Part shown: piece after piece, positions 1 through 64,000 of the stretch
How the letters are laid out: each line of letters opens with the position of its first letter
Numbering within the stretch: position 1 is the stretch's first letter
From: Escherichia phage HY03
Length of the DNA stretch: 64,000 bases
Sequence record: NC_031047.1
Strand: one strand, 5' to 3'
Notes under the pieces: generated by a model
The model's input: the letters and a program-made list of their open reading frames with translations, nothing else
Told to the model about the DNA's origin: nothing
The model's database searches: none
Translations under genes and position numbers: made by a program

Positions 1-2
1 GA

Positions 3-206
3 AACGAAATTACTGGTGGAAAACCTGCAGAGTATAAAAAGAGCGCTATTGTTCGTCAATATGCTCGTGATGCTAAAACAGTAACAAAAGAAATTGAAAT
101 TAAAGGTCTGTGGCCTACTAACGTGGGTGAACTTCAATTAGATTGGGATTCAAACAATGAAATCCAAACCTTTGAAGTAACTCTTGCTCTCGATTATTGG
201 GAATAA
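3..206 (+). CDS. 19: tail tube protein gp19, C-terminal fragment (5' end outside window)
   Basis: Open frame from window edge to TAA at 204-206 (ends ...EVTLALDYWE); sits immediately upstream of the portal gene as in T4-type phages. Confidence 0.6.
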   Translation, partial: NEITGGKPAEYKKSAIVRQYARDAKTVTKEIEIKGLWPTNVGELQLDWDSNNEIQTFEVTLALDYWE

Positions 207-238
207 AATGAATGGGGAGAAATCCCCATCCTGCTTAA

Positions 239-1863
<1,625 letters not shown>

Positions 1864-1864
<1 letters not shown>

Positions 1865-2103
1865 TGGAAGGTTTAATTGAAGCTATTAAATCAAACGACC
1901 TCGTAGCCGCTCGTAAATTATTTGCTGAAGCCATGGCTGCAAGAACGACTGATTTAATTAAAGAAGAAAAAATCGCTATCGCTCGTAATTTCTTAATCGA
2001 AGGTGAAGAACCTGATGACGAGGATGATGACGAAGACGAAGATAGTGATGATAAAGACGACAAAAAAGACAAAGACTCTGACGAAGACGAGGATGATGAA
2101 TAA
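1864..2103 (+). CDS. 67: prohead core protein gp67 (acidic C-terminal tail)
   Basis: 79-aa ORF overlapping gp20 stop; poly-Asp/Glu tail; T4 gene order 20-67-68-21. Confidence 0.85.
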
Positions 2104-2528
2104 TGCTTCTGATCCCTGAAACTCATGAATTAGTTCTCGAGAATGTCGAAGCACTTATTCCTGAAGCACAGGGTCGCTTTGACGAATTGTCTTCTGCTTT
2201 AAATAAAGACGATATAAATACAATTGTCGAGAATATGCTTGATGATGAAACTGATTTAGCGGTTGCATTAGCTTCTATTAATGAAAATATGCCGTTAAAT
2301 GAATTTATCGTTAAACATGTTTCTGCCCGTGGTGAAATTACTCGCACTAAAGATCGCAAAACCCGCGAACGTAATGCATTTCAAACTACCGGGTTGTCTA
2401 AAGCAAAACGTAGACAAATTGCTCGTAAAGCTACCAAAACGAAGATTGCCAATCCAGCAGGTCAATCTCGTGCTCAGCGTAAGCGTAAAAAAGCTCTTAA
2501 ACGCCGTAAAGCATTAGGATTAAGCTAA
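2103..2528 (+). CDS. 68: prohead core protein gp68
   Basis: 141-aa ORF in conserved position with basic C-terminus. Confidence 0.85.
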
Positions 2529-3166
2529 TGAATGAACCCCAATTACTAATTGAAACTTGGGGTCAACCTGGCGAAATTATTGATGGCGTACCAATGCTTG
2601 AATCTCATGATGGAAAAGACTTAGGTTTAAAACCGGGTTTATACATCGAAGGAATATTCATGCAAGCGGAAGTCGTCAATAGAAATAAACGTCTTTATCC
2701 AAAACGTATATTAGAAAAAGCGGTAAAAGACTATATTAATGAGCAAGTTTTAACTAAACAAGCTCTCGGAGAATTAAATCATCCTCCACGCGCTAATGTT
2801 GACCCGATGCAAGCCGCTATCATTATAGAAGATATGTGGTGGAAAGGAAATGACGTATACGGACGAGCTCGTGTTATTGAAGGTGACCACGGTCCTGGAG
2901 ATAAATTAGCAGCTAATATTCGTGCCGGATGGATTCCAGGAGTTTCTTCTCGTGGATTAGGTTCATTGACTGACACAAATAAAGGTTATCGTATCGTAAA
3001 CGAAGGATTCAAATTAACTGTAGGTGTTGATGCAGTATGGGGTCCAAGTGCTCCAGATGCATGGGTAACTCCTAAGGAAATTACAGAATCACAGACGGCG
3101 GAAGCCGATACAAGTGCCGATGACGCCTATATGGCTCTCGCAGAGGCCATGAAAAAAGCGTTATAA
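2528..3166 (+). CDS. 21: prohead core scaffold protease gp21
   Basis: 212-aa ORF, same length and position as T4 gp21. Confidence 0.9.
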   Translation: MNEPQLLIETWGQPGEIIDGVPMLESHDGKDLGLKPGLYIEGIFMQAEVVNRNKRLYPKRILEKAVKDYINEQVLTKQALGELNHPPRANVDPMQAAIIIEDMWWKGNDVYGRARVIEGDHGPGDKLAANIRAGWIPGVSSRGLGSLTDTNKGYRIVNEGFKLTVGVDAVWGPSAPDAWVTPKEITESQTAEADTSADDAYMALAEAMKKAL

Positions 3167-3196
3167 ATATTATTATCTAAACAACAGGACTACAAA

Positions 3197-4006
3197 ATGC
3201 TTAAAGAACAACTGATTGCCGAAGCGCAGAAAATTGATGCTTCCGTTGCTCTTGATAGTATTTTCGAATCAGTTAATATTTCTCCGGAAGCAAAAGAAAC
3301 TTTCGGCACTGTATTCGAAGCTACCGTCAAGCAGCACGCCGTTAAATTAGCTGAATCTCATATCGCTAAAATTGCTGAAAAAGCAGAAGAAGAAGTAGAA
3401 AAAAATAAAGAAGAAGCAGAAGAAAAAGCTGAGAAGAAAATCGCTGAGCAAGCTTCTAAATTCCTTGACCATCTTGCAAAAGAATGGCTCACTGAAAATA
3501 AATTAGCAGTAGATAAAGGTATCAAAGCCGAACTGTTTGAATCCATGCTTGGTGGATTGAAAGAGCTCTTCGTTGAACACAACGTTGTTGTTCCAGAAGA
3601 ATCAGTTGATGTTGTAGCTGAAATGGAAGAAGAACTGCAAGAACATAAAGAAGAATCAGCTCGTCTGTTCGAAGAACTCAATAAGCGTGACGCATATATC
3701 AATTATGTGCAGCGTGAAGTGGCATTGAGCGAAAGTACTAAAGATCTGACTGAGTCTCAAAAAGAAAAAGTCTCTGCTCTGGTCGAAGGTATGGATTATT
3801 CAGATGCATTCTCAAGTAAATTGAGTGCAATCGTAGAAATGGTGAAGAAATCTAATAAAGATGAAAGCACTATTACTGAGAGTATAAATACTCCTGATAC
3901 TGAAGCAGCCGGACTGAATTTCGTCACTGAAGCTGTAGAAGATAAATCTGCACAAGGTGCAGAAGATATTGTAAGTGTATATGCGAAAGTCGCATCTCGT
4001 TTCTAA
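3197..4006 (+). CDS. 22: prohead scaffolding core protein gp22
   Basis: 269-aa Glu/Lys-rich coiled-coil protein in T4 gp22 position. Confidence 0.9.
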   Translation: MLKEQLIAEAQKIDASVALDSIFESVNISPEAKETFGTVFEATVKQHAVKLAESHIAKIAEKAEEEVEKNKEEAEEKAEKKIAEQASKFLDHLAKEWLTENKLAVDKGIKAELFESMLGGLKELFVEHNVVVPEESVDVVAEMEEELQEHKEESARLFEELNKRDAYINYVQREVALSESTKDLTESQKEKVSALVEGMDYSDAFSSKLSAIVEMVKKSNKDESTITESINTPDTEAAGLNFVTEAVEDKSAQGAEDIVSVYAKVASRF

Positions 4007-4024
4007 TTTTAAAGGTTAACACAA

Positions 4025-5590
4025 ATGACTATCAAAACTAAAGCTGAACTTTTGAACAAATGGAAGCCATTACTGGAAGGTGAAGGTTTACCGGAAATTG
4101 CTAATAGCAAACAAGCGATTATCGCTAAAATCTTTGAAAACCAGGAAAAAGATTTCCAGACAGCTCCGGAATATAAAGACGAAAAAATTGCTCAGGCATT
4201 CGGTTCTTTCTTAACAGAAGCTGAAATCGGTGGTGACCACGGTTACAATGCTACCAACATCGCCGCAGGTCAGACTTCTGGCGCAGTAACTCAGATTGGC
4301 CCAGCTGTTATGGGTATGGTACGTCGTGCTATTCCTAACCTGATTGCTTTCGATATTTGTGGTGTTCAGCCAATGAACAGCCCGACTGGCCAGGTATTCG
4401 CGCTGCGCGCAGTATATGGTAAAGATCCAATCGCTTCCGGCGCTAAAGAAGCATTCCACCCAATGTATGGTCCAGATGCAATGTTCTCTGGTCAGGGTGC
4501 TGCTAAGAAATTCGCTGCTTTGAAAGCAAGTGATACTCTTGAAGTCGGAACTATTTACACTCACTTCTTCCAGGAAACTGGTACAGTATATCTGCAAGCT
4601 ACAGCAGCTAAACAAATTGATTCAGGCGCATCTGACGCAGACAAATTAGATGCTGAAATTAAGAAACAAATGGAAGCTGGTGTACTGGTAGAAATCGCTG
4701 AAGGTATGGCTACTTCTATCGCTGAACTTCAGGAAGGTTTCAACGGTTCTACCGATAACCCATGGAATGAAATGGGCTTCCGTATCGATAAACAAGTTAT
4801 CGAAGCTAAATCTCGTCAGCTGAAAGCTGCTTACTCTATTGAATTAGCACAAGACCTCCGCGCTGTTCATGGTATGGATGCTGATGCTGAACTGTCTGGT
4901 ATTCTGGCTACAGAAATTATGCTGGAAATCAACCGCGAAGTTGTTGATTGGATTAACTACTCCGCTCAGGTTGGTAAATCTGGTATGACCCTGACTCCGG
5001 GTTCTAAAGCTGGTGTATTTGACTTCCAGGACCCAATCGATATTCGTGGTGCTCGCTGGGCAGGTGAATCCTTTAAAGCTCTGTTGTTCCAGATTGACAA
5101 AGAAGCAGTTGAAATTGCTCGTCAGACTGGTCGCGGCGAAGGTAACTTCATTATCGCTTCCCGTAACGTAGTTAACGTTCTGGCTTCAGTTGATACCGGC
5201 ATTTCTTATGCTGCACAGGGTCTGGCTACCGGCTTTAACACTGATACTACCAAGTCAGTATTTGCTGGTGTTCTGGGTGGTAAATACCGTGTATATATCG
5301 ACCAGTATGCTAAACAGGATTATTTCACTGTAGGTTATAAAGGTCCGAACGAAATGGATGCTGGTATTTACTACGCTCCATATGTAGCTCTGACTCCGCT
5401 GCGTGGTTCCGATCCGAAGAACTTCCAACCGGTAATGGGATTCAAAACTCGTTACGGTATCGGTATCAACCCATTTGCAGAATCCGCTGCTCAGGCTCCG
5501 GCTTCTCGCATCCAGAGCGGTATGCCTTCTATTCTGAATAGCCTTGGTAAAAATGCTTACTTCCGCCGTGTATATGTTAAAGGTATCTAA
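4025..5590 (+). CDS. 23: major capsid protein gp23
   Basis: 521-aa ORF; length and sequence match T4 gp23. Confidence 0.97.
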   Translation: MTIKTKAELLNKWKPLLEGEGLPEIANSKQAIIAKIFENQEKDFQTAPEYKDEKIAQAFGSFLTEAEIGGDHGYNATNIAAGQTSGAVTQIGPAVMGMVRRAIPNLIAFDICGVQPMNSPTGQVFALRAVYGKDPIASGAKEAFHPMYGPDAMFSGQGAAKKFAALKASDTLEVGTIYTHFFQETGTVYLQATAAKQIDSGASDADKLDAEIKKQMEAGVLVEIAEGMATSIAELQEGFNGSTDNPWNEMGFRIDKQVIEAKSRQLKAAYSIELAQDLRAVHGMDADAELSGILATEIMLEINREVVDWINYSAQVGKSGMTLTPGSKAGVFDFQDPIDIRGARWAGESFKALLFQIDKEAVEIARQTGRGEGNFIIASRNVVNVLASVDTGISYAAQGLATGFNTDTTKSVFAGVLGGKYRVYIDQYAKQDYFTVGYKGPNEMDAGIYYAPYVALTPLRGSDPKNFQPVMGFKTRYGIGINPFAESAAQAPASRIQSGMPSILNSLGKNAYFRRVYVKGI

Positions 5591-5605
5591 TCTTTGACGA
5601 TTTAA

Positions 5606-5621
5606 GGGACCTTCGGGTCCC
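5606..5621 (+). terminator. stem-loop GGGACC-UUCG-GGUCCC after gene 23
   Basis: Perfect GC stem with UUCG-type loop followed by a T-rich run. Confidence 0.7.
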
Positions 5622-5638
5622 TTTAGTTGTTTTTATGG

Positions 5639-5646
5639 TATAAATA
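5639..5646 (+). promoter_or_regulatory. late promoter TATAAATA upstream of gene 24
   Basis: Exact TATAAATA 28 nt upstream of the gp24 ATG. Confidence 0.65.
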
Positions 5647-5673
5647 AATCATATAAACCAAAAGGAAAGCGCA

Positions 5674-6957
5674 ATGGCTAAAATCAACGAACTTTTGCGC
5701 GAATCAACCACAACGAATAGCAACTCAATCGGTCGCCCAAATCTCGTTGCTTTGACTCGCGCTACCACTAAATTAATATATTCTGACATTGTAGCAACGC
5801 AAAGAACTAATCAACCTGTTGCTGCTTTTTACGGTATCAAATACCTTAACCCAGACAATGAATTTACATTTAAAACTGGTGCTACTTATGCTGGCGAAGC
5901 TGGATATGTAGACCGAGAACAAATCACAGAATTAACAGAAGAGTCTAAATTAACTCTCAATAAGGGCGATTTATTCAAATATAATAATATCGTTTATAAA
6001 GTATTAGAAGATACACCATTTGCTGATATTGAAGAAAGCGATTTAGAATTAGCTCTTCAGATTGCAATTGTTCTTTTAAAGGTTCGTCTATTTTCTGACG
6101 CAGCGTCAACAAGCAAATTTGAAAGCTCTGATAGTGAAATTGCGGATGCTAGATTCCAGATTAATAAATGGCAAACCGCAGTTAAATCTCGTAAACTTAA
6201 AACTGGTATCACAGTTGAATTAGCACAAGATTTAGAAGCAAATGGATTCGATGCTCCTAATTTCCTGGAAGATTTGCTTGCAACTGAAATGGCGGATGAA
6301 ATCAATAAAGATATTTTACAGTCTTTGATTACAGTATCAAAACGCTATAAAGTTACAGGAATTACTGATACTGGATTCATTGATTTGAGCTATGCATCTG
6401 CACCTGAAGCTGGTCGTTCATTATACCGAATGGTATGTGAAATGGTTTCACATATCCAAAAAGAATCAACTTATACAGCAACGTTCTGTGTTGCTTCAGC
6501 TCGTGCCGCTGCGATTCTTGCTGCATCAGGTTGGTTAAAACATAAACCAGAAGATGATAAATATCTTTCACAAAATGCCTACGGGTTCTTAGCTAATGGT
6601 TTACCGCTTTATTGCGATACTAACAGCCCATTAGATTATGTAATCGTTGGTGTAGTAGAAAATATCGGCGAAAAAGAAATTGTTGGATCAATTTTCTATG
6701 CTCCGTATACAGAAGGTCTTGACTTAGATGACCCTGAACATGTAGGTGCATTTAAAGTTGTAGTTGACCCAGAAAGTTTGCAGCCATCTATCGGTTTATT
6801 AGTTAGATATGCTTTATCAGCAAATCCTTACACTGTAGCAAAAGATGAAAAAGAAGCAAGAATAATTGATGGTGGAGACATGGATAAAATGGCGGGTCGT
6901 TCAGATTTGTCTGTTTTATTAGGTGTTAAGCTACCAAAAATTATCGTTGATGAATAA
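5674..6957 (+). CDS. 24: capsid vertex protein gp24
   Basis: 427-aa gp23 paralog in conserved position. Confidence 0.95.
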   Translation: MAKINELLRESTTTNSNSIGRPNLVALTRATTKLIYSDIVATQRTNQPVAAFYGIKYLNPDNEFTFKTGATYAGEAGYVDREQITELTEESKLTLNKGDLFKYNNIVYKVLEDTPFADIEESDLELALQIAIVLLKVRLFSDAASTSKFESSDSEIADARFQINKWQTAVKSRKLKTGITVELAQDLEANGFDAPNFLEDLLATEMADEINKDILQSLITVSKRYKVTGITDTGFIDLSYASAPEAGRSLYRMVCEMVSHIQKESTYTATFCVASARAAAILAASGWLKHKPEDDKYLSQNAYGFLANGLPLYCDTNSPLDYVIVGVVENIGEKEIVGSIFYAPYTEGLDLDDPEHVGAFKVVVDPESLQPSIGLLVRYALSANPYTVAKDEKEARIIDGGDMDKMAGRSDLSVLLGVKLPKIIVDE

Positions 6958-6963
6958 AACAAA

Positions 6964-6979
6964 GGGACCTTTCGGTCCC
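6964..6979. terminator. bidirectional stem-loop GGGACC-UUUC-GGUCCC between convergent gene 24 and rnlB
   Basis: Perfect 6-bp GC stem flanked by A-run and T-run. Confidence 0.7.
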
Positions 6980-6986
6980 TTTTTAT

Positions 6987-7990
6987 TTAACTTACCAATT
7001 CAATCCAAGCCGGACGAAGTACATCTTGTACCATTTTAACTAATTCCTTTTTAACCAAAGAAGGATTATCTGCTTGAGTTAGAGTAATACCTTCACGAGA
7101 AGTTTCTTCCAAAATATCTTGAACAGTTAGTCCCATCACCTTTCCAAAATCCTTCGAACCAATTTCACCAATTTTAGAAATAACGTTATTTACTCGGTTC
7201 AGTGTAACGTAGCAAGCTAAAATTCCCACCAATTTGTTATCAGCTTCTGATAGTTCAACTTTAGCTTTAATAGGCTTATCAGACTTTTTCTTTTCACTAA
7301 ATTTGGAATTCTTGCATTTGATGGCTACACGATTTCCATTATGAAGCCAAGAAGGATAACAAGGTTTCAATACATATCCTTCAGCGGTAAATACTTCGCC
7401 TTTGGCTTCAGCTTTCCAAACACATTTGTTAGCGTCAACTAATCCAGCATGGTCTACCGTAAAATTATAATCCTGTACGACAGAATCTAAATCATTTGGC
7501 AATTTAATAAGTTCTTCAAATTTACCACGACCTAAAAGTGGAGCCATTTTAAATTTAAATGTATTACAGAATGATTCCATCATATAATCATCGACATAAG
7601 TCACATCACCACTTTCTGTAGTGACAATAATGTCAAATACATAAAAATCTTTACGCCATAATCGACATTCTTCTGAATGCCAGGTCCAGCGAATTCGCCA
7701 AAGACTTGATAAGATACAACCGCTGAGGTTTCCATAATATCTTGTACTGCTTTAATAGAATCTTCGTAATTCTTTAGAATAATTTCATACCCAAAGAAAT
7801 CTTCAGCAGGAAGAATCGGTCCAGTACGTTTAGCGCAAGTTACTTTATCACGCTCAATAATCAATGAGAAATTTGTGCCGTGAATCTTTTCACGAGCTAC
7901 CCACTCCCCACCAGTCAATCCCAAGCTATAAAGTTTTTCAATAAATTTAGAGTTGTAATGATTTTCAAGACTGCTATACTTTTTAAACAT
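6987..7990 (-). pseudogene. rnlB: RNA ligase 2 (Rnl2) split into two ORFs by a frameshift near 7653-7657
   Basis: N-terminal ORF 7601..7990 carries ligase motif I (REKIHGTN, Lys35); C-terminal ORF 6987..7604 continues in another frame starting at GTG; the switch maps to the GGCGT segment. Confidence 0.6.
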
Positions 7991-7999
7991 AATTAATCC

Positions 8000-8278
8000 T
8001 CAAAATGTAATTTCTAACCAATCACCATCACGCTGATCACTATTGACTTTAAAGCTGAATCCTTCTTTTCTCAGCCAATCACCAATTTCTTCAGTAATCA
8101 ATTTATCACGAGCAATACAATAATAACTAAAATGTGTTTTACCTTGTTCAGCTGCTTTATTAGCAAGTTCCGAAAAATCTTTAATAAAACACTCTAGCTT
8201 AAACTGTTTACTTTTAAGTGCTTTTTCGCGCAATTGATTAGCAAAAGATTCATTTTCATAAAGATCATACTGTTCCAT
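8000..8278 (-). CDS. hypothetical protein (24.2-like position)
   Basis: 92-aa ORF between rnlB and hoc. Confidence 0.6.
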   Translation of the reverse strand: MEQYDLYENESFANQLREKALKSKQFKLECFIKDFSELANKAAEQGKTHFSYYCIARDKLITEEIGDWLRKEGFSFKVNSDQRDGDWLEITF

Positions 8279-8480
8279 TTTTCACCTTTTTATTGATATG
8301 TCTTTTTCTATAGACGACTTTTTCTCGAGTTTCAAATTTATTTTTAGCAGTCATAGCTCGAGCCCATAATACAGCCACTTCTTTTGCCTGTAAGTTTAAT
8401 TCACGAGCAATTTCAATGAATGACTTTCCAGACTCATGAAGAGTAAACACCACAACCTCAGTTCTCATAATCAATCTCAT
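8265..8480 (-). CDS. hypothetical small protein with helix-turn-helix-like segment (24.3-like position)
   Basis: 71-aa ORF; segment SFIEIARELNLQAKEVAVLWARA resembles an HTH. Confidence 0.5.
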   Translation of the reverse strand: MRLIMRTEVVVFTLHESGKSFIEIARELNLQAKEVAVLWARAMTAKNKFETREKVVYRKRHINKKVKNGTV

Positions 8481-8547
8481 GTTATCGAGTTGATGCCATT
8501 ATATACATCATTTTCTGAGTATGTTTTGTGTGCTTTCAAAATGAAGA

Positions 8548-8565
8548 AAGGGGCCGAAGCCCCTT
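8548..8565 (-). terminator. stem-loop downstream of hoc (UUCG loop on the minus strand)
   Basis: AAGGGGC-CGAA-GCCCCTT inverted repeat just 3' of the hoc stop. Confidence 0.6.
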
Positions 8566-8575
8566 ATGATTATGA

Positions 8576-9706
8576 TTATGGATAGGTATAGATGATACCA
8601 GTTTCTAAAGCAGTTTTATGAATGATGTATCCATTACGCGATTCTTGAACATCAACTTCTGGATATTCTTTCATCATCTTCTGAAGAGTGTAACGATGTA
8701 GGTAATATTTACTATCTGGGTCGTCAGTTTTCCAATCTTTACCTTCTTCGGTCATTTTTTGGATTTCATCCATAACCCACCAACCGCACCAGATATAAGC
8801 TGAAGTACGATGTGGAAGAGGATGAACATAAGGTAGTTCACCTTCTGGTTCTGGAGCAACTTTATCAGTTACCTGAACTTGACCTTCTGCTGTAATAGTT
8901 TTGCTATCGTAATCAGTTGCAGTAACGACAGCAGTAACTTCAATAGTTTGACTTCCAACAGATGAGGTATCGACAGTATATACGTTAGTTGACCCTTCTA
9001 CAGGAGAAGAATCTTTCTTCCATGAGTAAGTAATTTGTGCTTCTTCTGGAGCACCCGTAACATTAGCCGTAAATGTAGCCGAAGCATCTTGCTGAACATT
9101 AATAGAAGGAGGAGTCAATGTAACCTGTGGATTCATTGTCTTCTTATTAACTGTCAATGATACTTCATTAGAAGTAACTTCCTTTTCATTGTAATTTTCA
9201 GCAGTTACTTGGGCTACGCATTTAATTCTTTTTACTCCACTTGTAGTTGGAGTATAGCTAAATGTAGAGTTAGTTTCTCCACCAACTTGTGAATCATCTA
9301 CATACCACTGATACGTAGCCGATGCGCCTGGTGGCTGCGAATCTAAGGCAGCAGTAAATTGAACAGCTGTTCCAATTACTCCAGCGTCAGGGCTATTAGG
9401 AGTTACAGCTAAGGTGGTCGTTTGTGTCTTATTTTGAACTGTGATAGTTGTAGTAGCTTCTGCTGTTTCAGCATCAGTATCTGGAACTGTATTTGTTGCA
9501 ACTACTTTAATAGTCTTTTGTCCAGCAGGTCCTTTTAATACATAATCAAAAGTTGCTTCAGCTCCATCTTGTGGAGCATCATCTACAGTCCAAGCATATG
9601 TAATAGTTCCGCCTCCAGTTTCACCACTGGGTGTAGCAGTAAACTGCTTAGTTTCATCAATAACCCCTGTCGGTGTTTTAGGAGTTATATCAACTGTAAA
9701 AGTCAT
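8576..9706 (-). CDS. hoc: Hoc, outer capsid protein with Ig-like domains
   Basis: 376-aa Thr/Val-rich repetitive protein in conserved position. Confidence 0.9.
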   Translation of the reverse strand: MTFTVDITPKTPTGVIDETKQFTATPSGETGGGTITYAWTVDDAPQDGAEATFDYVLKGPAGQKTIKVVATNTVPDTDAETAEATTTITVQNKTQTTTLAVTPNSPDAGVIGTAVQFTAALDSQPPGASATYQWYVDDSQVGGETNSTFSYTPTTSGVKRIKCVAQVTAENYNEKEVTSNEVSLTVNKKTMNPQVTLTPPSINVQQDASATFTANVTGAPEEAQITYSWKKDSSPVEGSTNVYTVDTSSVGSQTIEVTAVVTATDYDSKTITAEGQVQVTDKVAPEPEGELPYVHPLPHRTSAYIWCGWWVMDEIQKMTEEGKDWKTDDPDSKYYLHRYTLQKMMKEYPEVDVQESRNGYIIHKTALETGIIYTYP

Positions 9707-9715
9707 AAGTTATCC

Positions 9716-10396
9716 TTATTTTAATGTTACGAAAGAAGAGTTGCGTGTTTCACGAATTAAAACTGATCCGTCACGGTTAATGTAATAAATTAAGCTAAAT
9801 AAAGTTTGGTGTGCTGACGCATGTTCAAAACTAGTTGGGTGAGATTTCCAATCTGGGGTTTCAGCAATCCATTGATAAATCCACCAAGGAACAGTGCAGA
9901 ATCCTGGATTTTTTCCAATCAGCTGAAGATTCGGACTAAAGTTTTCCGGAAGAGTAAATACAGACGGCTTTTCAGATTCAATAATCTCAGCTACAGCCTG
10001 TTCGAATTTTTCTTCAACAAAAGGAGTATCTTCAATTAAAACAGTGGTATTTTCAGGAATTTTATCCGTTTCTACTACTTCAATTTTAATGTCAGATTTA
10101 ACCGGAGAATCAATCAGAAGTGCTGCCTCTGGATTGACTTCTTCATCGTCATATTTTAATCCGTCTGCGGCATCAGCAGCATCAATTAAGTCTTTAATAG
10201 ATAACCCATCAGTCTCTGGCATAGGTTCACTAGCGAGCTTCTGGAGAGCTTCTTCAATATCATTAACGATATTATCAAAAGATTTATTCTTTTTGACCTT
10301 TATACCAAACTGTTCAGCATATTCAGCTAATTTAGCTTTAGCTTCTTTATTATCATCAAGAGCCTTCAGCTCTGCAATATAATCTTTATCTATCAT
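9716..10396 (-). CDS. inh: Inh, inhibitor of prohead protease
   Basis: 226-aa ORF adjacent to hoc as in T4. Confidence 0.8.
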   Translation of the reverse strand: MIDKDYIAELKALDDNKEAKAKLAEYAEQFGIKVKKNKSFDNIVNDIEEALQKLASEPMPETDGLSIKDLIDAADAADGLKYDDEEVNPEAALLIDSPVKSDIKIEVVETDKIPENTTVLIEDTPFVEEKFEQAVAEIIESEKPSVFTLPENFSPNLQLIGKNPGFCTVPWWIYQWIAETPDWKSHPTSFEHASAHQTLFSLIYYINRDGSVLIRETRNSSFVTLK

Positions 10397-10409
10397 AATA
10401 TTTCCTCAG

Positions 10410-10417
10410 TATAAATA
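10410..10417 (+). promoter_or_regulatory. late promoter TATAAATA upstream of segE-uvsW
   Basis: Exact TATAAATA 29 nt upstream of the segE ATG. Confidence 0.55.
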
Positions 10418-10445
10418 TAGATATATTTATTACTCGGAAAATAGT

Positions 10446-11063
10446 ATGTACCACTTTGTATATGAAACAACAAATCTAATAAATGGTAAAAAGTATATAG
10501 GAAAACACTCTACTGATGACTTGAATGATGGTTACCTTGGTTCCGGTAAGGCAATTCAGCAGGCTATAAAGAAATATGGTGAAAACAATTTCTCTAGAAC
10601 AATACTAAAAGAGTTTAAAACTTCCGAAGAAGCGTACATGTATGAAGAAGAAATTATAACTCCTGAACTAATAAAAAGCAAAAATTATTATAATATGAAA
10701 CCTGGTGGAATTGGTGGAATTGTTATGACTACAGAGGTTATAGCAAAGATGAAAGAATCTTCCGCTAAAAGATTTGAAAACTCACCAGGCACGGTATTAG
10801 GTAAAACTTGTTACACCAATGGAACTAAAAATATTTTTATTAAACCTGGAGAACTTGTTCCAGAAGGATTTGTAAAAGGGATGGTTCATCCTAATAGAAA
10901 GTCCAGAAAAGGATGTAAAGTCAAACCGACTACCACAGGAACTTTTTGGGTCAATAATGGCGCAATAAATAAATTAATACAACCAGACGGTATTATTCCC
11001 GACGGATTTATTAAAGGTCGTCTCATGAAAAGAGATTCTAAAGGCAAATTTAGTAAGGCATAA
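10446..11063 (+). CDS. segE: GIY-YIG homing endonuclease (SegE-like)
   Basis: N-terminal GIY-YIG motif (YETTNLINGKKYIGKHS) with Gly-rich DNA-binding repeats; hoc/inh-uvsW position. Confidence 0.8.
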   Translation: MYHFVYETTNLINGKKYIGKHSTDDLNDGYLGSGKAIQQAIKKYGENNFSRTILKEFKTSEEAYMYEEEIITPELIKSKNYYNMKPGGIGGIVMTTEVIAKMKESSAKRFENSPGTVLGKTCYTNGTKNIFIKPGELVPEGFVKGMVHPNRKSRKGCKVKPTTTGTFWVNNGAINKLIQPDGIIPDGFIKGRLMKRDSKGKFSKA

Positions 11064-11065
11064 TT

Positions 11066-12574
11066 ATGGATATTAAAGTACATTTTCACGACTTCAGTCA
11101 TGTACGCATCGATTGTGAAGAGAGCACGTTCCACGAATTAAGAGATTTCTTTTCGTTTGAGGCCGATGGATATAGATTTAACCCTCGCTTCAGATATGGC
11201 AACTGGGATGGACGAATCCGTCTTTTAGATTATAATCGTCTTCTTCCATTCGGCTTAGTCGGGCAAATTAAAAAGTTCTGTGATAACTTTGGCTATAAAG
11301 CCTGGATTGACCCACAAATTAACGAAAAAGAAGAATTATCAAGAAAAGATTTTGATGAATGGCTTTCTAAATTAGAAATCTATTCAGGAAATAAAAGAAT
11401 TGAACCACACTGGTATCAAAAAGATGCAGTGTTCGAAGGATTAGTTAATCGTCGTAGAATTCTTAATCTTCCAACATCCGCTGGTAAATCGTTAATTCAA
11501 GCTTTGCTTGCGCGATATTATTTGGAAAATTATGAAGGTAAAATTCTTATCATTGTTCCAACAACTGCTCTAACAACTCAGATGGCTGATGACTTCGTTG
11601 ACTATCGTTTATTCAGTCATGCAATGATAAAGAAAATTGGTGGCGGAGCATCAAAAGATGATAAATATAAAAATGATGCACCAGTCGTTGTTGGTACATG
11701 GCAAACTGTAGTAAAACAACCGAAAGAATGGTTCTCACAGTTTGGAATGATGATGAATGATGAATGCCATCTTGCTACAGGAAAAAGTATTTCATCTATC
11801 ATATCAGGTTTAAATAACTGCATGTTCAAATTTGGTCTATCTGGTTCATTACGTGATGGCAAAGCCAATATCATGCAGTATGTTGGAATGTTTGGTGAAA
11901 TATTTAAGCCAGTAACGACTTCTAAGTTAATGGAAGATGGACAAGTAACTGAGCTAAAAATTAATAGTATTTTTCTTCGCTATCCCGATGAGTTCACTAC
12001 TAAATTAAAGGGAAAAACTTATCAAGAAGAAATAAAAATTATTACGGGGCTTAGTAAAAGAAATAAATGGATCGCTAAATTGGCTATTAAGCTTGCACAA
12101 AAAGATGAAAACGCTTTTGTCATGTTTAAACACGTATCGCACGGTAAAGCTATTTTCGATTTAATTAAAAATGAATACGATAAAGTTTATTACGTATCAG
12201 GGGAAGTTGATACCGAAACCCGCAACGTAATGAAAACCTTAGCTGAAAATGGTAAAGGAATAATTATAGTAGCTAGTTATGGTGTATTTTCTACTGGTAT
12301 TTCAGTTAAAAATCTGCATCACGTTGTTTTAGCGCACGGTGTTAAATCAAAAATCATTGTATTACAAACAATCGGTCGTGTATTACGTAAGCATGGTTCT
12401 AAGACAATAGCAACGGTCTGGGACCTCATTGATGACGCGGGCGTAGTTTCTAAATCAAAAACATCTTCTAAAAAATACTCGCATTTAAACTATCTTTTAA
12501 AACATGGACTTGATCGTATTCAGCGTTATGCTGATGAGAAGTTTAATTATGTGATGAAAGAGGTTAAACTTTGA
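11066..12574 (+). CDS. uvsW: UvsW RNA-DNA and DNA-DNA helicase
   Basis: 502-aa SF2 helicase (Walker A PTSAGKS, DECH box). Confidence 0.95.
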   Translation: MDIKVHFHDFSHVRIDCEESTFHELRDFFSFEADGYRFNPRFRYGNWDGRIRLLDYNRLLPFGLVGQIKKFCDNFGYKAWIDPQINEKEELSRKDFDEWLSKLEIYSGNKRIEPHWYQKDAVFEGLVNRRRILNLPTSAGKSLIQALLARYYLENYEGKILIIVPTTALTTQMADDFVDYRLFSHAMIKKIGGGASKDDKYKNDAPVVVGTWQTVVKQPKEWFSQFGMMMNDECHLATGKSISSIISGLNNCMFKFGLSGSLRDGKANIMQYVGMFGEIFKPVTTSKLMEDGQVTELKINSIFLRYPDEFTTKLKGKTYQEEIKIITGLSKRNKWIAKLAIKLAQKDENAFVMFKHVSHGKAIFDLIKNEYDKVYYVSGEVDTETRNVMKTLAENGKGIIIVASYGVFSTGISVKNLHHVVLAHGVKSKIIVLQTIGRVLRKHGSKTIATVWDLIDDAGVVSKSKTSSKKYSHLNYLLKHGLDRIQRYADEKFNYVMKEVKL

Positions 12575-13263
12575 ATTATAAATTAATATACGATAATTTA
12601 ATTAATAGAGCCCAGAATCGGGCTCGCCTTAATGGATACACTGAAACTCATCATATAATTCCTAGATGTATGGGCGGTACAGATGATAAGTGTAATTTGG
12701 TAGAACTAACAGCTGAAGAGCATTTTATAGCTCATAAACTTTTAGCTAAAATTCATCCAAACCATTACGGTATAATTAAAGCCGTTATATGTATGGGGAT
12801 GAATTCAAAAACTCATGAAAGACACGTTAATAAATCTTACGCCTGGGAACGTCGTAAAATGGCAGAACTTCAATCAGGTGAAGGTAATCCATTTTACGGA
12901 AAACACCATACGGAAGAACATAAACAATATATGTCAAAACTCATGAAAAATCGTCCAATTACGTGGGGAAGTAAAATTAGTAAAACTAAAAGAATGAACC
13001 CAACAAAATGGACTGAAGAAGCTAAAAGATTGCATTCTATCAATCAATCAGGTAAAAATAATGGCATGTATGGAAGGAAACATTCCGCTAAATCTATTCA
13101 GAAAATTAAAGATAACATGCCAGATAATTCAGGAGCTAATAACCCAGCTGCTAAACCTATAGAAGTAAATGGTGTTAAGTATAAATGCATGAAAGATGCT
13201 TCTAAAGCTACTGGATTATCAATGTACAAACTAAGAATACTTAGAAAAACAGTTAATTTATAA
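12571..13263 (+). CDS. HNH homing endonuclease, free-standing, with repeated Gly-rich DNA-binding modules
   Basis: HNH motif THHIIPRCMGG...NLVELTAEEH; TTG start overlapping uvsW stop with GAGG RBS; no ORF at this position in T4 as I recall it. Confidence 0.8.
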   Translation: MNYKLIYDNLINRAQNRARLNGYTETHHIIPRCMGGTDDKCNLVELTAEEHFIAHKLLAKIHPNHYGIIKAVICMGMNSKTHERHVNKSYAWERRKMAELQSGEGNPFYGKHHTEEHKQYMSKLMKNRPITWGSKISKTKRMNPTKWTEEAKRLHSINQSGKNNGMYGRKHSAKSIQKIKDNMPDNSGANNPAAKPIEVNGVKYKCMKDASKATGLSMYKLRILRKTVNL

Positions 13264-13277
13264 GGGCTTCGGCCCTT
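13262..13277 (+). terminator. stem-loop AAGGGC-UUCG-GCCCUU between the HNH gene and uvsW.1
   Basis: Perfect stem with UUCG tetraloop directly after the HNH stop. Confidence 0.5.
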
Positions 13278-13288
13278 TGGAGAAAAAG

Positions 13289-13519
13289 ATGTTACTAGAA
13301 TTTAAACAATTTCTTTATGAAGCTTCTATTGATGAATTTATGGGTAAAATTGCCTCTTGCCAAACATTAGAAGGTCTAGAAGAACTTGAAGCTTATTACA
13401 AGAAAAGAGTTAAAGAAACTGAATTAAAAGATACTGATGACATCTCTGTGAGAGATGCTTTGGCAGGAAAAAGAGCTGAATTAGAAGATTCAGACGATGA
13501 AGTAGAAGAAAGCTTTTAA
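13289..13519 (+). CDS. uvsW.1: UvsW.1-like small acidic protein
   Basis: 76 aa from ATG 13289 (ORF track begins at upstream TTG); GGAG RBS. Confidence 0.75.
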   Translation: MLLEFKQFLYEASIDEFMGKIASCQTLEGLEELEAYYKKRVKETELKDTDDISVRDALAGKRAELEDSDDEVEESF

Positions 13520-13574
13520 ATTAAAAAAGGCCCAACCAAAAAGGAAGGGCCAAAACTATAGACTAAAGGTCACA

Positions 13575-13742
13575 CTATAGCAAAAGTTGTGTTTCATTTA
13601 ATTGTTCTTCCGAACTTTCTGAAACTGGTAGTTCTTTAATGTAATTATAGCAAGGCCCAGGATGTACAGGACCTTTGTCTGTTTCAACAACCAATGCAGA
13701 ATCGATTGGAGTTTTACAGACAACACAAATCTTATCTGACAT
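13575..13742 (-). CDS. small Cys-rich protein (uvsY.-2 position)
   Basis: 55 aa from internal ATG with AGGAG RBS; CxxC...C motif. Confidence 0.6.
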   Translation of the reverse strand: MSDKICVVCKTPIDSALVVETDKGPVHPGPCYNYIKELPVSESSEEQLNETQLLL

Positions 13743-13865
13743 GATTGTCTCCTTTTGAATATAGTAATATTTATAAACCCATTTTAATCCGCATTTCTTG
13801 TACACGGATTAAGCAAGCTTCCATCTCTGCTAATAGTCGAAATACTTCTTTATAATCTGTCATAT

Positions 13866-14093
13866 TTACCCCATATCTCTCATATGCATATCAATGCCCA
13901 TATCTTTAGAATAAAAATATTCATCAAGATATCCGGCAAATTTTCCTTTAATATAAAGGACATCTTCACCACACGGGTGGTCGGCCAGGATACGAATATC
14001 CTGACGCTTAAGATTATGCTTTTTCATTAAGAATTGAATCTCAGTTTCAAATTCTTCTTCATAATTAAAAGCATCATCAATGCTATATCTCAT
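13866..14093 (-). CDS. UvsY.-1-like protein
   Basis: 75-aa ORF immediately downstream of uvsY. Confidence 0.7.
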   Translation of the reverse strand: MRYSIDDAFNYEEEFETEIQFLMKKHNLKRQDIRILADHPCGEDVLYIKGKFAGYLDEYFYSKDMGIDMHMRDMG

Positions 14094-14506
14094 TATTTTC
14101 CAGCCTCAAATGCCCGCATGTCTTGAATATGCTTAATAGCAAATCCACGTGATTTAATAGCATCAAGAGCTCCGCTACAGAAATCTAATAAAATTCCCCA
14201 ATATTGTAATGAAGTATCAACCTTTAAAACATCCTTATCAGCTGATAGAACTGTCTTCATTTCTGATTTCTCGTAACGATCCATACTAAATTCATCACCA
14301 TCTCCTCGTCCCGAGTAGTAGTCTAATCTAGCTTTAAGAGCAACTTTTTTCTGTGCGTCAATTCTAAGCATTTCCTTTTTAATACTTGAATGCTTATTAA
14401 GCCATTTACTATATAACATCACATTATTAGCTGCTTCATACTGTAATTTAGTCGAATCTATAAACACATCTTTCTTCAATTCTTCTTGAAGATCTTCTAA
14501 TCTCAT
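14093..14506 (-). CDS. uvsY: UvsY recombination mediator
   Basis: 137-aa ORF matching T4 UvsY. Confidence 0.95.
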   Translation of the reverse strand: MRLEDLQEELKKDVFIDSTKLQYEAANNVMLYSKWLNKHSSIKKEMLRIDAQKKVALKARLDYYSGRGDGDEFSMDRYEKSEMKTVLSADKDVLKVDTSLQYWGILLDFCSGALDAIKSRGFAIKHIQDMRAFEAGK

Positions 14507-14546
14507 ATTGTTCTCTATTCAATTGTTATTGGATGGACTTAGATTC

Positions 14547-14572
14547 ATTATACCACGTTTTAACGTGAAGCA
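14547..14572 (-). promoter_or_regulatory. candidate MotA-dependent middle promoter for uvsY
   Basis: Minus strand reads TGCTTCA, 13 nt, TATAAT, about 40 nt upstream of the uvsY ATG. Confidence 0.4.
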
Positions 14573-14971
14573 TTATACCCTATTACTCGAAGCCAGTTGC
14601 AGTTTTATCTGCTCAATATCATCAGGGTTATCGATGACCGAAAAGCGTATTTCTACTATCAGAGTATAATCATCATAAACTGGTATCACATTAACTGATA
14701 ATTTATCAATACGTGGCTCATAGTTTCTTACTGCGCTTTCGATATTGCGCTCAACTGTGTCAGCAGTAAGAGGAGTCATATTTTCAAAAAGCTGGTCTGA
14801 TAAATCACATCCAAATTCAGGGTCAAACGGTCTTGAACCTTTTCTTGTTGTAATAATTCCCAAAAGACTGTTTTTAATTGACCTTAATCCAAGTGATCTG
14901 GAAACATCTTTGTTCCAATCCATTTTCATTTCCGGGTCAATATCAGAATAAAGCTTATTAATATTTGCCAT
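14573..14971 (-). CDS. 25: baseplate wedge protein gp25
   Basis: 132-aa ORF matching T4 gp25. Confidence 0.9.
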   Translation of the reverse strand: MANINKLYSDIDPEMKMDWNKDVSRSLGLRSIKNSLLGIITTRKGSRPFDPEFGCDLSDQLFENMTPLTADTVERNIESAVRNYEPRIDKLSVNVIPVYDDYTLIVEIRFSVIDNPDDIEQIKLQLASSNRV

Positions 14972-15597
14972 TATAGTAACTCAAAGAACTCTTTGAGGCC
15001 TCTTATTACATGAGCATGGGTTTTTCCACACTCTGGACATTTAATTGGAACAGCCAAATAGACGGTAGGTTTTAAAAGCATATCTTTTATAGCTACAATA
15101 TCTGACTCTGTGATGATAGAATATAAATCTTCTAGTTCCTTTTCATTTAAGTCTTCAACTGGAATGCTTTCCCCGTTAGCATGAATCGTTTCTATGCATG
15201 ATACTATCATGTGGGCTATATTTTTATCATCAAAAATTTTAGGGTATCGGAATTTAATTTTAATGTCACCCAGTGTATACCAGAGGTCTTCTGGTGCATC
15301 TATTTGTGTATGTAATAGATTTATATGGGTTGGTATTTCAGTTCCACAGGTGCACTTCCAGGAGTTTTCGTGATTAACTTCGCCGAGAGAATGTGCCCAT
15401 AAATGAATCAACAATAGTTCTGATTCTTGGCGGTTTAAATCTTTTGCATTTGTGCAGTCTTTGATTAGCTTTTTAACAATTACTTCTACAGAACCATTAT
15501 TTTTGGCAGTAATAAGTTCTAGATATTCTTTAAGCGTGAATGCGCGACAATTGATTATTTTAGAACCAACTCTCACATCAAATTTGTATTCATACAT
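14971..15597 (-). CDS. 26: baseplate hub protein gp26
   Basis: 208-aa ORF in conserved position. Confidence 0.9.
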
Positions 15598-15618
15598 ATT
15601 TAGCTCCTTTATTTATCA

Positions 15619-15626
15619 TATTTATA
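15619..15626 (-). promoter_or_regulatory. late promoter TATAAATA on the minus strand for genes 26-25
   Basis: Plus-strand TATTTATA, 22 nt upstream of the gp26 ATG. Confidence 0.6.
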
Positions 15627-15630
15627 AATA
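15623..15630 (+). promoter_or_regulatory. late promoter TATAAATA for gene 51, overlapping the divergent gene 26 promoter
   Basis: TATTTATAAATA composite element; gp51 ATG at 15648. Confidence 0.6.
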
Positions 15631-15647
15631 GAATAAAAGGAGCATCT

Positions 15648-16397
15648 ATGGCAAACATTATTCGTTGTAAATTACCAGATGGTGTTCATCGTTTTAAACC
15701 ATTTACGGTAGAAGATTATCGAGATTTTTTGTTAGTTCGAAACGATATAGAACATCGGTCACCACAAGAACAAAAAGAAGTAATTGCTGATTTAATTGCT
15801 GATTATTTTGGAGACTATCCGAAGACTTGGCAACCATTTATATTTTTGCAGGTATTTGTAGGGTCGATAGGTAAAACTAAAGTACCGGTCACATTTGTAT
15901 GCCCAAAATGTAAAAAAGAAAAGACAGTTCCATTTGAAATATATCAAAAAGAATTAAAGGAACCTATTTTTGACGTAGCTAATGTTAGAATTAAATTAAA
16001 TTTTCCTTCTGAGTTTTATGAAAATAAAGCAAAGATGATTACTGAAAATATTCATTCTGTTCAAGTAGATGAAATATGGTATGATTGGAAGGAAATTAGT
16101 GAATCAAGTCAAATAGAACTTGTTGACGCCATTGAGATAGAAACATTAGAAAAAATTCTCGATGCAATGAATCCTATTAATTTAACACTGCATATGTCGT
16201 GTTGTAATAAGTATGTAAAAAAATACACTGATATAGTAGATGTGTTTAAGCTATTAGTTAACCCAGATGAAATATTTACTTTTTATCAAATTAATCACAC
16301 ACTTGTAAAAAGTAATTATAGCTTAAATTCAATAATGAAAATGATTCCTGCTGAGCGCGGATTCGTATTAAAACTGATTGAGAAGGATAAACAATAA
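15648..16397 (+). CDS. 51: baseplate hub assembly protein gp51
   Basis: 249-aa ORF in conserved position. Confidence 0.9.
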
Positions 16398-17572
16398 TGA
16401 GTATGTTGCAACGCCCCGGATATCCAAATCTCAGCGTTAAATTATTTGAGAGTTATGACGCTTGGAGTAATAATAGATTTGTTGAATTAGCTGCTACTAT
16501 TACCACATTAACTATGCGGGATTCTCTTTATGGTCGAAATGAAGGAATGCTACAGTTTTATGATTCTAAAAATATCCATACAAAAATGGATGGAAATGAA
16601 ATAATTCAGATTTCTGTAGCTAACGCAAACGATATTAATAATGTTAAAACACGAATTTATGGATGTAAGCATTTTTCTGTATCTGTAGATTCAAAGGGCG
16701 ATAACATCATTGCTATTGAATTGGGAACTATTCATTCCATAGAAAATCTTAAATTTGGCAGACCGTTTTTCTCTGATGCAGGTGAATCTATAAAAGAAAT
16801 GCTTGGTGTCATTTATCAAGACCGCACATTATTAACTCCAGCAATAAATGCTATAAATGCTTATGTTCCTGATATTCCATGGACTAGTACATTTGAAAAT
16901 TATTTGTCCTATGTAAGAGAAGTTGCTCTAGCTGTAGGAAGTGACAAATTTGTATTTGTGTGGCAAGACATCATGGGAGTTAACATGATGGATTATGATA
17001 TGATGATAAATCAAGAACCATATCCAATGATTGTAGGTGAGCCATCTTTAATAGGTCAATTCATCCAAGAATTAAAATATCCATTGGCATATGATTTTGT
17101 TTGGTTGACTAAATCAAACCCGCATAAACGTGATCCAATGAAAAATGCTACTATCTATGCTCATTCGTTTTTAGATTCTTCACTGCCAATGATTACTACA
17201 GGAAAGGGTGAAAACTCTATTGTAGTGTCAAGGTCAGGTGCTTATTCTGAAATGACTTATAGGAATGGATATGAAGAAGCTATTCGTCTTCAAACTATGG
17301 CGCAATATGACGGCTATGCTAAATGTTCTACTGTCGGTAATTTTAACTTGACACCTGGCGTTAAAATTATTTTTAATGATAGTAAAAACCAATTTAAAAC
17401 AGAATTTTACGTTGATGAAGTTATCCACGAATTATCCAATAATAATTCAGTAACTCATCTATATATGTTCACTAATGCAACGAAACTGGAAACAATAGAC
17501 CCAGTTAAGGTTAAAAATGAATTTAAATCTGATACTACCACTGAAGAAAGTAGTTCTTCCAATAAGCAATAA
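16397..17572 (+). CDS. 27: baseplate hub protein gp27
   Basis: 391-aa ORF matching T4 gp27. Confidence 0.95.
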
Positions 17573-18050
17573 AGAAGTTTCTATTCCTAAAATGGGTCTT
17601 AAACACTATAACATTTTAAAAGATGTTAAAGGTCCTGATGAAAATTTAAAACTTTTGATCGATTCTATTTGTCCGAATTTGTCACCGGCAGAAGTTGATT
17701 TCGTTTCTATTCATTTATTGGAATTTAATGGAAAGATTAAATCTCGTAAAGAAATAGATGGTTATACTTATGACATTAATGATGTTTATGTGTGCCAAAG
17801 ATTAGAATTTCAATACCAAGGAAATACATTTTATTTTAGACCTCCTGGAAAATTTGAGCAATTTTTGACAGTAAGCGATATGTTATCTAAATGCTTGCTT
17901 AAGGTCAATGATGAAGTTAAAGAAATTAATTTTCTTGAGATGCCAGCATTTGTATTAAAATGGGCAAATGATATTTCTACAACTTTAGCAATTCCTGGCC
18001 CTAATGGTCCAATAACTGGAATTGGCAATATTATTGGATTATTTGAATGA
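17517..18050 (+). CDS. 28: baseplate hub distal subunit gp28
   Basis: 177-aa ORF overlapping the gp27 3' end. Confidence 0.85.
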
Positions 18051-19819
18051 AAAAGCCACAAGAAATGCAAACGATGCGTAGAAAAGTTATTTCAGATAAT
18101 AAACCAGTTCAGGAAGCGGCTAAATCCGCTTCTAATACTTTATCTGGACTTAACGATATATCTACGAAATTGGATGATGCTCAAGCTGCTTCTGAATTAA
18201 TTGCTCAAACTGTCGAAGAAAAATCGAATGAAATAATTGGAGCAATTGACAATGTAGAAAGCGCAGTGAGTGATACTACTGCTGGTTCTGAGTTAATTGC
18301 TGAAACTGTTGAAATTGGCAATAATATTAATAAAGAAATCGGCGAATCGCTCGGGAGCAAATTAGATAAATTAACAAGTTTACTAGAGCAAAAAATTCAG
18401 ACAGCTGGAATTCAACAGACTGGAACTAGTTTAGCCACGGTTGAAAGCGCTATTCCTGTTAAAGTTGTTGAGGACGATACAGCTGAATCTGTGGGTCCTT
18501 TATTACCGGCTCCTGAAGCAGTTAATAATGATCCTGATGCTGATTTTTTCCCTACCCCTCAGCCAGTTGAACCCAAACAAGAATCGCCAGAAGAAAAACA
18601 GAAAAAAGAAGCATTTAATTTAAAATTATCTCAAGCTTTAGATAAATTAACAAAGACTGTTGATTTTGGATTTAAAAAATCCATTTCAATTACTGATAAA
18701 ATATCAAGTATGCTATTTAAGTATACTGTCAGTGCTGCTATTGAAGCTGCTAAAATGGTTGCATTAATAATGGCTGTTGTTATTGGAATAGACCTACTGA
18801 TGGTTCATTTTAAATATTGGTCAGATAAATTTTCAAAAGCCTGGGATTTGTTTAGCACTGATTTTAAAACTTTTTCAAGCGAAACCGGAACTTGGGGTCC
18901 TTTATTACAGAGCATCTTTGAATCTATTGATGAAATTAAAAAGTTCTGGGAAGCTGGAGACTGGGGTGGATTGACAGTAGCTATTGTGGAAGGACTTGGA
19001 AGTGTTCTTTATAATTTAGGAGAACTTATTCAACTTGGAATGGCTAAATTATCAGCAGCAATTCTTCGAGTTATTCCTGGTATGAAGGATACCGCTGATG
19101 AAGTAGAAGGAAGAGCATTAGAAAATTTCCAAAATTCTACTGGAGCATCTCTCAATAAAGAAGACCAAGAAAAAGTAGCAAATTATCAAGATAAACGAAT
19201 GAATGACGATCTTGGTCCAATAGCAAAAGGATTAGATAAAATTGCTAATTGGAAAACCCGTGCATCTAACTGGATTCGTGGTGTTGATAATAAAGAAGCA
19301 TTGACAACCGATGAAGAACGCGCAGCAGAAGAAGAAAAATTAAAGCAACTTTCACCAGAAGAAAGAAAAAACGCTTTAATGAAGGCTAATGAAGCTCGTG
19401 CTGCGATGATTCGTTTTGAAAAATATGCCGATTCAGCTGATATGAGTAAAGACTCAACAGTTAAATCAATTGAAGCCGCTCATGAAGACCTTAAAAAACG
19501 GATGAATGACCCGGATTTAAATAATTCACCTGCAGTTAAAAAGGAGCTTGCTTCTAGATTTGCTAAAATTGATGCTACTTATCAAGAGCTTAAGAAAAAT
19601 CAACCTGAGGCCAAACCTGAAACTTCTGCTAAATCGCCAGAAGCAAAACAAGTCCAGGTAATAGAAAAGAACAAAGCGCAACAAGCTCCTGTTCAACAAG
19701 CATCTCCTTCAATCAATAATACTAATAATGTTATTAAGAAAAATACTGTCGTTCATAATATGACACCTGTTACGAGTACAACTGCTCCTGGTGTATTTGG
19801 CGCGACTGGAGTTAATTAA
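18047..19819 (+). CDS. 29: tail length tape-measure / baseplate hub protein gp29
   Basis: 590-aa ORF in conserved position. Confidence 0.9.
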   Translation: MKKPQEMQTMRRKVISDNKPVQEAAKSASNTLSGLNDISTKLDDAQAASELIAQTVEEKSNEIIGAIDNVESAVSDTTAGSELIAETVEIGNNINKEIGESLGSKLDKLTSLLEQKIQTAGIQQTGTSLATVESAIPVKVVEDDTAESVGPLLPAPEAVNNDPDADFFPTPQPVEPKQESPEEKQKKEAFNLKLSQALDKLTKTVDFGFKKSISITDKISSMLFKYTVSAAIEAAKMVALIMAVVIGIDLLMVHFKYWSDKFSKAWDLFSTDFKTFSSETGTWGPLLQSIFESIDEIKKFWEAGDWGGLTVAIVEGLGSVLYNLGELIQLGMAKLSAAILRVIPGMKDTADEVEGRALENFQNSTGASLNKEDQEKVANYQDKRMNDDLGPIAKGLDKIANWKTRASNWIRGVDNKEALTTDEERAAEEEKLKQLSPEERKNALMKANEARAAMIRFEKYADSADMSKDSTVKSIEAAHEDLKKRMNDPDLNNSPAVKKELASRFAKIDATYQELKKNQPEAKPETSAKSPEAKQVQVIEKNKAQQAPVQQASPSINNTNNVIKKNTVVHNMTPVTSTTAPGVFGATGVN

Positions 19820-19827
19820 GGAATAAT

Positions 19828-20922
19828 ATGGCAATTGTTAAAGAAATAACTGCTGATTTAATTAAAAAGTCTGGCGAGACAATTTCAGCTGGACAGAGTA
19901 CTAAATCAGAAGTAGGAACTAAAACATACACAGCCCAGTTTCCAACTGGGCGTGCTAGTGGGAATGACACTACAGGGGACTTCCAGGTAACAGATCTATA
20001 TAAGAATGGATTATTATTTACTGCATACAATATGTCATCTAGGGATTCTGGAAGTCTCAGAACGATGAGATCTAACTACTCTTCTTCATCTTCTAGTATT
20101 TTACGTACAGCCAGAAACACTATCAGTAATACAGTATCAAAACTGTCAAATGGATTAATATCAGATAATAATTCAGGAACAATAAGTAAAGCCCCTGTTG
20201 CAAATATTCTTTTACCAAGATCTAAATCTGATGTTGATACATCATCACATAGATTTAATGATGTTCAAGAAAGTCTTATCAGCAGAGGCGGAGGTACTGC
20301 TACTGGTGTGCTAAGTAATATTGCTTCAACTGCAGTATTTGGGGCACTGGAAAGTATAACACAAGGTATAATGGCTGATAATAATGAGCAGATTTATACT
20401 ACAGCCAGAAGTATGTATGGTGGTGCTGAGAATAGAACTAAAGTGTTTACATGGGATTTGACTCCACGTTCAACAGAAGATTTAATGGCTATTATTAATA
20501 TCTATCAGTATTTTAACTATTTTTCTTATGGTGAAACGGGCAAATCTCAATATGCTGCTGAAATAAAGGGGTATTTAGATGATTGGTATCGTTCTACGTT
20601 AATTGAACCTTTATCTCCGGAAGACGCAGCTAAAAATAAAACACTATTTGAGAAAATGACATCGAGTTTAACTAACGTTTTAGTAGTTTCAAACCCGACA
20701 ATTTGGATGGTGAAAAACTTTGGTGCAACATCTAAGTTTGATGGAAAAACTGAAATATTTGGTCCATGCCAAATACAGAGCATCAGATTTGATAAAACAC
20801 CTAATGGTAACTTTAACGGATTAGCTATTGCTCCAAACCTCCCTAGTACATTTACTCTTGAGATTACTATGAGAGAAATTATCACGTTAAACCGTGCTTC
20901 TTTATATGCGGGGACTTTTTAA
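19828..20922 (+). CDS. 48: baseplate tail-tube junction protein gp48
   Basis: 364-aa ORF in conserved position. Confidence 0.9.
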   Translation: MAIVKEITADLIKKSGETISAGQSTKSEVGTKTYTAQFPTGRASGNDTTGDFQVTDLYKNGLLFTAYNMSSRDSGSLRTMRSNYSSSSSSILRTARNTISNTVSKLSNGLISDNNSGTISKAPVANILLPRSKSDVDTSSHRFNDVQESLISRGGGTATGVLSNIASTAVFGALESITQGIMADNNEQIYTTARSMYGGAENRTKVFTWDLTPRSTEDLMAIINIYQYFNYFSYGETGKSQYAAEIKGYLDDWYRSTLIEPLSPEDAAKNKTLFEKMTSSLTNVLVVSNPTIWMVKNFGATSKFDGKTEIFGPCQIQSIRFDKTPNGNFNGLAIAPNLPSTFTLEITMREIITLNRASLYAGTF

Positions 20923-21845
20923 TGTATTCTTTAGAGGAATTTAATAATCAAGCAATAAACGCAGATTTCCAACGTAATAATATGTTTAGCTGCGTTTTTG
21001 CGACAACTCCATCAACTAAAAGCTCTTCGTTGATAAGTTCAATTAGCAACTTTTCTTATAATAACTTGGGCTTAAATTCAGATTGGTTAGGATTGACTCA
21101 AGACGATATTAATCAGGGAATTACTACGCTAATTACTGCTGGCACACAAAAACTGATAAGAAAATCAGGGGTTAGTAAATATCTTATTGGTGCCATGAGT
21201 CAACGTACAGTTCAAAGCTTATTAGGCTCATTTACAGTTGGTACATATTTAATTGACTTCTTTAACATGGCATATAACTCATCTGGATTGATGATATACT
21301 CCGTAAAAATGCCAGAGAATAGATTATCCTATGAAACTGACTGGAACTATAATTCTCCTAATATTCGCATAACCGGAAGAGAATTAGACCCTTTGGTTAT
21401 TTCATTTAGAATGGATTCAGAAGCTTGTAACTATCGTGCAATGCAAGACTGGGTTAACTCCGTTCAAGACCCAGTAACTGGATTACGCGCTTTGCCGCAA
21501 GATGTCGAGGCAGATATTCAGGTTAATCTTCATTCTCGCAATGGATTGCCTCATACTGCGGTGATGTTCACCGGATGCATTCCAATATCAGTGAGCGCTC
21601 CTGAGTTATCATATGATGGAGATAACCAAATAACTACATTTGATGTTACTTTTGCGTATAGAGTGATGCAGGCTGGAGCGGTTGATAGGCAAGCTGCGCT
21701 TGAATGGCTTGAATCTGCTGCTATAAATGGTATTCAAAGCGTTCTCGGAAATAGTGGAGGTGTTACTGGACTATCTAATTCGCTTTCACGACTTAGTAGA
21801 CTAGGAGGAACCTCAGGAAGCATTTCAAATATTAGTATACTATGA
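20922..21845 (+). CDS. 54: baseplate tail-tube initiator gp54
   Basis: 307-aa ORF in conserved position after gp48. Confidence 0.9.
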   Translation: MYSLEEFNNQAINADFQRNNMFSCVFATTPSTKSSSLISSISNFSYNNLGLNSDWLGLTQDDINQGITTLITAGTQKLIRKSGVSKYLIGAMSQRTVQSLLGSFTVGTYLIDFFNMAYNSSGLMIYSVKMPENRLSYETDWNYNSPNIRITGRELDPLVISFRMDSEACNYRAMQDWVNSVQDPVTGLRALPQDVEADIQVNLHSRNGLPHTAVMFTGCIPISVSAPELSYDGDNQITTFDVTFAYRVMQAGAVDRQAALEWLESAAINGIQSVLGNSGGVTGLSNSLSRLSRLGGTSGSISNISIL

Positions 21846-21894
21846 CAGGGATTGTCAATTCGCAGAGTAAAATATTAGGAGCAATATAACAACG

Positions 21895-21911
21895 GGGACC
21901 TTTCGGTCCCC
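21895..21911. terminator. bidirectional stem-loop GGGGACC-UUUC-GGUCCCC between gene 54 and a convergent gene
   Basis: Perfect 7-bp GC stem. Confidence 0.7.
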
Positions 21912-21917
21912 ATATTT

Positions 21918-22208
21918 TTATTTGCGGAATGAAATGAAAGCAGAAACTGAAGCAACTAAACTGTCTTCAATATAAACTTCAATTTTTACCGGAGCTTCTG
22001 ACTCAAATTTACCTGTTACTACACCCTGAAAAATACTTTCAGTCTGTTCTGGCTTTGAAAAATTTTCAGAAGGAAAAATTCCGAACTTTTTATCTGTTCC
22101 AAAAATTTTAATAAATTCATCGTAAACCGCTTCGTTAAAAGCATTATCAGCAGGAATAACGCCTTCAACTACAAGTTCTTGACCTAAAAAGCGTAAAGAA
22201 GATTTCAT
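21918..22208 (-). CDS. hypothetical early protein
   Basis: 96-aa ORF with GAGGA RBS and its own minus-strand early promoter. Confidence 0.6.
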   Translation of the reverse strand: MKSSLRFLGQELVVEGVIPADNAFNEAVYDEFIKIFGTDKKFGIFPSENFSKPEQTESIFQGVVTGKFESEAPVKIEVYIEDSLVASVSAFISFRK

Positions 22209-22239
22209 TTTGTGTTCCTCATGTTATGTCAGTAAGACT

Positions 22240-22269
22240 ACTATAACACAACACGAGGGACTTGTAAAC
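22240..22269 (-). promoter_or_regulatory. T4-type early promoter on the minus strand
   Basis: Minus strand reads GTTTAC, 18 nt, TATAGT upstream of the 96-aa gene. Confidence 0.6.
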
Positions 22270-22591
22270 TACATTTTGAACTTTTTAGTACGCGTAATAG
22301 GCATGCGTCGATTTTATACTGTTTCATTGTTTGAAGAGCAGTATCAAAAACAGCATTAATGACACCAATTGGATTTCCACCCAAGTTTTTAAGCTTAACT
22401 AATGATAGTTTCTAGTTTCTCATTAACACCTATCATTACGATATGCATCATTTTGTCGCCTGGTTTAACGTTTTATCTGTATCACCGCCAGAGGTGTATG
22501 TACAAAATCTAAATCCAGGAAGCACGCTTTCTTCGCCGGCTTGAATAGCAAAAATTTGTGGTATTTTATGCTTAGGATTTAAGTTAACAAC

Positions 22592-22607
22592 CGGCGCCGA
22601 AGCGCCG
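22592..22607 (-). other. GC stem-loop with UUCG loop 3' of the 214-aa ORF
   Basis: CGGCGC-CGAA-GCGCCG; no U-tract on either strand. Confidence 0.4.
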
Positions 22608-22636
22608 TCAAATAATTATGTAATAAGTTCCATGAT

Positions 22637-23281
22637 TTATCCTTGAACGAACTTGTAAGGCATGTTTGCAATATCTATGCAAGACGCAATAATTCCAAGA
22701 GATGATTCTACTTTCTGTTTAACATTTGATGAAACAAATGATGCAAAGTCAACTCTGTCTTCTATTTCAATATCACCTGTCATTGCAACTACTTCACCAG
22801 TTTCCATTAGACGGTCACCGTCATAAATTACTGATTCGGTGAGTTCTTCCGTAGTCATAACTTCAGCTTGAATGAGTTTTGTATTATTAAATGTTGTTCC
22901 GTCATTATTAGAAGCATCAGTTATTTTATTAACTTTGACCATCAATCCACGTGGTAGAATAACTTCAGCTTCTGTTGCTATTCCGAGACTTCCTGGATAT
23001 ACAACATTAACTTTATGAGCTCCATCAATTGCCCATCCTATTTGAACTTTAACGTATTCAGGATTTTCTTTATACGCTCTTATTTCGTTTGGATTAATAG
23101 TTATTCCTTCTTCATTTTTATCAACTGTCAATTCATTACGAGCTTCTGGTTCTAAAAGACCGATACCAGCATGTGTAATTCCAAAACGTCCAAAAATGAT
23201 AGGAGTTAAAGAAGTAGATACAAAATTTCTGAAATAGAACACTTTATTTTTAACTAATGCTTCGTATATAGGAGCAGTCAA
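22637..23281 (-). CDS. hypothetical protein, possibly a 5'-truncated gene remnant at the synteny breakpoint
   Basis: 214-aa ORF whose only start is TTG without RBS; in-frame stop 6 codons upstream; abuts the divergent 116-aa gene. Confidence 0.45.
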   Translation of the reverse strand: MTAPIYEALVKNKVFYFRNFVSTSLTPIIFGRFGITHAGIGLLEPEARNELTVDKNEEGITINPNEIRAYKENPEYVKVQIGWAIDGAHKVNVVYPGSLGIATEAEVILPRGLMVKVNKITDASNNDGTTFNNTKLIQAEVMTTEELTESVIYDGDRLMETGEVVAMTGDIEIEDRVDFASFVSSNVKQKVESSLGIIASCIDIANMPYKFVQG

Positions 23282-23282
23282 T

Positions 23283-23633
23283 ATGAAAGGTAATGTTTAT
23301 TTAGTAGTTCATGATTTAACATTCTATTTTAATCATAATGATACTGTTATTTCTGAACGTGTAATTAATTTGCTTTATCAGCATGCAGATTATGTTTATG
23401 TCGAAAACGAATATGGTCATTGGCAATTTCTCAAAAATCGTTCATTTGGTTTAGATGGTTACGAATATTTTGATCGTAAAGACCTTTTAGATACAATTCC
23501 GTTATCTACACAATATCAAAATCATAAGTCTTTACATAAATGCCGGCTAATTCGAAATGCTGAATCCGCGTATGAAGCAATTGATTTATGGCGTAAACGC
23601 CGTGAACAGATTGATGCTTTAAAAGAATATTAA
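23283..23633 (+). CDS. hypothetical protein
   Basis: 116-aa ORF with AGGAG RBS, immediately upstream of the structured RNA locus. Confidence 0.65.
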   Translation: MKGNVYLVVHDLTFYFNHNDTVISERVINLLYQHADYVYVENEYGHWQFLKNRSFGLDGYEYFDRKDLLDTIPLSTQYQNHKSLHKCRLIRNAESAYEAIDLWRKRREQIDALKEY

Positions 23634-23639
23634 GAAACC

Positions 23640-23940
23640 GGGTCGCTACCGGTAAGTCGTCGGACTGATGTTCCCTGGAGTATAGTTTCCTCCCACAGTT
23701 TTACTGTGTTCTGGCTCTTTACTATTACAGCAGAAACGGCGCACCGAATTATCGATTCGAGGAAATATCTTTGCCATAAGCCGAGTAGCGTTTTTGACGG
23801 AACGTTCGGATATGGTCGAGATATGGCCTTTTAAAAATATTGAGTAGCGTCAACTACTTAATAACCGGGTTCAAATCCCGGCGTTTCGTACAAACACTTG
23901 CCTTAGCAGGTGGAACCCCGACAAGGTTGCCGCAAGGCTT
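23640..23940 (+). ncRNA. structured non-coding RNA locus (tRNA-cluster remnant or stable small RNA); contains a tRNA-like T-arm
   Basis: 300 nt without ORF, GC-richer than flanks, several hairpins, canonical T-arm CCGGG-TTCAAAT-CCCGG at 23865-23881, GNRA-capped helices. Confidence 0.4.
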
Positions 23941-23969
23941 AGCCCTGACCGAAAGGTTGGGGCTTTTTA
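23941..23969 (+). terminator. intrinsic terminator: 10-bp stem, GAAA loop, U5 tail
   Basis: AGCCCTGACC-GAAA-GGTTGGGGCT followed by TTTTT. Confidence 0.8.
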
Positions 23970-24043
23970 GTTTGAATCACTCAGAGAATGCTGTTACGGA
24001 TAATAAATAATTAATAACCAATAAATTATTTCAAGGATTTTAA

Positions 24044-24607
24044 ATGAAAACCTATGCCGAATTTTTAACTGAAGCAGCAAAATTACCATCTGAAGCAGAT
24101 CTTACTAAAGTATTCTTCCACTTGGACCCAAAAGACCGGGGCGATTTTCTTAAGTGGAAAGCTAAAGCTATTGAAATGTATAACATCGATAACAGTTCTT
24201 TTACGATGAGCCAAGAAAATAGTTTCAATAAAGCATTTTTCAAAATTTCTAAGAAATTGGCATCTGGCGCTCAGGTTTCTAAATCTGCATTAGCTACTCC
24301 TGAACGTGCACCTGTTAAAATTTCTAAGAATATGTTTGACACTAAAAAATATGTCAATGCTTTGAATAAAGCTCTTGATGCATTGGATGATGCAAAGAAG
24401 GCAGCCCGCGATCTTCAAGACGTGTATACCGATTTTGATCGTAAAACTAAAGGTTCTATTTCAAATAGCGAACGCAATAGTGTAAGTGTTTATTCTGATA
24501 GCCTTGATGTTCTTGGCGATGCATATACTGAAATTAAAAATCGTATTAACACCGCATCTAAGCTAAAAGCTGCTGCAGAAGCTATAATAACTAAACTAGG
24601 TAAATAA
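24044..24607 (+). CDS. internal protein-like capsid-targeted protein (N-terminal CTS MKTYAEFLTEA)
   Basis: 187-aa ORF beginning with the T4 IP capsid-targeting sequence, predicted gp21 cleavage after LTEA. Confidence 0.8.
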   Translation: MKTYAEFLTEAAKLPSEADLTKVFFHLDPKDRGDFLKWKAKAIEMYNIDNSSFTMSQENSFNKAFFKISKKLASGAQVSKSALATPERAPVKISKNMFDTKKYVNALNKALDALDDAKKAARDLQDVYTDFDRKTKGSISNSERNSVSVYSDSLDVLGDAYTEIKNRINTASKLKAAAEAIITKLGK

Positions 24608-24615
24608 TTTTAAAT

Positions 24616-24640
24616 CCCTATCTAAATGATAGGGCTTTTT
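24616..24640 (+). terminator. stem-loop CCCTATC-TAAAT-GATAGGG with T-run
   Basis: 7-bp stem then CTTTTT. Confidence 0.6.
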
Positions 24641-24762
24641 GGTATCTAGGCCTTTCCGGGCCTCTCTAGGCATCATTTAGTTTATATCCTTTATAATATA
24701 TTATCCTACCTTTTAATTGCCCCTCCCCGCCCTAAAATTCCCTAAAAATTTTTCACAAAACT

Positions 24763-24792
24763 GTTTACATCCCTGTTCTTCTATGGTACTAT
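24763..24792 (+). promoter_or_regulatory. T4-type early promoter (GTTTAC, 18 nt, TACTAT) with A/T-rich UP region
   Basis: Part of the repeated promoter-leader cassette family. Confidence 0.7.
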
Positions 24793-24835
24793 ATCAATAT
24801 CAACTACTGATACAGAAAACAACTTGGAGAATAAA

Positions 24836-25099
24836 ATGGATAATTACGGTGAACTGTTCAACTTCTTTATGAAATGTGTTTCAGAAGATTTCGGTCGTAC
24901 AGTGAATGATATTAAAGTTATCGGTCCTGATCATCCGATGTTTGAAACTTACGCAGTAATGGGTAATGAAGATGGTCAGTGGTATACTGTAAAGGTTGTG
25001 ATTAACATGTTCACTGCTGAAGGTTATGTTAAACTGTCTTCTAAAGTTTACCATGATAACGATGAAATCGCAGAAGAATATTTCAATAATATGAAATAA
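24836..25099 (+). CDS. hypothetical protein
   Basis: 87 aa from ATG with GGAGA RBS (ORF track starts at upstream TTG). Confidence 0.65.
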   Translation: MDNYGELFNFFMKCVSEDFGRTVNDIKVIGPDHPMFETYAVMGNEDGQWYTVKVVINMFTAEGYVKLSSKVYHDNDEIAEEYFNNMK

Positions 25100-25167
25100 T
25101 TGTGTACAAACACCAAGGACGGTGTTATTATAGACTTATCAAAACAAATACAGAAACGGAGAAATAA

Positions 25168-25332
25168 ATGACTACTTTAATTATTTGGTTTGACGAAAAT
25201 GAAGAAACATACTGCGTGAACATTGGCGAAAGCCCAATGCCAGAATTTGAATCTTCGGATAAAAACTCGGTTGTATCTTGGGCTGAAGGTTATAAAGCAG
25301 CAAAAGGCGATGTTGAAATAGTTTACAAATAA
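25168..25332 (+). CDS. small acidic hypothetical protein (54 aa)
   Basis: ATG with GGAG RBS at 7-nt spacing; below the ORF track length cutoff. Confidence 0.45.
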   Translation: MTTLIIWFDENEETYCVNIGESPMPEFESSDKNSVVSWAEGYKAAKGDVEIVYK

Positions 25333-25375
25333 TACTCTTATGGATTTTAAATCTTAATTAACCTAAGGAAATACT

Positions 25376-25969
25376 ATGAACACACTGAAGAAAATTGTTG
25401 AGTTTATTCGCACTAAACTTGGTTCTGCTATGGCTAAAAATTTATCCGTTGAAGAACAGTATACTGCTGCGGCAGCAAAACTACTTGATAAGATTAAAGA
25501 TCTAAAAACTGCTTCTGTTAAATCTATTAATGAAGAAAAGCGTATTCGTGAACTTATTGTCGAAAAGAATAAGCAGGCCGAATCAAAAGAGCGTGAAATT
25601 CGCAAGCTTCTTTCTGAAGGTCAAGATGTAACAATGCATGCTAAACTTGGTTTGCTATATCGTCGAACAGCTGAACAGTTGACTACTAAAGCTGATGGTT
25701 ATGCTGAAATGCGAATTGAAATCGCCAAGAAAGTAGTTGAGTTAGATGATGCTCGCCAAGAACTTGCAGTTAAATTGGAATATATCCGTGAAACTCGTGC
25801 AGCAAATGCCCTTGGAATTAGTACTGCTGATGATGTAGTTGAAATTGCAGCGCTGACTAAGGTTGATATTGAAGATACTCTTGCTCGAGTTGAAACCTTT
25901 AATGGTAATATTTCTGGGGTTGAAACTACCTCTGCCGATGTTCAGGAATACATTAATTCTCTGAAATAA
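25376..25969 (+). CDS. coiled-coil protein, tentatively PspA/IM30 (Vipp1)-like
   Basis: 197-aa all-helical heptad-rich protein whose pattern resembles PspA; assignment from memory only. Confidence 0.5.
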
Positions 25970-26010
25970 TGATAAGGGGCTTAGGCCCCTATTACTTGGA
26001 GTAAATAGGA

Positions 26011-26619
26011 ATGAAAATGCAAAGTGATTTCAATTCAATGTTTGAAGAGTTCCAAAGACAGGTTGATGTTCCAGACCAATTGCTAAATGCTCTTAAACGC
26101 ATGGCAGAAGGACGTAATTATTATTGGGGTTCTTCATATGAAACAGACGAAAGCCTTTCTGGAAGATTTTCCAGAGGTAAAAAGTCTTTAATACGTCCTG
26201 GAATACTTATTAACAGTATTGAATCAATTTATTCATTGACATGCGATTTTGATGTTGAATTTACTGATTTCATTTCTCCTGAATGGACAGTTTGTTATTT
26301 AAACGACGATTTTGATTATCTCGGTGTTTATAGTTTAAGTGACGCATGGTTTAAACGTAACTTACAAAAGTCAAATTTATTCTATATTGATACTACAGTA
26401 AAATTTCAGGGAAAGAAATATTTCTTTACTCTTATAGTTGATTCTGAAACGAAGCATGAAAATAAACGTATTCTTAGTAAAAGAAATATCTTGAATATTG
26501 TTGATGATCTTTTTGATAAATTAGTGGAAAATCCTAATTTTGAAAGTGATTTATTACTAGAAAAATTTGTTAAGGAATGTAGAGAATATGTCAAAACCAT
26601 CACTATACCTTCCAAGTAA
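26011..26619 (+). CDS. hypothetical protein with C-terminal FVKECRE motif
   Basis: 202-aa ORF; C-terminal motif shared with the next three genes. Confidence 0.65.
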   Translation: MKMQSDFNSMFEEFQRQVDVPDQLLNALKRMAEGRNYYWGSSYETDESLSGRFSRGKKSLIRPGILINSIESIYSLTCDFDVEFTDFISPEWTVCYLNDDFDYLGVYSLSDAWFKRNLQKSNLFYIDTTVKFQGKKYFFTLIVDSETKHENKRILSKRNILNIVDDLFDKLVENPNFESDLLLEKFVKECREYVKTITIPSK

Positions 26620-26980
26620 ACCGTTGAAGTATGAATTAAAGCGTCAGATAATTTCTACTGATGTATTAATAGGTCCTGTTATACTTATATCATTTGTAAT
26701 TCTATTGATTATTGGAGGTGTTTTAGATGTTATGACTGATATTGATTCTGGCGAAATACTTGTGTTAATGCTAATTCTTCCATTAATAGTTCCATTTTTA
26801 TTAGTACCTATAAATTGGGTAGGATACTGGTATCAAGGAAGGCATTATCGTAAACGTGTACGTGATTGGAAAGCACAGTGTAAAAAGATTAAAAAGGAAC
26901 ACCAGCTTAAACTTGCTGCGTATGAATTTGATGAAATTATGAAATTTGTTAAGGAATCACGATGCAAAAGCCAAAACTAA
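26588..26980 (+). CDS. small membrane protein (2 predicted TM helices), paralog family
   Basis: 130 aa from ATG; hydrophobic core; C-terminal FVKESRCK motif. Confidence 0.65.
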   Translation: MSKPSLYLPSKPLKYELKRQIISTDVLIGPVILISFVILLIIGGVLDVMTDIDSGEILVLMLILPLIVPFLLVPINWVGYWYQGRHYRKRVRDWKAQCKKIKKEHQLKLAAYEFDEIMKFVKESRCKSQN

Positions 26981-27324
26981 ATAAAGTCAAATATTCGCTT
27001 CCTGAGTCATTTTTAATTTTTGCTGTGGCGTTGGCTGCAGCTCTTGCAGGTAGTATTTTTGGATTGTTAATTGACTGTCTTATTTTAAACATCGACGACA
27101 CAGTAAATATAACAGAAGTTTGGAGTGAGCTTTGTTATACTAAAATTATTTCATTGTTTTCATTCTTTGGTACAATGTTATATTTTCATTATGATAATTT
27201 TAAAATAAATTGGCAAAGAAAAAAGGATTACAAAATACAATTAAAAGAATATAACAACTACGTGTCTTATATTGAAAAAGAATCAATGGAAGAGTTTGTG
27301 AGTGATTGTAGGAAAATCAAATGA
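26962..27324 (+). CDS. small membrane protein, paralog family
   Basis: 120 aa; TM segments; C-terminus EEFVSDCRKIK. Confidence 0.65.
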   Translation: MQKPKLNKVKYSLPESFLIFAVALAAALAGSIFGLLIDCLILNIDDTVNITEVWSELCYTKIISLFSFFGTMLYFHYDNFKINWQRKKDYKIQLKEYNNYVSYIEKESMEEFVSDCRKIK

Positions 27325-27809
27325 TTTTAAAAACTCGCTGGTATGATTTAGATGATGGGGATGATGGCATTTCAGTTGATAGAGTTGATTGGAATGGTTG
27401 TTCCGAAGATACAAAGAAACGATTAATTAGGGAGTTTAGAATGGGATATCAAGCAGCTAAACCATTTACTGTAACAGATGATAAATTCGTGTGTATTCAA
27501 AATGGTCGCGCTAAGTTAACGAATGCCGATTGGTTCACAGATAAGAAGGTTATTCTGTGGTATATCATTAGTCTTCCTATATCATCGTTCGTATTTTACT
27601 TTTTTATAAAAAATCCAATGGACAGAATAGGAGATTGGGTTCTTTTAACTATACTTGTTAATATTTTTACAGCAGCAGTATTATCAGGAATATGGCGTAT
27701 GTTCATTGAAATGCCATGGCGTTTACGCAGACAGCAAAAGATTTTTGATGAAAAGAAATATGCTCAAAATTTAAATAACTTTATCACTGAATGCAGGAAA
27801 TTAAAATGA
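27321..27809 (+). CDS. small membrane protein, paralog family
   Basis: 162 aa; TM segments; C-terminus NNFITECRKLK; ATGA overlap with previous gene. Confidence 0.65.
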   Translation: MILKTRWYDLDDGDDGISVDRVDWNGCSEDTKKRLIREFRMGYQAAKPFTVTDDKFVCIQNGRAKLTNADWFTDKKVILWYIISLPISSFVFYFFIKNPMDRIGDWVLLTILVNIFTAAVLSGIWRMFIEMPWRLRRQQKIFDEKKYAQNLNNFITECRKLK

Positions 27810-28246
27810 AAACATTATCAGCTGGTATTATCTTCATGACAGAAGATAAAGATTTATTTATGGGTCGGGTTACTGGTTCTCGTAAGCCTGGAATGATGGC
27901 ACATCGCTGGGATATTCCAAAGGGACGTGTAGAAAGTTCTGATTTGAATGCACTGGAAGCTGCAAAAAGAGAATGCTTAGAAGAGACCGGTTTTAGCAAT
28001 TATAATCCAGACCTTCTAGAAGACCTAGGTGTATTTAAATATTCTAGTAATAAAGACTTACAGTTATTTTATTATACGATTCCAGTAGAGCATGAGATGT
28101 TTAGAAATTGCCATTGTGAGTCTTATTTTGAAAATAAAGATGGTGTTATGATTCCAGAGATGGACGCTTTTGCTCTTATTCCTCGTACTCAGTGGCAATA
28201 TGTGATGGGTCCTTCACTTTACCGAATAATGAACAACCTCTTTTAA
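27791..28246 (+). CDS. nudE: Nudix hydrolase NudE (e.1)
   Basis: 151 aa; Nudix box GRVESSDLNALEAAKRECLEETGF. Confidence 0.85.
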   Translation: MQEIKMKTLSAGIIFMTEDKDLFMGRVTGSRKPGMMAHRWDIPKGRVESSDLNALEAAKRECLEETGFSNYNPDLLEDLGVFKYSSNKDLQLFYYTIPVEHEMFRNCHCESYFENKDGVMIPEMDAFALIPRTQWQYVMGPSLYRIMNNLF

Positions 28247-28777
<531 letters not shown>

Positions 28778-28781
28778 AGCT

Positions 28782-28811
28782 GTTTACTTTCTCTTAGAAT
28801 TGTGATAGTAT
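28782..28811 (+). promoter_or_regulatory. early promoter (GTTTAC, 18 nt, TAGTAT)
   Basis: Directly after the e stop, upstream of the second IP-like gene. Confidence 0.65.
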
Positions 28812-28870
28812 ATTCACAGTTACTTGAATAGACAATTACCAATTAAAATATTTACATTTAAAGGAAACAC

Positions 28871-29344
28871 ATGAAAACATATCAAGAATTTATTACTGAA
28901 GCAGCTATTAATTCTCAAATTATTGCTGAATCTTTTACTGATCTTTTGAAATTTAAAAAAGGACAGAAAATCACTGCTGTATTGGATGATGGTACAGAAG
29001 TTGAGATGGATGTACAGGGATATAATTATGCAGTAGATGGAAAACTGTATAATAAATCTCATGCTAAATTTGATTCATTTGACGACTTTGTTAATACAGT
29101 TGAAGATGAAAAAACTCGTCGATCCATTGCAACTGGTGATGCTAAGGTTCTTATGGCACATGGTCATGAACGCATTCGCGCTAAACAGAATAAAATGGGT
29201 GAAGATAATTTTGCATTAGTTGGTTATCAATCTGGTAAGCAAACTTATGGCTATCAGCGTACTGCTACCATGTATAATAAAAATGGTAAAATCGCTTTCG
29301 TGAATAGTAAAGGTTCTATTCAGTACGTTAAATCGTTCAAATAA
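28871..29344 (+). CDS. internal protein-like capsid-targeted protein (CTS MKTYQEFITEA)
   Basis: 157 aa with canonical IP capsid-targeting sequence. Confidence 0.8.
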   Translation: MKTYQEFITEAAINSQIIAESFTDLLKFKKGQKITAVLDDGTEVEMDVQGYNYAVDGKLYNKSHAKFDSFDDFVNTVEDEKTRRSIATGDAKVLMAHGHERIRAKQNKMGEDNFALVGYQSGKQTYGYQRTATMYNKNGKIAFVNSKGSIQYVKSFK

Positions 29345-29437
29345 TATGGGAACAACCTGGACCTCATGATTCTGTGAGGGATTCCCGCCAACCTGTAATA
29401 AGGTCGAGCCCAAGTGCGGTAATGGGTAAATACAGAA

Positions 29438-30025
29438 ATGGACAATTCATGCGCCATGGAATGGCCCAAACCTAGAGAGAACAAAATGAGAACATTTTTA
29501 ACTGGTCCTTATCTATCCCTGATGAATGCTTTTACACACCATTCTGATGCTAGAGTAGAAGAAATTTGTAAAAACGATTATATCCCGCCATTTGAAGACT
29601 TACTTAAGCAGTATTGCACACTTCGACTAGATGGTGGACGTCAATCCGGTAAATCAACTGCAGTAACTAATTTTGCCGCTAATTGGTTGTATGACGGTGG
29701 AACAGTTATTGTTCTTTCTAATACTTCAGCTTACGCTAAAATTTCTGCAAATAGCATCAAAAAGGAATTTTTGCGTTATTCTAATGATGATATACGTTTT
29801 CGTTTATTTACTGATTCTGTGCGCAGTTTTATCGGTAATAAAGGAAGCAAGTTCAGAGGTTTAAAGCTTTCGCGAATTTTGTATATAATTGATGAGCCTG
29901 TCAAATCTCCTGATATGGATAAGATTTATAGTGTCCATATTGACACTGTACACTGCTGCTGTAATATTAAATGTTGTATTGGTGGTATTACTCGTCCACA
30001 GTTTTTCGTAATCGGAATGCAATGA
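29438..30025 (+). CDS. hypothetical P-loop protein at the position where T4 has denV
   Basis: Walker A-like GGRQSGKST; start ambiguous (ATG at 29438, 29456 or 29486); no similarity to endonuclease V as recalled. Confidence 0.55.
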   Translation: MDNSCAMEWPKPRENKMRTFLTGPYLSLMNAFTHHSDARVEEICKNDYIPPFEDLLKQYCTLRLDGGRQSGKSTAVTNFAANWLYDGGTVIVLSNTSAYAKISANSIKKEFLRYSNDDIRFRLFTDSVRSFIGNKGSKFRGLKLSRILYIIDEPVKSPDMDKIYSVHIDTVHCCCNIKCCIGGITRPQFFVIGMQ

Positions 30026-30351
30026 TGACAGACACTCAGCTTTTCGAATATCTTTATTTTTCGCCAAAAACTATTAAAAATAAATTAGTGAATCATTTTG
30101 AAATTTTGGCAAATAACAACGTCTTGAGCGAATTTTATCCTAAGCAATACAAATTACAAAAAGGCGTATTCAAAGGATGCAGAGTTTTGTGTACTGCTCC
30201 TAATGCACGGCTAATGAATAAAATTCCATATTTTACCATGGAATTTATTGATGGGCCTTTTAAAGGACTAATCACCCAAAGTTTAATGGCATATGATTCT
30301 GAGCCATTTTTAATTAAAGAACAATCTTGGATAAATTTATTTTCTAATTGA
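30025..30351 (+). CDS. hypothetical protein
   Basis: 108 aa from ATG overlapping the upstream stop (ATGA). Confidence 0.55.
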
Positions 30352-30358
30352 GGTTTAT

Positions 30359-30721
30359 ATGAAAGCATATCAAATTCTTGAAGGCACACATAAAGGTACT
30401 ATTTATTTTGAAGATGGTATTCAAGCACGAATTATCGTTTCTAAAACCTTTAAAGAGGACTCTTTTGTAGACCCAGAAATTTTCTACGGTTTGCATGCCC
30501 GTGAAATTGAAATTGAGCAACAGCCTACAGTTAAAATTGAAGGTGGTCAACACCTGAACGTTAACGTTCTGCGTCGTGAAACTCTGGAAGATGCAGTTAA
30601 GCATCCGGAAAAATATCCGCAGCTGACCATCCGTGTATCCGGTTATGCAGTTCGCTTTAACTCTCTGACTCCGGAACAGCAGCGCGACGTTATCGCTCGT
30701 ACCTTCACCGAGAGTTTGTAA
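30359..30721 (+). CDS. autonomous glycyl-radical cofactor (GrcA/YfiD-like)
   Basis: C-terminal 60 aa nearly identical to E. coli GrcA glycyl radical domain ([39 protein letters not shown]); T4 encodes a known homolog (Y06I). Confidence 0.9.
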
Positions 30722-30942
30722 TGGCAAAGATAATTATTGAAGGTTCTGAAGATGTGCTAAATGCTTTCGCCGAATGGTTTAGTAATTCAGGCGAACAGCA
30801 ATTTAACGAAGCATGGAACATGGGTGATATTGATGGAATTTATCCCACGACAGAAATTTCTGTTCAAGGATATGGAATTCATGAGCCTATTCGTTTAGTT
30901 GAATATGATTTAGGTACTGGTGAGGAAGTAAAATATGATTGA
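30721..30942 (+). CDS. hypothetical protein
   Basis: 73-aa ORF with ATGA coupling to upstream gene. Confidence 0.55.
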   Translation: MAKIIIEGSEDVLNAFAEWFSNSGEQQFNEAWNMGDIDGIYPTTEISVQGYGIHEPIRLVEYDLGTGEEVKYD

Positions 30943-31201
30943 AGATATTAAGGGTTATAAGCCACATACTGAAGAGAAAATCGGTAAAGTGAATGCTATT
31001 AAAGACGCTGAAGTTCGTTTAGGACTTATCTTTGATGCTTTATACGATGAATTCTGGGAAGCACTAGATAATTGTGAAGACTGTGAATTCGCGAAGAATT
31101 ATGCTGAAAGCCTCGATCAGTTAACTATTGCTAAAACGAAACTCAAAGAAGCCAGTATGTGGGCTTGCCGTGCTGTGTTCCAACCAGAGGAAAAATACTA
31201 A
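30935..31201 (+). CDS. hypothetical protein (vs.4/Acb2 position, unverified)
   Basis: 88-aa ORF; size and position similar to T4 vs.4. Confidence 0.5.
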
Positions 31202-31479
31202 TGGCTCAATTAAGCGCAGGGTTTGGTTATGAGTATTATACTGCCCCTCGTCGTGTATCTGTTGCTCCTAAGAAAATTCAAAGTCTTGATGACTTCCAGG
31301 AAGTAGTTCGTAACGCTTTCCAGGACTATGCACGTTATCTTAAAGAAGATTCACAGGACTGTCTCGAAGAAGATGAAATTGCTTACTATGAGCAGCGTCT
31401 TGAACAGCTCAAAAATCTACATGAGGTTCGTGCAGAAGTTTCAAAGTCTATGAATAAATTGGTCAGATTTAAAGAATAA
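31201..31479 (+). CDS. hypothetical protein
   Basis: 92 aa from ATG overlapping the upstream stop. Confidence 0.5.
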
Positions 31480-31481
31480 CT

Positions 31482-31511
31482 GTTTACTTTTCCTCTTGAC
31501 TGTGGTATAAT
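31482..31511 (+). promoter_or_regulatory. early promoter (GTTTAC, 18 nt, TATAAT) upstream of regB
   Basis: Consensus T4 early promoter with extended -10 TGTGGTATAAT. Confidence 0.7.
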
Positions 31512-31538
31512 TTTTCTATCAGTTAAGAGGAGAATAAC

Positions 31539-32000
31539 ATGACTATCAACACAGAAGTTTTTATTCGTCGAAATAAGCTCCGTCGTCACTTTGAGTCGGA
31601 GTTTCGTCAAATTAACAATGAGATTCGTGAGGCATCAAAAGCAGCAGGGGTCTCATCGTTTCATCTAAAATATTCTCAACATCTTCTTGATCGCGCAATT
31701 CAACGGGAGATTGATGAGACATACGTTTTTGAATTATTCCATAAAATAAAAGACCATGTTTTAGAAGTTAATGAATTCCTGAGTATGCCTCCGCGTCCTG
31801 ACATTGACGAGGATTTTATTGATGGGGTTGAATATCGTCCTGGACGTTTAGAAATCACAGATGGAAATCTTTGGCTTGGATTTACAGTTTGTAAACCTAA
31901 CGAGAAGTTCAAAAACCCGTCACTTCAATGTAGGATGGCAATTATCAACAGTCGTCGTTTACCAGGAAAGGCTTCTAAAGCAGTAATTAAAACTCAATGA
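31539..32000 (+). CDS. regB: RegB site-specific endoribonuclease
   Basis: 153-aa ORF matching T4 RegB in length and position. Confidence 0.85.
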   Translation: MTINTEVFIRRNKLRRHFESEFRQINNEIREASKAAGVSSFHLKYSQHLLDRAIQREIDETYVFELFHKIKDHVLEVNEFLSMPPRPDIDEDFIDGVEYRPGRLEITDGNLWLGFTVCKPNEKFKNPSLQCRMAIINSRRLPGKASKAVIKTQ

Positions 32001-32007
32001 GGTAAGC

Positions 32008-32553
32008 ATGAGAAAAGCACTACTCGCTGGTCTATTGGCCATTTCAATGATGGCACATAGCTCCGAGCATACTTTCAGTAATGTCCAACTCGATAACATG
32101 CGTTACGCGTATCAATTCGGGGAACAATTTTCTAAGGATGGAAAATATAAAACACACAAAAATATCCACAAGAGCGGATTAGGTCATATAATGGCTGCTA
32201 TTTTATGGCAAGAAAGCTCTGGCGGAGTTAATTTAAAATCTAAACCAAAGCATCACGCTTATGGAATGTTCCAAAATTATTTGCCTACTATGCGAGCGAG
32301 AGTTAAGGAACTTGGTTATAATATGACCGATGCTGAAATAAAAAGAATGTTGAATAAACGATCCAATTCAGCTTCCTGGGCGTACATTGAACTTTCTTAT
32401 TGGTTAAATATACACAAGGGAGATATAAGAAAAGCAATATCCTCTTATAATTCGGGATGGAATGTTAAAGCTGGTTCTAAATATGCTTCTGAAGTCCTAG
32501 AAAAGGCTAATTACCTTAAAAATAATAAACTTTTGGAAATAGTAAATGACTAA
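32008..32553 (+). CDS. secreted lytic transglycosylase-like protein (vs.1 position)
   Basis: Signal peptide MRKALLAGLLAISMMAHS; SLT-type catalytic motif ILWQESSG. Confidence 0.65.
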   Translation: MRKALLAGLLAISMMAHSSEHTFSNVQLDNMRYAYQFGEQFSKDGKYKTHKNIHKSGLGHIMAAILWQESSGGVNLKSKPKHHAYGMFQNYLPTMRARVKELGYNMTDAEIKRMLNKRSNSASWAYIELSYWLNIHKGDIRKAISSYNSGWNVKAGSKYASEVLEKANYLKNNKLLEIVND

Positions 32554-32893
32554 AATTTTGGTTTTATGTATAGGATTAATTTCATTTTCTGCTTCTGCGT
32601 CAGCAGATACATCATATACTGAAATTAGAGAATATGTAAACCGCACTGCGGCAGATTATTGTGGGAAAAATAAAGCATGCCAAGCTGAATTTGCGCAGAA
32701 ATTAATATATGCATATAAAGACGGAGAAAGAGATAAATCAAGCAGATACAAAAATGATACTTTATTAAAACGATATGCTAAAAAGTGGAATACCTTAGAA
32801 TGTTCAGTTGCGGAGGAGAAAGATAAAGCCGCTTGTCATTCAACGGTTGACCGTTTGGTAGATTCTTATAATCGAGGATTGAGTACTAAATGA
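32546..32893 (+). CDS. small Cys-rich protein with signal peptide (vs position)
   Basis: 115-aa ORF; N-terminal hydrophobic leader; position of T4 vs. Confidence 0.5.
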   Translation: MTKILVLCIGLISFSASASADTSYTEIREYVNRTAADYCGKNKACQAEFAQKLIYAYKDGERDKSSRYKNDTLLKRYAKKWNTLECSVAEEKDKAACHSTVDRLVDSYNRGLSTK

Positions 32894-33357
32894 TTGTAAA
32901 ATATATCAAGGGCGATATTGTCGCCCTTTTCACTGAAGGTAAAAATATTGCGCATGGATGCAATTGTTTTCATACGATGAAAGCTGGAGTCGCAGGTCAA
33001 TTAACCAAAGCTTTCCCTAAAATTTTGGAAGCTGATAAATTACAGACTGAATGGGGTGATGTAACTAAACTTGGTTCTTATTCAGTCTATGAAAAATACT
33101 TTAGGACTCATAAAGCTTACTGCTTTAATCTTTATACTCAATTTCAACCAGGGCCAAATTTTGAATATTCCGCTTTAATGAATTGTATGTTAGAATTAAA
33201 TGAGTTTGGTGAAAATAAACTGATTAAACCTACAATCTATATGCCTAGGATTGGTGCAGGCATAGGTAAAGGGAACTGGGATATTATTGAGGGGATTTTA
33301 GATACATATTCCTCTAAATTAGAAATTGTGATTGTTGATTGGGAACCATTATTATGA
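32890..33357 (+). CDS. macro-domain-like protein (putative ADP-ribose binding/hydrolase), tk.4 position
   Basis: Motifs AHGCNCFHTMKAGVAGQL and IGAGIGKG resemble macro-domain signatures; assignment tentative. Confidence 0.5.
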   Translation: MIVKYIKGDIVALFTEGKNIAHGCNCFHTMKAGVAGQLTKAFPKILEADKLQTEWGDVTKLGSYSVYEKYFRTHKAYCFNLYTQFQPGPNFEYSALMNCMLELNEFGENKLIKPTIYMPRIGAGIGKGNWDIIEGILDTYSSKLEIVIVDWEPLL

Positions 33358-33566
33358 ATATACATTATCCACATCCATATGACCCAAAGAATAAGGCAGT
33401 AATTATTCGTCAATGGGAACGCATTTGCCGTACTAAATGCCCAATTAATAGTCCGCATGATGTAGATAAAGACTATATTGGAACATTCGTTGAATATACC
33501 TTTATTGATAAGAAAGGTCGTAAACAACACGTAGAAGAATATTGCTTAAAGGTGCAATGGTTATGA
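33354..33566 (+). CDS. hypothetical protein
   Basis: 70 aa from ATG overlapping the upstream stop; Cys/His-rich. Confidence 0.5.
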   Translation: MNIHYPHPYDPKNKAVIIRQWERICRTKCPINSPHDVDKDYIGTFVEYTFIDKKGRKQHVEEYCLKVQWL

Positions 33567-33748
33567 GTCTGAGTAAAGGACAAAAAGATAAATTGTTTGA
33601 GCTTATCCATGAACTTCTAGATGAGCATACAGAAGCAAACACCTTTTATGATGAATACGGCCCGCTATCTCCCGAACAGCAAGAAGAATTTGCTGACCGG
33701 TTTGATAAGAAAGAAAACGAATTAATAGCTTATGTGAATACGCTTTAA
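33563..33748 (+). CDS. hypothetical protein
   Basis: 61 aa from ATG overlapping the upstream stop. Confidence 0.45.
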   Translation: MSLSKGQKDKLFELIHELLDEHTEANTFYDEYGPLSPEQQEEFADRFDKKENELIAYVNTL

Positions 33749-33757
33749 GAAGGTGAT

Positions 33758-34339
33758 ATGGCGAGTTTAATTTTTACTTATGCAGCAATGAATGCTGGAA
33801 AATCTGCTTCTCTTTTGACTGCTGCGCATAATTATAAAGAACGTGGAATGAGTGTATTAGTTCTTAAGCCTGCTATTGATACTCGTGATTCTGTCTGTGA
33901 AGTCGTTTCTCGCATTGGAATTAAACAGGAAGCTAATATTATTACGGATGATATGGATATTTTTGAGTTCTATAAATGGGCTGAAGCACAAAAAGATATT
34001 CATTGCGTATTTGTAGATGAAGCTCAGTTTTTAAAAACTGAACAAGTGCATCAATTGAGTCGAATTGTTGATACATATAATGTTCCTGTTATGGCTTATG
34101 GATTAAGGACTGATTTCGCTGGAAAATTATTTGAAGGTTCTAAAGAACTTTTGGCGATTGCAGATAAACTTATTGAACTAAAAGCAGTTTGTCATTGTGG
34201 TAAAAAAGCTATTATGACAGCTCGATTAATGGAAGATGGAACACCAGTTAAAGAAGGTAATCAAATCTGTATTGGTGATGAAATTTATGTTTCTTTGTGC
34301 AGAAAACATTGGAATGAATTAACTAAAAAGCTCGGTTAG
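33758..34339 (+). CDS. tk: thymidine kinase
   Basis: 193 aa; P-loop GKSASLL; Zn-ribbon CHCG...C; matches T4 Tk. Confidence 0.95.
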   Translation: MASLIFTYAAMNAGKSASLLTAAHNYKERGMSVLVLKPAIDTRDSVCEVVSRIGIKQEANIITDDMDIFEFYKWAEAQKDIHCVFVDEAQFLKTEQVHQLSRIVDTYNVPVMAYGLRTDFAGKLFEGSKELLAIADKLIELKAVCHCGKKAIMTARLMEDGTPVKEGNQICIGDEIYVSLCRKHWNELTKKLG

Positions 34340-34381
34340 TGCAAAAGTTATAAATAGGTTTATCTAACTAAAGGGGTATAT

Positions 34382-34594
34382 ATGTTACAATTAACTGAAA
34401 AGCAACTTCGCAATCTTACTGTTCTTCAATTAGATGAAATTCGTAGGGAAGTTGGAAATATCATTTCAGCTTTGCGTCGAGAAGTATCACTCAACCAATC
34501 TCCGGCAGACTATACTAGATTGCGAAATTTTGAAAAATACCTTGATAAAGTTAAGGCCGTGCATCGGCATAAAGTAAATACAGGGCAAAAATGA
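34382..34594 (+). CDS. hypothetical protein (rI.-1 position)
   Basis: 70-aa ORF between tk and rI. Confidence 0.55.
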
Positions 34595-34606
34595 TAGGAG
34601 GCCTTT

Positions 34607-34900
34607 ATGGCCTTAAAAGCAACGGCACTATTTGCCATGCTAGGATTGTCATTTGTTTTATCTCCATCGATTGAAGCGAATGTCGATCCTCATTTTGATA
34701 AATTTATGGAATCTGGTATTAGACATGTTTATATGCTTTTTGAAAATAAAAGCGTAGAATCATCTGAACAGTTCTATAGTTTTATGCGAACGACTTATAA
34801 AAATGACCCGTGCTCTTCCGATTTTGAATGTATAGAGCGAGGCGCGGAGATGGCACAATCATACGCTAGAATTATGAACATTAAATTGGAGACTGAATGA
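34607..34900 (+). CDS. rI: RI lysis-inhibition regulator (periplasmic antiholin)
   Basis: 97 aa with signal-anchor sequence; matches T4 RI length and position. Confidence 0.8.
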   Translation: MALKATALFAMLGLSFVLSPSIEANVDPHFDKFMESGIRHVYMLFENKSVESSEQFYSFMRTTYKNDPCSSDFECIERGAEMAQSYARIMNIKLETE

Positions 34901-35283
34901 AATTCAGCGACTTTTCACAAAGTGGAAAACCTTCAAAGGCAGATGAATACTTAGGTTTATTAATGGCTGCGCAAGCTTATTTTCATTCTGCGCATTTTGA
35001 AACTAAAAGTTATGCTAGACACAAAGCATACGATTTTATTTTCTCTGAGTTGCCAGATTTGATTGATAAATTTGGTGAGCAATATTTGGGGTATTCTGGT
35101 AGAAAATACACGCCTTCAATTCCAGATGCTAGTAAACTTCCTACCGACACAATTAAAATGATTGATCGCATACTAGACCAATCTAACAGCATTTATAAAG
35201 AAATGCCTCCAGCTATCCAAAGCACGATAGATGATATTACTGGAATGTTTTACCAGAGTAAGTATCTTCTTTCCCTCGAATAA
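34897..35283 (+). CDS. hypothetical protein (rI.1 position)
   Basis: 128-aa ORF with ATGA overlap with rI. Confidence 0.6.
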
Positions 35284-35287
35284 CATT

Positions 35288-35310
35288 AGTCTCCTTCGGG
35301 AGACTTTTTT
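35288..35310 (+). terminator. intrinsic terminator AGUCUCC-UUCG-GGAGACU with U6
   Basis: Perfect 7-bp stem, UUCG loop, TTTTTT. Confidence 0.75.
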
Positions 35311-35320
35311 CATTTTACCG

Positions 35321-35350
35321 GTTTACTTTCCGTTTGAGCTGTGGTACTAT
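35321..35350 (+). promoter_or_regulatory. early promoter (GTTTAC, 18 nt, TACTAT) with conserved leader
   Basis: Member of the repeated cassette; leader TGGTACTATACAACTATC. Confidence 0.7.
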
Positions 35351-35378
35351 ACAACTATCGGATAAAGAGGAGAACATC

Positions 35379-35567
35379 ATGAAAATTGAAGCACTTAATC
35401 AAGAAGGAAATATCTACGTCATCATTAATGGTGATTTTTTCGTCGACATGGATGAAGTTACCAGTGAAGAACTTGTAGAACTTCTTAAGAAACGTTATAA
35501 TATGTGTGATGAAGTTGCAACTCACATGGCGTGTGCAATATTCTCTCTTTCATATGTGGTGGAATAA
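35379..35567 (+). CDS. hypothetical small protein
   Basis: 62 aa from ATG with GAGGAG RBS. Confidence 0.6.
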
Positions 35568-35770
35568 TGATTAGTATCGAACAAGCGGATAAGATTAAAG
35601 AATTGGTAGCTTTAATTCGTAAAGCAGATGAAGAGCTGATTGACTTTGCTTGGTATTCATCGGGTATTTCGAATAAAGGCATTAAAGACTTTGAAACTAA
35701 AGTGGATAATGCTATAGAAGCGTTAGATATGTTTCTTGATGAAATTATTGATCATAATACGAGAGTTTAA
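35567..35770 (+). CDS. hypothetical small protein
   Basis: 67 aa; ATG overlaps the upstream stop. Confidence 0.55.
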   Translation: MISIEQADKIKELVALIRKADEELIDFAWYSSGISNKGIKDFETKVDNAIEALDMFLDEIIDHNTRV

Positions 35771-35772
35771 GT

Positions 35773-35973
35773 ATGTTAACACGTGAACAGTTTGAAAAAA
35801 TCATTAAATTAGCACGTGATGTTGAAATAGATTCATACCAATTGGCAGTTGAGCATTGTGAAGGATATTCATACGACGGTATAGAAGCAGCTAAAAAGGA
35901 TTTGGATAAATCTAAAGCTAAGTTAGTTCAATATCTTGAAATGATTAGGTGGAATAATGAAAACTGTAGTTAA
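35773..35973 (+). CDS. hypothetical small protein
   Basis: 66-aa ORF. Confidence 0.55.
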   Translation: MLTREQFEKIIKLARDVEIDSYQLAVEHCEGYSYDGIEAAKKDLDKSKAKLVQYLEMIRWNNENCS

Positions 35974-36967
35974 GTCTTATTTTGGTAGTCATCTTTATGG
36001 AACTTCTACTCCAGAATCTGATGTAGATTTTAAAGAAATCTTTGTTCCTCCTGCTCGTGATATTCTTATCGGAAATGTTAAAGAGCATATGAGTAAAAAC
36101 ACTAACAACACATCATCTAAAAACACCAAAGATGATATTGACCATGAACTATACAGTCTTAAATATTTCTTTAAATTAGCAGCAGATGGTGAAACTGTAG
36201 CATTGGATATGCTCCACACTCCACCTGAACTGGTAGTTAAATCTGATTTGCCTGATGTATGGAAGTTTATTCAAGACAATCGTTCTCGTTTTTATACGAC
36301 TAACATGAAATCCTATTTAGGATATGTTCGCAAGCAAGCTTCTAAATACGGTGTTAAGGGTTCTCGTTTGGCCGCATTACGTGATGTATTGAAAGTAGTT
36401 AATCAAATCCCCGATCAGTGGGTTGATTATCAAGAAGGAATCCCTGATAGACTTCGTCGTACTAAGGTAGAAGATATCAAACACAGACTCCCTGAAAACG
36501 AATTCTGTGAATGGGTGTTCCATAATCATGAGAAAACAGGCCCACAGACGTTTTACACAGTGTTGGGTCGTAAATATCAGACAACTCTTTCTCTTATTGA
36601 GCTTAAGCAGTCACTGAATAAATTAGATGCTGAATACGGTGAACGCGCTCGTAAGGCCGAAGCCAATGAAGGCATTGACTGGAAAGCTCTGAGTCATGCT
36701 TGTCGTGGTGGACTCCAACTATTGGAAATTTACAAAACTGGTGACTTGGTTTATCCACTTCAAGACGCTCCATTTATTCTCGACGTGAAGTTGGGTAAAC
36801 ATCCATTTAAAACCGTTCAAGAGTTTTTGGAAGATGTGGTCGATCAAGTAGAAGCAGCATCTACTGAAGCTTCTAAGAACGGTATGCCTAAAACAGTAGA
36901 CATGAGTTTCTGGGATGACTTCCTTGAGAAGGTCTATCTTGAAAACCACCGAAGTTATTATAAATGA
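35957..36967 (+). CDS. nucleotidyltransferase-fold protein (Pol-beta-like NTase motif GS...SD.D)
   Basis: N-terminal GSHLYGTSTPESDVD matches the minimal NTase signature; 336 aa with helical C-terminal domain. Confidence 0.65.
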   Translation: MKTVVKSYFGSHLYGTSTPESDVDFKEIFVPPARDILIGNVKEHMSKNTNNTSSKNTKDDIDHELYSLKYFFKLAADGETVALDMLHTPPELVVKSDLPDVWKFIQDNRSRFYTTNMKSYLGYVRKQASKYGVKGSRLAALRDVLKVVNQIPDQWVDYQEGIPDRLRRTKVEDIKHRLPENEFCEWVFHNHEKTGPQTFYTVLGRKYQTTLSLIELKQSLNKLDAEYGERARKAEANEGIDWKALSHACRGGLQLLEIYKTGDLVYPLQDAPFILDVKLGKHPFKTVQEFLEDVVDQVEAASTEASKNGMPKTVDMSFWDDFLEKVYLENHRSYYK

Positions 36968-36969
36968 TA

Positions 36970-36993
36970 GGGAGCCTTCGGGCTCCCTTTTTT
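36970..36993 (+). terminator. intrinsic terminator GGGAGCC-UUCG-GGCUCCC with U6
   Basis: Perfect 7-bp stem, UUCG loop, TTTTTT. Confidence 0.75.
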
Positions 36994-37018
36994 ATTTCAA
37001 AAATTTTTTCACAAAGTG

Positions 37019-37048
37019 GTTTACAAGCATAAAGCTTTATGGTACTAT
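37019..37048 (+). promoter_or_regulatory. early promoter (GTTTAC, 18 nt, TACTAT) with conserved leader
   Basis: UP element AATTTTTTCACAAAG; leader TGGTACTATACAACTATCAA. Confidence 0.7.
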
Positions 37049-37084
37049 ACAACTATCAAAACAAACACTTAAACGGAAAACAAA

Positions 37085-37234
37085 ATGAAAATTACACCAA
37101 TTGAAGTAAAAAAGTTGATTGACACAGAAGAAATTTCAGAGTGTTTTGAAAGTTTCTTAGAAGATGCAACTGAAGATAATGCAGTTTATCTCGCTCAGAA
37201 AATTATCGAAACTTATTTGGAGAAGAATCAATGA
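37085..37234 (+). CDS. small acidic hypothetical protein (49 aa)
   Basis: ATG downstream of early promoter; ATGA overlap with next gene. Confidence 0.45.
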   Translation: MKITPIEVKKLIDTEEISECFESFLEDATEDNAVYLAQKIIETYLEKNQ

Positions 37235-37494
37235 CAGTTTACGTAGATGTTTTAATGAATCATGGATGGAAACTTCGCGGTCATCCAACTAAAAATTGTC
37301 ATATGTTCACTGATGGAGATATTGAAGAGCTTCACGAAATGGCAGAAGCAATAGGAATGAAACGTTCTTGGTTTCAAGATAAACGCATTAAACATTATGA
37401 CTTACACGCTCGGCGACGCCAAAAAGCTGTAGAACTTGGAGCTGTAGAAGTATCTCGTCGCGAAGCAGTAAAAATTTGGCAAACATTAAAATAA
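37231..37494 (+). CDS. hypothetical protein (conserved His/Cys-containing small protein)
   Basis: 87-aa ORF. Confidence 0.6.
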   Translation: MTVYVDVLMNHGWKLRGHPTKNCHMFTDGDIEELHEMAEAIGMKRSWFQDKRIKHYDLHARRRQKAVELGAVEVSRREAVKIWQTLK

Positions 37495-37497
37495 ATT

Positions 37498-37527
37498 GTT
37501 TACAGCAGGGTAGTAGTGTGATACTAT
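37498..37527 (+). promoter_or_regulatory. early promoter (GTTTAC, 18 nt, TACTAT)
   Basis: Upstream of the ATPase gene; leader ...TTGGAGAATAAAATG shared with the gene at 24836. Confidence 0.65.
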
Positions 37528-37563
37528 TACCCTATCAAAACAAATGTAAAATTGGAGAATAAA

Positions 37564-38532
37564 ATGAAAACTGTAACTATCAATAAGGGTATCTACTTTG
37601 GTAAAGAAATCTCTGGAACTTTTGAGCTCTTAGGTGAATGGTTCCCAGATAATGCTCCGGTAGATGCACAAGGAGATGGTAAAGTTTTTGTTGAAATTGA
37701 CGGTAAACGTCGCGGTGTTTGGGTTTACAAATCAGACATTTCATATGATGGTGTAAAAGTTGAAGAAGTTAAAGAATCATATGAAGATATGAAAACCCGC
37801 ATTAATAAAAGATTTAATGTTATGGGAATGATGACGAATGGTATTATTAACGGAAACATTCGTTCATTAATTATCTCTGGTGCGGCGGGTATTGGTAAAA
37901 CGTATTCTTTAGATAAAGCTTTAAATAAAGCAAATGATAATGGATACATTGAATATAAAAGCATTAACGGTAAAATCTCTGGTATCGGTCTTTATGAACA
38001 GCTCTGGAATAATCGTGAAGAGAATTCTGTCCTTTTGATTGATGATGTGGATGTTTTCTCTGATATGGACATTCTTAATCTTCTGAAAGCTGCTCTGGAC
38101 ACTGGAGAGACCCGTAAAGTCTGCTGGAGCACCGCATCTTCTTACTTAGAAGAAAAAGGCATTGAGCGTGAGTTTGAATTTAAAGGAACGATTGTTTTTA
38201 TCACAAACGTTGACATTGACCGCGAATTAGACCGTGGTACTAAACTTGCTCCACATTTACAAGCATTAGTGTCCCGCTCAGTTTATTTAGATTTGGGTGT
38301 TCACACTAATGAAGAAATTATGGTCAGGGTTGAAGATGTTATTCTTTCAACCGACATGATGCAAAAGCGTGGTCTTTCTGATGAAGAAACTTATAAAGCA
38401 TTATCATGGATGAAAGTCAATGTTAACCGTTTACGTAATGTTTCACTGCGTACTGCACTTTATCTTGCTGACTTTATTATGACCGACAAAAACGGTTGGG
38501 AAGAAATTGCTGAGGTTACTCTTCTGAAATAA
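37564..38532 (+). CDS. P-loop NTPase / AAA-type ATPase, unknown function
   Basis: Walker A GAAGIGKT and Walker B LLIDDVD; 322 aa from ATG. Confidence 0.7.
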   Translation: MKTVTINKGIYFGKEISGTFELLGEWFPDNAPVDAQGDGKVFVEIDGKRRGVWVYKSDISYDGVKVEEVKESYEDMKTRINKRFNVMGMMTNGIINGNIRSLIISGAAGIGKTYSLDKALNKANDNGYIEYKSINGKISGIGLYEQLWNNREENSVLLIDDVDVFSDMDILNLLKAALDTGETRKVCWSTASSYLEEKGIEREFEFKGTIVFITNVDIDRELDRGTKLAPHLQALVSRSVYLDLGVHTNEEIMVRVEDVILSTDMMQKRGLSDEETYKALSWMKVNVNRLRNVSLRTALYLADFIMTDKNGWEEIAEVTLLK

Positions 38533-38631
38533 ATTCATAAGAGGACTTCTAAGACAAAAAGGCAGTTCAGAAATAGATTATATGGACTGCCATTAAAAAG
38601 ATGACTAGAATTAAACTGGTAAATGGAGGTA

Positions 38632-38937
38632 ATGATGTTATACTCAAAGGCTCGTGAAATTTACGAAACTAAGATTAAAGAAGCTGTATTTCAGTTCGCA
38701 ACAACAATGCGATGGACAAATGATTGGGAATATTCAAAAAATCATAAGAAGCCCATGGTGACAAGAAAGGCTCATATGTTAGTGTTAATAGACCGTGAGC
38801 AGATTAAAGCCCGAGAAGCCCTCCAGAATCATAAAAAGGCTGCCTTTGAATGGTTTATGGATAACACTGCTCCTGAGACTAAGAAAGTAGTGAGCGCATG
38901 GTTCAGTGGAAAAAATTGTGAAAGAAGTTTCTTTTAG
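38632..38937 (+). CDS. hypothetical protein
   Basis: About 101 aa; GGAGG RBS precedes ATG 38632/38635. Confidence 0.55.
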   Translation: MMLYSKAREIYETKIKEAVFQFATTMRWTNDWEYSKNHKKPMVTRKAHMLVLIDREQIKAREALQNHKKAAFEWFMDNTAPETKKVVSAWFSGKNCERSFF

Positions 38938-38939
38938 TT

Positions 38940-38969
38940 GTTTACAAGACTGTTCCTCTGTGGTACTAT
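38940..38969 (+). promoter_or_regulatory. early promoter (GTTTAC, 18 nt, TACTAT) with conserved leader
   Basis: Third exact copy of TGGTACTATACAACTATCAA. Confidence 0.7.
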
Positions 38970-38997
38970 ACAACTATCAACTACGGAGGAACACAAA

Positions 38998-39525
38998 ATG
39001 AACGCTAAAGATATTTTCAACCTGGTAAATTACAACGATGGTAAATTTAAATCTGAAGCACAAAGCAAGTTCTTTAATGACATCTCAATCGGAGGTGAAA
39101 TCACGGTTGATGGAGGACAAATTTACAAATCCCGTTGGAATTGGATCGTTATTATCGATGAGATTGGTATTGTAGAAATTTACAAGAATACGAATAAAAA
39201 TCGTACATTACACTGGTCTCGTGATACTAACGAACAGTACAAAAAGGATAAAGCATCTAAATTATCTCGTGTAACTCAAGAAGATATTGAGTTCATCAAG
39301 AAAGATATTTTAATGTATGATAACTTAATTGCTGAAGAGCAAGCTGTTATTGATAAATTTGACGAGATTAAAGCTTCTCGTGAAATTCCTGATTTTATGA
39401 AAGAATCAGTAAATGAACGATACACTCTCATTTCAGAGCGTATTGAAACTTACAAAAAGCAAAGAGCTGAACGCCAAAATACTCTTCGGAAGTTTGAAGA
39501 ACGGTTAAAGACGGTACTCGCATAA
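38998..39525 (+). CDS. hypothetical protein
   Basis: 175 aa from ATG with GGAGGA RBS (ORF track begins upstream inside the promoter). Confidence 0.65.
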   Translation: MNAKDIFNLVNYNDGKFKSEAQSKFFNDISIGGEITVDGGQIYKSRWNWIVIIDEIGIVEIYKNTNKNRTLHWSRDTNEQYKKDKASKLSRVTQEDIEFIKKDILMYDNLIAEEQAVIDKFDEIKASREIPDFMKESVNERYTLISERIETYKKQRAERQNTLRKFEERLKTVLA

Positions 39526-39526
39526 C

Positions 39527-39551
39527 TGCTTTATACCAAGGATGGTATAAT
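39527..39551 (+). promoter_or_regulatory. candidate MotA-dependent middle promoter (TGCTTTA, 12 nt, TATAAT)
   Basis: MotA-box-like sequence positioned about -30 relative to a TATAAT. Confidence 0.45.
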
Positions 39552-39580
39552 GGTTCTAAGCCCTTTTAATTGAGATTATT

Positions 39581-39988
39581 ATGAAACAGTTGATAATTAA
39601 AAGATTGAATTTATTGATATGTTGTTTATGTATAGCAATTGCATATGGTTATTACGCAATTAATGATTATATGCATTATAAAGATTATGATGTTACTGTA
39701 GTTAATACTATTACAGGAACACAAGGAAAGGGGTCTAGTTTATCGTTTATTGCTATATATGAACTCAAAGACGGTTATAGATTTAGTGAATATATTTCCC
39801 CAGAGATGTATTCTTCAATAGAAAAAGGCGATAATATTACTGTAAGTTTACGTCCTTTTGACGTAAAACAGACATTGTTTGATAATATTGTTTGGTTCTT
39901 TGGAATGGTATTAGTTCAATCTGTGTGTGGTGCTTATATAGTCTGTTCCATCATATTCTGTGTATTTAGTAAAATTGAAATTGAGTGA
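39581..39988 (+). CDS. small membrane protein
   Basis: 135 aa with N- and C-terminal hydrophobic helices. Confidence 0.6.
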   Translation: MKQLIIKRLNLLICCLCIAIAYGYYAINDYMHYKDYDVTVVNTITGTQGKGSSLSFIAIYELKDGYRFSEYISPEMYSSIEKGDNITVSLRPFDVKQTLFDNIVWFFGMVLVQSVCGAYIVCSIIFCVFSKIEIE

Positions 39989-39995
39989 GGAAAAT

Positions 39996-40883
39996 ATGTC
40001 AGTAGCAATTAATAATGTCAATGCAGTAATTAAATCTTTAGTTAATAAAAAATCAAATGAATGGACTGTACTTCAACGCGACGAGTCAGATAAATTTTTT
40101 CATAAATTTAACCCAGTACTAAATTTAAATGTTATTGATAAAGATGTTCATGCTGAAATTTTAGATAAGTTTAAAGTTGATATTGGATTTGGATTAGAAA
40201 AACATTTACAACGAACAAACGGGTCTGGAATGCTTTTATCTAATCGCATCATGAAAGCCCTTAATAAAATTGGAGCATTGTCTCGTATTAATGCGAGTGA
40301 AATCCTTCGCAATTATAATAAAGGATACGACCTTTATGGTCGACTAATGCCGAAATTATCATTTGACCAAATGATCGCAGATTTGTGGGAAAATCAACGA
40401 CGATTATTAGCATTAGGCGCTCGATTGGCTAAAGGTCTAGATAAACAAATGATTTTTAAGACCAATAATACAGAAGACCTTAAATGCTTTAAATTTAGCA
40501 CTCGTGGAGATGATTATTACGTCAGAGCTCACTCTACAGATTATGTTAATATGGGGCATCATCTCTGTTTAGCTTTTGAAATTTTAAAAGAAGCTGGAAC
40601 ATTAGAATATGTGTCTGGTGCTAAATGTCCGATTGGTTCAAATTGCATTTTAATTTATCGCCCGGATGAATCCAGTTCATCTAAATTACCTACAAAACCT
40701 GTACCAGTTCGCAGTAATGAAAAACATTCTGAACAAATTGCTTATTTTAATAAGCAGATTGAAGAGCTAAATATTTCTATTCAGCAATATGATGATGAAA
40801 TTTTCAGACTATCTGGATTGAGTAGTAAAGCTAAATCTGAACGTGAAAAATTAATTAAAATTGTTGATTTACTTAAATCTTAA
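39996..40883 (+). CDS. hypothetical protein with C-terminal coiled coil
   Basis: 295 aa from ATG. Confidence 0.6.
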   Translation: MSVAINNVNAVIKSLVNKKSNEWTVLQRDESDKFFHKFNPVLNLNVIDKDVHAEILDKFKVDIGFGLEKHLQRTNGSGMLLSNRIMKALNKIGALSRINASEILRNYNKGYDLYGRLMPKLSFDQMIADLWENQRRLLALGARLAKGLDKQMIFKTNNTEDLKCFKFSTRGDDYYVRAHSTDYVNMGHHLCLAFEILKEAGTLEYVSGAKCPIGSNCILIYRPDESSSSKLPTKPVPVRSNEKHSEQIAYFNKQIEELNISIQQYDDEIFRLSGLSSKAKSEREKLIKIVDLLKS

Positions 40884-40891
40884 GGAACACC

Positions 40892-41915
40892 ATGAAAACT
40901 CGTTCTCAAATTGAAGATATGGTTCGTAATGCCAGTTATACTCGTGATGTTATGACATTTTTGTGTGAAAATAATTTAGACCCTGATAAAGTTAATCGTG
41001 TTATTTATCACTTTAAGTATACGAATAGCAGTGAATGGTTACGTCATTTTAGTAAAGCGGGGTATATTACACAAATGACTGCTCGTGAACAGCTCACCGA
41101 TTTCTGTAAAACTATTGATTATAAAAATCCTCTATTTGTTCGAGGCGTTGGTCAAAGTAAGACTGATCTATCAACTGGATTTTTTTAATCCAAATCATTA
41201 TCGTCTTGAATGGAGATTTATTGCTTTATTCCGTAAACAATTAAAGCAAATTTTGTCTACTGCTAGTCGATTAAAAGGCTCTGATATTAACTTAAAGAAT
41301 CTGAAATTTGATGGTTATACTCTTCAGATGGAAGTAAGACCGTTAAAAGAAAATAATAGAACTGCACGAATTAGCTTTAAACCTAATACAAAAAATTCTC
41401 TTTCAATTTGCGAATGCCTTAAATCGCAGTTGACAGAAGCATTTAAGTATATGGATGTTGTTGCTGCTGTTCAATCTAAGATTTTACCTCGTTTTGAGCG
41501 AAATTGGGAACATACAACAACATATGAACTTGATATGATCGTTTCATTTAAATATGAATTTTTGAGAAAGGATGAAATTGTTCAAGAGAAAAAGCAGGAA
41601 GTGCAAGATACCTTAAATTCATCTAATTACTCATCAAACGATCCTAAATTTTGGATGTATAGCTCAAGCAATATAGATGCATGTAAACTTAATAAAGTGA
41701 GTTTTCTTCCTACTGAAAATTCAAATTTTAAACCTGTTGAAAAATGGCACGCGGATGCGATTGAGAAGTCTATCAAGGCAGTAGATGATGAACTCGTTAA
41801 AGCAACTAATGAAGTGTTAGAAGCTGAAAAGATGCTAGAAAAAGCTCAAGAAAAAGTCAAAAATCTCACGAAGCAACGTTCTAAACTGAACAATGCACTA
41901 AATGCACTAAACTAG
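40892..41915 (+). pseudogene. hypothetical gene interrupted by a frameshift at a T7 homopolymer (41180-41186)
   Basis: ORF 40892..41188 and overlapping ORF 41085..41915 are in adjacent frames; deleting one T fuses them into one reading frame of about 337 aa; downstream frame has no ATG until 41328. Confidence 0.5.
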
Positions 41916-41944
41916 TTTACTTCGCCACAAGGATGTGGTATAAT
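41915..41944 (+). promoter_or_regulatory. early promoter (GTTTAC, 18 nt, TATAAT)
   Basis: Extended -10 TGTGGTATAAT. Confidence 0.7.
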
Positions 41945-41972
41945 GTTCTTACTTTCTACTGAGGAGATTAAT

Positions 41973-42899
41973 ATGACTCGTAAACATTATATTGATTATT
42001 TTGACAGTCTTATTACTAAACACCGTAATTATCAGATCGGACGCAGAGCAGTAATCAATAATATTCTTCGTGATTTCCTTCAATATGTTGGCCAGGAAAA
42101 TCATATCTGTAAAGATACTCAAAACGCTTATTCTCATTCGTTAGGCAATTTGCTTCAATGGTTTAAACGTTCTCGTCTGTTATCTTCTACTGTAGCTAGT
42201 GATAACATTAAAAACTTTATGAAGCCGAGCTTCATTAAATCTGAGACATCTATAACCGATTTGGTTGAATTTACTATTGTTAACGATGTTAAAAAGACCC
42301 ATTTGGCTGATTGGTTATCTACCATTCCCGAAACTAAATTTGCTGATAAATTCGCTTGTCAATTCAATGACCAAGTGAATATGCTTTTTAAGCATGCTCG
42401 TAAACTATTTACCGCGGGCGATGACCGTACAAATACAGTTCATGTTAAGGATTGGGTTATTGCTGATGAAGTAACACGCAAGCCAGGTGGTTCATCAGTA
42501 TTAATTAATATCCAGGTTCCTTATTATTACTCACATAATCTCGGCACCATGACAGCTAGAGAAATTAATAAGCACAACAAAATTATTCGTTCGTTGTCTT
42601 ATAAACTCTGCACGATGGTGGAGATGATGGACGTAGTGGAAATGTATGACGAAACCGAAGATAATGGTTCAATGCTGTACAGTTCACGCATTCTAATTAA
42701 ACTGAAGAACCCTAATACATATAAGCAAGTTGTAAAAGAACCTAAAGCAGAAAAGGCTGATAATCTGAGTGAAGAACGTGAATATCTCAATGCTCGTTTG
42801 ATTGAAGTTGAAGCCCAAATTGCAGAACACACCAAATTGTTAAAAGCTCTTAATGCAAAAGCAAATGGTTTACGCAATGCTATTGAGGTATTGAAATGA
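41973..42899 (+). CDS. hypothetical protein with C-terminal coiled coil
   Basis: 308 aa from ATG with GAGGAG RBS. Confidence 0.6.
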   Translation: MTRKHYIDYFDSLITKHRNYQIGRRAVINNILRDFLQYVGQENHICKDTQNAYSHSLGNLLQWFKRSRLLSSTVASDNIKNFMKPSFIKSETSITDLVEFTIVNDVKKTHLADWLSTIPETKFADKFACQFNDQVNMLFKHARKLFTAGDDRTNTVHVKDWVIADEVTRKPGGSSVLINIQVPYYYSHNLGTMTAREINKHNKIIRSLSYKLCTMVEMMDVVEMYDETEDNGSMLYSSRILIKLKNPNTYKQVVKEPKAEKADNLSEEREYLNARLIEVEAQIAEHTKLLKALNAKANGLRNAIEVLK

Positions 42900-43210
42900 A
42901 AAAGCGTCTATTAGAAGACATTGCAGCTTCAAGTAATTCTAGTCTAATTAAAATTATTATGGCTGGTGAAGAAGACGATTTGGAAATGCGTGGAAAGATT
43001 CATGGTTGTGATGATTATAGCCCTCCTGTTAATTGGGATTCTGTAATGGTCATGGTTAAACGTCGCGAAAGGGCTTCTAAAAACGTTCCTAATTGTCCTG
43101 AATGCGGTACTGAACAGGTACAATTAGTTCATTGGCAGACTAGTAATCTTCGTTATAAATGTCGCCATTGTAAACACCGATTTGACCGAGAAGAAAATGA
43201 CCAAGCGTAA
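42896..43210 (+). CDS. zinc-ribbon protein
   Basis: 104 aa; CPECG...CRHCKH four-Cys motif. Confidence 0.55.
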
Positions 43211-43439
43211 AGAATATATGGAGGCTGCTGAAAAGGCAGTCCGTGAATTAGCAATAGCTTATTATAATGAACATGGTAAATTTCCTGATAGATACAGCGT
43301 GCTTAAATCTGCTTTAACTCGTTCATATAAAAATATGCTATCAGAAGTAAGTGATATTATATACAAACATAAAGAACAAACGGGCCAAAGTCTTGATTAC
43401 GACGAGACTTTTAAACAAGTACTAGGAATTAAGGAATAA
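43182..43439 (+). CDS. hypothetical protein (start uncertain)
   Basis: 85-aa ORF; candidate ATGs at 43182, 43197, 43218. Confidence 0.5.
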
Positions 43440-43440
43440 T

Positions 43441-43704
43441 ATGTTTAAAGTATATGGTTATGATAGCAACATTCATAAATGCGTGTATTGCGATAATGCA
43501 AAACGTCTTTTGACCGTGAAGAAACAGCCGTTTGAATTTATCAACATTATGCCGGAAAAAGGTGTTTTTGATGATGAGAAAATTGCTGAGCTTCTGACTA
43601 AACTAGGTCGTGATACTCAAATCGGCTTGACAATGCCTCAGGTATTTGCTCCTGATGGAAGTCATATTGGTGGATTTGACCAATTGCGGGAATACTTTAA
43701 ATGA
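43441..43704 (+). CDS. nrdC: thioredoxin/glutaredoxin NrdC
   Basis: 87 aa; active site CVYC; matches T4 NrdC. Confidence 0.9.
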   Translation: MFKVYGYDSNIHKCVYCDNAKRLLTVKKQPFEFINIMPEKGVFDDEKIAELLTKLGRDTQIGLTMPQVFAPDGSHIGGFDQLREYFK

Positions 43705-43916
43705 TGCTCGAAGGAACTGATTATATTCACGATTACCGCGGAAGCGCGGTATATGTAGGTGATGAAGTTGCAGTTTATTATGGGTATGGAACTTTGATGA
43801 CAGCAAAGGTTATTCAAATTAAAAATAATCGTGCTAAACTTGAAGTTTATTATTCTAATGGTGAAAAGTCCATTTCTAAGTGGAAATACGGCGATTGTAT
43901 GGTCAAACTGGGGTAA
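43701..43916 (+). CDS. hypothetical protein
   Basis: 71-aa ORF with ATGA overlap with nrdC. Confidence 0.5.
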   Translation: MMLEGTDYIHDYRGSAVYVGDEVAVYYGYGTLMTAKVIQIKNNRAKLEVYYSNGEKSISKWKYGDCMVKLG

Positions 43917-43917
43917 A

Positions 43918-44089
43918 TATGATTTACGATATTAATGTAGCAAGAGCTCCGTCAATGGTTACTATTCCTGCTGAAGAATTAGATCGTCTTCATAAAATTG
44001 AAGAACTTCTTTGGGAAATTGAATCTGATTTGCCATCAGGATTAGAATCCTGGATTGATTATGAAGAACTTAATAAGCTTCGGGGTTAA
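43918..44089 (+). CDS. hypothetical small protein
   Basis: 57 aa from ATG just after the upstream stop. Confidence 0.45.
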
Positions 44090-44211
44090 ACCCTGGTGGG
44101 CGGTTAGATGGGAAACTGTAGAGCCAGAGCCGGAAGAACCGGTTTACACTGATGAAGAAACAGTATATAATGAACCTACAATAAATGACTTAATTGATAT
44201 GGAGATGGGAC

Positions 44212-44658
44212 ATGATTACAGTAGATAAGTGGTTTAGAATTAATCGTGCTGATAAAGGGCTGTGTAATTACTGGCCGGAACTTAGTGCAGGTACTGTCTT
44301 TAAAGTTCGTGAACTTGCAAAAGAATGTGAAGATGACATAGAACCTGATACTGGAATTATTGAAATTGAACTTTCTGATGGAAAGATTATTAACATCTAT
44401 GATAAGCCAATTACGTATTGGTGCTTGTGGAATACTGAATCCGCAGAAAATGGCGAAATTGAAGAAGTTGTAGAACGAATTGATCAAGTTATTCGGAAGC
44501 CTGAAGCCGCTTTTCAAGGTGAACGTATTTCATATGCATTAGCTAAATTAGCTGCACAAGAAAATAATGATGGTTATGAAGGAAATTTAATGCAAGCTGC
44601 GGCAGAATATATTGAATGGCTTGAAACTCAAATTTCTTTTTCTGACCGAGCGTTTTAA
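44212..44658 (+). CDS. hypothetical protein
   Basis: 148 aa from ATG with GGAG RBS. Confidence 0.6.
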   Translation: MITVDKWFRINRADKGLCNYWPELSAGTVFKVRELAKECEDDIEPDTGIIEIELSDGKIINIYDKPITYWCLWNTESAENGEIEEVVERIDQVIRKPEAAFQGERISYALAKLAAQENNDGYEGNLMQAAAEYIEWLETQISFSDRAF

Positions 44659-44706
44659 TACTTGAAATAATAAATACCCTTATCTATTTAAGGTAAGGGT
44701 TTTATT

Positions 44707-45180
44707 ATGTTATTGACTGGCAAATTATACAAAGAAGAAAAACAAAAATTTTATAATGCACAAAACGGTAAATGCTTAATTTGCCAACGAGAACTAAATC
44801 CTGATGTTCAAGCTAATCACCTCGACCATGACCATGAATTAAATGGACCAAAAGCAGGAAAGGTGCGTGGATTGCTTTGTAATCTCTGCAATGCCGCAGA
44901 AGGTCAAATGAAGCACAAATTTAATCGTTCTGGCTTAAAGGGACAAGGTGTTGATTATCTTGAATGGTTAGAAAATTTACTTACTTATTTAAAATCCGAT
45001 TACACCCAAAATAATATTCACCCTAACTTCGTTGGAGATAAATCAAAGGAATTTTCTCGTTTAGGAAAAGAGGAAATGATGGCTGAGATGCTTCAAAGAG
45101 GATTTGAATATAATGAATCTGACACCAAAACACAATTAATAGCTTCATTTAAGAAGCAGCTTAGAAAGAGTTTAAAATGA
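44707..45180 (+). CDS. 49: endonuclease VII (Holliday junction resolvase) gp49
   Basis: 157 aa; Cys4 Zn site and HNH-like core; matches T4 gp49. Confidence 0.9.
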   Translation: MLLTGKLYKEEKQKFYNAQNGKCLICQRELNPDVQANHLDHDHELNGPKAGKVRGLLCNLCNAAEGQMKHKFNRSGLKGQGVDYLEWLENLLTYLKSDYTQNNIHPNFVGDKSKEFSRLGKEEMMAEMLQRGFEYNESDTKTQLIASFKKQLRKSLK

Positions 45181-45714
45181 CAATTGAAAAAGAAATTGAA
45201 GGATTGATTCATAAAACTAATAAAGACCTTTTAAACGAGAATGCTAATAAAGATTCTCGTGTTTTTCCAACTCAACGGGACCTTATGGCCGGTATTGTGT
45301 CTAAACACATTGCCAAAAATATGGTCCCGTCTTTTATTATGAAAGCGCATGAAAGCGGAATTATTCACGTGCATGATATTGATTATTCTCCTGCTCTTCC
45401 GTTTACCAATTGCTGTTTAGTCGATTTAAAGGGGATGCTTGAGAATGGATTTAAATTAGGCAATGCTCAAATTGAAACGCCTAAATCTATTGGCGTTGCT
45501 ACTGCAATTATGGCACAAATTACAGCACAAGTTGCTTCACACCAGTATGGCGGAACTACATTTGCGAATGTCGATAAAGTTCTTTCTCCTTATGTTAAAC
45601 GTACATACGCTAAACATGTTGAAGATGCAGAAAAATGGCAAATCGCTGATGCGTTGAATTATGCTCAATCTAAAACAGAAAAAGATGTATACGATGCATT
45701 CCAGGCGTATGAGT
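45177..45714 (+). CDS. nrdD: anaerobic ribonucleotide reductase NrdD, exon 1
   Basis: ATG overlapping gp49 stop; exon ends at U 45714 by predicted group I splice site; frame is restored at 46748. Confidence 0.7.
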
Positions 45715-46747
45715 TAATTTAATTCAGGCTCATGTAAAACCGGTCTAAACGGGGAACCTCTCTAGTAGACAATCCCGTGCTAAATGTTCTTTTGAACTAA
45801 ATGCCTAACGACTAACCGTGATGAATGTAGCGGTGTAGAATAGAAGCTAATGCTATTCGAAACGGCCGGCATCGAAAGATGAAGATATAGTCTAATCTGC
45901 ATGGCGACATGCAGCAGTCATCTTGTATAAATAAGATTATCTTATGAATACGAGGTGAAACAATGAAATGGATAAAAAGACGTTGTACTAAAATAAAAGA
46001 TAAAGACGCATTTACATACTTAGTTAAGTTTTCTAATGGCGACATTTATATCGGTTATAAAAAATTTAGAACAATTAAAAACAAGCCCACAAACTGGAAA
46101 ACTTACACAACGTCATCTAAGTATATAAATGAACGCTTAAAAACTGATACACCTACTAAATGGATAATTTTAAAAACATTTGATAGTTATAAAGATGCAT
46201 TAAAACATGAAGAAGAGGTCATACGTAAATATTTTTATAGCAAAAAATGTTTAAATAAATCCATAGGCGGTAAAAAGTTTTATAAGCATCCGGATACTGA
46301 AGAACATATTCAAAAATTAAGAGATGCTCATAAGGGTAAAGTGTTATCCGAATCTCATAAAAACAATATAAAATCTTCTGTGGCTGAATATTATGCTAAA
46401 AACAGAAGATCTAAGGAACATGTGCAAAATAATATCAATAGTCGAAAAAGTAAAAAACAAGTATCGATAAAGCTTAAAAATAAAACTTTTAGAAGTTTTA
46501 AAAAAGCAGCGGAATATTTAAATTGCACTGAAAGTGAAGTCGAAACTCATCCTCTTGTTTTGAGTATTAAGACTACTATTCATAAAGTTCCTGAATATGT
46601 GGTTGTTGACGGTATTAAGTATACGTCTTATATAGAAGCAGCTAAAGCGCTAAATTTTCATCCTAGCACTATAAAAGAACGTTGCATATCTATGGACTAT
46701 CCAAATTTTGTTGTTTCATATAAACGGGCATGAATTTGCGACTCATG
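45715..46747 (+). mobile_element. group I self-splicing intron in nrdD carrying I-TevII
   Basis: Predicted 1033-nt intron (exon 1 ends in U, intron ends in G, frame restored); same length as the T4 nrdD intron as recalled. Confidence 0.65.
45963..46733 (+). CDS. intron-encoded GIY-YIG homing endonuclease I-TevII
   Basis: 256-aa ORF inside the intron with GIY-YIG N-terminal motif and basic C-terminal DNA-binding region. Confidence 0.85.
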   Translation: MKWIKRRCTKIKDKDAFTYLVKFSNGDIYIGYKKFRTIKNKPTNWKTYTTSSKYINERLKTDTPTKWIILKTFDSYKDALKHEEEVIRKYFYSKKCLNKSIGGKKFYKHPDTEEHIQKLRDAHKGKVLSESHKNNIKSSVAEYYAKNRRSKEHVQNNINSRKSKKQVSIKLKNKTFRSFKKAAEYLNCTESEVETHPLVLSIKTTIHKVPEYVVVDGIKYTSYIEAAKALNFHPSTIKERCISMDYPNFVVSYKRA

Positions 46748-48039
46748 CTGAATATAATGATGAAGTAAATACACTTTTCAGCTCTAATGGACAGACTCCT
46801 TTTGTAACAATTACATTTGGTACGGGAACTGACTGGACTGAACGAATGATTCAGAAAGCAATTCTGAAAAATCGTATTAAAGGTCTTGGTCGTGATGGGA
46901 TAACTCCTATTTTCCCTAAGCTTGTTATGTTTGTTGAAGAAGGTGTTAATCTTTACAAAGACGATCCGAACTATGATATTAAGCAGCTTGCTCTAGAGTG
47001 CGCAAGCAAAAGAATGTATCCTGATATTATTTCAGCTAAGAACAATAAAGCTATCACTGGTTCATCTATTCCTGTTTCTCCGATGGGATGCCGTAGTTTC
47101 TTGAGTGTATGGAAAGATTCGACTGGTAATGAAATTCTTGATGGACGTAATAATCTTGGTGTTGTAACACTGAATCTTCCTCGTATCGCATTAGATTCTT
47201 ATATTGGAACACAGTTCAATGAACAGAAATTTGTTGAATTGTTCAATGAACGAATGGATTTGTGTTTTGAAGCTTTGATGTGTAGAATTAGTTCCTTAAA
47301 AGGAGTTAAAGCTACTGTTGCTCCTATTCTTTACCAAGAAGGTGCATTCGGGGTTCGTCTTAAACCTGATGACGACATAATTGAGTTATTTAAAAACGGT
47401 AGAAGTTCAGTGTCCCTAGGATACATTGGTATTCATGAATTGAATATTCTTGTCGGTCGTGATATTGGACAGGAAATTTTAACTAAAATGAATGCCCATC
47501 TTAAACAGTGGACTGAAAGAACTGGATTTGCTTTTAGTTTATATTCGACTCCTGCTGAAAACCTTTGTTATCGCTTCTGTAAACTTGATACAGAAAAATA
47601 TGGAAGCGTAAAAGATGTTACCGATAAAGGTTGGTACACTAATAGTTTCCATGTTTCAGTAGAAGAAAATATTACTCCGTTTGAAAAGATTTCTCGTGAA
47701 GCGCCATATCATTTCATTGCGACAGGTGGTCACATTTCTTATGTTGAACTTCCTGATATGAAAAATAACTTAAAAGGTCTTGAGGCCGTATGGGATTATG
47801 CTGCACAGCATTTAGATTATTTTGGTGTTAATATGCCAGTAGATAAATGTTTTACATGTGGAAGTACCCATGAAATGACTCCTACTGAAAACGGATTTGT
47901 TTGTTCTATTTGTGGAGAAACTGATCCTAAAAAGATGAACACCATAAGAAGAACATGCGGATATCTTGGAACTCCTAGCGTTGTCCCATGGAATTTAGGT
48001 AAAATGAAAGAAATGGTAAAACGAGTAAAACATGCATAG
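46748..48039 (+). CDS. nrdD: anaerobic ribonucleotide reductase NrdD, exon 2
   Basis: Continues exon 1 frame; C-terminal Cys cluster (CFTCGS...CSICG). Confidence 0.7.
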
Positions 48040-48862
48040 GTATTATATAATTTATAAAATAACAAATATAATTAATTCAAAGGAATATATCGGTGCGCAT
48101 AGCACCGATAACATAAATGACGGTTATATGGGGTCAGGAACATTGATTCGTGCCGCTTTATTAAAATATGGTAGAAAAAATTTTAATAAAGAAATTTTAC
48201 ATGTTTTTGATAATGAAAAACAAATGTATGATAAAGAAGCTGAACTCGTAACCGAAGAGTATTGTCTAAAAGAAAATACATATAATATTAAACCTGGTGG
48301 CAAAGGTGGAACTGCCTATGAACAGACGCTTGAACATCGCCGCAAAAATAGCTTAGCAAATAAAGGTAAAAAGAGAACAGCAGAAACTAAAATAGCTATT
48401 TCAAATGCTTTAAAGAAATATAAACGTACGTCAGAACATCAAGCAAACTTAAATAAAGCTGTAAGCATAGCCATGAAGCGAAAAGATGTTAGAAGTAAAT
48501 TAACTGGAGCGCGTTCTGAGAAAGATAAATTATCTATATCAAATGGTGTTAAAAAATATTACAATTCTTTGAGCGAAGAAGAACGTGAACTTCATCGCAA
48601 GCGAATTATTGAAGGTAAAAAGAATTCTCCCATGACATTGGAATCCAGACAAAAGCTTTCAAAAGCTTTAAAAGGACTTCAAGTTGGTTCAAAAAATCCA
48701 ATGTATGGAAAAATTTCTCCAACTAGCAAAACCGTTTCAGTTGACGGTATTAAATATGATTCAATTAAAAAGTGCTCAAATGCCATAAAAGTTTCTAGAC
48801 ATCTTATACTAAAACGCTGTAATTCTACTGATGAAGCTTGGAAAAATTGGATATTATTATGA
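48032..48862 (+). CDS. free-standing GIY-YIG homing endonuclease (Seg-like) between nrdD and nrdG
   Basis: N-terminal YIIYKITNIINSKEYIGAHS motif plus repeated Gly-rich DNA-binding modules; 276 aa. Confidence 0.8.
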   Translation: MHRYYIIYKITNIINSKEYIGAHSTDNINDGYMGSGTLIRAALLKYGRKNFNKEILHVFDNEKQMYDKEAELVTEEYCLKENTYNIKPGGKGGTAYEQTLEHRRKNSLANKGKKRTAETKIAISNALKKYKRTSEHQANLNKAVSIAMKRKDVRSKLTGARSEKDKLSISNGVKKYYNSLSEEERELHRKRIIEGKKNSPMTLESRQKLSKALKGLQVGSKNPMYGKISPTSKTVSVDGIKYDSIKKCSNAIKVSRHLILKRCNSTDEAWKNWILL

Positions 48863-49329
48863 ATTATGATAGATTTTATCCTTGCGATTTTGTTAATGGT
48901 CCTGGGTGCAGGACCGTTCTTTTTGTTACTGGATGTTTGCATAAATGCGAAGGGTGTTATAATAAATCAACATGGAATGCTAGAAATGGTATTCCATTCA
49001 CTGGTGAAACACTAGAGCAATTAATTGAATGTTTGAATAATGATTATATAGAAGGATTGACTATAACTGGAGGAGACCCTCTCTATCCTGATAACCGAGA
49101 TGTTATTCATTGCATTGTTCAAACAGTAAAAAATCTTTATCCAAATAAAAGCATTTGGTTGTGGACAGGATATAAGTTTGAGGATATTAAACAACTAGAA
49201 ATGCTTAAATATGTTGATGTTATTATTGATGGGAAGTATGAGAAAAATCTTCCGACTAAAAAGCTGTGGCGAGGATCAGATAATCAGCGACTTTGGTCAA
49301 ATACCGATGGGGTGTGGAAACATGATTAA
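48859..49329 (+). CDS. nrdG: anaerobic RNR activating enzyme NrdG (radical SAM)
   Basis: 156 aa from ATG; Cys cluster CDFVNGPGCR...CLHKCEGC. Confidence 0.85.
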   Translation: MNYDRFYPCDFVNGPGCRTVLFVTGCLHKCEGCYNKSTWNARNGIPFTGETLEQLIECLNNDYIEGLTITGGDPLYPDNRDVIHCIVQTVKNLYPNKSIWLWTGYKFEDIKQLEMLKYVDVIIDGKYEKNLPTKKLWRGSDNQRLWSNTDGVWKHD

Positions 49330-49444
49330 ATTGAATTATATTATGGACACTATAAATGATATGATTTTTCATTTTGGTCCAGAGTTTTATTCACAATATA
49401 GTTTAGTGCTTATCAATGCTTGGTTAATCAATTAAGGGTAAAAT

Positions 49445-49657
49445 ATGTATAAATTTCGTAAAGGTTTAGCTGATTTTCTTACAACTGTAACATTCTTTTT
49501 GTTTATGGCAGTTGGAGCTATTTTTCTTATTCCTTTTATTGCTATATTTTTCGTGATTAGTTTGATTTCTCCAGAAAAAGGACTGTCTTCTAGTGAGTTC
49601 AATGAGCGTCTGGATAAAATTACTAACAAACTGAATGCTGCTCTTAGTAAGGAATAG
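49445..49657 (+). CDS. small membrane protein
   Basis: 70 aa with a long hydrophobic helix. Confidence 0.5.
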   Translation: MYKFRKGLADFLTTVTFFLFMAVGAIFLIPFIAIFFVISLISPEKGLSSSEFNERLDKITNKLNAALSKE

Positions 49658-49659
49658 TT

Positions 49660-49968
49660 GTGAAACAGAACAAGATTGAAGTCTATGGAATTCCAGATGA
49701 AGTAGGTCGTTGTCCTGGATGTCAATCAGTTACAAAACTTCTAAAGGAGCTCAATGCTCCTTTTACTTTCTATAAAGTTCTTACAAATAATGGTAAGATT
49801 GAGTATGATCGTCCACTGATTGTATCTCTTGCTAAACGCGCTGGATTCACATCTCTTAATATTCGTTATCCAGTCATTTTCATTAATGATTCTAGACAAA
49901 AGAATATTAAACACTTCAAAGAAACTCTCATTTCACTTGGATATGATAGAGATATCATAGAAGATTAA
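49660..49968 (+). CDS. nrdH: glutaredoxin-like protein NrdH
   Basis: GTG start; CPGC redox motif; 102 aa. Confidence 0.7.
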   Translation: MKQNKIEVYGIPDEVGRCPGCQSVTKLLKELNAPFTFYKVLTNNGKIEYDRPLIVSLAKRAGFTSLNIRYPVIFINDSRQKNIKHFKETLISLGYDRDIIED

Positions 49969-49972
49969 GACG

Positions 49973-49990
49973 GGCCCTCTGGGCCTTTCT
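49973..49990 (+). terminator. stem-loop GGCCC-UCU-GGGCC with U-rich tail
   Basis: Directly after the nrdH stop. Confidence 0.55.
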
Positions 49991-50066
49991 TTCTCGCATT
50001 CTGTATATTACCATTCTAAGCTATCGTTCCTTTCTTATCATTCCCTAAAATAATTTTCACAAAGTT

Positions 50067-50096
50067 GTTTACAACGAGCTCAAACTGTGGTATTAT
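50067..50096 (+). promoter_or_regulatory. early promoter (GTTTAC, 18 nt, TATTAT) with conserved UP element
   Basis: UP region CCCTAAAATAATTTTCACAAAG matches the cassettes at 24.7 and 37.0 kb. Confidence 0.65.
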
Positions 50097-50126
50097 TAAC
50101 ACATGAATTGCCTTTGAGGAATTGAT

Positions 50127-50309
50127 ATGGTTATGATTGATAAAGAAATTAAAAAGGGACAGTATTATCTTATTAATGATAATGTTGTTCGCGTTACTTA
50201 CGTAAATGGTTATGATGTTTATTATCTTATACTTAAGTTACATAAACACATGATTTGTGACCGTGCTGTATTTAGTTCAGTTGCTAAGGAAATTAAACTC
50301 CATGGGTAA
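50127..50309 (+). CDS. hypothetical small protein
   Basis: 60-aa ORF downstream of an early promoter. Confidence 0.5.
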   Translation: MVMIDKEIKKGQYYLINDNVVRVTYVNGYDVYYLILKLHKHMICDRAVFSSVAKEIKLHG

Positions 50310-50595
50310 AACGTATCGTCGTAAAGACTTAAAAGTGCGTGATTATGACTATTTCGGAAAGCGTAAAGCTCCTGATGGGGTAAGTCATAAAGATATGGTT
50401 GAAAACATTTTTCGCTCAGATAAATGGCGACGTATGCGAGGTGTTGATTCAGAGGTTAAGAATGAATTGAATCGTCAATTACGTGGTGAAGTAAGAAAGT
50501 TGAAAAAATCAGTTTACATTGACGATGATTTTGATTATAATATTTCTCAACGAGTTGCTAAACGTAAATCAAACGAGTGCTATCGTTACAGCTGA
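50302..50595 (+). CDS. hypothetical basic protein
   Basis: 97 aa from ATG overlapping the upstream stop. Confidence 0.5.
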   Translation: MGKTYRRKDLKVRDYDYFGKRKAPDGVSHKDMVENIFRSDKWRRMRGVDSEVKNELNRQLRGEVRKLKKSVYIDDDFDYNISQRVAKRKSNECYRYS

Positions 50596-50602
50596 GGAAA
50601 AT

Positions 50603-50734
50603 ATGAATATCAAACGAATGCTTTTTAAGCAGGGGTTATATACTTTAAATGTTACTCCAAAAGGCGATACGACCAAGTGGTCAGTAAATGACTGGATTAA
50701 ATTTATTGATGAAAACGGTAACTGGAAAATTTAA
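50603..50734 (+). CDS. hypothetical small protein (43 aa)
   Basis: ATG with GAGGAA RBS. Confidence 0.4.
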   Translation: MNIKRMLFKQGLYTLNVTPKGDTTKWSVNDWIKFIDENGNWKI

Positions 50735-50935
50735 ATGAATCCTGAATCTAAATTATCGCAGCGAATTGCTGAAGAACGCGCCAAATTTTTCCAGAACATG
50801 AAACACAATGGTATTGAGGATGAAGTTTTTCTAAATTGGTTCTGGAATAATAAGTATGCAGCATGTGAAGGAGCTTTGTCATTGTCAGTCGCAATGATGT
50901 ACGAAGGCTGGAAGGGTGCCAAAAAGTTTAGCTAA
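50735..50935 (+). CDS. hypothetical small protein
   Basis: 66-aa ORF. Confidence 0.5.
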   Translation: MNPESKLSQRIAEERAKFFQNMKHNGIEDEVFLNWFWNNKYAACEGALSLSVAMMYEGWKGAKKFS

Positions 50936-50952
50936 GGGCTTCGGCCCTTTTT
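50934..50952 (+). terminator. intrinsic terminator AAGGGC-UUCG-GCCCUU with U-run
   Basis: Perfect stem, UUCG loop, TTTTT. Confidence 0.7.
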
Positions 50953-50987
50953 GGATAATAAAATTTTAACGTAATTGAGGATAATGT

Positions 50988-51314
50988 ATGACTATTCAAA
51001 TTAAAAACGTCATTAATTCTTACGCATATGATAAAGTAGTTTCTTTGCTAGAAAAAGGCGATATTGTAACTCCTCAAATTTTGGATAAATGGGAAAAAGA
51101 GCTTCATCAGATGATGAAACAGAATGATCAGAAGATTGGACGCAATACTGTCCGTGAATTGTTGGTTCAATATATCTTGTCAGAATTTGATGTTAAAGCT
51201 TTTGGTGTAGAATCTAAAGCTTATCAAAAGCATGAAATTTCCGATAAAACTATTCGTCGCATGAAAAATCAACGCAAGAAAAAATTTGCAGACCTGAAAA
51301 TTACTAAGGTATAA
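50988..51314 (+). CDS. hypothetical protein
   Basis: 108-aa ORF. Confidence 0.55.
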   Translation: MTIQIKNVINSYAYDKVVSLLEKGDIVTPQILDKWEKELHQMMKQNDQKIGRNTVRELLVQYILSEFDVKAFGVESKAYQKHEISDKTIRRMKNQRKKKFADLKITKV

Positions 51315-51316
51315 TT

Positions 51317-51532
51317 ATGAACGAAGCTCTTATTAACGATTTGCGTCTTGCTGGATATGAAGTAAATACAAATGGCATTGGTTTAACTCAAATTGAAGGA
51401 AACGGATTCATCCTTGAGTATGAATTTAGCCAATGGTGGTTATATGCTAATTACGGCGAATTGATTGAATATGTTGACCAATTTGATTCACTAGATGCAG
51501 CTCTTGAAGCGGCTAAGTTGATGAATGTATGA
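51317..51532 (+). CDS. hypothetical acidic small protein
   Basis: 71-aa ORF. Confidence 0.5.
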   Translation: MNEALINDLRLAGYEVNTNGIGLTQIEGNGFILEYEFSQWWLYANYGELIEYVDQFDSLDAALEAAKLMNV

Positions 51533-51798
51533 AATTTATTAATATTTCTATTACTATTGAAAATTATGGCATTTTCTATGTTGACCAATGCATGAAAATT
51601 TCATTTTTCCCAAATAAGACTGGTGTTGGATATTGGGAAAGTCATGTTTCTGAATTAAATGAAAGTGAATATGTTAGCACACATGAAAAGTTTTTAGACT
51701 TTTTATATCATGCTGATTTAACTAGTCATTATATAGATATTCATGAATTTAAAAAGATGATGGAGAAAGTATTCCAAGCATACTGTTTACTTAGATAA
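51529..51798 (+). CDS. hypothetical protein
   Basis: 89-aa ORF with ATGA overlap. Confidence 0.5.
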   Translation: MKFINISITIENYGIFYVDQCMKISFFPNKTGVGYWESHVSELNESEYVSTHEKFLDFLYHADLTSHYIDIHEFKKMMEKVFQAYCLLR

Positions 51799-51811
51799 CT
51801 GATATCCTCTA

Positions 51812-51839
51812 TGCTTTAAGATAGATCTTCAAATATTAT
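51812..51839 (+). promoter_or_regulatory. candidate MotA-dependent middle promoter upstream of gene 55
   Basis: TGCTTTA, 15 nt, TATTAT about 40 nt upstream of the gp55 ATG. Confidence 0.4.
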
Positions 51840-51876
51840 GATATAATAGATCTATGAATTGAGCTAAGAGGTGAAA

Positions 51877-52434
51877 ATGTCAGAAACTAAGCCTAAATAT
51901 AATTACGTAAACAATAAAGAGCTTTTACAAGCTATTATTGATTGGAAAACAGAATTAGCAAATAATAAAGACCCAAATAAAGTAGTTCGTCAGAATGATA
52001 CTATCGGATTAGCCATTATGCTTATTGCAGAAGGCTTATCTAAACGTTTCAACTTTTCAGGATACACCCAGTCTTGGAAACAAGAAATGATTGCAGATGG
52101 TATAGAAGCTTCTATTAAGGGGCTTCATAATTTTGATGAAACGAAATATAAAAACCCACATGCGTATATAACTCAAGCTTGTTTTAATGCATTCGTCCAA
52201 CGTATTAAAAAAGAACGTAAGGAAGTTGCAAAGAAATATAGTTACTTCGTTCACAATGTCTATGACAGCCGTGACGACGATATGGTTGCGTTAGTAGATG
52301 AAACTTTTATTCAAGACATCTACGATAAAATGACGCATTACGAAGAATCAACCTATAGAACACCGGGGGCTGAAAAGAAAAGTGTTGTAGACGATTCTCC
52401 TAGTTTGGATTTTTTATATGAGGCTAACGATTAA
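51877..52434 (+). CDS. 55: late-transcription sigma factor gp55
   Basis: 185 aa from ATG; matches T4 gp55. Confidence 0.95.
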
Positions 52435-52636
52435 CCTCTCCGGATTCTTGGAAGAAATACCTGAAGTTGAAGCTATTCCCTATTTACTTAAAATGTATCT
52501 CAGGGAAGTTTTAGCTCTTGACATTGATATTGATCCAGAAAATCCGTATGATACCGCTTTTAAATCTAATGGTGTAGAATTAAACTATCGGTATCATTTA
52601 ACAGATGATGATTTTTATTTTATATTAGAGAAATAA
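52418..52636 (+). CDS. hypothetical acidic small protein
   Basis: 72-aa ORF overlapping the gp55 3' end. Confidence 0.45.
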
Positions 52637-52637
52637 T

Positions 52638-52955
52638 ATGACTGATAAACCCGAAATTAATGATGAAGTGGAAAAGCTTATTTCTTCTATTGAAGAAAAG
52701 AACCGTCTTGAAGCAGAAAGAAAAGCAAATAAGTTATTGTCTAAAAACAAACGCGAACTGAATCGTCTTTATAAGCACGCTCAGATTGCGGCTGAAAATA
52801 ATAATTTTGCTCAATACGAGTATGCTATCAAGAAAAGTCGGGATATTCTAAAACAGCCATATAACGATGAACTCATCAGTATTCTTTGGAAGACTACTAG
52901 ATCGCAGATTGAGGATATGATTGATGCTTACACACGTAAAATTCAAGCGTCTTAA
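52638..52955 (+). CDS. hypothetical protein
   Basis: 105-aa ORF. Confidence 0.55.
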   Translation: MTDKPEINDEVEKLISSIEEKNRLEAERKANKLLSKNKRELNRLYKHAQIAAENNNFAQYEYAIKKSRDILKQPYNDELISILWKTTRSQIEDMIDAYTRKIQAS

Positions 52956-53127
52956 AATTAATGCAGGATTTACTGAATCTTTGAACGGTCATCTTTGCGT
53001 GAAAATTTCTGAAAAAGAATACCACGATAGTTCAATTAAAGAAGTTAATCCTCCTATTGTAAGAGCAGACCCTAATATGAAAGTGTGGGTTGATTCTTAT
53101 CAAGTCAAAAAATGGTGGCAGTTATGA
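52924..53127 (+). CDS. hypothetical small protein
   Basis: 67 aa from ATG. Confidence 0.45.
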   Translation: MLTHVKFKRLKINAGFTESLNGHLCVKISEKEYHDSSIKEVNPPIVRADPNMKVWVDSYQVKKWWQL

Positions 53128-53302
53128 AAGATGAACACCAGACTTCTGAAATAGATTATAATAAAATTCGTTCCTCTAAAGTAGAAATGATGAGACGCTT
53201 TAAAGAGTCTCATGATAAAGCTAAAGCAGAAGGAACTATAACATATAAGCGTATAAAAATTTAGAAGCTCTAACGAGCCTTTGTATGGGCGTATTATGCG
53301 GA

Positions 53303-53320
53303 TAGGAGCTTCGGCTCCTA
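53303..53320 (+). other. stem-loop UAGGAGC-UUCG-GCUCCUA upstream of agt
   Basis: Perfect 7-bp stem with UUCG loop. Confidence 0.5.
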
Positions 53321-53372
53321 TATTGCTTTATAAATTTTTTGATAAAATAAACCAAAACAAAGAGGATATTAA

Positions 53373-54575
53373 ATGAAAGTATGCATTTTTCTGGCTCGGG
53401 GTCTTGAAGGTTGTGGTGTAACTAAATTTTCTCTTGAGCAGCGTGATTGGTTTATTAAAAATGGTCATGAAGTAACTTTGGTTTATGCTAAAGATAAATC
53501 ATTTACTCGTACAAGTTCTCATGACCACAAATCATTTTCAATTCCAGTTATTTTAGCTAAAGAATACGATAAAGCACTTAAACTGATTAATGATTGTGAT
53601 ATTCTAATTATTAATTCTGTTCCTGCTACTTCCGTTCAAGAAGCCACGATTAATAACTATAAAAAACTTTTAGATAATATTAAACCTTCTATTCGTGTTG
53701 TAGTTTATCAGCATGATCATTCTGTTCTTTCTTTGCGTCGAAATTTGGGATTAGAAGAAACTGTTCGTCGAGCTGATGTTATTTTTAGTCATTCTGATAA
53801 TGGCGATTTTAATAAAGTTCTGATGAAAGAATGGTATCCAGAAACTGTTTCTCTGTTTGATGATATTGAAGAAGCACCAACAGTATATAATTTTCAGCCT
53901 CCTATGGATATTGCGAAGGTTCGGTCAACTTATTGGAAAGATGTTTCTGAAATTAACATGAACATCAACCGTTGGATTGGTCGTACGACTACATGGAAAG
54001 GTTTTTATCAGATGTTTGATTTTCACGAAAAATTCTTAAAACCTGCTGGTAAATCCACTGTAATGGAAGGTCTTGAACGTTCCCCTGCTTTTATTGCAAT
54101 TAAGGAAAAAGGTATTCCGTATGAATATTATGGTAATCGTGAGATTGATAAAATGAATCTCACGCCGAATCAACCGGCACAAATCCTAGATTGTTATATT
54201 AATAGTGAAATGCTTGAACGAATGAGTAAATCTGGCTTTGGATATCAGTTGAGTAAACTTAACCAGAAATACTTACAACGCTCACTCGAATATACTCATC
54301 TTGAATTAGGTGCTTGCGGTACAATTCCTGTTTTCTGGAAATCAACAGGTGATAATTTAAAATTCCGTGTTGATAATACTCCTTTGACCTCACATGATAG
54401 CGGTATCATTTGGTTTGATGAAAATGACATGGAATCAACATTCGAGCGTATTAAAGAACTGTCATCTGACCGAGCTCTTTATGACCGTGAGCGAGAAAAA
54501 GCATATGAATTTTTGTATCAGCATCAAGATTCAAGCTTCTGCTTTAAAGAACAGTTTGACATTATTACAAAATAA
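53373..54575 (+). CDS. agt: DNA alpha-glucosyltransferase
   Basis: 400-aa ORF matching T4 alpha-gt in length and position next to gene 47. Confidence 0.85.
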   Translation: MKVCIFLARGLEGCGVTKFSLEQRDWFIKNGHEVTLVYAKDKSFTRTSSHDHKSFSIPVILAKEYDKALKLINDCDILIINSVPATSVQEATINNYKKLLDNIKPSIRVVVYQHDHSVLSLRRNLGLEETVRRADVIFSHSDNGDFNKVLMKEWYPETVSLFDDIEEAPTVYNFQPPMDIAKVRSTYWKDVSEINMNINRWIGRTTTWKGFYQMFDFHEKFLKPAGKSTVMEGLERSPAFIAIKEKGIPYEYYGNREIDKMNLTPNQPAQILDCYINSEMLERMSKSGFGYQLSKLNQKYLQRSLEYTHLELGACGTIPVFWKSTGDNLKFRVDNTPLTSHDSGIIWFDENDMESTFERIKELSSDRALYDREREKAYEFLYQHQDSSFCFKEQFDIITK

Positions 54576-54590
54576 AGGGCTTCGGCCCTT
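54575..54590 (+). terminator. stem-loop AAGGGC-UUCG-GCCCUU after agt
   Basis: Perfect stem with UUCG loop. Confidence 0.6.
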
Positions 54591-54614
54591 TAGCTTTATA
54601 CAGAGTTTGATATA

Positions 54615-54755
54615 ATGATATTTCTTGGATATGTGATACTTTTTCTTGCATTTTATCTATTCGCTAGAGCATGTTGGATTGGGTTCTTTAGCACTCCAGA
54701 TGGATTTATTTCAATAATTTTATTTTGCATTTCAATGACGGTTCTTGATATATGA
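54615..54755 (+). CDS. small hydrophobic membrane peptide (46 aa)
   Basis: ATG after TATAAT-like element; stop overlaps the gp47 start (ATGA). Confidence 0.45.
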   Translation: MIFLGYVILFLAFYLFARACWIGFFSTPDGFISIILFCISMTVLDI

Positions 54756-55771
54756 AAATTTTAAATTTAGGTGATTGGCATTTAGGCGTTAAAGCTGATG
54801 ATGAGTGGATTCGCGGTATTCAAATTGATGGAATTAAACAAGCAATAGAATATTCTAAGAAAAATGGAATTACTGTATGGATTCAATATGGTGATATTTT
54901 TGATGTGCGAAAAGCAATCACACATAAAACTATGGAGTTTGCCCGTGAAATAGTTCAAATGCTTGATGACGCTGGAATCACATTACATACTATTGTAGGA
55001 AATCACGATCTCCACTACAAAAATGTAATGCATCCAAATGCCTCTACTGAGCTTTTGGCTAAATATCCTAATGTTAAAGTATATGATAAGCCTACTACAG
55101 TAGATTTTGACGGATGTTTGATTGATTTAATTCCTTGGATGTGCGAAGAAAATACTGGTGAAATTCTTGAGCACATCAAAACTTCATCTGCTTCTTTTTG
55201 TGTTGGTCACTGGGAACTGAATGGATTTTATTTTTATAAAGGAATGAAATCTCATGGTCTTGAACCCGATTTCCTTAAGACTTATAAAGAGGTGTGGTCT
55301 GGTCACTTCCATACTATCTCTGAGGCTGCTAACGTCAGATATATTGGGACACCATGGACACTAACTGCCGGTGACGAGAATGACCCTCGTGGGTTCTGGA
55401 TGTTTGATACAGAAACAGAACGAATGGAATTTATTCCAAACAATACTACCTGGCATCGTAGAATTCATTATCCATTTAAAGGAAAAATTGACTATAAAGA
55501 TTTTACAAATCTATCAGTACGTGTTATAGTAACTGAAGTAGACAAAAATCTGACGAAGTTCGAATCTGAACTAGAAAAAGTTGTGCATTCATTACGAGTT
55601 GTGTCAAAGATTGATAACTCTGTCGAGTCAGATGACAGTGAAGAAGTTGAAGTTCAATCGCTTCAGACATTAATGGAAGAGTATATTAATGCAATTCCAG
55701 ACATCACTGATTCTGACCGTGAAGCACTTATTCAATATGCAAATCAGCTATATGTAGAGGCAACACAATGA
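54752..55771 (+). CDS. 47: recombination endonuclease subunit gp47 (Mre11-like)
   Basis: 339 aa; phosphoesterase motifs (GDWH, GDIFD, GNHD). Confidence 0.95.
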   Translation: MKILNLGDWHLGVKADDEWIRGIQIDGIKQAIEYSKKNGITVWIQYGDIFDVRKAITHKTMEFAREIVQMLDDAGITLHTIVGNHDLHYKNVMHPNASTELLAKYPNVKVYDKPTTVDFDGCLIDLIPWMCEENTGEILEHIKTSSASFCVGHWELNGFYFYKGMKSHGLEPDFLKTYKEVWSGHFHTISEAANVRYIGTPWTLTAGDENDPRGFWMFDTETERMEFIPNNTTWHRRIHYPFKGKIDYKDFTNLSVRVIVTEVDKNLTKFESELEKVVHSLRVVSKIDNSVESDDSEEVEVQSLQTLMEEYINAIPDITDSDREALIQYANQLYVEATQ

Positions 55772-56031
55772 CTTTTGATGAATTTAAAAATGTTATGATG
55801 AGTCAGCATTTTGAATGCGAAGTAAAAGATGATATTGGGCATAAAGAAATTATTGAATACTGGTTTGAACCGCTAGAAGTTGAAGATAATTGTATTAAAA
55901 AGGTTACAGTCTGCACTGACTGGGCTGTATCTTTTAACTTCAACATTTTAGATAATGACACACCTAAATCATTACGAAATATGGCTGTATCTTGTATTAA
56001 GGATGCATACTGTGAAGTTTTCGACATTTGA
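55768..56031 (+). CDS. hypothetical protein (46.x position)
   Basis: 87-aa ORF. Confidence 0.55.
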   Translation: MTFDEFKNVMMSQHFECEVKDDIGHKEIIEYWFEPLEVEDNCIKKVTVCTDWAVSFNFNILDNDTPKSLRNMAVSCIKDAYCEVFDI

Positions 56032-56218
56032 CATTAATGATGAATTCATAGCAAATATTGATTACACCGAAGAAGATTCTAGATATGTTGGAATAATTTA
56101 TATCACATCAAAAGCAGCACAAGGCGTTGTTTGCACGGCTGAATTTGATGAATACTTTTTAGATTATGATGATATGATAGAATGGTCTAAAAGATACATT
56201 AAAAGGAATCTTTTGTGA
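56003..56218 (+). CDS. hypothetical protein (46.x position)
   Basis: 71 aa from internal ATG. Confidence 0.45.
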   Translation: MHTVKFSTFDINDEFIANIDYTEEDSRYVGIIYITSKAAQGVVCTAEFDEYFLDYDDMIEWSKRYIKRNLL

Positions 56219-57897
56219 AGAATTTTAAACTAAACCGAGTTAGGTATCAAAATATAATGTCAGTAGGTGGAAATCCTATTGACATTCAATTAGATAAGGT
56301 TCAAAAAACTCTTATTACTGGACGAAATGGCGGTGGTAAGTCTACTATGTTAGAAGCCATCACATTTGGGCTTTTTGGCAAGCCATTTCGCGATGTAAAG
56401 AAAGGTCAATTAATAAACAGCACAAATAAGAAAGAACTTTTAGTTGAACTGTGGATGGAATATGATGAGAAAAAGTATTATATCAAAAGAGGACAAAAAC
56501 CAAACGTTTTCGAAATCACCGTTAACGGTACACGTCTTAATGAATCTGCCAGCAGTAAAGATTTCCAAGCAGAATTTGAACAGCTTATCGGAATGTCATA
56601 TGCCAGTTTCAAGCAGATTGTTGTCCTTGGTACAGCAGGGTATACCCCTTTCATGGGTTTGTCGACCCCTGCGCGAAGAAAGCTTGTGGAAGACCTGCTC
56701 GAGGTAGGAACATTAGCTGAAATGGATAAGCTTAATAAAGCACTAATACGTGAATTAAATTCACAAAACCAAGTGCTTGATGTTAAAAAAGATAGTATTA
56801 TCCAACAAATTAAAATATATAATGATAATGTTGAACGCCAGAAAAAATTGTCTGGTGACAATCTTACTCGTCTTCAAAATATGTATGATGATTTGGCAAA
56901 AGAAGCTAGAACGCTAAAATCGGAAATAGAAGAAGCTAATGAAAGATTAGTTAATATTGTTTTGGATGAAGACCCTACTGATGCATTTAATAAAATCGGT
57001 CAAGAAGCAGTTTTGATTAAATCAAAAATTGACTCGTATAATAAAGTCATTAATATGTATCACGAAGGTGGATTATGTCCAACCTGTTTGTCACAATTAA
57101 GTTCCGGTGATAAAGTTGTTTCTAAAATTAAAGATAAAGTTTCTGAATGTACGCATTCGTTTGAACAGCTTTCAACACACCGTGATAATTTAAAAGTTCT
57201 TGTTGATGAATACCGAGATAATATTAAAACCCAGCAGTCGTTGGCAAATGATATTCGCAATAAAAAGCAATCTCTGATCGCAGCAGTAGATAAAGCTAAA
57301 AAGGTTAAAGCGGCTATAGAAAAAGCATCTTCTGAGTTTATTGACCATGCTGATGAAATAGCACTGCTTCAAGAAGAACTTGATAAAATTGTTAAGACAA
57401 AAACTAATTTAGTAATGGAAAAATACCACCGAGGAATTTTGACTGATATGCTCAAAGATTCTGGTATTAAAGGTGCTATTATTAAAAAGTACATTCCATT
57501 ATTTAATAAGCAGATTAACCATTATCTTAAAATAATGGAAGCGGATTATGTGTTTACATTAGATGAAGAATTTAATGAGACAATTAAATCCCGTGGTCGT
57601 GAAGATTTTAGTTATGCTTCATTTAGTGAAGGTGAAAAGGCACGAATCGATATTGCTCTTTTATTTACTTGGCGTGATATTGCTTCTATCGTATCTGGTG
57701 TTAGTATTAGTACATTAATTCTTGATGAAGTGTTTGATGGGTCATTTGATGCCGAAGGTATTAAAGGTGTAGCTAATATTATAAATTCAATGAAAAACAC
57801 TAATGTTTTTATAATTTCGCATAAAGACCATGACCCGCAAGAATATGGTCAGCATCTTCAAATGAAGAAAGTCGGTCGATTTACTGTAATGGTTTAA
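56215..57897 (+). CDS. 46: recombination endonuclease subunit gp46 (Rad50-like ATPase)
   Basis: 560 aa; Walker A GRNGGGKST, central coiled coil with CPTC zinc hook, signature FSEGE, Walker B LILDE. Confidence 0.95.
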   Translation: MKNFKLNRVRYQNIMSVGGNPIDIQLDKVQKTLITGRNGGGKSTMLEAITFGLFGKPFRDVKKGQLINSTNKKELLVELWMEYDEKKYYIKRGQKPNVFEITVNGTRLNESASSKDFQAEFEQLIGMSYASFKQIVVLGTAGYTPFMGLSTPARRKLVEDLLEVGTLAEMDKLNKALIRELNSQNQVLDVKKDSIIQQIKIYNDNVERQKKLSGDNLTRLQNMYDDLAKEARTLKSEIEEANERLVNIVLDEDPTDAFNKIGQEAVLIKSKIDSYNKVINMYHEGGLCPTCLSQLSSGDKVVSKIKDKVSECTHSFEQLSTHRDNLKVLVDEYRDNIKTQQSLANDIRNKKQSLIAAVDKAKKVKAAIEKASSEFIDHADEIALLQEELDKIVKTKTNLVMEKYHRGILTDMLKDSGIKGAIIKKYIPLFNKQINHYLKIMEADYVFTLDEEFNETIKSRGREDFSYASFSEGEKARIDIALLFTWRDIASIVSGVSISTLILDEVFDGSFDAEGIKGVANIINSMKNTNVFIISHKDHDPQEYGQHLQMKKVGRFTVMV

Positions 57898-57952
57898 TTT
57901 ATAAGAGATTATGCTTTAATTTATTAGAGTATAATCTCTATGGAGGAAAAAC

Positions 57953-58141
57953 ATGGAATATTCAACTGGACAGCATCTATTAACTATTCCTGAAATAAAA
58001 CGATATATTCTGAGAAATAATTTTTCTAACGAAGAGCATATAGTTACTGAATCTATGCTTAGGAATGCATTTAAATCAGAATATACAAAAATAATGTCCA
58101 ATAGAAATGAAGCTTGGACTGTTACTGATTATTATGACTAA
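57953..58141 (+). CDS. hypothetical small protein (45.2 position)
   Basis: 62-aa ORF. Confidence 0.5.
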   Translation: MEYSTGQHLLTIPEIKRYILRNNFSNEEHIVTESMLRNAFKSEYTKIMSNRNEAWTVTDYYD

Positions 58142-58150
58142 AGGTGTATT

Positions 58151-58540
58151 ATGACTAAAATTACTGTGAATTATACTGTTGATGTAAAAGATATTCAGCC
58201 AAAACACGTGCGTTCTGAATCAAATCCACAAAACCAAAATAAAATTCGTCGAGCATGGGTTTTGTCTCTTTCTGATAACGCAATGGAAGTTATTCAGAAC
58301 AAAATTAAATCTGCACCTGCTCGTCATGCGTATTATGAAGCTATCGATCGTGAAGTAAGTAATAAATGGATTGAACTAATGCGCAAACATACTACAGAAT
58401 CTCTAAACGCTGGTGCTAAATTTATTATGACTTCATGTGGTGAACGCCTTGAAGATGATTATTGCGGTAATGCAGATGAACGTCTAATTGTTGCTGCTCA
58501 AATTATTGCGGAAACAATTGCGGCTGATTTTAATCGTTAA
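58151..58540 (+). CDS. rpbA: RNA polymerase binding protein RpbA
   Basis: 129-aa ORF upstream of gene 45 as in T4. Confidence 0.8.
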
Positions 58541-58595
58541 TTGCTTTATTAAATTAGTTATAAAAATAAATCTCATTTGAATTGAAGGAAATTAC

Positions 58596-59282
58596 ATGAA
58601 ACTGTCTAAAGATACACTGAATATTTTGAAAAATTTCGCTACTATTAACTCCGGTATTATGCTTAAATCCGGTCAATTTATTATGACTCGCGCAGTTAAT
58701 GGTACAACTTATGCGGAAGCAAATATTTCTGACGTTATTGATTTTGATGTAGCAATTTACGATTTGAACGGTTTTCTCGGTATTCTGTCTTTAGTTAATG
58801 ATGATGCAGAAATTTCCCAGTCAGAAGATGGTAATATTAAAATTGCTGATGCTCGCTCAACAATTTTTTGGCCAGCAGCCGATCCGAGTACAGTAGTTGC
58901 TCCTAATAAACCAATTCCATTCCCGGTAGCATCTGTTGTTACTGAAATTAAAGCTGAAGACCTTCAACAACTGTTGCGTGTATCTCGTGGTCTGCAAATT
59001 GATACAATTGCTATCACGGTAAAAGAAGGTAAAATCGTAATTAACGGTTTTAATAAAGTAGAAGATTCTGCTCTGACCCGTGTTAAATATTCTTTGACTC
59101 TTGGTGATTATGATGGTGAAAATACATTTAATTTCATTATCAATATGGCAAATATGAAAATGCAACCAGGAAATTATAAACTTCTGCTCTGGGCAAAAGG
59201 TAAACAAGGTGCTGCTAAATTTGAAGGTGAACACGCGAATTATGTAGTAGCTCTTGAAGCTGATTCTACCCACGACTTTTAA
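58596..59282 (+). CDS. 45: sliding clamp gp45
   Basis: 228 aa; matches T4 gp45. Confidence 0.95.
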   Translation: MKLSKDTLNILKNFATINSGIMLKSGQFIMTRAVNGTTYAEANISDVIDFDVAIYDLNGFLGILSLVNDDAEISQSEDGNIKIADARSTIFWPAADPSTVVAPNKPIPFPVASVVTEIKAEDLQQLLRVSRGLQIDTIAITVKEGKIVINGFNKVEDSALTRVKYSLTLGDYDGENTFNFIINMANMKMQPGNYKLLLWAKGKQGAAKFEGEHANYVVALEADSTHDF

Positions 59283-59285
59283 TAG

Positions 59286-59299
59286 AGGGCTTCGGCCCT
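59286..59299 (+). terminator. stem-loop AGGGC-UUCG-GCCCU after gene 45
   Basis: Perfect stem with UUCG loop. Confidence 0.6.
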
Positions 59300-59333
59300 T
59301 TATAATTTACACTAAAACTTGAATGAGGAAATT

Positions 59334-60293
59334 ATGATTACTGTAAATGAAAAAGAACACATTCTTGAACAGAAATATCGTCCATCTACTATCGATGAAT
59401 GTATTCTTCCCGCCTTTGATAAAGAAACCTTTAAATCTATTACAAGTAAAGGTAAGATTCCACATATTATTCTTCATTCTCCTTCTCCGGGAACAGGTAA
59501 AACAACTGTAGCAAAAGCATTGTGTCATGATGTAAATGCTGATATGATGTTTGTGAATGGATCAGATTGTAAAATTGATTTCGTTCGCGGTCCTTTGACC
59601 AATTTTGCTAGTGCAGCTTCATTTGATGGTCGTCAAAAAGTAATCGTTATTGATGAATTTGACCGTTCAGGGTTAGCAGAGTCTCAGCGACATCTTCGTT
59701 CCTTTATGGAAGCTTATAGTTCAAACTGTAGTATTATTATTACTGCTAACAATATTGATGGTATTATTAAACCACTTCAGTCACGCTGCCGAGTTATTAC
59801 ATTCGGTCAACCGACCGATGAAGATAAAATTGAAATGATGAAGCAGATGATTCGTCGATTGACTGAAATCTGCAAGCGTGAAGGAATTGCTATAGCTGAT
59901 ATGAAAGTTGTAGCAGCTTTGGTTAAAAAGAATTTTCCTGATTTTCGTAAAACTATTGGCGAGCTCGATAGTTATTCATCTAAAGGTGTTTTGGATGCTG
60001 GTATTTTATCACTGGTTACTAACGATCGTGGTGCTATTGATGATGTTCTTGAGTCTCTCAAAAATAAAGATGTTAAACAGCTCAGAGCTTTAGCACCAAA
60101 ATATGCAGCTGATTATTCGTGGTTCGTAGGTAAACTTGCCGAAGAAATCTATACACGCGTAACTCCGCAAAGTATTATTCGTATGTATGAAATTGTTGGT
60201 GAAAATAACCAGTATCATGGAATTGCGGCTAATACTGAATTACATTTAGCATATCTTTTCATTCAATTGGCATGTGAAATGCAGTGGAAGTGA
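59334..60293 (+). CDS. 44: clamp loader large subunit gp44
   Basis: 319 aa from ATG; Walker [15 protein letters not shown] box. Confidence 0.95.
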
Positions 60294-60294
60294 T

Positions 60295-60858
60295 ATGAGC
60301 TTATTTGAAGATGATATTCAATTAAACGAGCATCAAGTTGCTTGGTATTCAAAAGATTGGACAGCTGTCCAATCTGCTGCTGATTCTTTTAAGGAAAAAG
60401 CTGAAAATGAATTTTTTGAAATAATTGGAGCGATCAATAATAAAACTAAATGCTCTATTGCTCAAAAAGATTATTCAAAATACATGGTTGAGAATGCATT
60501 ATCACAATTTCCTGAGTGCATGCCAGCTGTATATGCTATGAATTTAATTGGATCAGGTTTAAGCGATGAAGCCCATTTTAATTATCTGATGGCTGCTGTT
60601 CCTCGTGGTAAAAGATATGGTAAATGGGCAAAACTGGTTGAAGATTCTACCGAAGTATTGATTATTAAGTTACTTGCTAAGCGGTATCAAGTTAATACAA
60701 ATGATGCAATTAACTATAAATCAATTCTTACTAAAAATGGAAAACTTCCTTTAGTATTAAAAGAACTAAAAGGTTTAGTCACGGATGATTTTTTGAAAGA
60801 AGTGACTAAGAACGTAAAAGAACAGAAACAACTCAAAAAACTAGCATTGGAATGGTAA
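60295..60858 (+). CDS. 62: clamp loader small subunit gp62
   Basis: 187 aa from ATG just after the gp44 stop. Confidence 0.9.
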
Positions 60859-60859
60859 A

Positions 60860-61228
60860 ATGATTGAAATTACTCTTAAAAAACCTGAAGATTTTCTGAA
60901 AGTTAAAGAAACTCTGACTCGTATGGGAATTGCTAATAATAAAGATAAAGTTCTGTATCAATCCTGTCATATTCTCCAGAAAAAAGGACTATACTATATC
61001 GTTCATTTTAAAGAAATGCTTCGTATGGATGGTCGCCAGGTTGAAATGACAGAAGAAGATGAAGTTCGTCGTGATTCGATTGCATGGCTGTTAGAAGATT
61101 GGGGACTGATTGAAATCGCTCCCGGTCAAAGAACTTTTATGAAAGATTTAACTAATAACTTCCGAGTTATTTCTTTTAAACAAAAACACGAATGGAAACT
61201 CGTTCCTAAATATACGATTGGTAATTAA
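60860..61228 (+). CDS. regA: translational repressor RegA
   Basis: 122-aa ORF between 62 and 43. Confidence 0.9.
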   Translation: MIEITLKKPEDFLKVKETLTRMGIANNKDKVLYQSCHILQKKGLYYIVHFKEMLRMDGRQVEMTEEDEVRRDSIAWLLEDWGLIEIAPGQRTFMKDLTNNFRVISFKQKHEWKLVPKYTIGN

Positions 61229-61230
61229 GC

Positions 61231-61248
61231 AAGGGGCTTCGGCCCCTT
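61231..61248 (+). terminator. stem-loop AAGGGGC-UUCG-GCCCCUU after regA
   Basis: Perfect 7-bp stem with UUCG loop. Confidence 0.6.
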
Positions 61249-61267
61249 AATTGGAGTATAATATATC

Positions 61268-61306
61268 AAGAGCCTAATAACTCGGGCTATAAACTAAGGA
61301 ATATCT
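61268..61306 (+). promoter_or_regulatory. gene 43 translational operator (hairpin plus RBS bound by gp43)
   Basis: Hairpin GAGCC-UAAUAACUC-GGGCU directly 5' of the gp43 Shine-Dalgarno and ATG, as in the T4 gp43 autoregulatory site. Confidence 0.5.
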
Positions 61307-64000
61307 ATGAAAGAATTTTATATCTCTATTGAAACAGTCGGAAATAACATTGTTGAACGTTATATTGATGAAAACGGAAAGGAACGTACTCGCGAAGTAG
61401 AATATCTTCCAACTATGTTTAGACATTGTAAGGAAGAGTCAAAATACAAAGACATTTATGGTAAAAACTGCGCTCCTCAAAAATTTCCATCAATGAAAGA
61501 TGCTCGAGACTGGATGAAGCGAATGGAAGACATCGGTCTCGAAGCTCTCGGTATGAACGATTTTAAACTCGCTTATATCAGTGATACATATGGTTCAGAA
61601 ATTGTTTATGACCGAAAATTTGTTCGTGTAGCTAACTGTGACATTGAGGTTACTGGCGATAAATTTCCTGACCCAATGAAAGCAGAATATGAAATTGATG
61701 CTATCACTCATTATGATTCAATTGACGACCGTTTTTACGTCTTTGATTTGTTGAATTCAATGTACGGTTCAGTATCAAAATGGGATGCAAAGTTAGCTGC
61801 TAAGCTTGACTGTGAAGGTGGTGATGAAGTTCCTCAAGAAATTCTTGACCGAGTAATTTATATGCCATTTGATAATGAGCGTGATATGCTCATGGAATAT
61901 ATCAATCTTTGGGAACAGAAACGACCTGCTATTTTTACTGGTTGGAATATTGAGGGATTTGACGTTCCGTATATCATGAATCGCGTTAAAATGGTTCTCG
62001 GTGAACGTAGTATGAAACGCTTCTCTCCAATCGGTCGAGTAAAATCTAAACTAATTCAAAATGTGTACGGTAGCAAAGAAATTTATTCTATTGATGGCGT
62101 ATCTATTCTTGATTATTTAGATTTGTATAAGAAATTCGCATTTACTAATTTGCCGTCATTCTCTTTGGAATCAGTTGCTCAACATGAAACCAAAAAAGGT
62201 AAATTACCGTACGATGGTCCTATTAATAAACTTCGTGAAACTAATCATCAACGATACATTAGTTATAACATCATTGACGTAGAATCAGTTCAAGCAATTG
62301 ATAAAATTCGCGGGTTTATCGATCTAGTTTTAAGTATGTCTTATTATGCTAAAATGCCTTTTTCTGGTGTAATGAGTCCTATTAAAACTTGGGATGCTAT
62401 TATTTTTAACTCATTGAAAGGTGAACATAAGGTTATTCCTCAACAAGGTTCGCACGTTAAACAGAGTTTTCCGGGTGCATTTGTGTTTGAACCTAAACCA
62501 ATTGCTCGTCGATATATTATGAGTTTTGACTTGACGTCTCTGTATCCTAGCATTATTCGTCAGGTTAACATTAGTCCTGAGACTATTCGTGGGCAGTTTA
62601 AAGTTCATCCAATTCATGAATATATTGCAGGAACAGCTCCTAAACCGAGTGATGAATATTCTTGTTCTCCGAATGGATGGATGTATGATAAGCATCAAGA
62701 AGGTATCATTCCAAAGGAAATCGCTAAAGTATTTTTCCAGCGTAAAGACTGGAAAAAGAAAATGTTCGCTGAAGAAATGAATGCCGAAGCTATTAAAAAG
62801 ATTATTATGAAAGGCGCAGGGTCTTGTTCAACTAAACCAGAAGTTGAACGATATGTTAAGTTCAGTGATGATTTCTTAAATGAACTATCGAATTACACCG
62901 AATCCGTTCTCAATAGTCTGATTGAAGAATGTGAAAAAGCGGCTACACTCGCTAACACAAATCAACTGAACCGTAAAATTCTTATTAACAGTCTTTATGG
63001 CGCTCTTGGTAATATTCATTTCCGTTACTATGATTTGCGAAATGCTACTGCTATCACAATTTTCGGCCAAGTTGGTATTCAGTGGATTGCTCGTAAAATT
63101 AATGAATATCTGAATAAAGTATGCGGAACTAATGGCGAAGATTTCATTGCAGCAGGTGATACTGATTCGGTATATGTTTGTGTAGATAAAGTTATTGAAA
63201 AAGTTGGTCTTGACCGATTCAAAGAGCAGAACGATTTAGTTGAATTCATGAATCAGTTCGGTAAGAAAAAGATGGAACCTATGATTGATGTTGCATATCG
63301 TGAGTTATGTGATTATATGAATAACCGCGAGCATCTGATGCATATGGACCGTGAAGCTATTTCTTGCCCTCCACTTGGTTCAAAGGGTGTTGGTGGATTT
63401 TGGAAAGCGAAAAAGCGTTATGCTCTGAACGTTTATGATATGGAAGATAAACGATTTGCTGAACCACATCTAAAAATCATGGGTATGGAAACTCAGCAGA
63501 GTTCAACACCAAAAGCAGTGCAAGAAGCTCTCGAAGAAAGTATTCGTCGTATTCTTCAGGAAGGTGAAGAGTCTGTCCAAGAATACTACAAGAACTTCGA
63601 GAAAGAATATCGTCAACTTGACTATAAAGTTATTGCTGAAGTAAAAACTGCGAACGATATAGCGAAATATGATGATAAAGGTTGGCCAGGATTTAAATGC
63701 CCGTTCCATATTCGCGGTGTGCTAACTTATCGTCGAGCTGTTAGTGGTCTGGGTGTAGCTCCAATTTTGGATGGAAATAAAGTAATGGTTCTTCCATTAC
63801 GTGAAGGAAATCCATTCGGTGACAAGTGCATTGCTTGGCCATCGGGTACAGAACTTCCAAAAGAAATTCGTTCTGATGTGCTATCTTGGATTGACCACTC
63901 AACTTTGTTCCAAAAATCGTTTGTTAAACCGCTTGCAGGTATGTGTGAATCGGCTGGCATGGACTATGAAGAAAAAGCTTCGTTAGACTTCCTGTTTGGC
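61307..64000 (+). CDS. 43: DNA polymerase gp43 (runs to window edge; stop codon not in window)
   Basis: 898 in-frame codons from ATG 61307 with no stop; 3'-5' exonuclease and family B polymerase motifs (DIE, SLYPS, NSLYG, DTDS). Confidence 0.95.
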   Translation, partial: MKEFYISIETVGNNIVERYIDENGKERTREVEYLPTMFRHCKEESKYKDIYGKNCAPQKFPSMKDARDWMKRMEDIGLEALGMNDFKLAYISDTYGSEIVYDRKFVRVANCDIEVTGDKFPDPMKAEYEIDAITHYDSIDDRFYVFDLLNSMYGSVSKWDAKLAAKLDCEGGDEVPQEILDRVIYMPFDNERDMLMEYINLWEQKRPAIFTGWNIEGFDVPYIMNRVKMVLGERSMKRFSPIGRVKSKLIQNVYGSKEIYSIDGVSILDYLDLYKKFAFTNLPSFSLESVAQHETKKGKLPYDGPINKLRETNHQRYISYNIIDVESVQAIDKIRGFIDLVLSMSYYAKMPFSGVMSPIKTWDAIIFNSLKGEHKVIPQQGSHVKQSFPGAFVFEPKPIARRYIMSFDLTSLYPSIIRQVNISPETIRGQFKVHPIHEYIAGTAPKPSDEYSCSPNGWMYDKHQEGIIPKEIAKVFFQRKDWKKKMFAEEMNAEAIKKIIMKGAGSCSTKPEVERYVKFSDDFLNELSNYTESVLNSLIEECEKAATLANTNQLNRKILINSLYGALGNIHFRYYDLRNATAITIFGQVGIQWIARKINEYLNKVCGTNGEDFIAAGDTDSVYVCVDKVIEKVGLDRFKEQNDLVEFMNQFGKKKMEPMIDVAYRELCDYMNNREHLMHMDREAISCPPLGSKGVGGFWKAKKRYALNVYDMEDKRFAEPHLKIMGMETQQSSTPKAVQEALEESIRRILQEGEESVQEYYKNFEKEYRQLDYKVIAEVKTANDIAKYDDKGWPGFKCPFHIRGVLTYRRAVSGLGVAPILDGNKVMVLPLREGNPFGDKCIAWPSGTELPKEIRSDVLSWIDHSTLFQKSFVKPLAGMCESAGMDYEEKASLDFLFG

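Follow-up and report, generated by a model that had tools for sequence, protein, structure and literature searches.

The window, by which we mean the whole 64,000-nucleotide stretch of DNA analysed here, is a segment of a Tequatrovirus (T4-like) genome, and its region 23600-24700 shares 99.9% identity with Escherichia phage vB_EcoM_G4498. The gene under study lies in this region between two intrinsic terminators, and its features are collected in Table 1. Consistent with the preliminary description, which had placed a 187-aa ORF with a MKTYAEFLTEA start downstream of an RNA locus, the ORF translation begins with MKTYAEFLTEAAKLPSE, and the upstream segment 23633-23971 can be aligned with T4 rnaD/rnaC and the terminator hairpin on their 3' side (90% identity). 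Scans of the RNA locus for tRNA (ARAGORN) and Rfam families returned no match at the thresholds used, and the identity of this locus is taken from its alignment to the T4 annotation. In the six-frame reading, an in-frame stop codon directly precedes the ATG at 24044, so that no alternative start is possible.

Table 1. Coordinates of the gene and of its flanking signals in the window
Feature	Position	Strand	Description	Basis
Upstream intrinsic terminator	23941..23969	+	AGCCCTGACCGAAAGGTTGGGGCT + TTTTT; closes the tRNA/rnaD/rnaC unit; left boundary of the cassette	Terminator scan
Late-promoter-like element	24002..24009	+	AATAAATA, 42 nt 5' of the ATG	Variant of the T4 late consensus TATAAATA (A at -13)
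Shine-Dalgarno sequence	24033..24037	+	AAGGA, 6 nt 5' of the start codon	Read from the sequence
Coding sequence	24044..24607 (stop codon included)	+	187-aa precursor, 20.8 kDa	ORF listing, ATG start
Predicted capsid-targeting propeptide	24044..24073	+	MKTYAEFLTE; predicted gp21 cut after Glu10 (LTE|A)	Likeness to the IPII/IPIII capsid-targeting sequence
Predicted mature protein	24074..24604	+	177 aa, 19.6 kDa, pI 9.5, 25 Lys	Composition after the predicted LTE|A cut
Intrinsic terminator of the gene	24616..24640	+	CCCTATCTAAATGATAGGG + CTTTTT; right boundary of the cassette	Terminator scan and T4 alignment

The hairpin that forms the left boundary is kept in T4, in Yersinia phage fD1 and in D5505. 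In T4, the interval between the rnaC terminator and e.8 is a 284-bp spacer without any gene. Compared with T4, the window carries about 670 extra bases (leader, gene and terminator) between ...GGGGCTTTTT and GGTATCTAGG..., and the T4 homology picks up again at GGGCTTTTTGGTATCTAGG, at window position 24632 in the alignment. The T4 genes for internal proteins (IPs) are located elsewhere, with ipI lying across the tRNA cluster and ipIII/ipII past lysozyme e. The location of the gene was correctly announced as different from T4, which has only the 284-bp spacer at this place.

The 187-aa protein is identical to HY03_0071 of Escherichia phage HY03 and shares 99.5% identity with G4498_00137. The same protein is encoded, without any change, on independent metagenome contigs, and proteins of this type (hereafter window-type) are encoded in 163 phage records, with at least 95% identity in all but one; we therefore consider that the gene is real. 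These 163 carriers are found among about 741 records matching the region, T4, T2, T6 and most Tequatrovirus records being devoid of the gene. It is thus a dispensable, accessory gene of patchy distribution. Its body is unrelated to the other IPs. Every annotating record listed labels it "hypothetical", bar one with a spurious JGI label, and a literature search by locus tags (RB69ORF148c and others) and by the N-terminal peptide found no paper discussing it. The protein matches phrog_2280 (unknown function) over its full length (E 3.1e-53, with residues 1-181 aligned to positions 1-178 of the 178-position profile), and Pfam, NCBIfam and PDB sequence-profile searches assigned no family. A match to Cytochrome b562 (PF07361) was rejected, as it reached 17.6 bits for a gathering cutoff of 30 and reflects helical-bundle composition only; weak PspA and TraA matches were set aside as helical or low-complexity noise.

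The propeptide resembles MKTYQEFIAE, the capsid-targeting sequence (CTS) of T4 IPII and IPIII, with seven of the ten residues identical and the changes Q5A, I8L (conservative) and A9T. The first 10 residues of IPIII are enough for incorporation into the head and for the packaging of foreign proteins (PMC9026906). Where this source deals with the suppressor mutagenesis of Mullaney & Black, targeting is attributed mainly to residues 4 and 7 and processing to residues 8 and 10 (PMC9026906). The window protein keeps all four, namely Y4 and F7 (targeting) and L8 and E10 (processing), and the three changes spare these mapped determinants; the proposal that its N-terminus is an IP capsid-targeting sequence is thereby strengthened. 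The cleavage consensus of gp21 is Leu/Ile-x-Glu, which corresponds here to L8-T9-E10 followed by Ala, and LTE is a proven gp21 site, since gp21 cuts Alt at LTE-619 (PMC5694885). LTE at residues 8-10 is also the sole [LIV]xE site in the 187-aa protein, so that one cut is predicted, leaving a stable 177-aa product; AAKLPSEADLTK is the semi-tryptic peptide that would carry the predicted new N-terminus at Ala11.

In a six-frame scan of the 64 kb, the CTS-like pattern was found in only two ORFs (24044..24607 and 28871..29344), and in both the motif begins at the initiator Met. A rough calculation based on the usual amino-acid frequencies gives a chance-match probability of about 1e-9 per ORF. The class of CTS-bearing internal proteins is already well known, and the gene described here most likely encodes a new, unannotated member of it.

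Beyond this N-terminus, the protein is as divergent from the T4 internal proteins as had been suspected. Alignment to IPI, IPII and IPIII revealed no near-identity: BLASTP gave no alignment with IPI, aligned only the first 11 residues with IPIII and produced a weak N-terminal stretch of 36 residues with IPII (E 0.008); this weak stretch aside, no similarity to any of the three was seen beyond residue 11. CTS-directed packaging, gp21 processing and mutually unrelated bodies form the pattern that defines IPs, as seen in IPI/IPI* and IPII, and the window protein is alike, packaging and processing being predicted in its case. The propeptide of IPI is 19 residues long and is cut at ITE|A, and the fold of IPI is of a small alpha/beta type, whereas the window protein is predicted to be all-helical with two domains. 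T4 IPIII (Ip3; 193-aa precursor) resembles it by a near-identical CTS with the cleavage motif at residues 8-10, by a similar size (about 20 kDa) and by a basic, Lys-rich character, and both are encoded by non-essential accessory genes of the tRNA-e map region. However, the IPIII gene is located downstream of lysozyme e, while the window gene lies between rnaC and e.8. The promoter of the IPIII gene is of the early type, and no copy of TATAAATA lies within 160 nt (the same is true of T4 ipI and ipII), whereas the window gene has its own late-type element. IPIII also has a known target, GmrSD of ECOR17, whereas the function of the window protein is a candidate only. Finally, Bas37_0260 was recognised as an IP by its N-terminal packaging signal, the sole part that it has in common with IPI-III; it is encoded at the ipI locus, unlike the window gene, and was compared here by description rather than by sequence.

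The late-promoter-like element AATAAATA directly follows the upstream terminator. It differs from the T4 late consensus TATAAATA by a single mismatch and, among 50 T4 late promoters, 32 are perfect and 9 have A at -13, the commonest natural variant (Geiduschek & Kassavetis, PMC2988020). The motif occurs 4 times on the strand for about 9 occurrences expected from base composition; as it is rarer than the chance expectation, AATAAATA is not significant when taken alone. The element is conserved in position: RB69 also has AATAAATA, RB14 and CT01 have GATAAATA, and the ATAAATA core is invariant in RB14, RB69, CT01 and G4498. In KMB17, JS98 and HX01, a perfect TATAAATA immediately follows the upstream terminator and lies 36-43 nt 5' of the ATG. 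Elsewhere in the window, perfect copies of TATAAATA are present at 28249 and 28262, just 5' of lysozyme e (28283), which is the expected placement of late promoters. A MotA-box middle promoter in AATGCTGTTA (23987-23996) was rejected for its poor spacing and sequence, the box being poorly kept, that is, unconserved, in RB14 and CT01, and a sigma-70 scan of the plus strand upstream of the gene gave nothing convincing.

Homologues were collected by word-indexed searches and by an exhaustive HMMER search that covered 1.8 billion representatives. The window-type proteins form a tight cluster (at least 89% identity), accompanied by one distant relative, P0016, which is 30% identical to the window protein over the full length. 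Two long, repetitive proteins (P0013 and P0015) that scored in the HMMER search were discounted as low-complexity matches. Searches from P0016 and then from a mixed alignment added about 40 proteins of T4-like phages of Enterobacter, Cronobacter, Klebsiella and other hosts. A tblastn search with the member of Enterobacter phage KMB17 matched 190 phage records, including JS98 and IME08 (Dhakavirus), HX01 and the mar005P1 species (Mosigvirus), Karamvirus, Serratia CHI14 and Yersinia fHe-Yen9-01. By hhalign, the window-type and KMB17-type profiles are related with 96% probability (E 2e-9, 176 columns), and the comparison of the KMB17-type mixed alignment with the HX01/JS98/mar005P1-type gave 99.9% (E 1.5e-33). 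The direct comparison is unconvincing, with 42% probability for the window-type profile against the HX01/mar005P1-type and a BLASTP E value of 0.13 for the window protein against MAR005P1_00015. The link from the window to Mosigvirus therefore goes through the KMB17-type intermediates, together with synteny, the promoter and the N-terminus.

Relatives with 20-30% identity fill the same slot, from the tRNA/rnaC terminator to e.8, in Mosigvirus, Dhakavirus and Karamvirus. More precisely, the gene lies 3' of tRNA-Arg or of an rnaC-type terminator and 5' of e.8/e.6 in JS98 (orf135), HX01 (gp043), mar005P1 and KMB17. All 42 full-length members display the CTS-like start M-x-x-[FY]-x-[EQD]-[FI]-[LIT]-x-E, on bodies whose identity falls to about 20%, and 41 of them have [LI]-x-E at the end of the CTS, the exception (P0021) showing TSE and a nearby ITE. 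The residue E10 is invariant in a 12-sequence alignment and at least 90% conserved in alignments of 26 and 31 sequences. The JS98 member starts with MKTYNEFLNE, and many family members have a second site, I-T-E|A, near residue 16, as in IPI. The preliminary description of a variant IP at a new position is thus borne out, except that this is not a one-off but a family occupying the slot across several Tevenvirinae genera. It had also presented IP loci as hypervariable, which holds here for presence or absence and for the type of cassette and not for sequence, the copies being 95-99% identical.

Another type of gene can occupy this slot. In Yersinia phage fD1 (Tequatrovirus), the slot gene is g140 (157 aa, MKSYTQFLNE|A), with a perfect TATAAATA upstream; AVLNEASSTEIQAVAK is a semi-tryptic peptide of its product. 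Like the window gene, the g140-type gene combines a location between rnaC and e.8, a CTS N-terminus, a late-promoter element right after the terminator and its own terminator. It is nevertheless a distinct gene, with weak profile similarity in the C-terminal helical part only (79% probability, E 1.6e-5). It is present in 512 phage records and absent from the 64-kb window.

D5505 carries both genes in tandem, the g140-type being immediately 5' of the window-type. The order is: rnaC terminator, TATAAATA, g140-type gene, an exact second terminator hairpin (AGCCCCGACCGAAAGGTTGGGGCTTTTT), AATAAATA, the window-type gene followed by its own terminator, which ends with GGGCTTTTT, and the e.8 promoter region. 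A second copy of the hairpin that forms the left boundary in the window is thus found after the g140-type cassette in D5505, and the same is observed in fD1. The slot may therefore contain both genes (D5505), the g140-type only (fD1), the window-type only (the window, G4498 and RB14) or none (T4), and the junctions between these states coincide with the repeated terminator ends. The existence of tandem and single states also explains why many matches to the region align in two pieces with about 570 extra bases. We suggest that the slot is likely a modular locus of late-expressed CTS genes, for which recombination between terminator repeats would be the route of gain and loss. Mobile promoter-stem-loop cassettes have been described in T4-type phages, and the slot recalls them; in the rnaC-e.8 slot, the repeats are instead terminators followed by late promoters.

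The AlphaFold2 model, computed on the 31-sequence alignment, comprises a helical N-domain (17-73), a disordered linker (74-100) and a C-terminal helical hairpin (101-186), with a mean pLDDT of 80.7 and values above 90 in the C-terminal domain. It replaced a model from a shallow alignment of near-identical sequences (pLDDT 61). A fold search with the predicted structure returned no match of known function and no PDB chain at E <= 0.001, and neither the sequence nor the fold revealed a resemblance to IPI* or to another known inhibitor. Two natural variants of the gene were observed. In RB69, the copy is frameshifted and split into ORF149c and ORF148c. In CT01, an in-frame deletion between two KISK repeats has removed the linker, which is therefore dispensable in nature.

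Published proteomics bears on the presence of such proteins in virions. For CsCl-purified vB_Eco_mar005P1, Michniewski et al. detected five proteins by nanoLC-MS/MS, which are the tail sheath, the prohead core protein, the major capsid protein, the packaged Alt ADP-ribosyltransferase and the hypothetical protein MAR005P1_00015 (PMC6563131). According to LR027390.1, MAR005P1_00015 (6284..6910) is the family member in the conserved slot and bears the note "confirmed structural protein by MS"; its identity was also reached via the constant locus-tag offset of 15 in the sister record. This Mosigvirus protein (HX01 gp043/JS98 orf135 type) belongs to the family by profile. It shares with the window gene the slot after the tRNA-Arg/rnaC terminator, a CTS-like N-terminus (MYTFNEFLAE or MKTYNEFLNE in this type), its own late-promoter element and terminator, and the layout of N-domain, linker and C-terminal helical hairpin. 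It differs by an identity of only about 20-26%, by a much longer Pro/Lys/Ala linker, and by a second ITE|A at about residue 16 and a perfect TATAAATA, where the window has a single site and a variant promoter. It was also detected in virions, where the presence of the window protein is predicted.

The g140 protein of fD1 was found to be particle-associated by LC-MS/MS (Table S3), in a permissive study that assigned 113 proteins to this category (PMC8309999) and in which the label is consequently of limited specificity. In the literature on carrier phages, the Sfk20 paper contains SDS-PAGE only and the fPS-65/90 paper is without proteomics. The packaging that had been predicted at the outset is thus supported by a late-promoter element conserved in position and by the detection by MS, in virions, of a distant relative and of the product of the neighbouring cassette.

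Taking these data together, we propose the following scenario. The gene would be transcribed late from its own gp55-type promoter AATAAATA (24002-24009), while proheads assemble. The 10-residue MKTYAEFLTE would dock the 20.8-kDa precursor onto the scaffolding core, and the prohead protease gp21 would then cut after Glu10 (LTE|A). The 177-residue product, which is Lys-rich and basic (pI 9.5), would stay in the DNA-filled head and be ejected with the DNA. Once ejected, it would most likely neutralise a host nuclease attacking the incoming modified DNA, either a type IV enzyme of the GmrSD/McrBC kind or another first-response defence. Judging from the evidence described above, packaging, cleavage and ejection of the window protein are quite probable, the ejection step being borrowed from the T4 paradigm.

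The role that we favour for the ejected protein is drawn from its characterised counterparts. IPIII is required on ECOR17 and, when it is produced inside the cell, is active even without its CTS (Srikant et al., PMC9391042). According to a 2025 article in Nature Communications, each of Ip1, Ip2 and Ip3 is an inhibitor of a single, specific type IV enzyme of the GmrSD type (PMC12373910), the target of IPI* being GmrSD-CT596 and that of IPII GmrSD-ECOR21 (PMC12373910). The CTS protein Bas37_0260 inhibits McrBC (2025 preprint). Because the four CTS proteins characterised (4/4) are all type IV restriction inhibitors, the same role is the most likely one here; by analogy, an anti-restriction or anti-defence role is thus reasonably probable provided that packaging occurs; on the same premise, a purely structural role is a less probable but serious possibility. 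Considered as a whole, the explanation in which the gene encodes an unannotated T4-type IP at a fourth IP locus, the rnaC-e.8 slot, and its product acts as in the scenario above seems to us evenly balanced between being right and being wrong. The locus and its family had been unrecognised as IP-type until now, in a comparison that extends to IPI-III and leaves the historical ip4-ip13 outside. A bolder version holds that this unrecognised fourth Tevenvirinae IP locus is a cassette array (terminator, late promoter, CTS gene, terminator copy) whose products are injected effectors against defences other than the Ip1-3 GmrSD/McrBC targets; we regard it as distinctly unlikely.

The protein could also be packaged by its CTS and yet act inside the head, as a basic DNA-associated protein involved in charge neutralisation, genome organisation or ejection, with no specific host target. 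The lysine-rich, in part low-complexity composition, basic in the mature form (pI 9.5, 25 Lys), agrees with this, as do the long Lys/Pro/Ala-rich linkers, of the AKAPK type, of distant members, and the lone weak NCBIfam match of the Mosigvirus member is to a TonB Pro-rich region. Within the T4 head, internal proteins make contacts with DNA phosphates through their lysines (PMC3012670). The slot is constant in several genera, the Mosigvirus member is sufficiently abundant to figure among the five proteins detected in all, and the window-type copies are 95-99% identical; this conservation of position across genera, in which the family differs from classical IPs, and of sequence among copies is at least as compatible with a housekeeping or structural function as with an arms race. 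However, the gene is missing from T4 and from most Tequatrovirus records, which are fully viable, the in-frame deletion of CT01 loses the linker, and a specific anti-restriction target has been found for all CTS proteins examined to date. We therefore hold an exclusively in-head role to be somewhat unlikely, bearing in mind that in-head and anti-restriction roles are compatible with each other and not mutually exclusive.

It is quite improbable, in our opinion, that the protein is left out of the head, its CTS-like start being a defunct leader, inherited or derived from recombination, and its action being cytoplasmic and late in infection. CTS-coding segments reportedly act as recombination points between IP genes (Repoila et al. 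1994), and such an origin could be invoked here; in addition, the promoter is non-consensus and positions 5, 8 and 9 differ from the T4 CTS. These positions are however not the ones mapped as determinants, and the 10-residue CTS of IPIII is enough to package foreign proteins. Moreover, the CTS motif is the best-conserved part among relatives that are about 20% identical, which indicates selection on the motif, and a member of the family has been found in virions. That the ORF is a decaying remnant or is unexpressed, as the frameshifted RB69 copy (ORF149c/ORF148c) and the absence of the gene from T4 might suggest, is scarcely credible for a gene that is intact in more than 160 records with 95-99% protein identity, whose Shine-Dalgarno sequence, promoter element and terminator are conserved, and whose family is widespread, with a confidently predicted fold.

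Among T4 proteins, the internal ones alone are delivered with the DNA, so that they act before phage gene expression. They also help to set host range (PMC9391042, PMC12373910). The gene and its relatives add a probable IP family and a probable IP locus, in hundreds of T-even phages of the therapeutic type belonging to several genera. If the window protein is injected as predicted, it would provide a ready-made probe for a host defence that is either new or a new variant of one already known. It would also be a determinant of host range that matters for phage-therapy cocktails and would supply an extra natural packaging leader for the engineering of T4 head delivery. Should the cassette-array reading, with its injected effectors, be true, the family would be widely distributed and genus-spanning, made up of injected effectors whose fold and target are both new. 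If the protein is merely structural, the finding would be an ordinary one.

The other ORF with a CTS-like start, at 28871-29344, encodes a recognised IP variant at the ipIII position (157 aa, MKTYQEFITEA), which corresponds to Pfam DUF7412 and to phrog_3155, annotated as "internal virion protein".

Natural variants of the gene under study (here window-type: 187 aa, predicted internal protein with an N-terminal capsid-targeting sequence, CTS, of the kind known from T4 IPI, IPII and IPIII) were found in other phages. The phage CT01 copy has lost a linker predicted to be disordered, through a deletion that lies between two KISK repeats and keeps the reading frame. The RB69 copy is 97.6% identical to the window-type gene but frameshifted, and is annotated as ORF149c and ORF148c. 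Other Mosigviruses possess instead the divergent type of the family, a pattern that suggests exchange between genera.

The slot between the rnaC terminator and e.8, in which this gene lies, can also hold an array. Phage D5505 contains two tandem cassettes there, each composed of a late promoter, a CTS gene and a terminator, with the rnaC terminator hairpin duplicated exactly between them. A cassette with the other CTS gene of this slot (g140-type, after fD1 g140, 157 aa) is carried by 512 phage records. In metagenome assemblies, three predicted proteins (P0010, P0011 and P0014) are chimeras of part of the window-type gene with other regional genes: one joins an e.8-like N-terminus (MENEMDNYGELF) to the last 28 residues of the window-type protein, and another joins window-type residues 97-122 to a NudE-like sequence. 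These chimeras indicate natural deletions with breakpoints within the window-type gene.

At 23281/23282 of the window, a fragment from the C-terminal part of an ADP-ribosyltransferase resembling Alt adjoins a 116-aa ORF whose usual place is after tRNA-Arg. The tRNA cluster, which comprises 10 genes in phage G4498, is wholly absent at this junction; upstream, the plus strand carries genes 48/54. This geometry is consistent with an inversion of ~57 kb running from the tRNA cluster to alt; a misassembly would account for it as well. None of the phage records spans the junction (matches end at window 23280), and metagenome contigs encoding an identical 187-aa protein display the normal context.

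Positions of the features described in the window and in related phage records
Feature	Sequence	Positions	Strand	Details
Alt-like ADP-ribosyltransferase, C-terminal fragment	window	22637-23283	minus	214 aa; phrog_802 positions 480-674
rnaD and rnaC	window	23633-23971		
rnaD/rnaC equivalent	G4498 (L001)	6107-6411		
Two perfect late promoters	window	28249-28269		TATAAATA, 13 nt apart; directly upstream of lysozyme gene e (28283)
Second CTS gene	window	28871-29344		157 aa; MKTYQEFITEA start; Pfam DUF7412, phrog_3155 'internal virion protein'
85-bp stretch	window	37493-37575		
Similar stretch	G4498 (L001)	2778-2860		
Window-type gene, with in-frame deletion	CT01 (L008)	1501-1989		
Window-type gene, frameshifted	RB69 (L007)	1501-2063		
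Tandem cassettes	D5505 (L013)	1227-2490		rnaC-e.8 slot
g140-type cassette	fD1 (L012)	5900-6480		rnaC-e.8 slot

The stable RNAs rnaD and rnaC were seen by alignment with T4, and an Rfam scan of their region returned zero families at E <= 1. Two short 'hypothetical protein' CDS annotated over them in the G4498 record are probably spurious.

The second CTS gene of the window sits downstream of lysozyme e, where T4 has ipIII. By position and length, its counterpart in fD1 is g129 (157 aa), a head protein detected in the virion according to the fD1 listing [PMC8309999]. Finally, an 85-bp stretch of the window is 90% identical to an intergenic stretch near the ipI locus of G4498, and may represent a repeated regulatory element.

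Follow-up and report, generated by a model that had tools for sequence, protein, structure and literature searches.

Repeated T4-type early-promoter cassettes heading small accessory genes in Escherichia phage HY03, and their partial coincidence with the edges of variable gene slots

The window analyzed here, a 64,000-nucleotide stretch of the Escherichia phage HY03 genome, is that of a Tequatrovirus (T4-like phage), with 96-97% identity to Tequatrovirus genomes. Between positions 24616 and 39000 (the span) its gene order is that of T4 from e.8 to nrdC.8, on the opposite strand relative to T4. When the window was searched for the pattern GTTTAC-N18-TAYTAT with at most one mismatch, 14 matches were found vs 1.5 expected, and none of 100 shuffled sequences reached 14. 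Eight of these matches lie within the span, with -35 hexamers starting at 24763, 25102, 28782, 31482, 35321, 37019, 37498 and 38940; all are on the + strand, which is the coding strand, all are intergenic, and each is placed directly 5' of an ORF, 22-59 nt upstream of its ATG. The first-pass annotation had counted at least nine early promoters, a figure reached only if the copy at 41915 or that at 50067, both outside the span, is included.

The -35 hexamer, GTTTAC, is the T4 variant of the -35 TTGACA and is exact in seven of the eight span promoters. The 18-nt spacer ends in TGG, TGA or TGT in all eight (extended -10), and the -10 hexamers (TACTAT, TATTAT, TATAAT or TAGTAT) have the form TAnnnT. 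The whole pattern GTTTAC-N18-TAYTAT, real as it is, is exact in only five of the eight, the deviants being 25102 (GTGTAC), 28782 (TAGTAT) and 31482 (TATAAT). Span promoters directly follow the stop codon or the terminator hairpin of the preceding gene, end in a short leader, a Shine-Dalgarno sequence and the ATG of the next gene, and head short units of small accessory genes.

The cassettes, all on the + strand, are as follows. That of e.8 (24744..24835) has an UP-like element at 24748-24760, the -35 GTTTAC at 24763-24768, TGG plus the -10 TACTAT at 24787-24792, and a 43-nt leader with the Shine-Dalgarno sequence GGAG before the ATG at 24836; its orthologue is the T4 promoter at OZ035787 143453. 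The cassette of a 54-aa ORF (25102..25167; -35 GTGTAC, -10 TATTAT at 25126-25131) begins 2 nt past the stop codon of e.8 and bounds on its left one of the variable slots considered below, slot B. The cassette of the internal protein (IP) gene Ip4 (DUF7412; 28782..28870; -35 GTTTAC, -10 TAGTAT at 28806-28811, 59-nt leader) carries an 8-bp dyad, AATTGTGA/TCACAGTT, on either side of the -10, is located in the highly polymorphic slot D, and has its orthologue at T4 139255. The regB early promoter (31482..31538) has its -35 at 31482-31487 and its -10, TATAAT, at 31506-31511. In the mobD.5 cassette (35321..35378; orthologue T4 131545) the -35 GTTTAC is followed by TGG plus TACTAT at 35345-35350 and then ACAACTATC; one relative, Sf25, has 35194-35338 deleted at this cassette. 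The cassette before a 49-aa ORF (37000..37084), with the UP-like TTTTTTCACAAAG at 37004-37016, -35 at 37019-37024 and -10 TACTAT at 37043-37048, and that of nrdC.10 (37498..37563; -35 at 37498-37503, -10 TACTAT at 37522-37527) are the left and right edges of slot G. The last in the span is that of nrdC.8 (38940..38997; -35 at 38940-38945, -10 TACTAT at 38964-38969; orthologue T4 126708). Outside the span, a cassette of the same class (41915..41972; -35 GTTTAC, -10 TATAAT) adjoins a 1.04-kb deletion carried by the window; the breakpoint of this deletion falls within the opening codons of a pair of paralogous genes.

Six of the eight span promoters (24763, 28782, 31482, 35321, 37019 and 38940) have T4 orthologues in both position and sequence, and orthologues of the cassettes were found in T4 and in distant relatives. 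It is hardly conceivable that the sites arose by chance, as AT-rich DNA that happens to fit a loose promoter consensus. A generic sigma-70 scan does give 86 sites vs 81 in shuffled sequence, and the 13-mer AATTTTCACAAAG, described as the UP element, is not above chance when up to two mismatches are allowed (10 found vs 8.2 expected), but the excess of the T4 pattern, the intergenic, coding-strand placement of all eight span copies upstream of an ATG and the T4 orthologues refute this reading. The label of T4-type early promoters for the repeats in the span is right, and judging from sequence the repeats quite probably serve a T4-like coliphage as strong early promoters in front of small accessory genes, some of them directly preceded by a terminator hairpin. 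Promoter activity of the eight sites is predicted from orthology and consensus; they would be sigma-70-dependent early promoters of the information-rich T4 class, and, from what is known of T4, host RNA polymerase would use them immediately after infection. The regB promoter has been described as early.

Two further elements of the initial description required correction. The 18-mer TGGTACTATACAACTATC does occur in exact copies at 35342, 37040 and 38961, but it consists of TGG, the -10 hexamer TACTAT and a 9-nt discriminator/start region; since the extended -10 element takes up half of it, it is not the transcribed 18-20-nt leader that had been proposed, and almost none of it would be transcribed. 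As for the proposed common UP element, the only exact copy of AATTTTCACAAAG in the window is at 50052, outside the span, in a cassette at 50052..50126 (+ strand) with its promoter at 50067, and an approximate match at 34910 falls inside the coding sequence of rI.-1 and is followed by no promoter. There is a genuine shorter core, TTTCACAAA-N2-4-GTTTAC, which among the span promoters is present only at 24751 and 37007; the remaining ones are A/T-rich upstream without a common motif (upstream identity 0.33 vs 0.27 at random positions).

Most of the promoters had also been said to be preceded by a GGGNNC-UUCG hairpin terminator, which is true of only two of the eight. The intrinsic-terminator-like hairpin after rI.-1 (35288..35311, + strand) is made of AGTCTCC-TTCG-GGAGACT (35288-35305) plus T5, and its family also precedes the T4 promoters at 88051 and 34184; that after nrdC.11 (36969..36994, + strand; -17.7 kcal/mol) is made of AGGGAGCC-TTCG-GGCTCCCT (36969-36988) plus T6. 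The span holds two complete terminator+promoter units, 35288-35378 and 36969-37084. The hairpin CCCTATC-TAAAT-GATAGGG followed by CTTTTT (24616..24634, + strand), which differs from the UUCG type and lies 130 nt upstream of the promoter at 24763, terminates an IP-like ORF (24044-24607) and bounds slot A on the right; another small hairpin, GGCC..GGCC, is found at about 24649-24662. The other five span promoters have no terminator before them, and each abuts the stop codon of the preceding gene. Outside the span, a terminator hairpin (23941..23970, + strand; AGCCCTGACC-GAAA-GGTTGGGGCT plus T5) bounds slot A on the left, and it (23941-23964) shares the junction sequence GGGCTTTTT with the 24616-24634 terminator. 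By T4 orthology it would end the region matching T4 RNA C, and in JB75-type genomes it is duplicated, flanking an extra ORF.

Stable stem-loops are embedded within the promoter at 31482, 37498 and 38940 (fold z = -3.2 to -5.3), that of nrdC.10 pairing 37507-37518 with 37522-37533 (-16.4 kcal/mol, z = -3.2), and no significant embedded hairpin was found at 25102, 28782 or 24763 (fold z > -1.5). Under the broader published definition of promoter-early stem-loop (PeSL) cassettes, in which the stem-loop may lie inside the promoter, five to six of the eight have some stem-loop. Promoter-embedded stem-loops were read as attenuators by Arbiol 2010 (PMC2839356).

A separate observation concerns the regB and nrdC.8 cassettes, where the early-promoter spacer pairs with the Shine-Dalgarno sequence. 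The regB hairpin (31488-31505 / 31516-31534; -21.6 kcal/mol, z = -5.2) leaves the -10 in the loop, and the pairing co-varies across distant T4-like phages; in the nrdC.8 hairpin (38951-38964 / 38980-38993; -20.2 kcal/mol, z = -5.3) the spacer TTCCTCTG faces the Shine-Dalgarno sequence CGGAGGAA, and in the distant relatives L075/L076 the arms differ yet stay complementary. Because the predicted start site of both promoters is inside the hairpin, the hairpin would form in read-through RNA only. Hairpins that sequester the ribosome-binding site and contain an internal promoter are known for T4 genes e, soc, 49 and I-TevI (Uzan & Miller 2010, PMC3014915). The two HY03 cassettes resemble them in pairing the Shine-Dalgarno sequence with upstream sequence while the promoter start lies inside, but the T4 cases use late promoters, whereas the predicted 5' arm in HY03 is an early-promoter spacer.

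The first-pass annotation had named as its refutation cassettes no more similar than unrelated sigma-70-type promoters, and it withstands this check, because the similarity of the copies goes beyond what composition or shared consensus alone predicts. Outside the fixed elements the copies have a mean identity of 0.36, against 0.27 at random positions (P<0.002), and maximum identity, variance and shared runs of at least 8 nt are above a column-shuffle (consensus-only) null (P<=0.012). Most of the excess comes from the 30 nt 3' of the -10, and the promoter cassettes make up the largest direct-repeat families of the 23.5-42.5 kb region. Within the window the likeness is patchy (<=53% identity at non-fixed positions), and exact runs do not exceed 20 nt, which is short for efficient homologous recombination. 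Closer copies exist at unlinked loci: the cassette at 37019 shares 96% identity over 73 nt with the T4 gene 32/frd.3 promoter cassette, and that at 37498 shares 89% identity over 66 nt with the T4 frd.1 promoter, although the ORFs that they flank are unrelated to those at the matching T4 loci.

These similarities could in principle reflect functional convergence only, with selection driving every early promoter and translation start towards one demanding consensus, a possibility that we regard as rather doubtful. Spacer positions 1-13 are not significantly similar among the cassettes (P=0.05-0.07), as convergence would have it, but the similarity exceeds the consensus-only null, and the unlinked T4 promoters at 128148 and 50745 have the whole unit in common, including an identical 18-nt spacer. 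The sequence of the spacer is not constrained by the promoter consensus.

To map variation, insertion and deletion edges were surveyed in 16 related genomes, giving eight variable slots (A-H). Cassette zones, 6.6% of the sequence, contain 12 of the 37 breakpoint clusters (P=3e-6), and breakpoints occur at 7/9 promoter junctions vs 9/31 other junctions (P=0.013). Slot A is edged by terminator hairpins, with breakpoints at 24591-24624 among the 16 relatives and a 40-nt overlap. Slot B has its left breakpoint at 25094-25099 in 14/16 relatives, and its alleles all open with the -35 hexamer (GTTTAC; GTGTAC in the window type) 0-3 nt from the e.8 stop. Slot D, the internal-protein locus, has breakpoints at 28766, 28826, 28841-28861 and 28902-28908. 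Slot G is cassette-bounded on both sides (breakpoints 37024, 37059 and 37091 on the left, 37552-37567 on the right) and is empty in the T4 type, holds two ORFs in the window, a modA-like gene between two complete terminator+promoter units in ECO07P3 and three stacked modules in L008; simple recombination between the two cassettes that flank the slot in the window would not give the T4-type empty allele. The right-hand cassette of ECO07P3 joins a gene-32-type hairpin to the nrdC.10 leader, the mix expected of a crossover inside the shared promoter. The cassettes had been proposed to mark recombination boundaries, and this holds for four of the eight indel slots. Slots C, E, F and H lack a cassette and show 4-30-nt overlaps at gene junctions plus one homing-endonuclease insertion, slot E being multi-allelic without any promoter.

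Cassette gaps are not significantly enriched in breakpoints when compared with other non-coding gaps of at least 25 nt (7/9 vs 4/8, P=0.25). The conserved cassettes at 31482 and 38940 show no structural variation in the 16 genomes, allelic mosaicism shifts at nearly every gene, cassette or none, and adjacent-gene identity profiles show no correlation anywhere (mean rho 0.08 where there is no cassette, 0.01 where there is one). In this region indels neither require a cassette nor follow from the presence of one, and cassettes have no visible part in ordinary allelic recombination.

The reading by convergence would explain the indel edges by breakpoints surviving in non-coding DNA and by a transplanted gene needing its own promoter, with no promotion of recombination. 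The loss of enrichment against other gaps, the half of the slots without cassettes and the equal density of allelic recombination with or without them agree with it; against it stand the hybrid cassette of ECO07P3 and the cassette-to-cassette circles demonstrated experimentally in RB49/phi1 (PMC2839356), and here too we hold it to be possible but not probable. Less likely still is that mobile cassettes are the main driver of accessory-gene turnover by way of promoter-bounded mini-circles that are excised and integrated. Several alleles exist in each of slots B, D and G, with modules stacked head to tail, each with its own promoter, near-identical cassette copies are dispersed, and mini-circles have been published for RB49/phi1, but the cassette-free slots, among them the multi-allelic slot E, the two structurally invariant cassettes and the homology tracts of <=20 nt within the HY03 genome speak against so dominant a role. 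We favor a more limited reading. Cassettes and indel edges are co-located; a 60-110-nt cassette recurs at many loci with patchy 60-96% identity and therefore supplies short portable homology, through which modules (promoter plus ORF or ORFs, with or without terminator) may be gained, lost, stacked or swapped at some cassettes, as in the PeSL model.

Lists of T4 early promoters are reportedly available from Wilkens & Ruger and from Miller et al. 2003. The HY03 promoters share with those of T4 the GTTTAC -35, the TGn extended -10, a -10 of the TA..AT type, an A/T-rich upstream region (with the TTTCACAAA-type element at two span promoters only), the conserved start region, the spacing (18 nt from the GTTTAC hexamer, 17 from the inner TTTAC.) and the downstream genes, and nothing of substance differs. 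T4 early promoters have been called 'uber' promoters, which combine UP, -35, TGn and -10 elements with further consensus regions (Hinton 2010, PMC2988021). The promoters at 25102 and 37498 head modules missing from T4 at these positions, and their sub-families exist elsewhere in T4.

The consensus published for T4/PST PeSLs, TTTACW-N17-TAYWAT (Comeau 2014, PMC4122927), fits all eight span promoters, and the match proposed initially is reasonable in this respect, but not in the upstream UUCG terminator then described. Five published subclasses place the stem-loop upstream of, within or overlapping the promoter. The HY03 cassettes resemble PeSLs in joining an AT-rich region, early promoter, in five to six of the eight a stem-loop, Shine-Dalgarno sequence and ATG, repeated in hyperplastic regions beside indels between close relatives; they differ in that the upstream terminator is present in two copies only, the stem-loop lies inside the promoter in three, and the association with indels is partial. 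Cassette-to-cassette mini-circles were shown by inverse PCR in RB49/phi1 only (Arbiol 2010, PMC2839356). Taken together, the PeSL reading is partly supported, and the observation that prompted it is partly confirmed, its anatomy having been over-generalized; since promoters of this kind, and the part proposed for them in gene shuffling, were already published for T4/PST (Arbiol 2010; Comeau 2014), the finding is real but ordinary.

Shuffling of internal-protein genes has been described in T-even phages (Repoila et al. 1994, as cited in PMC4122927). As far as that citation describes the system, HY03 is alike in that IP genes are interchangeable in both slot D (e to vs.8) and slot A. A promoter/leader is common to these genes, as is a conserved N-terminal part of the coding sequence (24044-24078 vs 28871-28905, 83% identical). 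The homology, with breakpoints at 28902-28908, reaches into the coding sequence and is therefore not that of a purely regulatory cassette, which sets HY03 apart from the T-even system as cited there.

Many genomes of Tequatrovirus (T4-like) coliphages match the span 24616-39000 at 96-97% identity. The genes of the span lie on the plus strand of the window, which corresponds to the minus strand of T4. The gene map, checked by start and stop codons, is colinear with T4 e.8, e.6-e.2, nudE, e, the internal-protein gene, vs.8-vs.3, regB, vs.1 and vs, and this colinearity continues through tk.4-tk, rI.1, rI, rI.-1, mobD.5-mobD.3, nrdC.11, nrdC.10, nrdC.9 and nrdC.8. When up to one mismatch was allowed, 14 matches to the pattern GTTTAC-N18-TAYTAT were counted in the window, where 1.5 would be expected; 0/100 shuffled sequences reached this count. 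Eight early promoters were found in the span, all on the coding (+) strand and in intergenic gaps, with -35 hexamers starting at 24763 (upstream of e.8), 25102 (a 54-aa ORF), 28782 (ip4), 31482 (regB), 35321 (mobD.5), 37019 (ORF49), 37498 (nrdC.10) and 38940 (nrdC.8); the cassettes are named here by these coordinates. The first-pass annotation had counted at least nine, a figure obtained only by adding the sites at 41915 and 50067, outside the span. Five of the eight match the pattern exactly and three deviate from it (GTGTAC at 25102, TAGTAT at 28782 and TATAAT at 31482); a Shine-Dalgarno (SD) sequence and an ATG follow after 22-59 nt in every case, and five of the promoters abut the stop codon of the preceding gene.

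T4 early promoters are recognised by the host sigma-70 RNA polymerase immediately after infection and are strong competitors through their combined UP, -35, TGn and -10 elements (PMC2988021), and regB is transcribed from a T4-type early promoter (PMC3014915). In the span, we infer promoter and terminator functions throughout from the sequence. The 18-mer that had been described as a shared leader is indeed present in exact copies at 35342, 37040 and 38961; it is composed of TGG, the -10 hexamer TACTAT and the nine nucleotides up to the start site, and therefore it is not a transcribed leader. The proposed 13-mer UP element was not recovered in the span, since its sole exact copy is at 50052, outside it, matches with two mismatches occur at chance level, and the match at 34910 is coding sequence; two promoters do have a genuine shorter UP core, TTTCACAAA-N2-4-GTTTAC (24751 and 37007). 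UUCG terminators, said to precede most of the promoters, were located directly upstream of only two of them (35288-35305 and 36969-36988, each a hairpin with a T-run), where they would end upstream transcription, and a hairpin of a different type is found at 24616, 130 nt upstream of the 24763 promoter. Scanning 22500-42500 at Rfam gathering thresholds returned no family. Elsewhere, cassette-free gaps carry a MotA-box middle promoter (TGCTT ... TATAAT) at 39526-39580, before nrdC.7, and the late-promoter motifs TATAAATA before e (28247-28282) and rI.1 (34340-34381).

The similarity between the eight copies was analyzed leaving out the -35, TGTGG and -10 columns. The copies showed 36% identity, compared with 27% at random window positions (P<0.002), and they also exceeded a column-shuffle null that keeps the positional consensus (maximum identity, P=0.006; variance, P=0.004), with eight pairs sharing a common run of at least 8 nt versus 1.7 in that null (P<0.002). 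The excess resides mainly in the 30 nt after the -10, and similarity at spacer positions 1-13 was not significant among the eight copies. Three sub-families were distinguished, i.e. 24763/38940, 25102/37019/37498 and 28782/31482/35321/41915, and a scan of the whole T4 genome revealed the same sub-families throughout the early regions. The cassettes constitute the largest direct-repeat families in the 23.5-42.5 kb region (60-71 nt, 62-73% identity). Moreover, the 37019 cassette and that of T4 gene 32/frd.3 share 96% identity over 73 nt, a stretch that takes in all 18 nt of the spacer, and the 37498 cassette is 89% identical over 66 nt to the T4 frd.1 promoter, and the ORFs that they flank are unrelated to those at the matching T4 cassettes. 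Because both the random-position and the column-shuffle nulls were exceeded, and near-identical T4 cassettes stand beside unrelated ORFs, the sequences indicate that the cassettes are related copies beyond mere membership of one promoter class; the copies are thus modestly more alike than unrelated promoters, as the first-pass annotation had supposed.

To locate indels, 16 Tequatrovirus loci were compared (T4, JB75, AR1, Sf25, F25, ECO07P3, ECML-134, teqhal, KIT03, HP3.1, JE01 and five IMG/VR genomes) by overlap-tolerant chaining of BLAST HSPs, scoring indels or replacements of at least 30 nt with the window as sole reference. Eight recurrent slots (A-H) were observed in the span or at its edge, four with regulatory cassettes and four without. 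Slot A (23968-23977/24591-24624) holds an internal-protein-like ORF between two terminator hairpins sharing GGGCTTTTT, and in JB75-type genomes it contains a second ORF with a 40-nt copy of the first terminator on each side. The 187-aa ORF at 24044-24607 opens with a coding stretch of about 35 nt (MKTY.EF.TEAA) also present in Ip4 (24044-24078 versus 28871-28905, 83% identity), which resembles the leader that targets T4 internal proteins to the capsid; because of this resemblance the ORF is probably another internal protein, its Pfam match being sub-threshold only. In slot B (25094-25099/25327-25360) a -35 hexamer stands at the start of each allele, 0-3 nt from the e.8 stop codon, reading GTGTAC in the window type and GTTTAC otherwise, and the modules of the slot (the 54-aa ORF, e.7 and a 531-nt ORF) are single, stacked or absent. 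Slot D (28766-28908/29336-29344) is a known internal-protein shuffling locus. Slot G (37024-37091/37552-37567), with cassettes at both edges, is empty in T4-type genomes and contains ORF49 plus a DUF4031 ORF in the window, JB75, ECML-134, JE01 and the IMG/VR genome L009; in ECO07P3 it carries a ModA-like gene between two complete terminator-promoter units, and in the right-hand unit a hairpin of the gene-32 type is followed by the leader of nrdC.10. In L008 three promoter-headed modules are stacked.

The remaining four slots lack cassettes. Slot C (27324/27780) shows a 30-nt overlap, slot E (33562-33567/33739-33758) is multi-allelic with 4-6-nt overlaps, and slot H (38513/38540) corresponds to a seg-type homing endonuclease. 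Slot F (35944-35966) is a 1.7-2.3-kb deletion with a 20-23-nt overlap; the sequence is absent from the window and L006 (IMG/VR) and present in the 13 other relatives covering the site, and the missing genes are mobD.2a and mobD.1 plus either mobD or three other ORFs, so that mobD.3 is joined to nrdC.11. Similarly, a deletion beside the 41915 promoter, just outside the span, fuses two paralogous genes at their first codons and does not run from cassette to cassette. In the same neighbourhood, the nrdC.5 homologue (40892-41915) is split into two overlapping frames: the first has 98 aa, and near codon 97 the reading passes to the +1 frame. This shift occurs at a short run of T and reflects either a pseudogene or a sequencing error.

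Whether the cassettes mark recombination boundaries, as had been proposed, received a divided answer. When events shared by descent in the 16 genomes were counted once per coordinate cluster, the clusters not being phylogenetically independent, 12 of the 37 breakpoint clusters fell in cassette zones, which make up 6.6% of the sequence (P=3e-6), and breakpoints were found at 7/9 promoter-bearing junctions versus 9/31 others (P=0.013). The proposal is supported by this enrichment and by the four slots that involve cassettes; against it stand the four slots without them and the comparison limited to gaps of at least 25 nt, in which the difference was not significant (7/9 versus 4/8, P=0.25). Because of this last result, the breakpoint data cannot separate cassette-promoted exchange from the survival of breakpoints in non-coding DNA combined with the need of modules for promoters. 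The cassettes, whose elements, positions, T4 orthology, repetition and co-location with some module edges were observed directly, might occasionally supply homology for ectopic exchange, a process suggested for RB49/phi1, where part of it has been demonstrated (PMC2839356), and then also for T4/PST (PMC4122927).

Allelic exchange was analyzed through the identity of window genes (24044-42899) to 14 genomes. The nearest-neighbour genome shifts almost gene by gene, and adjacent genes show no correlation in their identity profiles (mean rho about 0.07 overall). A role of the cassettes as separators of allelic-ancestry blocks was rejected, the mean rho being 0.01 with and 0.08 without an intervening cassette (P=0.37). 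Since adjacent-gene profiles are uncorrelated with or without a cassette, ordinary allelic recombination is pervasive and independent of cassettes, and homologous recombination between the compared phages breaks linkage within about one gene length.

A break in colinearity with T4 lies 1.3 kb to the left of the span, around 22637-23633, with a junction at 23281/23282. The T4 late region, as far as alt, aligns with window positions 1-22966 on one strand, and the part of T4 that starts from rnaC/e.8 aligns with 23633-64000 on the opposite strand. At the junction, the ATG of a 116-aa ORF, which usually comes after tRNA-Arg, directly adjoins a truncated Alt-like ORF of 214 aa that has a TTG start and lies on the minus strand; the stretch 19000-25000 is devoid of tRNA genes. 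The junction is spanned in 0/753 phage records, and among 8 contigs listed of the 12 with the exact 116-aa protein, all six that include the upstream flank carry the normal tRNA-side genes there. The junction is either a ~52-kb inversion or an assembly or scaffolding artefact, and it has no effect on the promoter-cassette finding.

Three cassettes contain significantly stable promoter-embedded hairpins, at 31482 (-21.6 kcal/mol, z = -5.2), 38940 (-20.2 kcal/mol, z = -5.3) and 37498 (-16.4 kcal/mol, z = -3.2). In regB (31488-31534) and nrdC.8 (38951-38993) the 5' half of the spacer pairs with the SD, leaving the -10 in the loop; these two hairpins were rejected as intrinsic terminators because no U-tract follows the 3' arm. 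The regB upstream regions were then taken from 39 IMG/VR loci with RegB identities of 54-100%. In most lineages the arms differ yet stay complementary, e.g. TTCTCCTCTAGTTG/CAACTAGAGGAGAA, ATCTCCTTTTAGT/ACTAAAAGGAGAT and ATCCTCATTTG/CAAATGAGGAT. When 18 regB promoter variants were aligned with MAFFT, RNAalifold yielded no consensus structure, since the register of the stems shifts from lineage to lineage; a permutation test of cognate versus non-cognate duplexes was used in its place. Among 16 distinct variants, cognate spacer-leader helices averaged 9.7 bp and -15.6 kcal/mol versus 6.7 bp and -10.1 kcal/mol for non-cognate ones, and 0/20,000 permutations reached the cognate value. These comparisons indicate that the spacer-SD pairing of regB is selected. 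In a separate test, SD pairing exceeded that of dinucleotide-shuffled upstream sequence only modestly (0.54 versus 0.43, P=0.011), because pyrimidine-rich shuffles pair with the SD too; contrasting cognate with non-cognate duplexes gives a cleaner test. For nrdC.8, two of three divergent lineages (loci L069-L076) retain pairing with different sequences.

Across the T4 genome, cognate spacer-leader duplexes were also more stable than non-cognate ones (-8.85 versus -6.39 kcal/mol, P<5e-5), and about 10 of 34 promoters rank first for their own leader. In 19 of 44 T4 promoters (OZ035787) the -10 is tightly flanked or overlapped by a dyad of at least 6 bp, the longest reaching 13 bp, with cognate arms pairing better than non-cognate ones (P<5e-5); within the window alone, the -10-flanking dyad was not significant (P=0.34). 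Inverted repeats flanking or overlapping the -10 are seen in the window at 28798-28826 and 37507-37533. It is possible, if somewhat doubtful, that in some T4-type early cassettes the pyrimidine-rich 5' half of the spacer acts as an anti-SD arm tying translation to the cassette's own transcription start, the candidates being regB and nrdC.8 in the window and about 10/34 T4 promoters. In read-through RNA from upstream, the spacer arm would pair with the SD of the gene, hiding it from ribosomes and from RegB cleavage at GGAG, and RNA begun at the cassette's own promoter would lack the 5' arm and remain open. Because only read-through RNA can form the regB and nrdC.8 hairpins, the logic would resemble the published SD sequestration by the late-promoter hairpins of genes e, soc, 49 and I-TevI (PMC3014915), with the difference that the promoters here are early. 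Promoter-embedded stem-loops in RB49/phi1 have been read as attenuators (Arbiol 2010, PMC2839356).

The cassettes mark the early transcription units of the accessory-gene region of the phage and slots where related phages swap small genes, such as those for internal proteins, a DUF4031 protein and a ModA-like ADP-ribosyltransferase, which helps annotation as well as the selection of insertion sites in the engineering of T4-like phages. What is added here is a measure of how partial the association between cassettes and indels is, together with comparative evidence for spacer-SD pairing in the regB promoter. By sequence, the span promoters belong to the published T4 early-promoter class, and all eight fit the consensus TTTACW-N17-TAYWAT given for the promoter-early stem-loop (PeSL) cassettes of T4/PST (Comeau 2014, PMC4122927). 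They also agree with PeSL cassettes in promoter, SD/ATG, repetition and location, and a stem-loop accompanies 5-6 of the eight under the broad published definition, which allows it inside the promoter. Since the literature on T4-type phages already contains both this promoter class and the hypothesis of shuffling by PeSL cassettes, the finding leaves existing knowledge unchanged.

Follow-up and report, generated by a model that had tools for sequence, protein, structure and literature searches.

The stretch of DNA analysed here (the window) is 64,000 nucleotides of Escherichia phage HY03 (sequence record NC_031047.1), a Tequatrovirus, and the genes from e.6 to nudE described below lie on its plus strand. 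Four consecutive ORFs correspond to the T4 genes e.5, e.4, e.3 and e.2, and are followed by nudE and the lysozyme gene e. The first ORF, e.5 (position 26011 to 26619, 202 aa), encodes a soluble protein with the C-terminal sequence LLLEKFVKECREYVKTITIPSK and matches phrog_2607 (E-value = 1e-108). Next come e.4 (26588 to 26980, 130 aa, ending in EIMKFVKESRCKSQN), e.3 (26962 to 27324, 120 aa, ending in ESMEEFVSDCRKIK) and e.2 (27321 to 27809, 162 aa, ending in NLNNFITECRKLK). The final gene of this overlapping string, nudE (27806 to 28246), is annotated in T4 and encodes a Nudix hydrolase (Pfam NUDIX, E-value = 3e-13). Upstream of the four genes lies e.6 (25376 to 25969, 197 aa; e.6/msp3 in the T4 annotation), encoding a putatively PspA/Vipp1 (IM30)-like helical protein. 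Between e.6 and e.5 there is a GC-rich hairpin (25975 to 25990, dG -13.3 kcal/mol) that appears as a stem_loop in the T4 record L13089; in a scan for terminator-like features it was picked up on the minus strand alone. The e.5, e.4, e.3 and e.2 products exhibit 85-100% identity to the T4 proteins, with identical gene order and overlaps, and match PHROGs 2607, 2604, 2330 and 2203 with E-values from 1e-108 to 4e-59. Their membership in these families is supported by full-length, high-scoring matches and by the conserved position between e.6 and nudE. The e.2 gene, an orthologue of RB14 and Shfl2 e.2, is intact here (162 aa), whereas it is frameshifted (102 aa) in the T4 reference.

The T4 counterparts of e.5, e.4, e.3 and e.2 are entered in UniProt as Y06P, Y06O, Y06N and Y06M and in GenBank L13089 as msp4-msp7, and the databases label them only as hypothetical or predicted membrane proteins. 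Pfam holds T4 orthologue groups PF26876, PF26873 and PF26896 (Phage_T4_Y06P, _Y06O and _Y06M), and precomputed assignments for close relatives place e.4 in PF26873 and e.2 in PF26896. Searches of the four proteins against Pfam (a set without these three families), NCBIfam, PADLOC and PDB sequences gave no meaningful match. The name "sulfurtransferase" that NCBI attaches to some e.3/e.4 proteins is unsupported. A profile from a merged e.4/e.3/e.2 alignment, in which MAFFT had misaligned the e.4 tail, retrieved only 10 clusters, all from T-even phages, among 1.84 billion representatives, with no bridging relatives. Literature searches on e.2-e.5 returned nothing, and no description of the C-terminal tail that these proteins share was found in databases or literature.

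Hydropathy analysis agrees with the original prediction that three of the proteins have transmembrane helices: two segments were obtained in each of e.4 (residues 26-42 and 57-73), e.3 (17-33 and 57-73) and e.2 (77-93 and 108-124), and none in e.5. In e.2 the two-helix membrane module comes after an N-terminal soluble domain (residues 1-75). We predict that e.4, e.3 and e.2 are small inner-membrane hairpins with both ends in the cytoplasm (N-in/C-in). The predicted loop of e.4 is acidic, and its tail contains 15 lysine plus arginine residues. Among alleles of the three genes, the periplasmic loop and helix 1 vary most; in P0132 and P0135 the helix-1/loop region has been swapped out wholesale. 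The single-sequence structural model of e.5 is poor (pLDDT 41), its tail (residues 181-194) being nonetheless helical.

Each downstream gene of the string begins inside the end of the preceding one, the overlaps along e.5/e.4/e.3/e.2/nudE being 32, 19, 4 and 4 nt. It had been predicted that the four genes end with related motifs, the DNA of which also holds the ribosome-binding site and start codon of the next gene, and this proved correct at all four junctions. The motifs are FVKECRE (starting at 26566), FVKESRCK (26945), FVSDCRKIK (27295) and FITECRKLK (27780); that of e.5 is found 10 residues ahead of the stop codon, not at the extreme C-terminus. AAGGA or AGGAA occurs 6-11 nt 5' of each downstream ATG, inside the upstream ORF. 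In e.5 the segment KFVKECRE (26563 to 26586) includes the Shine-Dalgarno sequence of e.4, AAGGAA, formed by the codons AAG-GAA. The same codons provide AAGGAA in KFVKESRCK of e.4 (26942 to 26968), where the ATG of e.3 lies within the codons CGA-TGC. In e.3 and e.2 the Shine-Dalgarno sequence is AGGAAA, from AGG-AAA. The motif and stop codon of e.3 (27295 to 27324) contain the junction repeat J3 (TGTAGGAAAATCAAATGA, 27307-27324), with an ATGA stop/start overlap with e.2, and those of e.2 (27780 to 27809) contain J4 (TGCAGGAAATTAAAATGA, 27792-27809), with the same overlap with nudE. The motif DNA can double as the Shine-Dalgarno sequence of the next gene because the codons for lysine, glutamate and arginine are purine-rich; together with the nearby stop, it also supplies the start of that gene. 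From the overlap geometry we infer that the genes from e.5 to nudE are translationally coupled.

The 16-mer AAATTTGTTAAGGAAT occurs exactly twice, at 26563-26578 (in the e.5 motif) and 26942-26957 (in the e.4 motif), as had been noted. Such an exact repeat is not rare in an AT-rich sequence of 64 kb, where we estimate that about two pairs are expected, and the 16-mer can largely be put down to KFVKE being encoded in both places, to codon bias and to AAGGAA as the Shine-Dalgarno sequence. Pairwise comparison of gene-start contexts across the window (2,850 pairs) places the junctions e.5/e.4 and e.4/e.3 5th and the junctions e.3/e.2 and e.2/nudE 13th. The cross pairs rank as ordinary; the junction DNA therefore consists of two pairs rather than a single repeated element. 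The junction RNAs are unstructured, as expected of translation-initiation regions, with minimum free energies of 0 to -3.5 kcal/mol. Structured RNA at the junctions was rejected, the folding being no better than that of shuffled sequences, and so were promoter/terminator cassettes, promoter-like sites numbering 22 against 21.5 expected.

The tail of e.5, e.4, e.3 and e.2 is a short amphipathic C-terminal helix of the form hydrophobic-x-x-[F/W]-[I/V]-x-x-C-[R/K]-[R/K]. When 21 tails are aligned on the F/W residue, the residue at -3 is hydrophobic in all 21, and the helical hydrophobic moments range from 0.26 to 0.77 (17 of the 21 within 0.45-0.77). The pattern F[VI].[DE][CS]R gives five matches in the six frames of the window, four of them at the ends of e.5, e.4, e.3 and e.2; real ORFs of T4 1-50 kb and 119-169 kb contain no match. 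The scan covered about 165 kb of T4-type sequence (the 64-kb window and these two T4 segments). Against 3,090 six-frame segments, an HMM of the e.3 tail places e.5 at rank 2 (E-value = 0.0077) and e.2 at rank 3 (E-value = 0.029), and an HMM of the e.5 tail places e.2 at rank 2. With an HMM of the e.2 tail, e.3 and e.5 did not rise above noise among the same segments.

The main thing that the original prediction missed lies at the protein level: the motif is deeply conserved, is all that is conserved in e.5-like proteins, and is syntenic with the putative PspA-like gene e.6. When nine e.5-like proteins, drawn from nine genera, are aligned, no column apart from F186 and C190 is invariant; in e.2 from three genera, the F, I, C and R residues do not vary. 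Orthologues encode the same residues with varied codons (AGG, AGA, CGA or CGT for arginine, TGT or TGC for cysteine, GTT, GTG, ATT or ATC for valine/isoleucine). In the Dhakavirus Bp7, the DNA coding for the e.5-like tail FIAECREY has no AGGA, the Shine-Dalgarno sequence being located downstream, and in RB43 and EBPL some 30 codons follow the motif before the stop is reached, and it overlaps no downstream start. Comparison of these sequences indicates that the tail helix is kept by selection on the protein: in T4-like phages it is retained in at least nine genera even though the remainder of e.5 diverges beyond recognition, and neither a switch of arginine codon family nor the lack of a ribosome-binding site has removed it. 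The e.4 lineage exhibits S, I or V at the canonical cysteine position, with a cysteine two residues later in Tequatrovirus and Mosigvirus, so that cysteine chemistry is not universal for the tail. A metal-site or cysteine-chemistry role is weakened by the same residues and by the lack of cysteine in e.6. A reading of the tail as a gp21 protease site ([LI]-x-E) was rejected, the Klebsiella, Aeromonas and RB43 tails having no E.

The similarity of the four genes had been ascribed to tandem duplication or to cassette shuffling through a conserved junction. Sequence comparison makes e.4 and e.3 probable paralogues, weakly supported once the tail is removed: hhalign gives E-values of 1e-5 to 2e-5 for the full-length alignments and 3e-4 to 6e-4 (columns 1-48) once the last 8-13 residues are trimmed off, where a reversed-sequence control gives 0.1. 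The PHROG family of e.4 also matches e.3 across its full length (E-value = 0.002). The margin is modest, because a reversed-profile control in the hhalign tests of the e.2 C-terminal module reached an E-value of about 2e-4 from transmembrane composition alone. The C-terminal module of e.2 without its tail matched both e.3 (E-value = 0.035-0.13) and e.4 (0.04-0.14) less well than the reversed controls did. No significant similarity thus connects e.2 to e.3/e.4 apart from the last 13-15 residues or so and a similar two-helix membrane layout. For e.5, which has no transmembrane segment, the tail alone was matched in a comparison made with the Dhakavirus e.5-like protein, and significant similarity to e.3/e.4 beyond it is probably absent. 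Relatedness outside the last 8 residues is therefore seen for e.4/e.3 but not for e.2 or e.5, and "four tandem paralogues" holds for one pair only. We suppose that a unit beginning with "motif + Shine-Dalgarno + ATG" and extending to the next such junction was duplicated in tandem, giving e.4 and e.3; the tails of e.2 and e.5 may reflect older common descent, or transfer of the tail or junction.

A comparison of copy number across related phages, as originally suggested, reveals that e.2 is precisely absent from T2, IME340, PP01, PST and at least 40 other records, the latter being single-piece; among Tequatrovirus records, about 446 contain e.2 against about 497 with e.3. The e.2-less records exhibit a hybrid e.3/nudE junction, with the crossover within the motif-coding TGCAGGAAA: in the T2-type deletion junction, the left part is that of J3 and the right part that of J4. 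As a result e.3 ends with the last two residues of e.2 (CRKLK), and nudE still overlaps the e.3 stop (ATGA). In a second natural recombinant, e.4 and e.2 form an in-frame chimera joined at TCCTGTG, in transmembrane helix 1. Since e.2 adjoins nudE in other genera, the polymorphism probably reflects deletion, not insertion. These sequences indicate that the repeated coding junction is a recombination substrate, at which a crossover in TGCAGGAAA removes e.2 exactly in T2-like phages. The shuffling part of the original proposal thus stands as regards a recombination site, but not as regards one conserved DNA element, the junctions forming two pairs.

A motif-bearing e.5-like gene directly follows e.6 in eight of the nine genera examined and lies one gene further in Ceceduovirus; those named for this synteny are Tequatro-, Mosig-, Dhaka-, Karam-, Pseudoteven-, Biquarta- and Ceceduovirus, plus a Klebsiella phage. 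A single-sequence AlphaFold2 model of e.6 (pLDDT 74) consists of a helical hairpin (2-80/86-145) and a further helix (151-196). With this model every one of the top 10 Foldseek matches in the PDB is Vipp1, with full-length alignments (E-value = 2.8e-4 to 2e-2). One e.6 orthologue matches Pfam PspA_IM30 (PF04012, E-value = 3.7e-4), BLASTP against E. coli PspA gives a colinear match with an E-value of 0.032, and the best E-value of a profile search against PDB sequences is only about 1.4-4. From this single-sequence model and these sub-threshold sequence matches, e.6 looks like a PspA/Vipp1-like protein. A literature search found no paper on a T4 PspA homologue. In the Psp system (PspA with PspB/PspC) and the Lia system (LiaH with LiaI), as at this locus with its putative PspA-like gene e.6, a PspA/IM30-like gene is followed by co-directional genes for small inner-membrane proteins that have a cytoplasmic C-terminal segment (predicted in e.4, e.3 and e.2); PspC binds PspA through its cytoplasmic C-terminal domain, and LiaI anchors LiaH (PMC5596341, PMC9239133). 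Unlike Psp and Lia, the present genes are phage-encoded, with several putative partners plus a soluble one that have one short tail in common and no homology to PspB, PspC or LiaI; e.4, e.3 and e.2 gave no Pfam/NCBIfam match to these proteins. By analogy, the tail might be a docking helix that recruits e.6, with e.4, e.3 and e.2 acting like PspC or LiaI, a suggestion that we regard as speculative and unlikely. The larger proposal, slightly more doubtful still, is that T4-like phages encode their own Psp-like membrane-maintenance system, in which variable adaptors would recruit or regulate e.6, taken as a homologue of PspA/Vipp1 (ESCRT-III superfamily), each by means of the same docking helix at the C-terminus (Phi-x-x-F-[IV]-x-x-C-[RK]). 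Soluble e.5 would be one adaptor; between one and four membrane hairpins like those of e.4/e.3/e.2 would be the others, and recombination at the motif-coding junctions would adjust how many there are.

Taken as a whole, the locus is explained with reasonable probability by a tail selected as protein, whose DNA is dual-coded, also providing the next gene with its Shine-Dalgarno sequence and start, and recombines at the junctions, with a putative duplication producing e.4 and e.3. Chance likeness of short AT-rich gene ends is scarcely credible. The motif is indeed short, about two exact 16-mer pairs are expected by our estimate in AT-rich DNA of this length, and the tail-HMM E-values are just 0.008-0.03; but the four matches stand at four successive gene ends with none in the other real ORFs scanned, and conservation of the motif in orthologues of nine genera refutes this reading. 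It is very improbable, if a little less so, that the motif is a by-product of nucleotide constraints, a Shine-Dalgarno sequence, spacer and ATG(A) read in the upstream frame yielding convergent peptides of no protein function. Motif codons do serve as Shine-Dalgarno sequence at every junction of the string, and the junction RNAs are as unstructured as initiation regions. The extra -IK/-LK of Tequatrovirus e.3/e.2 accompanies a shift of the Shine-Dalgarno sequence from K-E to R-K codons, suggesting that tail length adapts to spacing. However, a Shine-Dalgarno sequence does not explain the F, I/V and C residues, nor the retention of arginine through AGG, AGA, CGA and CGT; the Bp7 motif exists without one, and that of RB43/EBPL far from the stop and away from any downstream start. 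Among about 76 gene starts in the window, no other overlapping junction gives this peptide.

A more serious possibility, though still the less probable one, is that recombination or gene conversion carried a "tail + Shine-Dalgarno + start" segment onto unrelated genes and so produced the common tail; e.5, the e.2 N-domain protein and a Klebsiella-phage 102-aa protein encoded after nudE would then not be whole-gene duplicates. For e.2 and e.5 this reading overlaps with the one that we prefer. Outside the tail, e.5, e.2 and the Klebsiella protein show no relationship to e.3/e.4, natural recombinants through junctions and microhomology exist, and the e.5 and e.4 tails share 16-nt identity, with similar N-termini of the next genes (MSKP/MQKP). 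Yet no donor-recipient pair with DNA identity past 16-18 nt was found, and the e.5 tail is ancient: its presence with e.6 in nine genera points to long vertical retention rather than recent transfer. As to function, the proteins could instead be diversifying inner-membrane effectors (e.g. in superinfection exclusion, or interference with host or defence, like T4 Imm), the tail binding a host cytoplasmic target and not e.6; we consider this unlikely. The variability of the periplasmic loop and helix 1, including the P0132/P0135 replacement, fits such a role, as do the repeated loss, truncation or fusion of e.2 and the occurrence of the families in T-even-type phages alone (10 clusters among 1.84 billion proteins). 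No defence or anti-defence model was matched, however, and this view leaves unexplained why a motif-bearing soluble protein is so strictly syntenic with e.6.

Other arrangements in T4-like phages invite comparison with the protein-selected, dual-coded tail that we favour. The T-even internal proteins (IPI/II/III, from polymorphic ip loci) reportedly share a capsid-targeting sequence, as described by Repoila et al. in 1994. Located at the N-terminus, this signal directs proteins to the capsid and undergoes cleavage by the prohead protease. Like it, the present tail is a short terminal peptide on otherwise unrelated neighbours, with conserved coding DNA usable as a recombination site; unlike it, the tail is C-terminal, is carried by membrane/cytoplasmic proteins and overlaps the start of the next gene. 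The leader MKTY.EF...E is absent from e.5-e.2, the N-termini of which are MKMQ, MSKP, MQKP and MILK. Two genes with MKTY.EF leaders do occur in the window (at 24044 and 28871), forming the 2nd of the 2,850 junction pairs. Arbiol, Comeau and Krisch are said to have described, in 2010, PeSLs as mobile regulatory cassettes in T4-type hyperplastic regions. PeSLs are non-coding units of an early promoter and a stem-loop. In both cases short boundary repeats mediate gene gain and loss among T4-like phages, whereas the e.5-nudE junction repeat is coding and unstructured, with a promoter signal not above background. The ATGA stop/start overlaps and the Shine-Dalgarno sequence inside the upstream ORF are those of ordinary coupled overlapping phage genes; in contrast to these, what is overlapped codes for a conserved peptide of its own, which recurs at four junctions in a row.

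The genes e.5-e.2 are conserved early genes, so far without an assigned function, of the best-studied phage. That one short tail is the most conserved feature of at least five gene families, and syntenic with a putative PspA-like gene across T4-like phages, gives an experimental handle on them. The locus also offers a clear example of one DNA stretch being at once a selected peptide, the ribosome-binding site and start of the next gene, and a recombination site, so that whole genes can be removed with the reading frame and the stop/start overlap with the next gene unbroken. If the link with e.6 is true, it would mean that a phage encodes an ESCRT-III/PspA system together with the membrane adaptors belonging to it.

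The genes of this region, named by comparison with the T4 and Shfl2 annotations, are e.6 (25376-25969, 197 aa), e.5 (26011-26619, 202 aa), e.4 (26588-26980, 130 aa), e.3 (26962-27324, 120 aa), e.2 (27321-27809, 162 aa), nudE (27806-28246, 146 aa) and the lysozyme gene e (28283-28777, 164 aa). The 2.4 kb around the e.5-e.2 locus match 512 T-even phage records with 90-97% identity, the closest being Escherichia phage HP3 (97%). GenBank entry L13089 names the genes of the locus msp3 to msp8, and annotates an early promoter 5' of e.6 and a stem-loop 3' of it. The databases go no further than calling the products of e.5-e.2 hypothetical proteins or predicted membrane proteins (Pfam Phage_T4_Y06P, _Y06O, _Y06M). 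Several e.3/e.4 proteins are called "sulfurtransferase" in NCBI records, and one "DNA primase"; Pfam and NCBIfam searches give no match supporting these names, which are probably annotation errors propagated across records. The nudE start is placed by the T4 annotation at an ATG within the E-C codons of e.2 (window position 27791; MQEIKMKTL..., 151 aa), and in Shfl2 and others at the ATGA-overlapping ATG (27806; 146 aa).

As stated in the original prediction, e.5, e.4, e.3 and e.2 end with related motifs (FVKECRE, FVKESRCK, FVSDCRKIK and FITECRKLK, respectively), and the DNA encoding each motif also serves as the start region of the next gene. The overlaps measure 32, 19, 4 and 4 nt. The 16-mer shared by the first two junctions is indeed present in two exact copies (26563-26578 and 26942-26957). 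A six-frame scan of the window with F[VI].[DE][CS]R returned five matches, four of them at these gene ends, and the pattern had no match in real ORFs of T4 within 1-50 kb and 119-169 kb. Hydropathy analysis reveals two hydrophobic segments each in e.4, e.3 and e.2, and none in e.5. Since the short loop of e.4 and e.3 is acidic and free of K and R while its flanks are basic, both termini of these two proteins are predicted to be cytoplasmic. The observation is thus confirmed; its interpretation, a tandem duplication or cassette shuffling of four paralogues through one conserved junction, is partly supported. Of the 2,850 pairs that the gene-start contexts of the window form, the pair of e.5/e.4 and e.4/e.3 junctions ranks 5th and that of e.3/e.2 and e.2/nudE 13th, and the cross pairs between them have ordinary ranks. 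The DNA therefore presents two pairs of junctions rather than four copies of a single element. The identical peptide KFVKE, codon bias and the requirement for an AAGGAA Shine-Dalgarno sequence account for most of the exact 16-mer.

To tell selection on protein from selection on DNA, orthologous loci were gathered from other genera and the motif codons tabulated. For the arginine, Tequatrovirus has AGG in e.3 and e.2 and CGA in e.4; CGA also encodes it in Kanagawavirus, AGA in e.5 as well as Mosigvirus e.3 and e.4, and CGT in Dhakavirus e.2 and its e.5-like gene; both TGT and TGC encode the cysteine inside one orthologue group. The motif thus persists despite diverged DNA. The e.5-like tail of Dhakavirus Bp7, FIAECREYAK, has no AGGA in its coding sequence, the Shine-Dalgarno sequence of the following gene being located further downstream, and the FIHSCKK motif of RB43 and EBPL lies about 30 codons ahead of the stop. 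When e.5-like proteins of nine genera, nine in all, are aligned, the motif F and C are the invariant columns, with Met1 the only other, and the tail is the only BLASTP match between the T4-type e.5 and the Bp7 protein. Across three genera, the motif F, I, C and R of e.2 are invariant. Twenty-one tails aligned on F/W follow the pattern hydrophobic(-3)-x-x-[FW]-[IV]-x-x-C-[RK], the residues of which fall on a single helix face (helical hydrophobic moment 0.26-0.77, with 17 of the 21 at 0.45-0.77). The e.4 lineage has S, I or V at the cysteine position, and its Tequatrovirus and Mosigvirus members carry a cysteine two residues later. The codon changes, the AGGA-free Bp7 tail and the invariance across genera all show the motif to be a protein feature. 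A by-product of the ribosome-binding site, which the overlap with the next gene start might suggest, is ruled out by the codon variation, the Bp7 tail and the RB43/EBPL position; a structured RNA is ruled out by folding, which shows the junction RNAs to be unstructured.

The two codes are accommodated differently among the junctions. The Shine-Dalgarno sequence is provided by K-E codons (AAG GAA) in e.5 and e.4 and by R-K codons (AGG AAA) in Tequatrovirus e.3 and e.2, where two added residues (-IK or -LK) form the spacer ahead of ATGA. Mosigvirus e.3 and Dhakavirus e.2, which take the Shine-Dalgarno sequence from K/E-E codons, end with CRK; tail length and Shine-Dalgarno position therefore covary. 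From this junction geometry we infer that the e.5-nudE string is translationally coupled.

As to common ancestry, e.4 and e.3 align over 110 columns with hhalign (E = 1e-5 to 2e-5). Without their last 8-13 residues, the two still align over the N-terminus and helix 1 (E = 3e-4 to 6e-4; reversed-profile control, 0.1), and the PHROG family of e.4 matches full-length e.3 (E = 0.002). A reversed control of e.4 against the e.2 module reached E = 2e-4 owing to transmembrane composition alone, so that hhalign values of that size weigh little by themselves. Only the last 13-14 residues of e.2 match e.3 (E = 2e-4 to 3e-5); the two have a common two-helix layout. The tail is the sole part of e.5 in common with the other three. 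Small tail HMMs were run against 3,090 six-frame segments: that of e.3 placed e.5 at rank 2 and e.2 at rank 3, that of e.5 placed e.2 at rank 2, and that of e.2 retrieved nothing above noise. Probable paralogy is thus limited to one pair, e.4 and e.3, to which e.2 and e.5 are linked through the tail. The distribution of these sequence families is narrow: when 1.84 billion representatives were searched with a profile, no more than 10 clusters came back, each of them from T-even-type phages. Even so, Klebsiella phage Roth01 carries a clear orthologue of e.4 (E = 9e-11). Some e.4 alleles (P0132, P0135) have a wholly different helix-1/loop segment, and a 69-aa e.4 cluster (P0197) has lost both transmembrane helices in frame, keeping the N-terminus and tail.

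Shuffling through the junction holds for the loss of e.2. In T2 and IME340, nudE directly follows e.3 and overlaps it by ATGA; the e.3 product there has the ending CRKLK instead of CRKIK. The junction DNA is of the e.3 type through GAT and of the e.2/nudE type from TGC AGG AAA TTA AAA TGA AAA CA, which places the crossover inside TGCAGGAAA, the part of the motif common to both junctions. A 200-nt probe of the T2 junction has one uninterrupted match in at least 40 records (T2, SV76, PP01, PST, AREG1, Ozark and others), and matches e.2-bearing phages in two pieces about 685 nt apart. The tblastn record counts, about 446 with e.2 versus about 497 with e.3, suggest that some 10% of Tequatrovirus records lack e.2. 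We take the T2 arrangement to be a deletion because e.2-type genes adjoin nudE in Dhakavirus and Kanagawavirus. A second natural recombinant, in UFV05/UFV10, carries residues 1-31 of e.4 in frame with the membrane module of e.2, the two being joined within helix 1 at the 7-nt microhomology TCCTGTG; e.3 is gone, and the 106-aa chimera (P0143; 2501-2821 of locus L021, from phage UFV10, OP555981.1) stands in place of e.4, e.3 and e.2. The e.2 gene, intact in HY03, is truncated by a frameshift in the T4 reference (NC_000866, 67490-67960; locus L002) and other phages, the T4 allele itself recurring in clusters P0192 and P0193; this 102-aa allele leaves the frame at FFIK|IQWTE*, and the rest, including FITECRK, runs on in other frames.

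The upstream e.6 is found in 1,105 phage records, a far wider distribution than that of e.5-e.2, including phages of Escherichia, Klebsiella, Enterobacter and Aeromonas. Run on the single sequence, AlphaFold2 models e.6 as a long helical hairpin with a third helix (pLDDT 74). The top ten Foldseek matches of this model in the PDB are Vipp1/IM30 without exception, and CdvB, CHMP1B and PspA rank lower. One orthologue matches Pfam PspA_IM30 (E = 3.7e-4), and BLASTP aligns e.6 colinearly with E. coli PspA (E = 0.032). On these matches, e.6 resembles a phage-encoded PspA/Vipp1 protein (IM30, ESCRT-III superfamily); our literature search found no paper describing it as such. One Klebsiella phage record labels its copy "shock protein A". 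Of the nine genera examined, eight have a motif-bearing e.5-like gene immediately 3' of e.6; in the Ceceduovirus phage Assk it lies one gene further away. Five or six genes of Roth01 bear the motif. One of them, encoding a soluble 102-aa protein ending with MFIAKCRAK* (L024, 6386-6694), lies between nudE and lysozyme, so that such genes are not limited to the e.6-nudE stretch.

By analogy with the Psp and Lia systems, synteny and architecture raise the possibility, which we hold to be rather unlikely, that the common tail docks e.5, e.4, e.3 and e.2 onto e.6. A rival view is that these proteins are diversifying membrane effectors, the tail of which binds a host protein rather than e.6; the periplasmic loops and helix 1 are their most variable regions.

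Other shared peptides occur nearby. Small acidic proteins (70-101 aa) all ending with W-x-(S/T)-S-S-x(0-2)-C-stop form a second tandem family, with four consecutive members in Dhakavirus Bp7 (L020, 2183-3221), one 3' of e.3 in Mosigvirus JN02 (L003, 3731-4036) and two in Karamvirus myPSH1140 (L026, 4799-5325). The same hyperplastic region thus holds a further common motif at protein C-termini. Two internal-protein-type genes of the window (24044-24607 and 28871-29344) have in common an N-terminal capsid-targeting-like leader, MKTY.EF.TEAA; their start contexts rank 2nd of the 2,850 junction pairs, and they are an N-terminal counterpart of the e.5-e.2 pattern. The e.5-e.2 locus resembles known tandem arrays of small membrane genes, overlapping and likely translationally coupled genes, and the boundary-mediated shuffling of T4 hyperplastic regions. 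To these known kinds it adds a C-terminal peptide that is dual-coded, deeply conserved and associated with a PspA-like gene.

Follow-up and report, generated by a model that had tools for sequence, protein, structure and literature searches.

A T2-type internal-protein locus of a T4-like phage carries a widely conserved pseudoknotted RNA upstream of vs.8

What occupies the internal-protein locus downstream of the lysozyme gene e in the phage DNA studied here, and has an NTPase gene been acquired there in place of the repair gene denV, as a preliminary description of the sequence had proposed? We analysed a 64,000-nucleotide stretch of DNA (the window), the source of which is a T4-like phage (Tequatrovirus); all features given below lie on its + strand. 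According to tblastn searches with T4 proteins, the left side of the locus is 96-97% identical to T4 nudE/e, with nudE at 27791-28246 and e, the gene of T4 lysozyme (164 aa, 97% identity to T4 e), at 28283..28777. Downstream of e lies, as already noticed in the preliminary description, a 157-aa ORF (28871-29344) that bears a capsid targeting sequence (CTS) and starts with MKTYQEFITEA. This is ip4 (IpIV), the gene of an internal head protein (28871..29344; Pfam DUF7412, PHROG 3155). A spacer of 141 nt separates it from the vs.8 orthologue (29486..30025), which encodes a predicted P-loop ATPase of 179 aa. The start of vs.7 (30022..30351; 109 aa, 98% identity to T4 vs.7, PHROG 2049) overlaps the vs.8 stop (ATGA), and vs.6 (30359..30721; 98% to T4 vs.6), encoding a GrcA-like autonomous glycyl radical cofactor (Pfam Gly_radical, E = 2.5e-18), comes next.

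In T4 the gene order at this place is e, ipIII, ipII, denV, vs.8, vs.7, vs.6, in agreement with the preliminary description, which gives ipIII, ipII and denV for T4 here, whereas the window reads e, ip4, vs.8, vs.7, vs.6. Compared to T4, the ipIII-ipII-denV block (~1.5 kb) is thus swapped for ip4 (0.5 kb), and T4 ipIII and ipII match the window solely via their N-terminal targeting sequences (tblastn). A tblastn search of the 64-kb window with T4 DenV returned no match (best E = 3.8), and neither denV nor ipIII was found in the complete genome of the closest relative, ELT1 (170,727 bp). The locus had accordingly been recognised correctly as a hyperplastic internal-protein locus that differs from T4 and is devoid of denV. 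The 2.6 kb around it are collinear, at 97-99%, with ELT1, SG1, RB27, RB33, RB32, RB14, T2 and AR1, and the ip4 arrangement is already annotated in T2, RB14, RB32, RB27 and AR1; the synteny check suggested earlier thus returned T2 and RB phages (RB14, RB27, RB32) with the same arrangement at 97-99%. The T2/RB32/RB14-type Ip4 locus has the order e-ip4-vs.8-vs.7-vs.6 of the window at 97-99% DNA identity, and the two show no difference of substance apart from vs.8, which carries two frameshifts in the T2 record and is intact in the window. Judged by gene order and DNA identity, the window locus is a T2-type allele of the T-even internal-protein cassette and as such a known variant of the T4 order, with gene e as the left and the structured RNA described below as the right conserved flank of the variable cassette. 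That the internal-protein (IP) genes vary from one T-even phage to another is well documented (PMC9026906, PMC4122927).

The proposal that the P-loop protein had replaced endonuclease V fails on the comparison with T4, where the same gene, at 91% identity, stands directly after denV; since the NTPase gene is the one that follows denV in T4, it is not a denV stand-in. Two findings had been named that would speak against a replacement. One of them, a match of the 195-aa protein to a T4 vs.x protein, was obtained with vs.8, while the other, denV at another place, was found neither in the window nor in the ELT1 genome. As no pyrimidine-dimer glycosylase is encoded once denV is lost, a T2-like UV sensitivity is expected; T2 is more sensitive to UV than T4, which is the classical v-gene difference. 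The difference in gene order is routine and accounts for this expected sensitivity and for a different set of injected internal proteins, and for nothing more. T-even IP gene variability was reportedly also described by Repoila et al. in 1994. What had been put forward is, in the form in which it was written, a known polymorphism combined with a misreading of vs.8 as a denV replacement, and it is the remark on the leader that points further, namely to a conserved pseudoknotted RNA family.

Over its full length, Ip4 belongs to Pfam DUF7412 (E = 6e-96) and to PHROG 3155, 'internal virion protein' (E = 6e-102), and the same gene is annotated as Ip4/ipIV in T2, RB32, RB14 and AR1. By definition, the CTS comprises residues 1-10 (PMC9026906). 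In Ip4 these first 10 codons (28871-28900) read MKTYQEFITE, which fits the CTS pattern MKTYxEF(I/L)xE with the gp21 processing residues I8 and E10 present. Ip4, synthesised with this 10-residue CTS, would be packaged into proheads; the gp21 protease would then trim it, and it would be injected together with the DNA. IPIII is an anti-defence factor (PMC9391042), and by analogy with IPI and IPIII it is probable that Ip4, too, disarms host defence. The AlphaFold2 model of Ip4 was unusable (pLDDT 50), and NCBIfam and PADLOC searches with Ip4, vs.8 and vs.7 gave sub-threshold noise alone.

The P-loop ORF is identified by homology and synteny as the orthologue of T4 vs.8 (NP_049732, PHROG 1488). Its product matches PHROG 1488 with E = 5e-79 (residues 3-179 on profile positions 2-177), T4 Vs.8 residues 26-219 align to 29438-30022 at 91% identity (tblastn), and the gene shares with T4 vs.8 both the neighbours, vs.7 and vs.6 following as in T4, and the upstream RNA. 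The 195-aa ORF with a Walker A-like motif that was reported before does exist as a mechanical ORF (29438-30025; LDGGRQSGKST as Walker A, LYIIDEP as Walker B). Its start at 29438 is an ORF-calling artefact, that ATG being the 5' strand of the RNA hairpin P6. Comparison of 18 Vs.8 homologues, which are 39-87% identical, places the true start at ATG 29486 and the length of the protein at 179 aa, because M1 is invariant in all 18 and the PHROG 1488 profile has 177 positions; the ELT1 annotation of Vs.8 likewise gives 179 aa. A weak Shine-Dalgarno sequence, GAGAG, can be read 6 nt ahead of this start (29475..29479). T4 vs.8, in contrast to the conserved protein of 179 aa, is annotated with 219 aa and reads through the RNA.

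The motifs DGGRQSGK (Walker A) and IIDEP (Walker B) are invariant in Vs.8; in the window, Walker A GGRQSGKST is encoded at 29633-29659 and Walker B hhhhDE at 29876-29896. With Walker A GxxxxGK[ST], Walker B hhhhDE and a predicted RecA-like alpha/beta core, Vs.8 shows the features of a P-loop (ASCE, RecA-like) NTPase. It is predicted to consist of one RecA-like ATPase domain and to be a stand-alone, probably oligomeric P-loop ATPase. An assignment to the SF2 helicases or DEAD-box proteins was rejected, given one domain in 179 aa compared to two tandem RecA-like domains with motifs Ia to VI, and so was one to the terminase large subunits, as the combination of an N-terminal ATPase with a C-terminal RNase H-like nuclease was not found. 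The family is tiny, with 50 clusters among 1.84 billion representatives, nearly all of 160-185 aa. Structural look-alikes of similar size occur in many large phages and are all uncharacterised, and a profile search against PDB sequences, part of the protein-library checks, gave E values of 0.05 or worse. The T4 block vs.3-denV, with vs.8 inside, can be deleted (PMC9825161), and the vs.8 product, a 179-aa single RecA-like ATPase domain, would be dispensable in the laboratory.

The ambiguous start and the unusual leader of this gene, both remarked on in the preliminary description, are real, the GC content across 29350-29449 being 47% compared to about 30-35% nearby. The leader before vs.8 (29348-29470) is a non-coding structured RNA of about 123 nt that is widely conserved. 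Homology between the window, T4, T2 and RB32 starts exactly at GGGAACAACC, that is, at the first base of the RNA, 3 nt past the ip4 stop in the window and 1 nt past the denV stop in T4, and continues to the vs.8 start. The window reads the RNA stretch in another frame than T4, because the two differ by 8 nt in length shortly before the start codon. Among 49 distinct leaders, nearly all have stops in all three frames, the open in-frame stretch upstream of the conserved Met is limited to 0-4 codons in 19, and T4 alone is open right through the element. In 48 related loci the spacer is recognisable even where Vs.8 drops to 33-45% identity, and the gene upstream of it is denV or one of many different CTS proteins; denV stands directly upstream of the RNA and vs.8 in 10 of 35 viral-contig loci and also in three metagenome loci added later. 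The element is always found between cistrons or in a tRNA cluster, with the first helix, P1, beginning 1-4 nt past the upstream stop codon. No promoter-like sites occur within 29345-29485, and neither a promoter nor a terminator of its own was seen for the element in the window. T2 keeps the RNA beside its frameshifted vs.8, so that the value of the RNA cannot lie in vs.8 control alone.

The RNA folds into a 5' domain (29348..29436), delimited by the covariance model R1 and by covariation counts, and a 3' domain (29438..29468; P6, P7 and CCC), for which compensatory changes were recorded. Five helices, including one pseudoknot, are followed by two 3' hairpins bearing GGA. P1 pairs 29348-52 with 29382-86. 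The pseudoknot pairs 29356-59 with 29433-36, its 5' strand lying within the P1-closed loop and its 3' strand past P3. P2 is a variable hairpin (29362-66 with 29375-79), and P3 (29387-89 with 29425-27) encloses P4 (29391-94 with 29401-04; hexaloop GUAAUA) and P5, which together with the invariant GGUCGAGCC...GUGCGGUAA spans 29402-29422. This core of the 5' domain, GGUCGAGCC-N3-GUGCGGUAA, is almost invariant across phages of Enterobacteria and Pseudomonas. In the 3' domain, hairpin P6 occupies 29438-50 and hairpin P7 (GCCAUGGAAUGGC, with GGA in the loop) 29453-65, accompanied by the CCC.

The helices were worked out by hand from sequence variation and then tested. Model R1, built from 18 type-B sequences with the pseudoknot left out, has a single hit in the window (29348-29470; 86.6 bits, E = 2.9e-24); the complete ELT1 genome likewise yields one, and T4 one, at the counterpart of the element (64,816-64,938). 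Hits of R1 at E below 1e-19 numbered 52. In the model-based alignment of these 52 hits, 88.5% of the cells are paired compared to 24-44% with slid partners, and double-sided changes are seen at 24 of 39 pairs. All four pseudoknot pairs covary in this alignment, which was not fitted to the pseudoknot because the latter is absent from R1, and compensatory changes were found in 4/4 pairs of P6 and 2/4 pairs of P7. The core was also aligned by hand across 25 lineages, every row being compared verbatim to its locus. This alignment gave 94.8% paired cells (23-51% when slid), double changes in 18 of 22 pairs and a covariation score of 0.59 compared to 0.13 or less in the slid controls; as it was made by choosing the pairing strands it favours the structure, which the slid controls and the pseudoknot result on the model-based alignment offset only in part. 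Variants of P1 include GGGAA/UUCCC, GGGAG/CUCCC, AAAGG/CCUUU, AAAGA/UCUUU, GAAUG/CAUUC and GAGUG/CACUC, those of the pseudoknot CCUG/CAGG, CCG/CGG, CGC/GCG, CAC/GUG, CUCGA/UCGAG, CUCCGG/CCGGAG, AGCA/UGCU and AACCA/UGGUU. G.U pairs outnumber A.C pairs by 21 to 3, and this excess indicates that it is the + (mRNA-sense) strand that folds. Folded as a single sequence, the window element shows no unusual stability (z = +0.65); on thermodynamic grounds alone it would have been dismissed, and the evidence for it is comparative. RNAalifold on a MAFFT alignment recovered the structure in part only.

A blastn search with the 123-nt element matched 1,115 phage records, most of them T4-like phages of Escherichia, Shigella, Klebsiella, Enterobacter, Yersinia, Salmonella and Citrobacter. 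The 5' domain alone is present in Vequintavirus (rV5-like; phage Alma), the 45-kb coliphage Ivi, the Pseudomonas Flaumdravirus KIL4 and four further viral contigs; the version of the Vequintavirus phage Alma, 87 nt long, has near full-length matches in 119 records. The T4-derived model detects these non-T4 5' domains with E between 1e-6 and 1e-13. In the non-T4 phages no vs.8 homologue lies near the 5' domain, and a conserved protein partner adjoining the motif was looked for there and not found, while tRNA genes are located nearby on the same strand at seven of nine of these loci, 0.3-0.8 kb away in the six that were measured. As its distribution among phage sequences indicates, the 5' domain is an autonomous module that occurs without vs.8. 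The strict core pattern gave 0 matches in 185,579 bacterial and archaeal genomes. Rfam 15 gave no hit at E up to 1 for the window and 12 T4-like loci, nor at E up to 10 over the motif for five non-T4 loci, and judging by Rfam 15 and the literature that could be searched, the RNA family appears to be undescribed. A literature search with sequence strings brought up a chance occurrence of GUGCGGUAA in the P18 GNRA hairpin of Thermotoga RNase P, which is unrelated.

The two domains are combined in different ways. In some T4-like phages (L013, L024, L035, L050) two tandem 5' domains precede one 3' domain, and in L020-L022 and L032 a full element is followed by an IP gene, a second copy of the 3' hairpins and vs.8. 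The P7 hairpin (GCCAWGGAAYGGC) lies less than 50 nt upstream of a start codon, that of vs.8 or of an IP gene, in 81 of 81 occurrences. The element is missing altogether from the locus of L036, a distant vs.8 homologue. Of what a riboswitch would show, only an aptamer-like architecture and the tandem copies were seen.

The explanation that we favour, and which we hold to be rather likely on comparison of the sequences, is a joint one: a T2-type cassette allele, a vs.8 orthologue and a non-coding pseudoknotted leader that acts as a factor- or ligand-binding cis module. On this explanation ip4 would stand as a single gene in place of ipIII-ipII-denV between the conserved flanks e and structured RNA, and the leader, ~123 nt of RNA, would occupy the spacer between ip4 and vs.8 in a polycistronic transcript. 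The 5' domain, a compact pseudoknotted autonomous module, may bind a conserved cellular factor or a small ligand. In T4-like phages it would be coupled to the 3' GGA hairpins, which sit just before the Shine-Dalgarno sequence and AUG of the next gene, and could thereby determine how the vs.8 message is translated or processed, or how stable it is. Because of its sequence conservation, the RNA might in addition be the homology arm used on the right-hand side when IP/denV cassettes are swapped.

The main competitor of this cis module, possible although on balance unlikely, is a free-standing stable small RNA that is cut from the polycistronic transcript as in tRNA clusters. Such an RNA would act in trans on a conserved component of the host or of a defence, be it as decoy, sponge or cofactor, and its place ahead of vs.8 would be incidental or that of a cassette boundary only. 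Non-T4 copies lie in or beside same-strand tRNA clusters, and the 5' domain of the non-T4 phages often has no directly following ORF, which a free-standing RNA fits at least as well as a cis-regulator. An intrinsic terminator follows the element in one locus (L102), tandem copies occur in some T4-like phages, T2 retains the RNA beside a vs.8 pseudogene, and the core is invariant across Enterobacteria and Pseudomonas phages, all of which suits such an RNA. It is harder to reconcile with the T4-like phages, where the 3' hairpins and a start codon always follow within about 50 nt, and with the window, where neither a promoter nor a terminator was seen for the element itself. A self-cleaving ribozyme, or another processing site that splits the highly expressed IP/denV message from vs.8, is less likely than the trans-acting RNA and altogether improbable. 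The order of strands (P1 5', pseudoknot 5', hairpin, P1 3', domain, pseudoknot 3') equals the nested double-pseudoknot topology of HDV-like ribozymes, P1 begins 1-4 nt past the upstream stop codon, and the location is always intercistronic or in a tRNA cluster. However, the ribozyme models of Rfam do not match, in L099 and L100 just 7 unpaired nt remain where the HDV P3/L3 hairpin would be, phage Alma lacks the joining strand in which the catalytic C would lie, and conservation is reversed compared to HDV, the P4-like domain being the invariant part here.

Readings without a functional RNA fare worse, and the coding and DNA-only ones are largely excluded. Conservation at the DNA level alone, as a recombination hotspot or protein-binding site for cassette exchange, would agree with the location of the element exactly at the boundary of the variable segment and with the duplicated parts of it that flank an inserted IP gene in L020, L022 and L032; yet a homology arm needs no compensatory changes, pseudoknot or excess of G.U over A.C, and the core is common to unrelated phages without IP cassettes, which makes this reading very improbable. 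Slightly less credible still is a coding leader, either as an N-terminal extension of Vs.8 (219 aa in T4, the 195-aa ORF here) or as a small upstream ORF. In T4 no in-frame stop interrupts the element, and the RB32 and RB14 annotations use upstream starts, but the window frame differs from that of T4 through the 8-nt difference, 19 of the 49 leaders have a stop 0-4 codons upstream of the conserved Met, the substitutions are paired compensatory changes, and homologues begin at M1, ELT1 annotating 179 aa. The proposal that we started from, an NTPase acquired in place of denV, draws on the missing denV and on the P-loop gene standing next after the IP gene. It is refuted by the T4 comparison, the same gene following denV there, as well as by the loci mentioned above in which denV lies directly upstream of the same RNA and vs.8 (10 of 35, plus the three metagenome loci), and we give it the least credence of all.

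A wider proposal, which we make tentatively and with less confidence than the cis module, is that the 5' domain (P1, the pseudoknot, P2-P5 and the invariant GGUCGAGCC-N3-GUGCGGUAA) represents an undescribed class of functional RNA common to unrelated virulent phages, among them T4-like, rV5-like, Pseudomonas KIL-like and others. Candidate roles for it are those of a new riboswitch aptamer, of a new ribozyme, or of a decoy aimed at a conserved host or defence factor connected with tRNA biology. If this holds, the class has been hidden in a mis-extended protein annotation of the most-studied phage; the leader finding in any case corrects the T4 vs.8 annotation, and the element marks where IP/denV cassettes are exchanged. 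The RNA is worth following, being deeply conserved and pseudoknotted, with a fixed place in the genomes of T4-like phages and a position beside tRNA genes in unrelated ones. Its function is directly testable by T4 genetics and could reveal a new regulatory or counter-defence RNA.

Among known systems, PeSL cassettes offer a similar setting, in that a conserved non-coding element borders variable genes and is partly duplicated around inserts (PMC4122927). A PeSL consists of a sigma-70-like promoter and a simple stem-loop in T4-type hyperplastic regions (PMC4122927), whereas 29345-29485 contains no early promoter (TTTACW-N17-TAYWAT) and the leader RNA has multiple covarying helices and a pseudoknot, so that this assignment was rejected. 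T4 rnaC and rnaD resemble the element as phage-encoded structured RNAs linked to tRNA genes, but were discarded as homologues, since R1 finds nothing there. With HDV-like ribozymes the leader RNA shares the nested double-pseudoknot strand order and, in phages, an intercistronic or tRNA-linked position; membership was rejected, as there is no P1.1, the P3/L3 equivalent is variable or absent (L099, L100) and J4/2 measures 0 nt in phage Alma. A kink-turn reading of the fold was also dropped, its defining features being missing. CsrA/RsmA proteins bind short hairpins whose loop presents A(N)GGA. Similarly, P7 shows CA(A/U/C)GGAA in the loop of a 4-bp hairpin, with a second GGA in P6 and a third in several Shine-Dalgarno regions. 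P6 and P7 would be candidate sites, although a motif this short might be used by some other protein. The T4 gene 32 mRNA pseudoknot and other phage translational operators place a pseudoknotted 5' leader upstream of the ribosome binding site. The leader RNA has no sequence relation to the gene 32 operator, is larger, contains a three-way junction and also occurs outside T4-like phages; like that operator, it is a conserved pseudoknot in a T-even 5' leader, ahead of the ribosome binding site.

The conserved pseudoknotted RNA element that precedes the P-loop ATPase gene vs.8 (window 29348-29470) bears on how this gene is annotated in T4. In T4, the reference vs.8 annotation (219 aa, start at 64912) runs across the structured RNA, which occupies T4 64816-64938 (3317-3439, minus strand, of the T4 locus L001), and the conserved Vs.8 protein start lies 40 codons inside this annotated start. 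In the T2 record NC_054931 (T2 locus L002, 2780-3320), vs.8 is spread over three frames by two frameshifts and is hence a pseudogene, and the RNA element upstream of it is intact.

In several T4-like loci the element is itself rearranged. Four of them (L020, L021, L022 and L032, at about 1924-2480) carry a complete element followed by an internal-protein (IP) gene, a second copy consisting of the 3' hairpins P6 and P7 only, and then vs.8, an arrangement which looks like a cassette inserted through recombination within the RNA element. A P7-like hairpin is also found ahead of another IP gene in L031 (position 1541). Four further loci (L013, L024, L035 and L050) show a tandem pair of 5' domains followed by a single 3' domain, with spacers of 250-282 nt; hereby, the paired 5' domains differ in subtype, one having a full P2 and the other a mini P2.

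Outside the T4-like phages, an rV5-type copy with 94% identity to that of the Vequintavirus coliphage Alma is present in MG065658.1 (H146; 134.9 kb), deposited as "Campylobacter phage C7", a designation that may represent a wrong host label. On an unrelated viral contig (L104, 2195-2731), an HNH-type homing-endonuclease-like ORF of 178 aa is located 230 nt 3' of the RNA motif.

Comparison with relatives revealed that collinearity is broken at around 23281 (region 22600-25500). Window 3-23280, which runs from gp18 to gp54 and includes the C-terminal part of alt, corresponds to 107180-129657 of the closest relative ELT1, while window 25343-64000 corresponds to ELT1 74399-34758 in reverse orientation. 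The alt ORF is truncated at 23281, with its last 214 aa remaining. None of 759 phage records spans this junction, and phage G4498 is 99.6% identical to the window to the right of it. The junction could reflect a genuine inversion, but could equally stem from chimeric assembly or from a window that was itself constructed.

A 187-aa ORF at 24044-24607 (N-terminus MKTYAEFLTEAA) encodes the first protein bearing a capsid targeting sequence, distinct from the internal head proteins Ip4, ipII and ipIII. ARAGORN detected no tRNA genes in window 1-64000; the T4 tRNA cluster lies between the e.x genes and ipI. Finally, the product of vs.6 (30359-30721) matches Pfam Gly_radical (E = 2.5e-18) and, like its T4 counterpart, is an autonomous glycyl radical cofactor of the GrcA/YfiD type.
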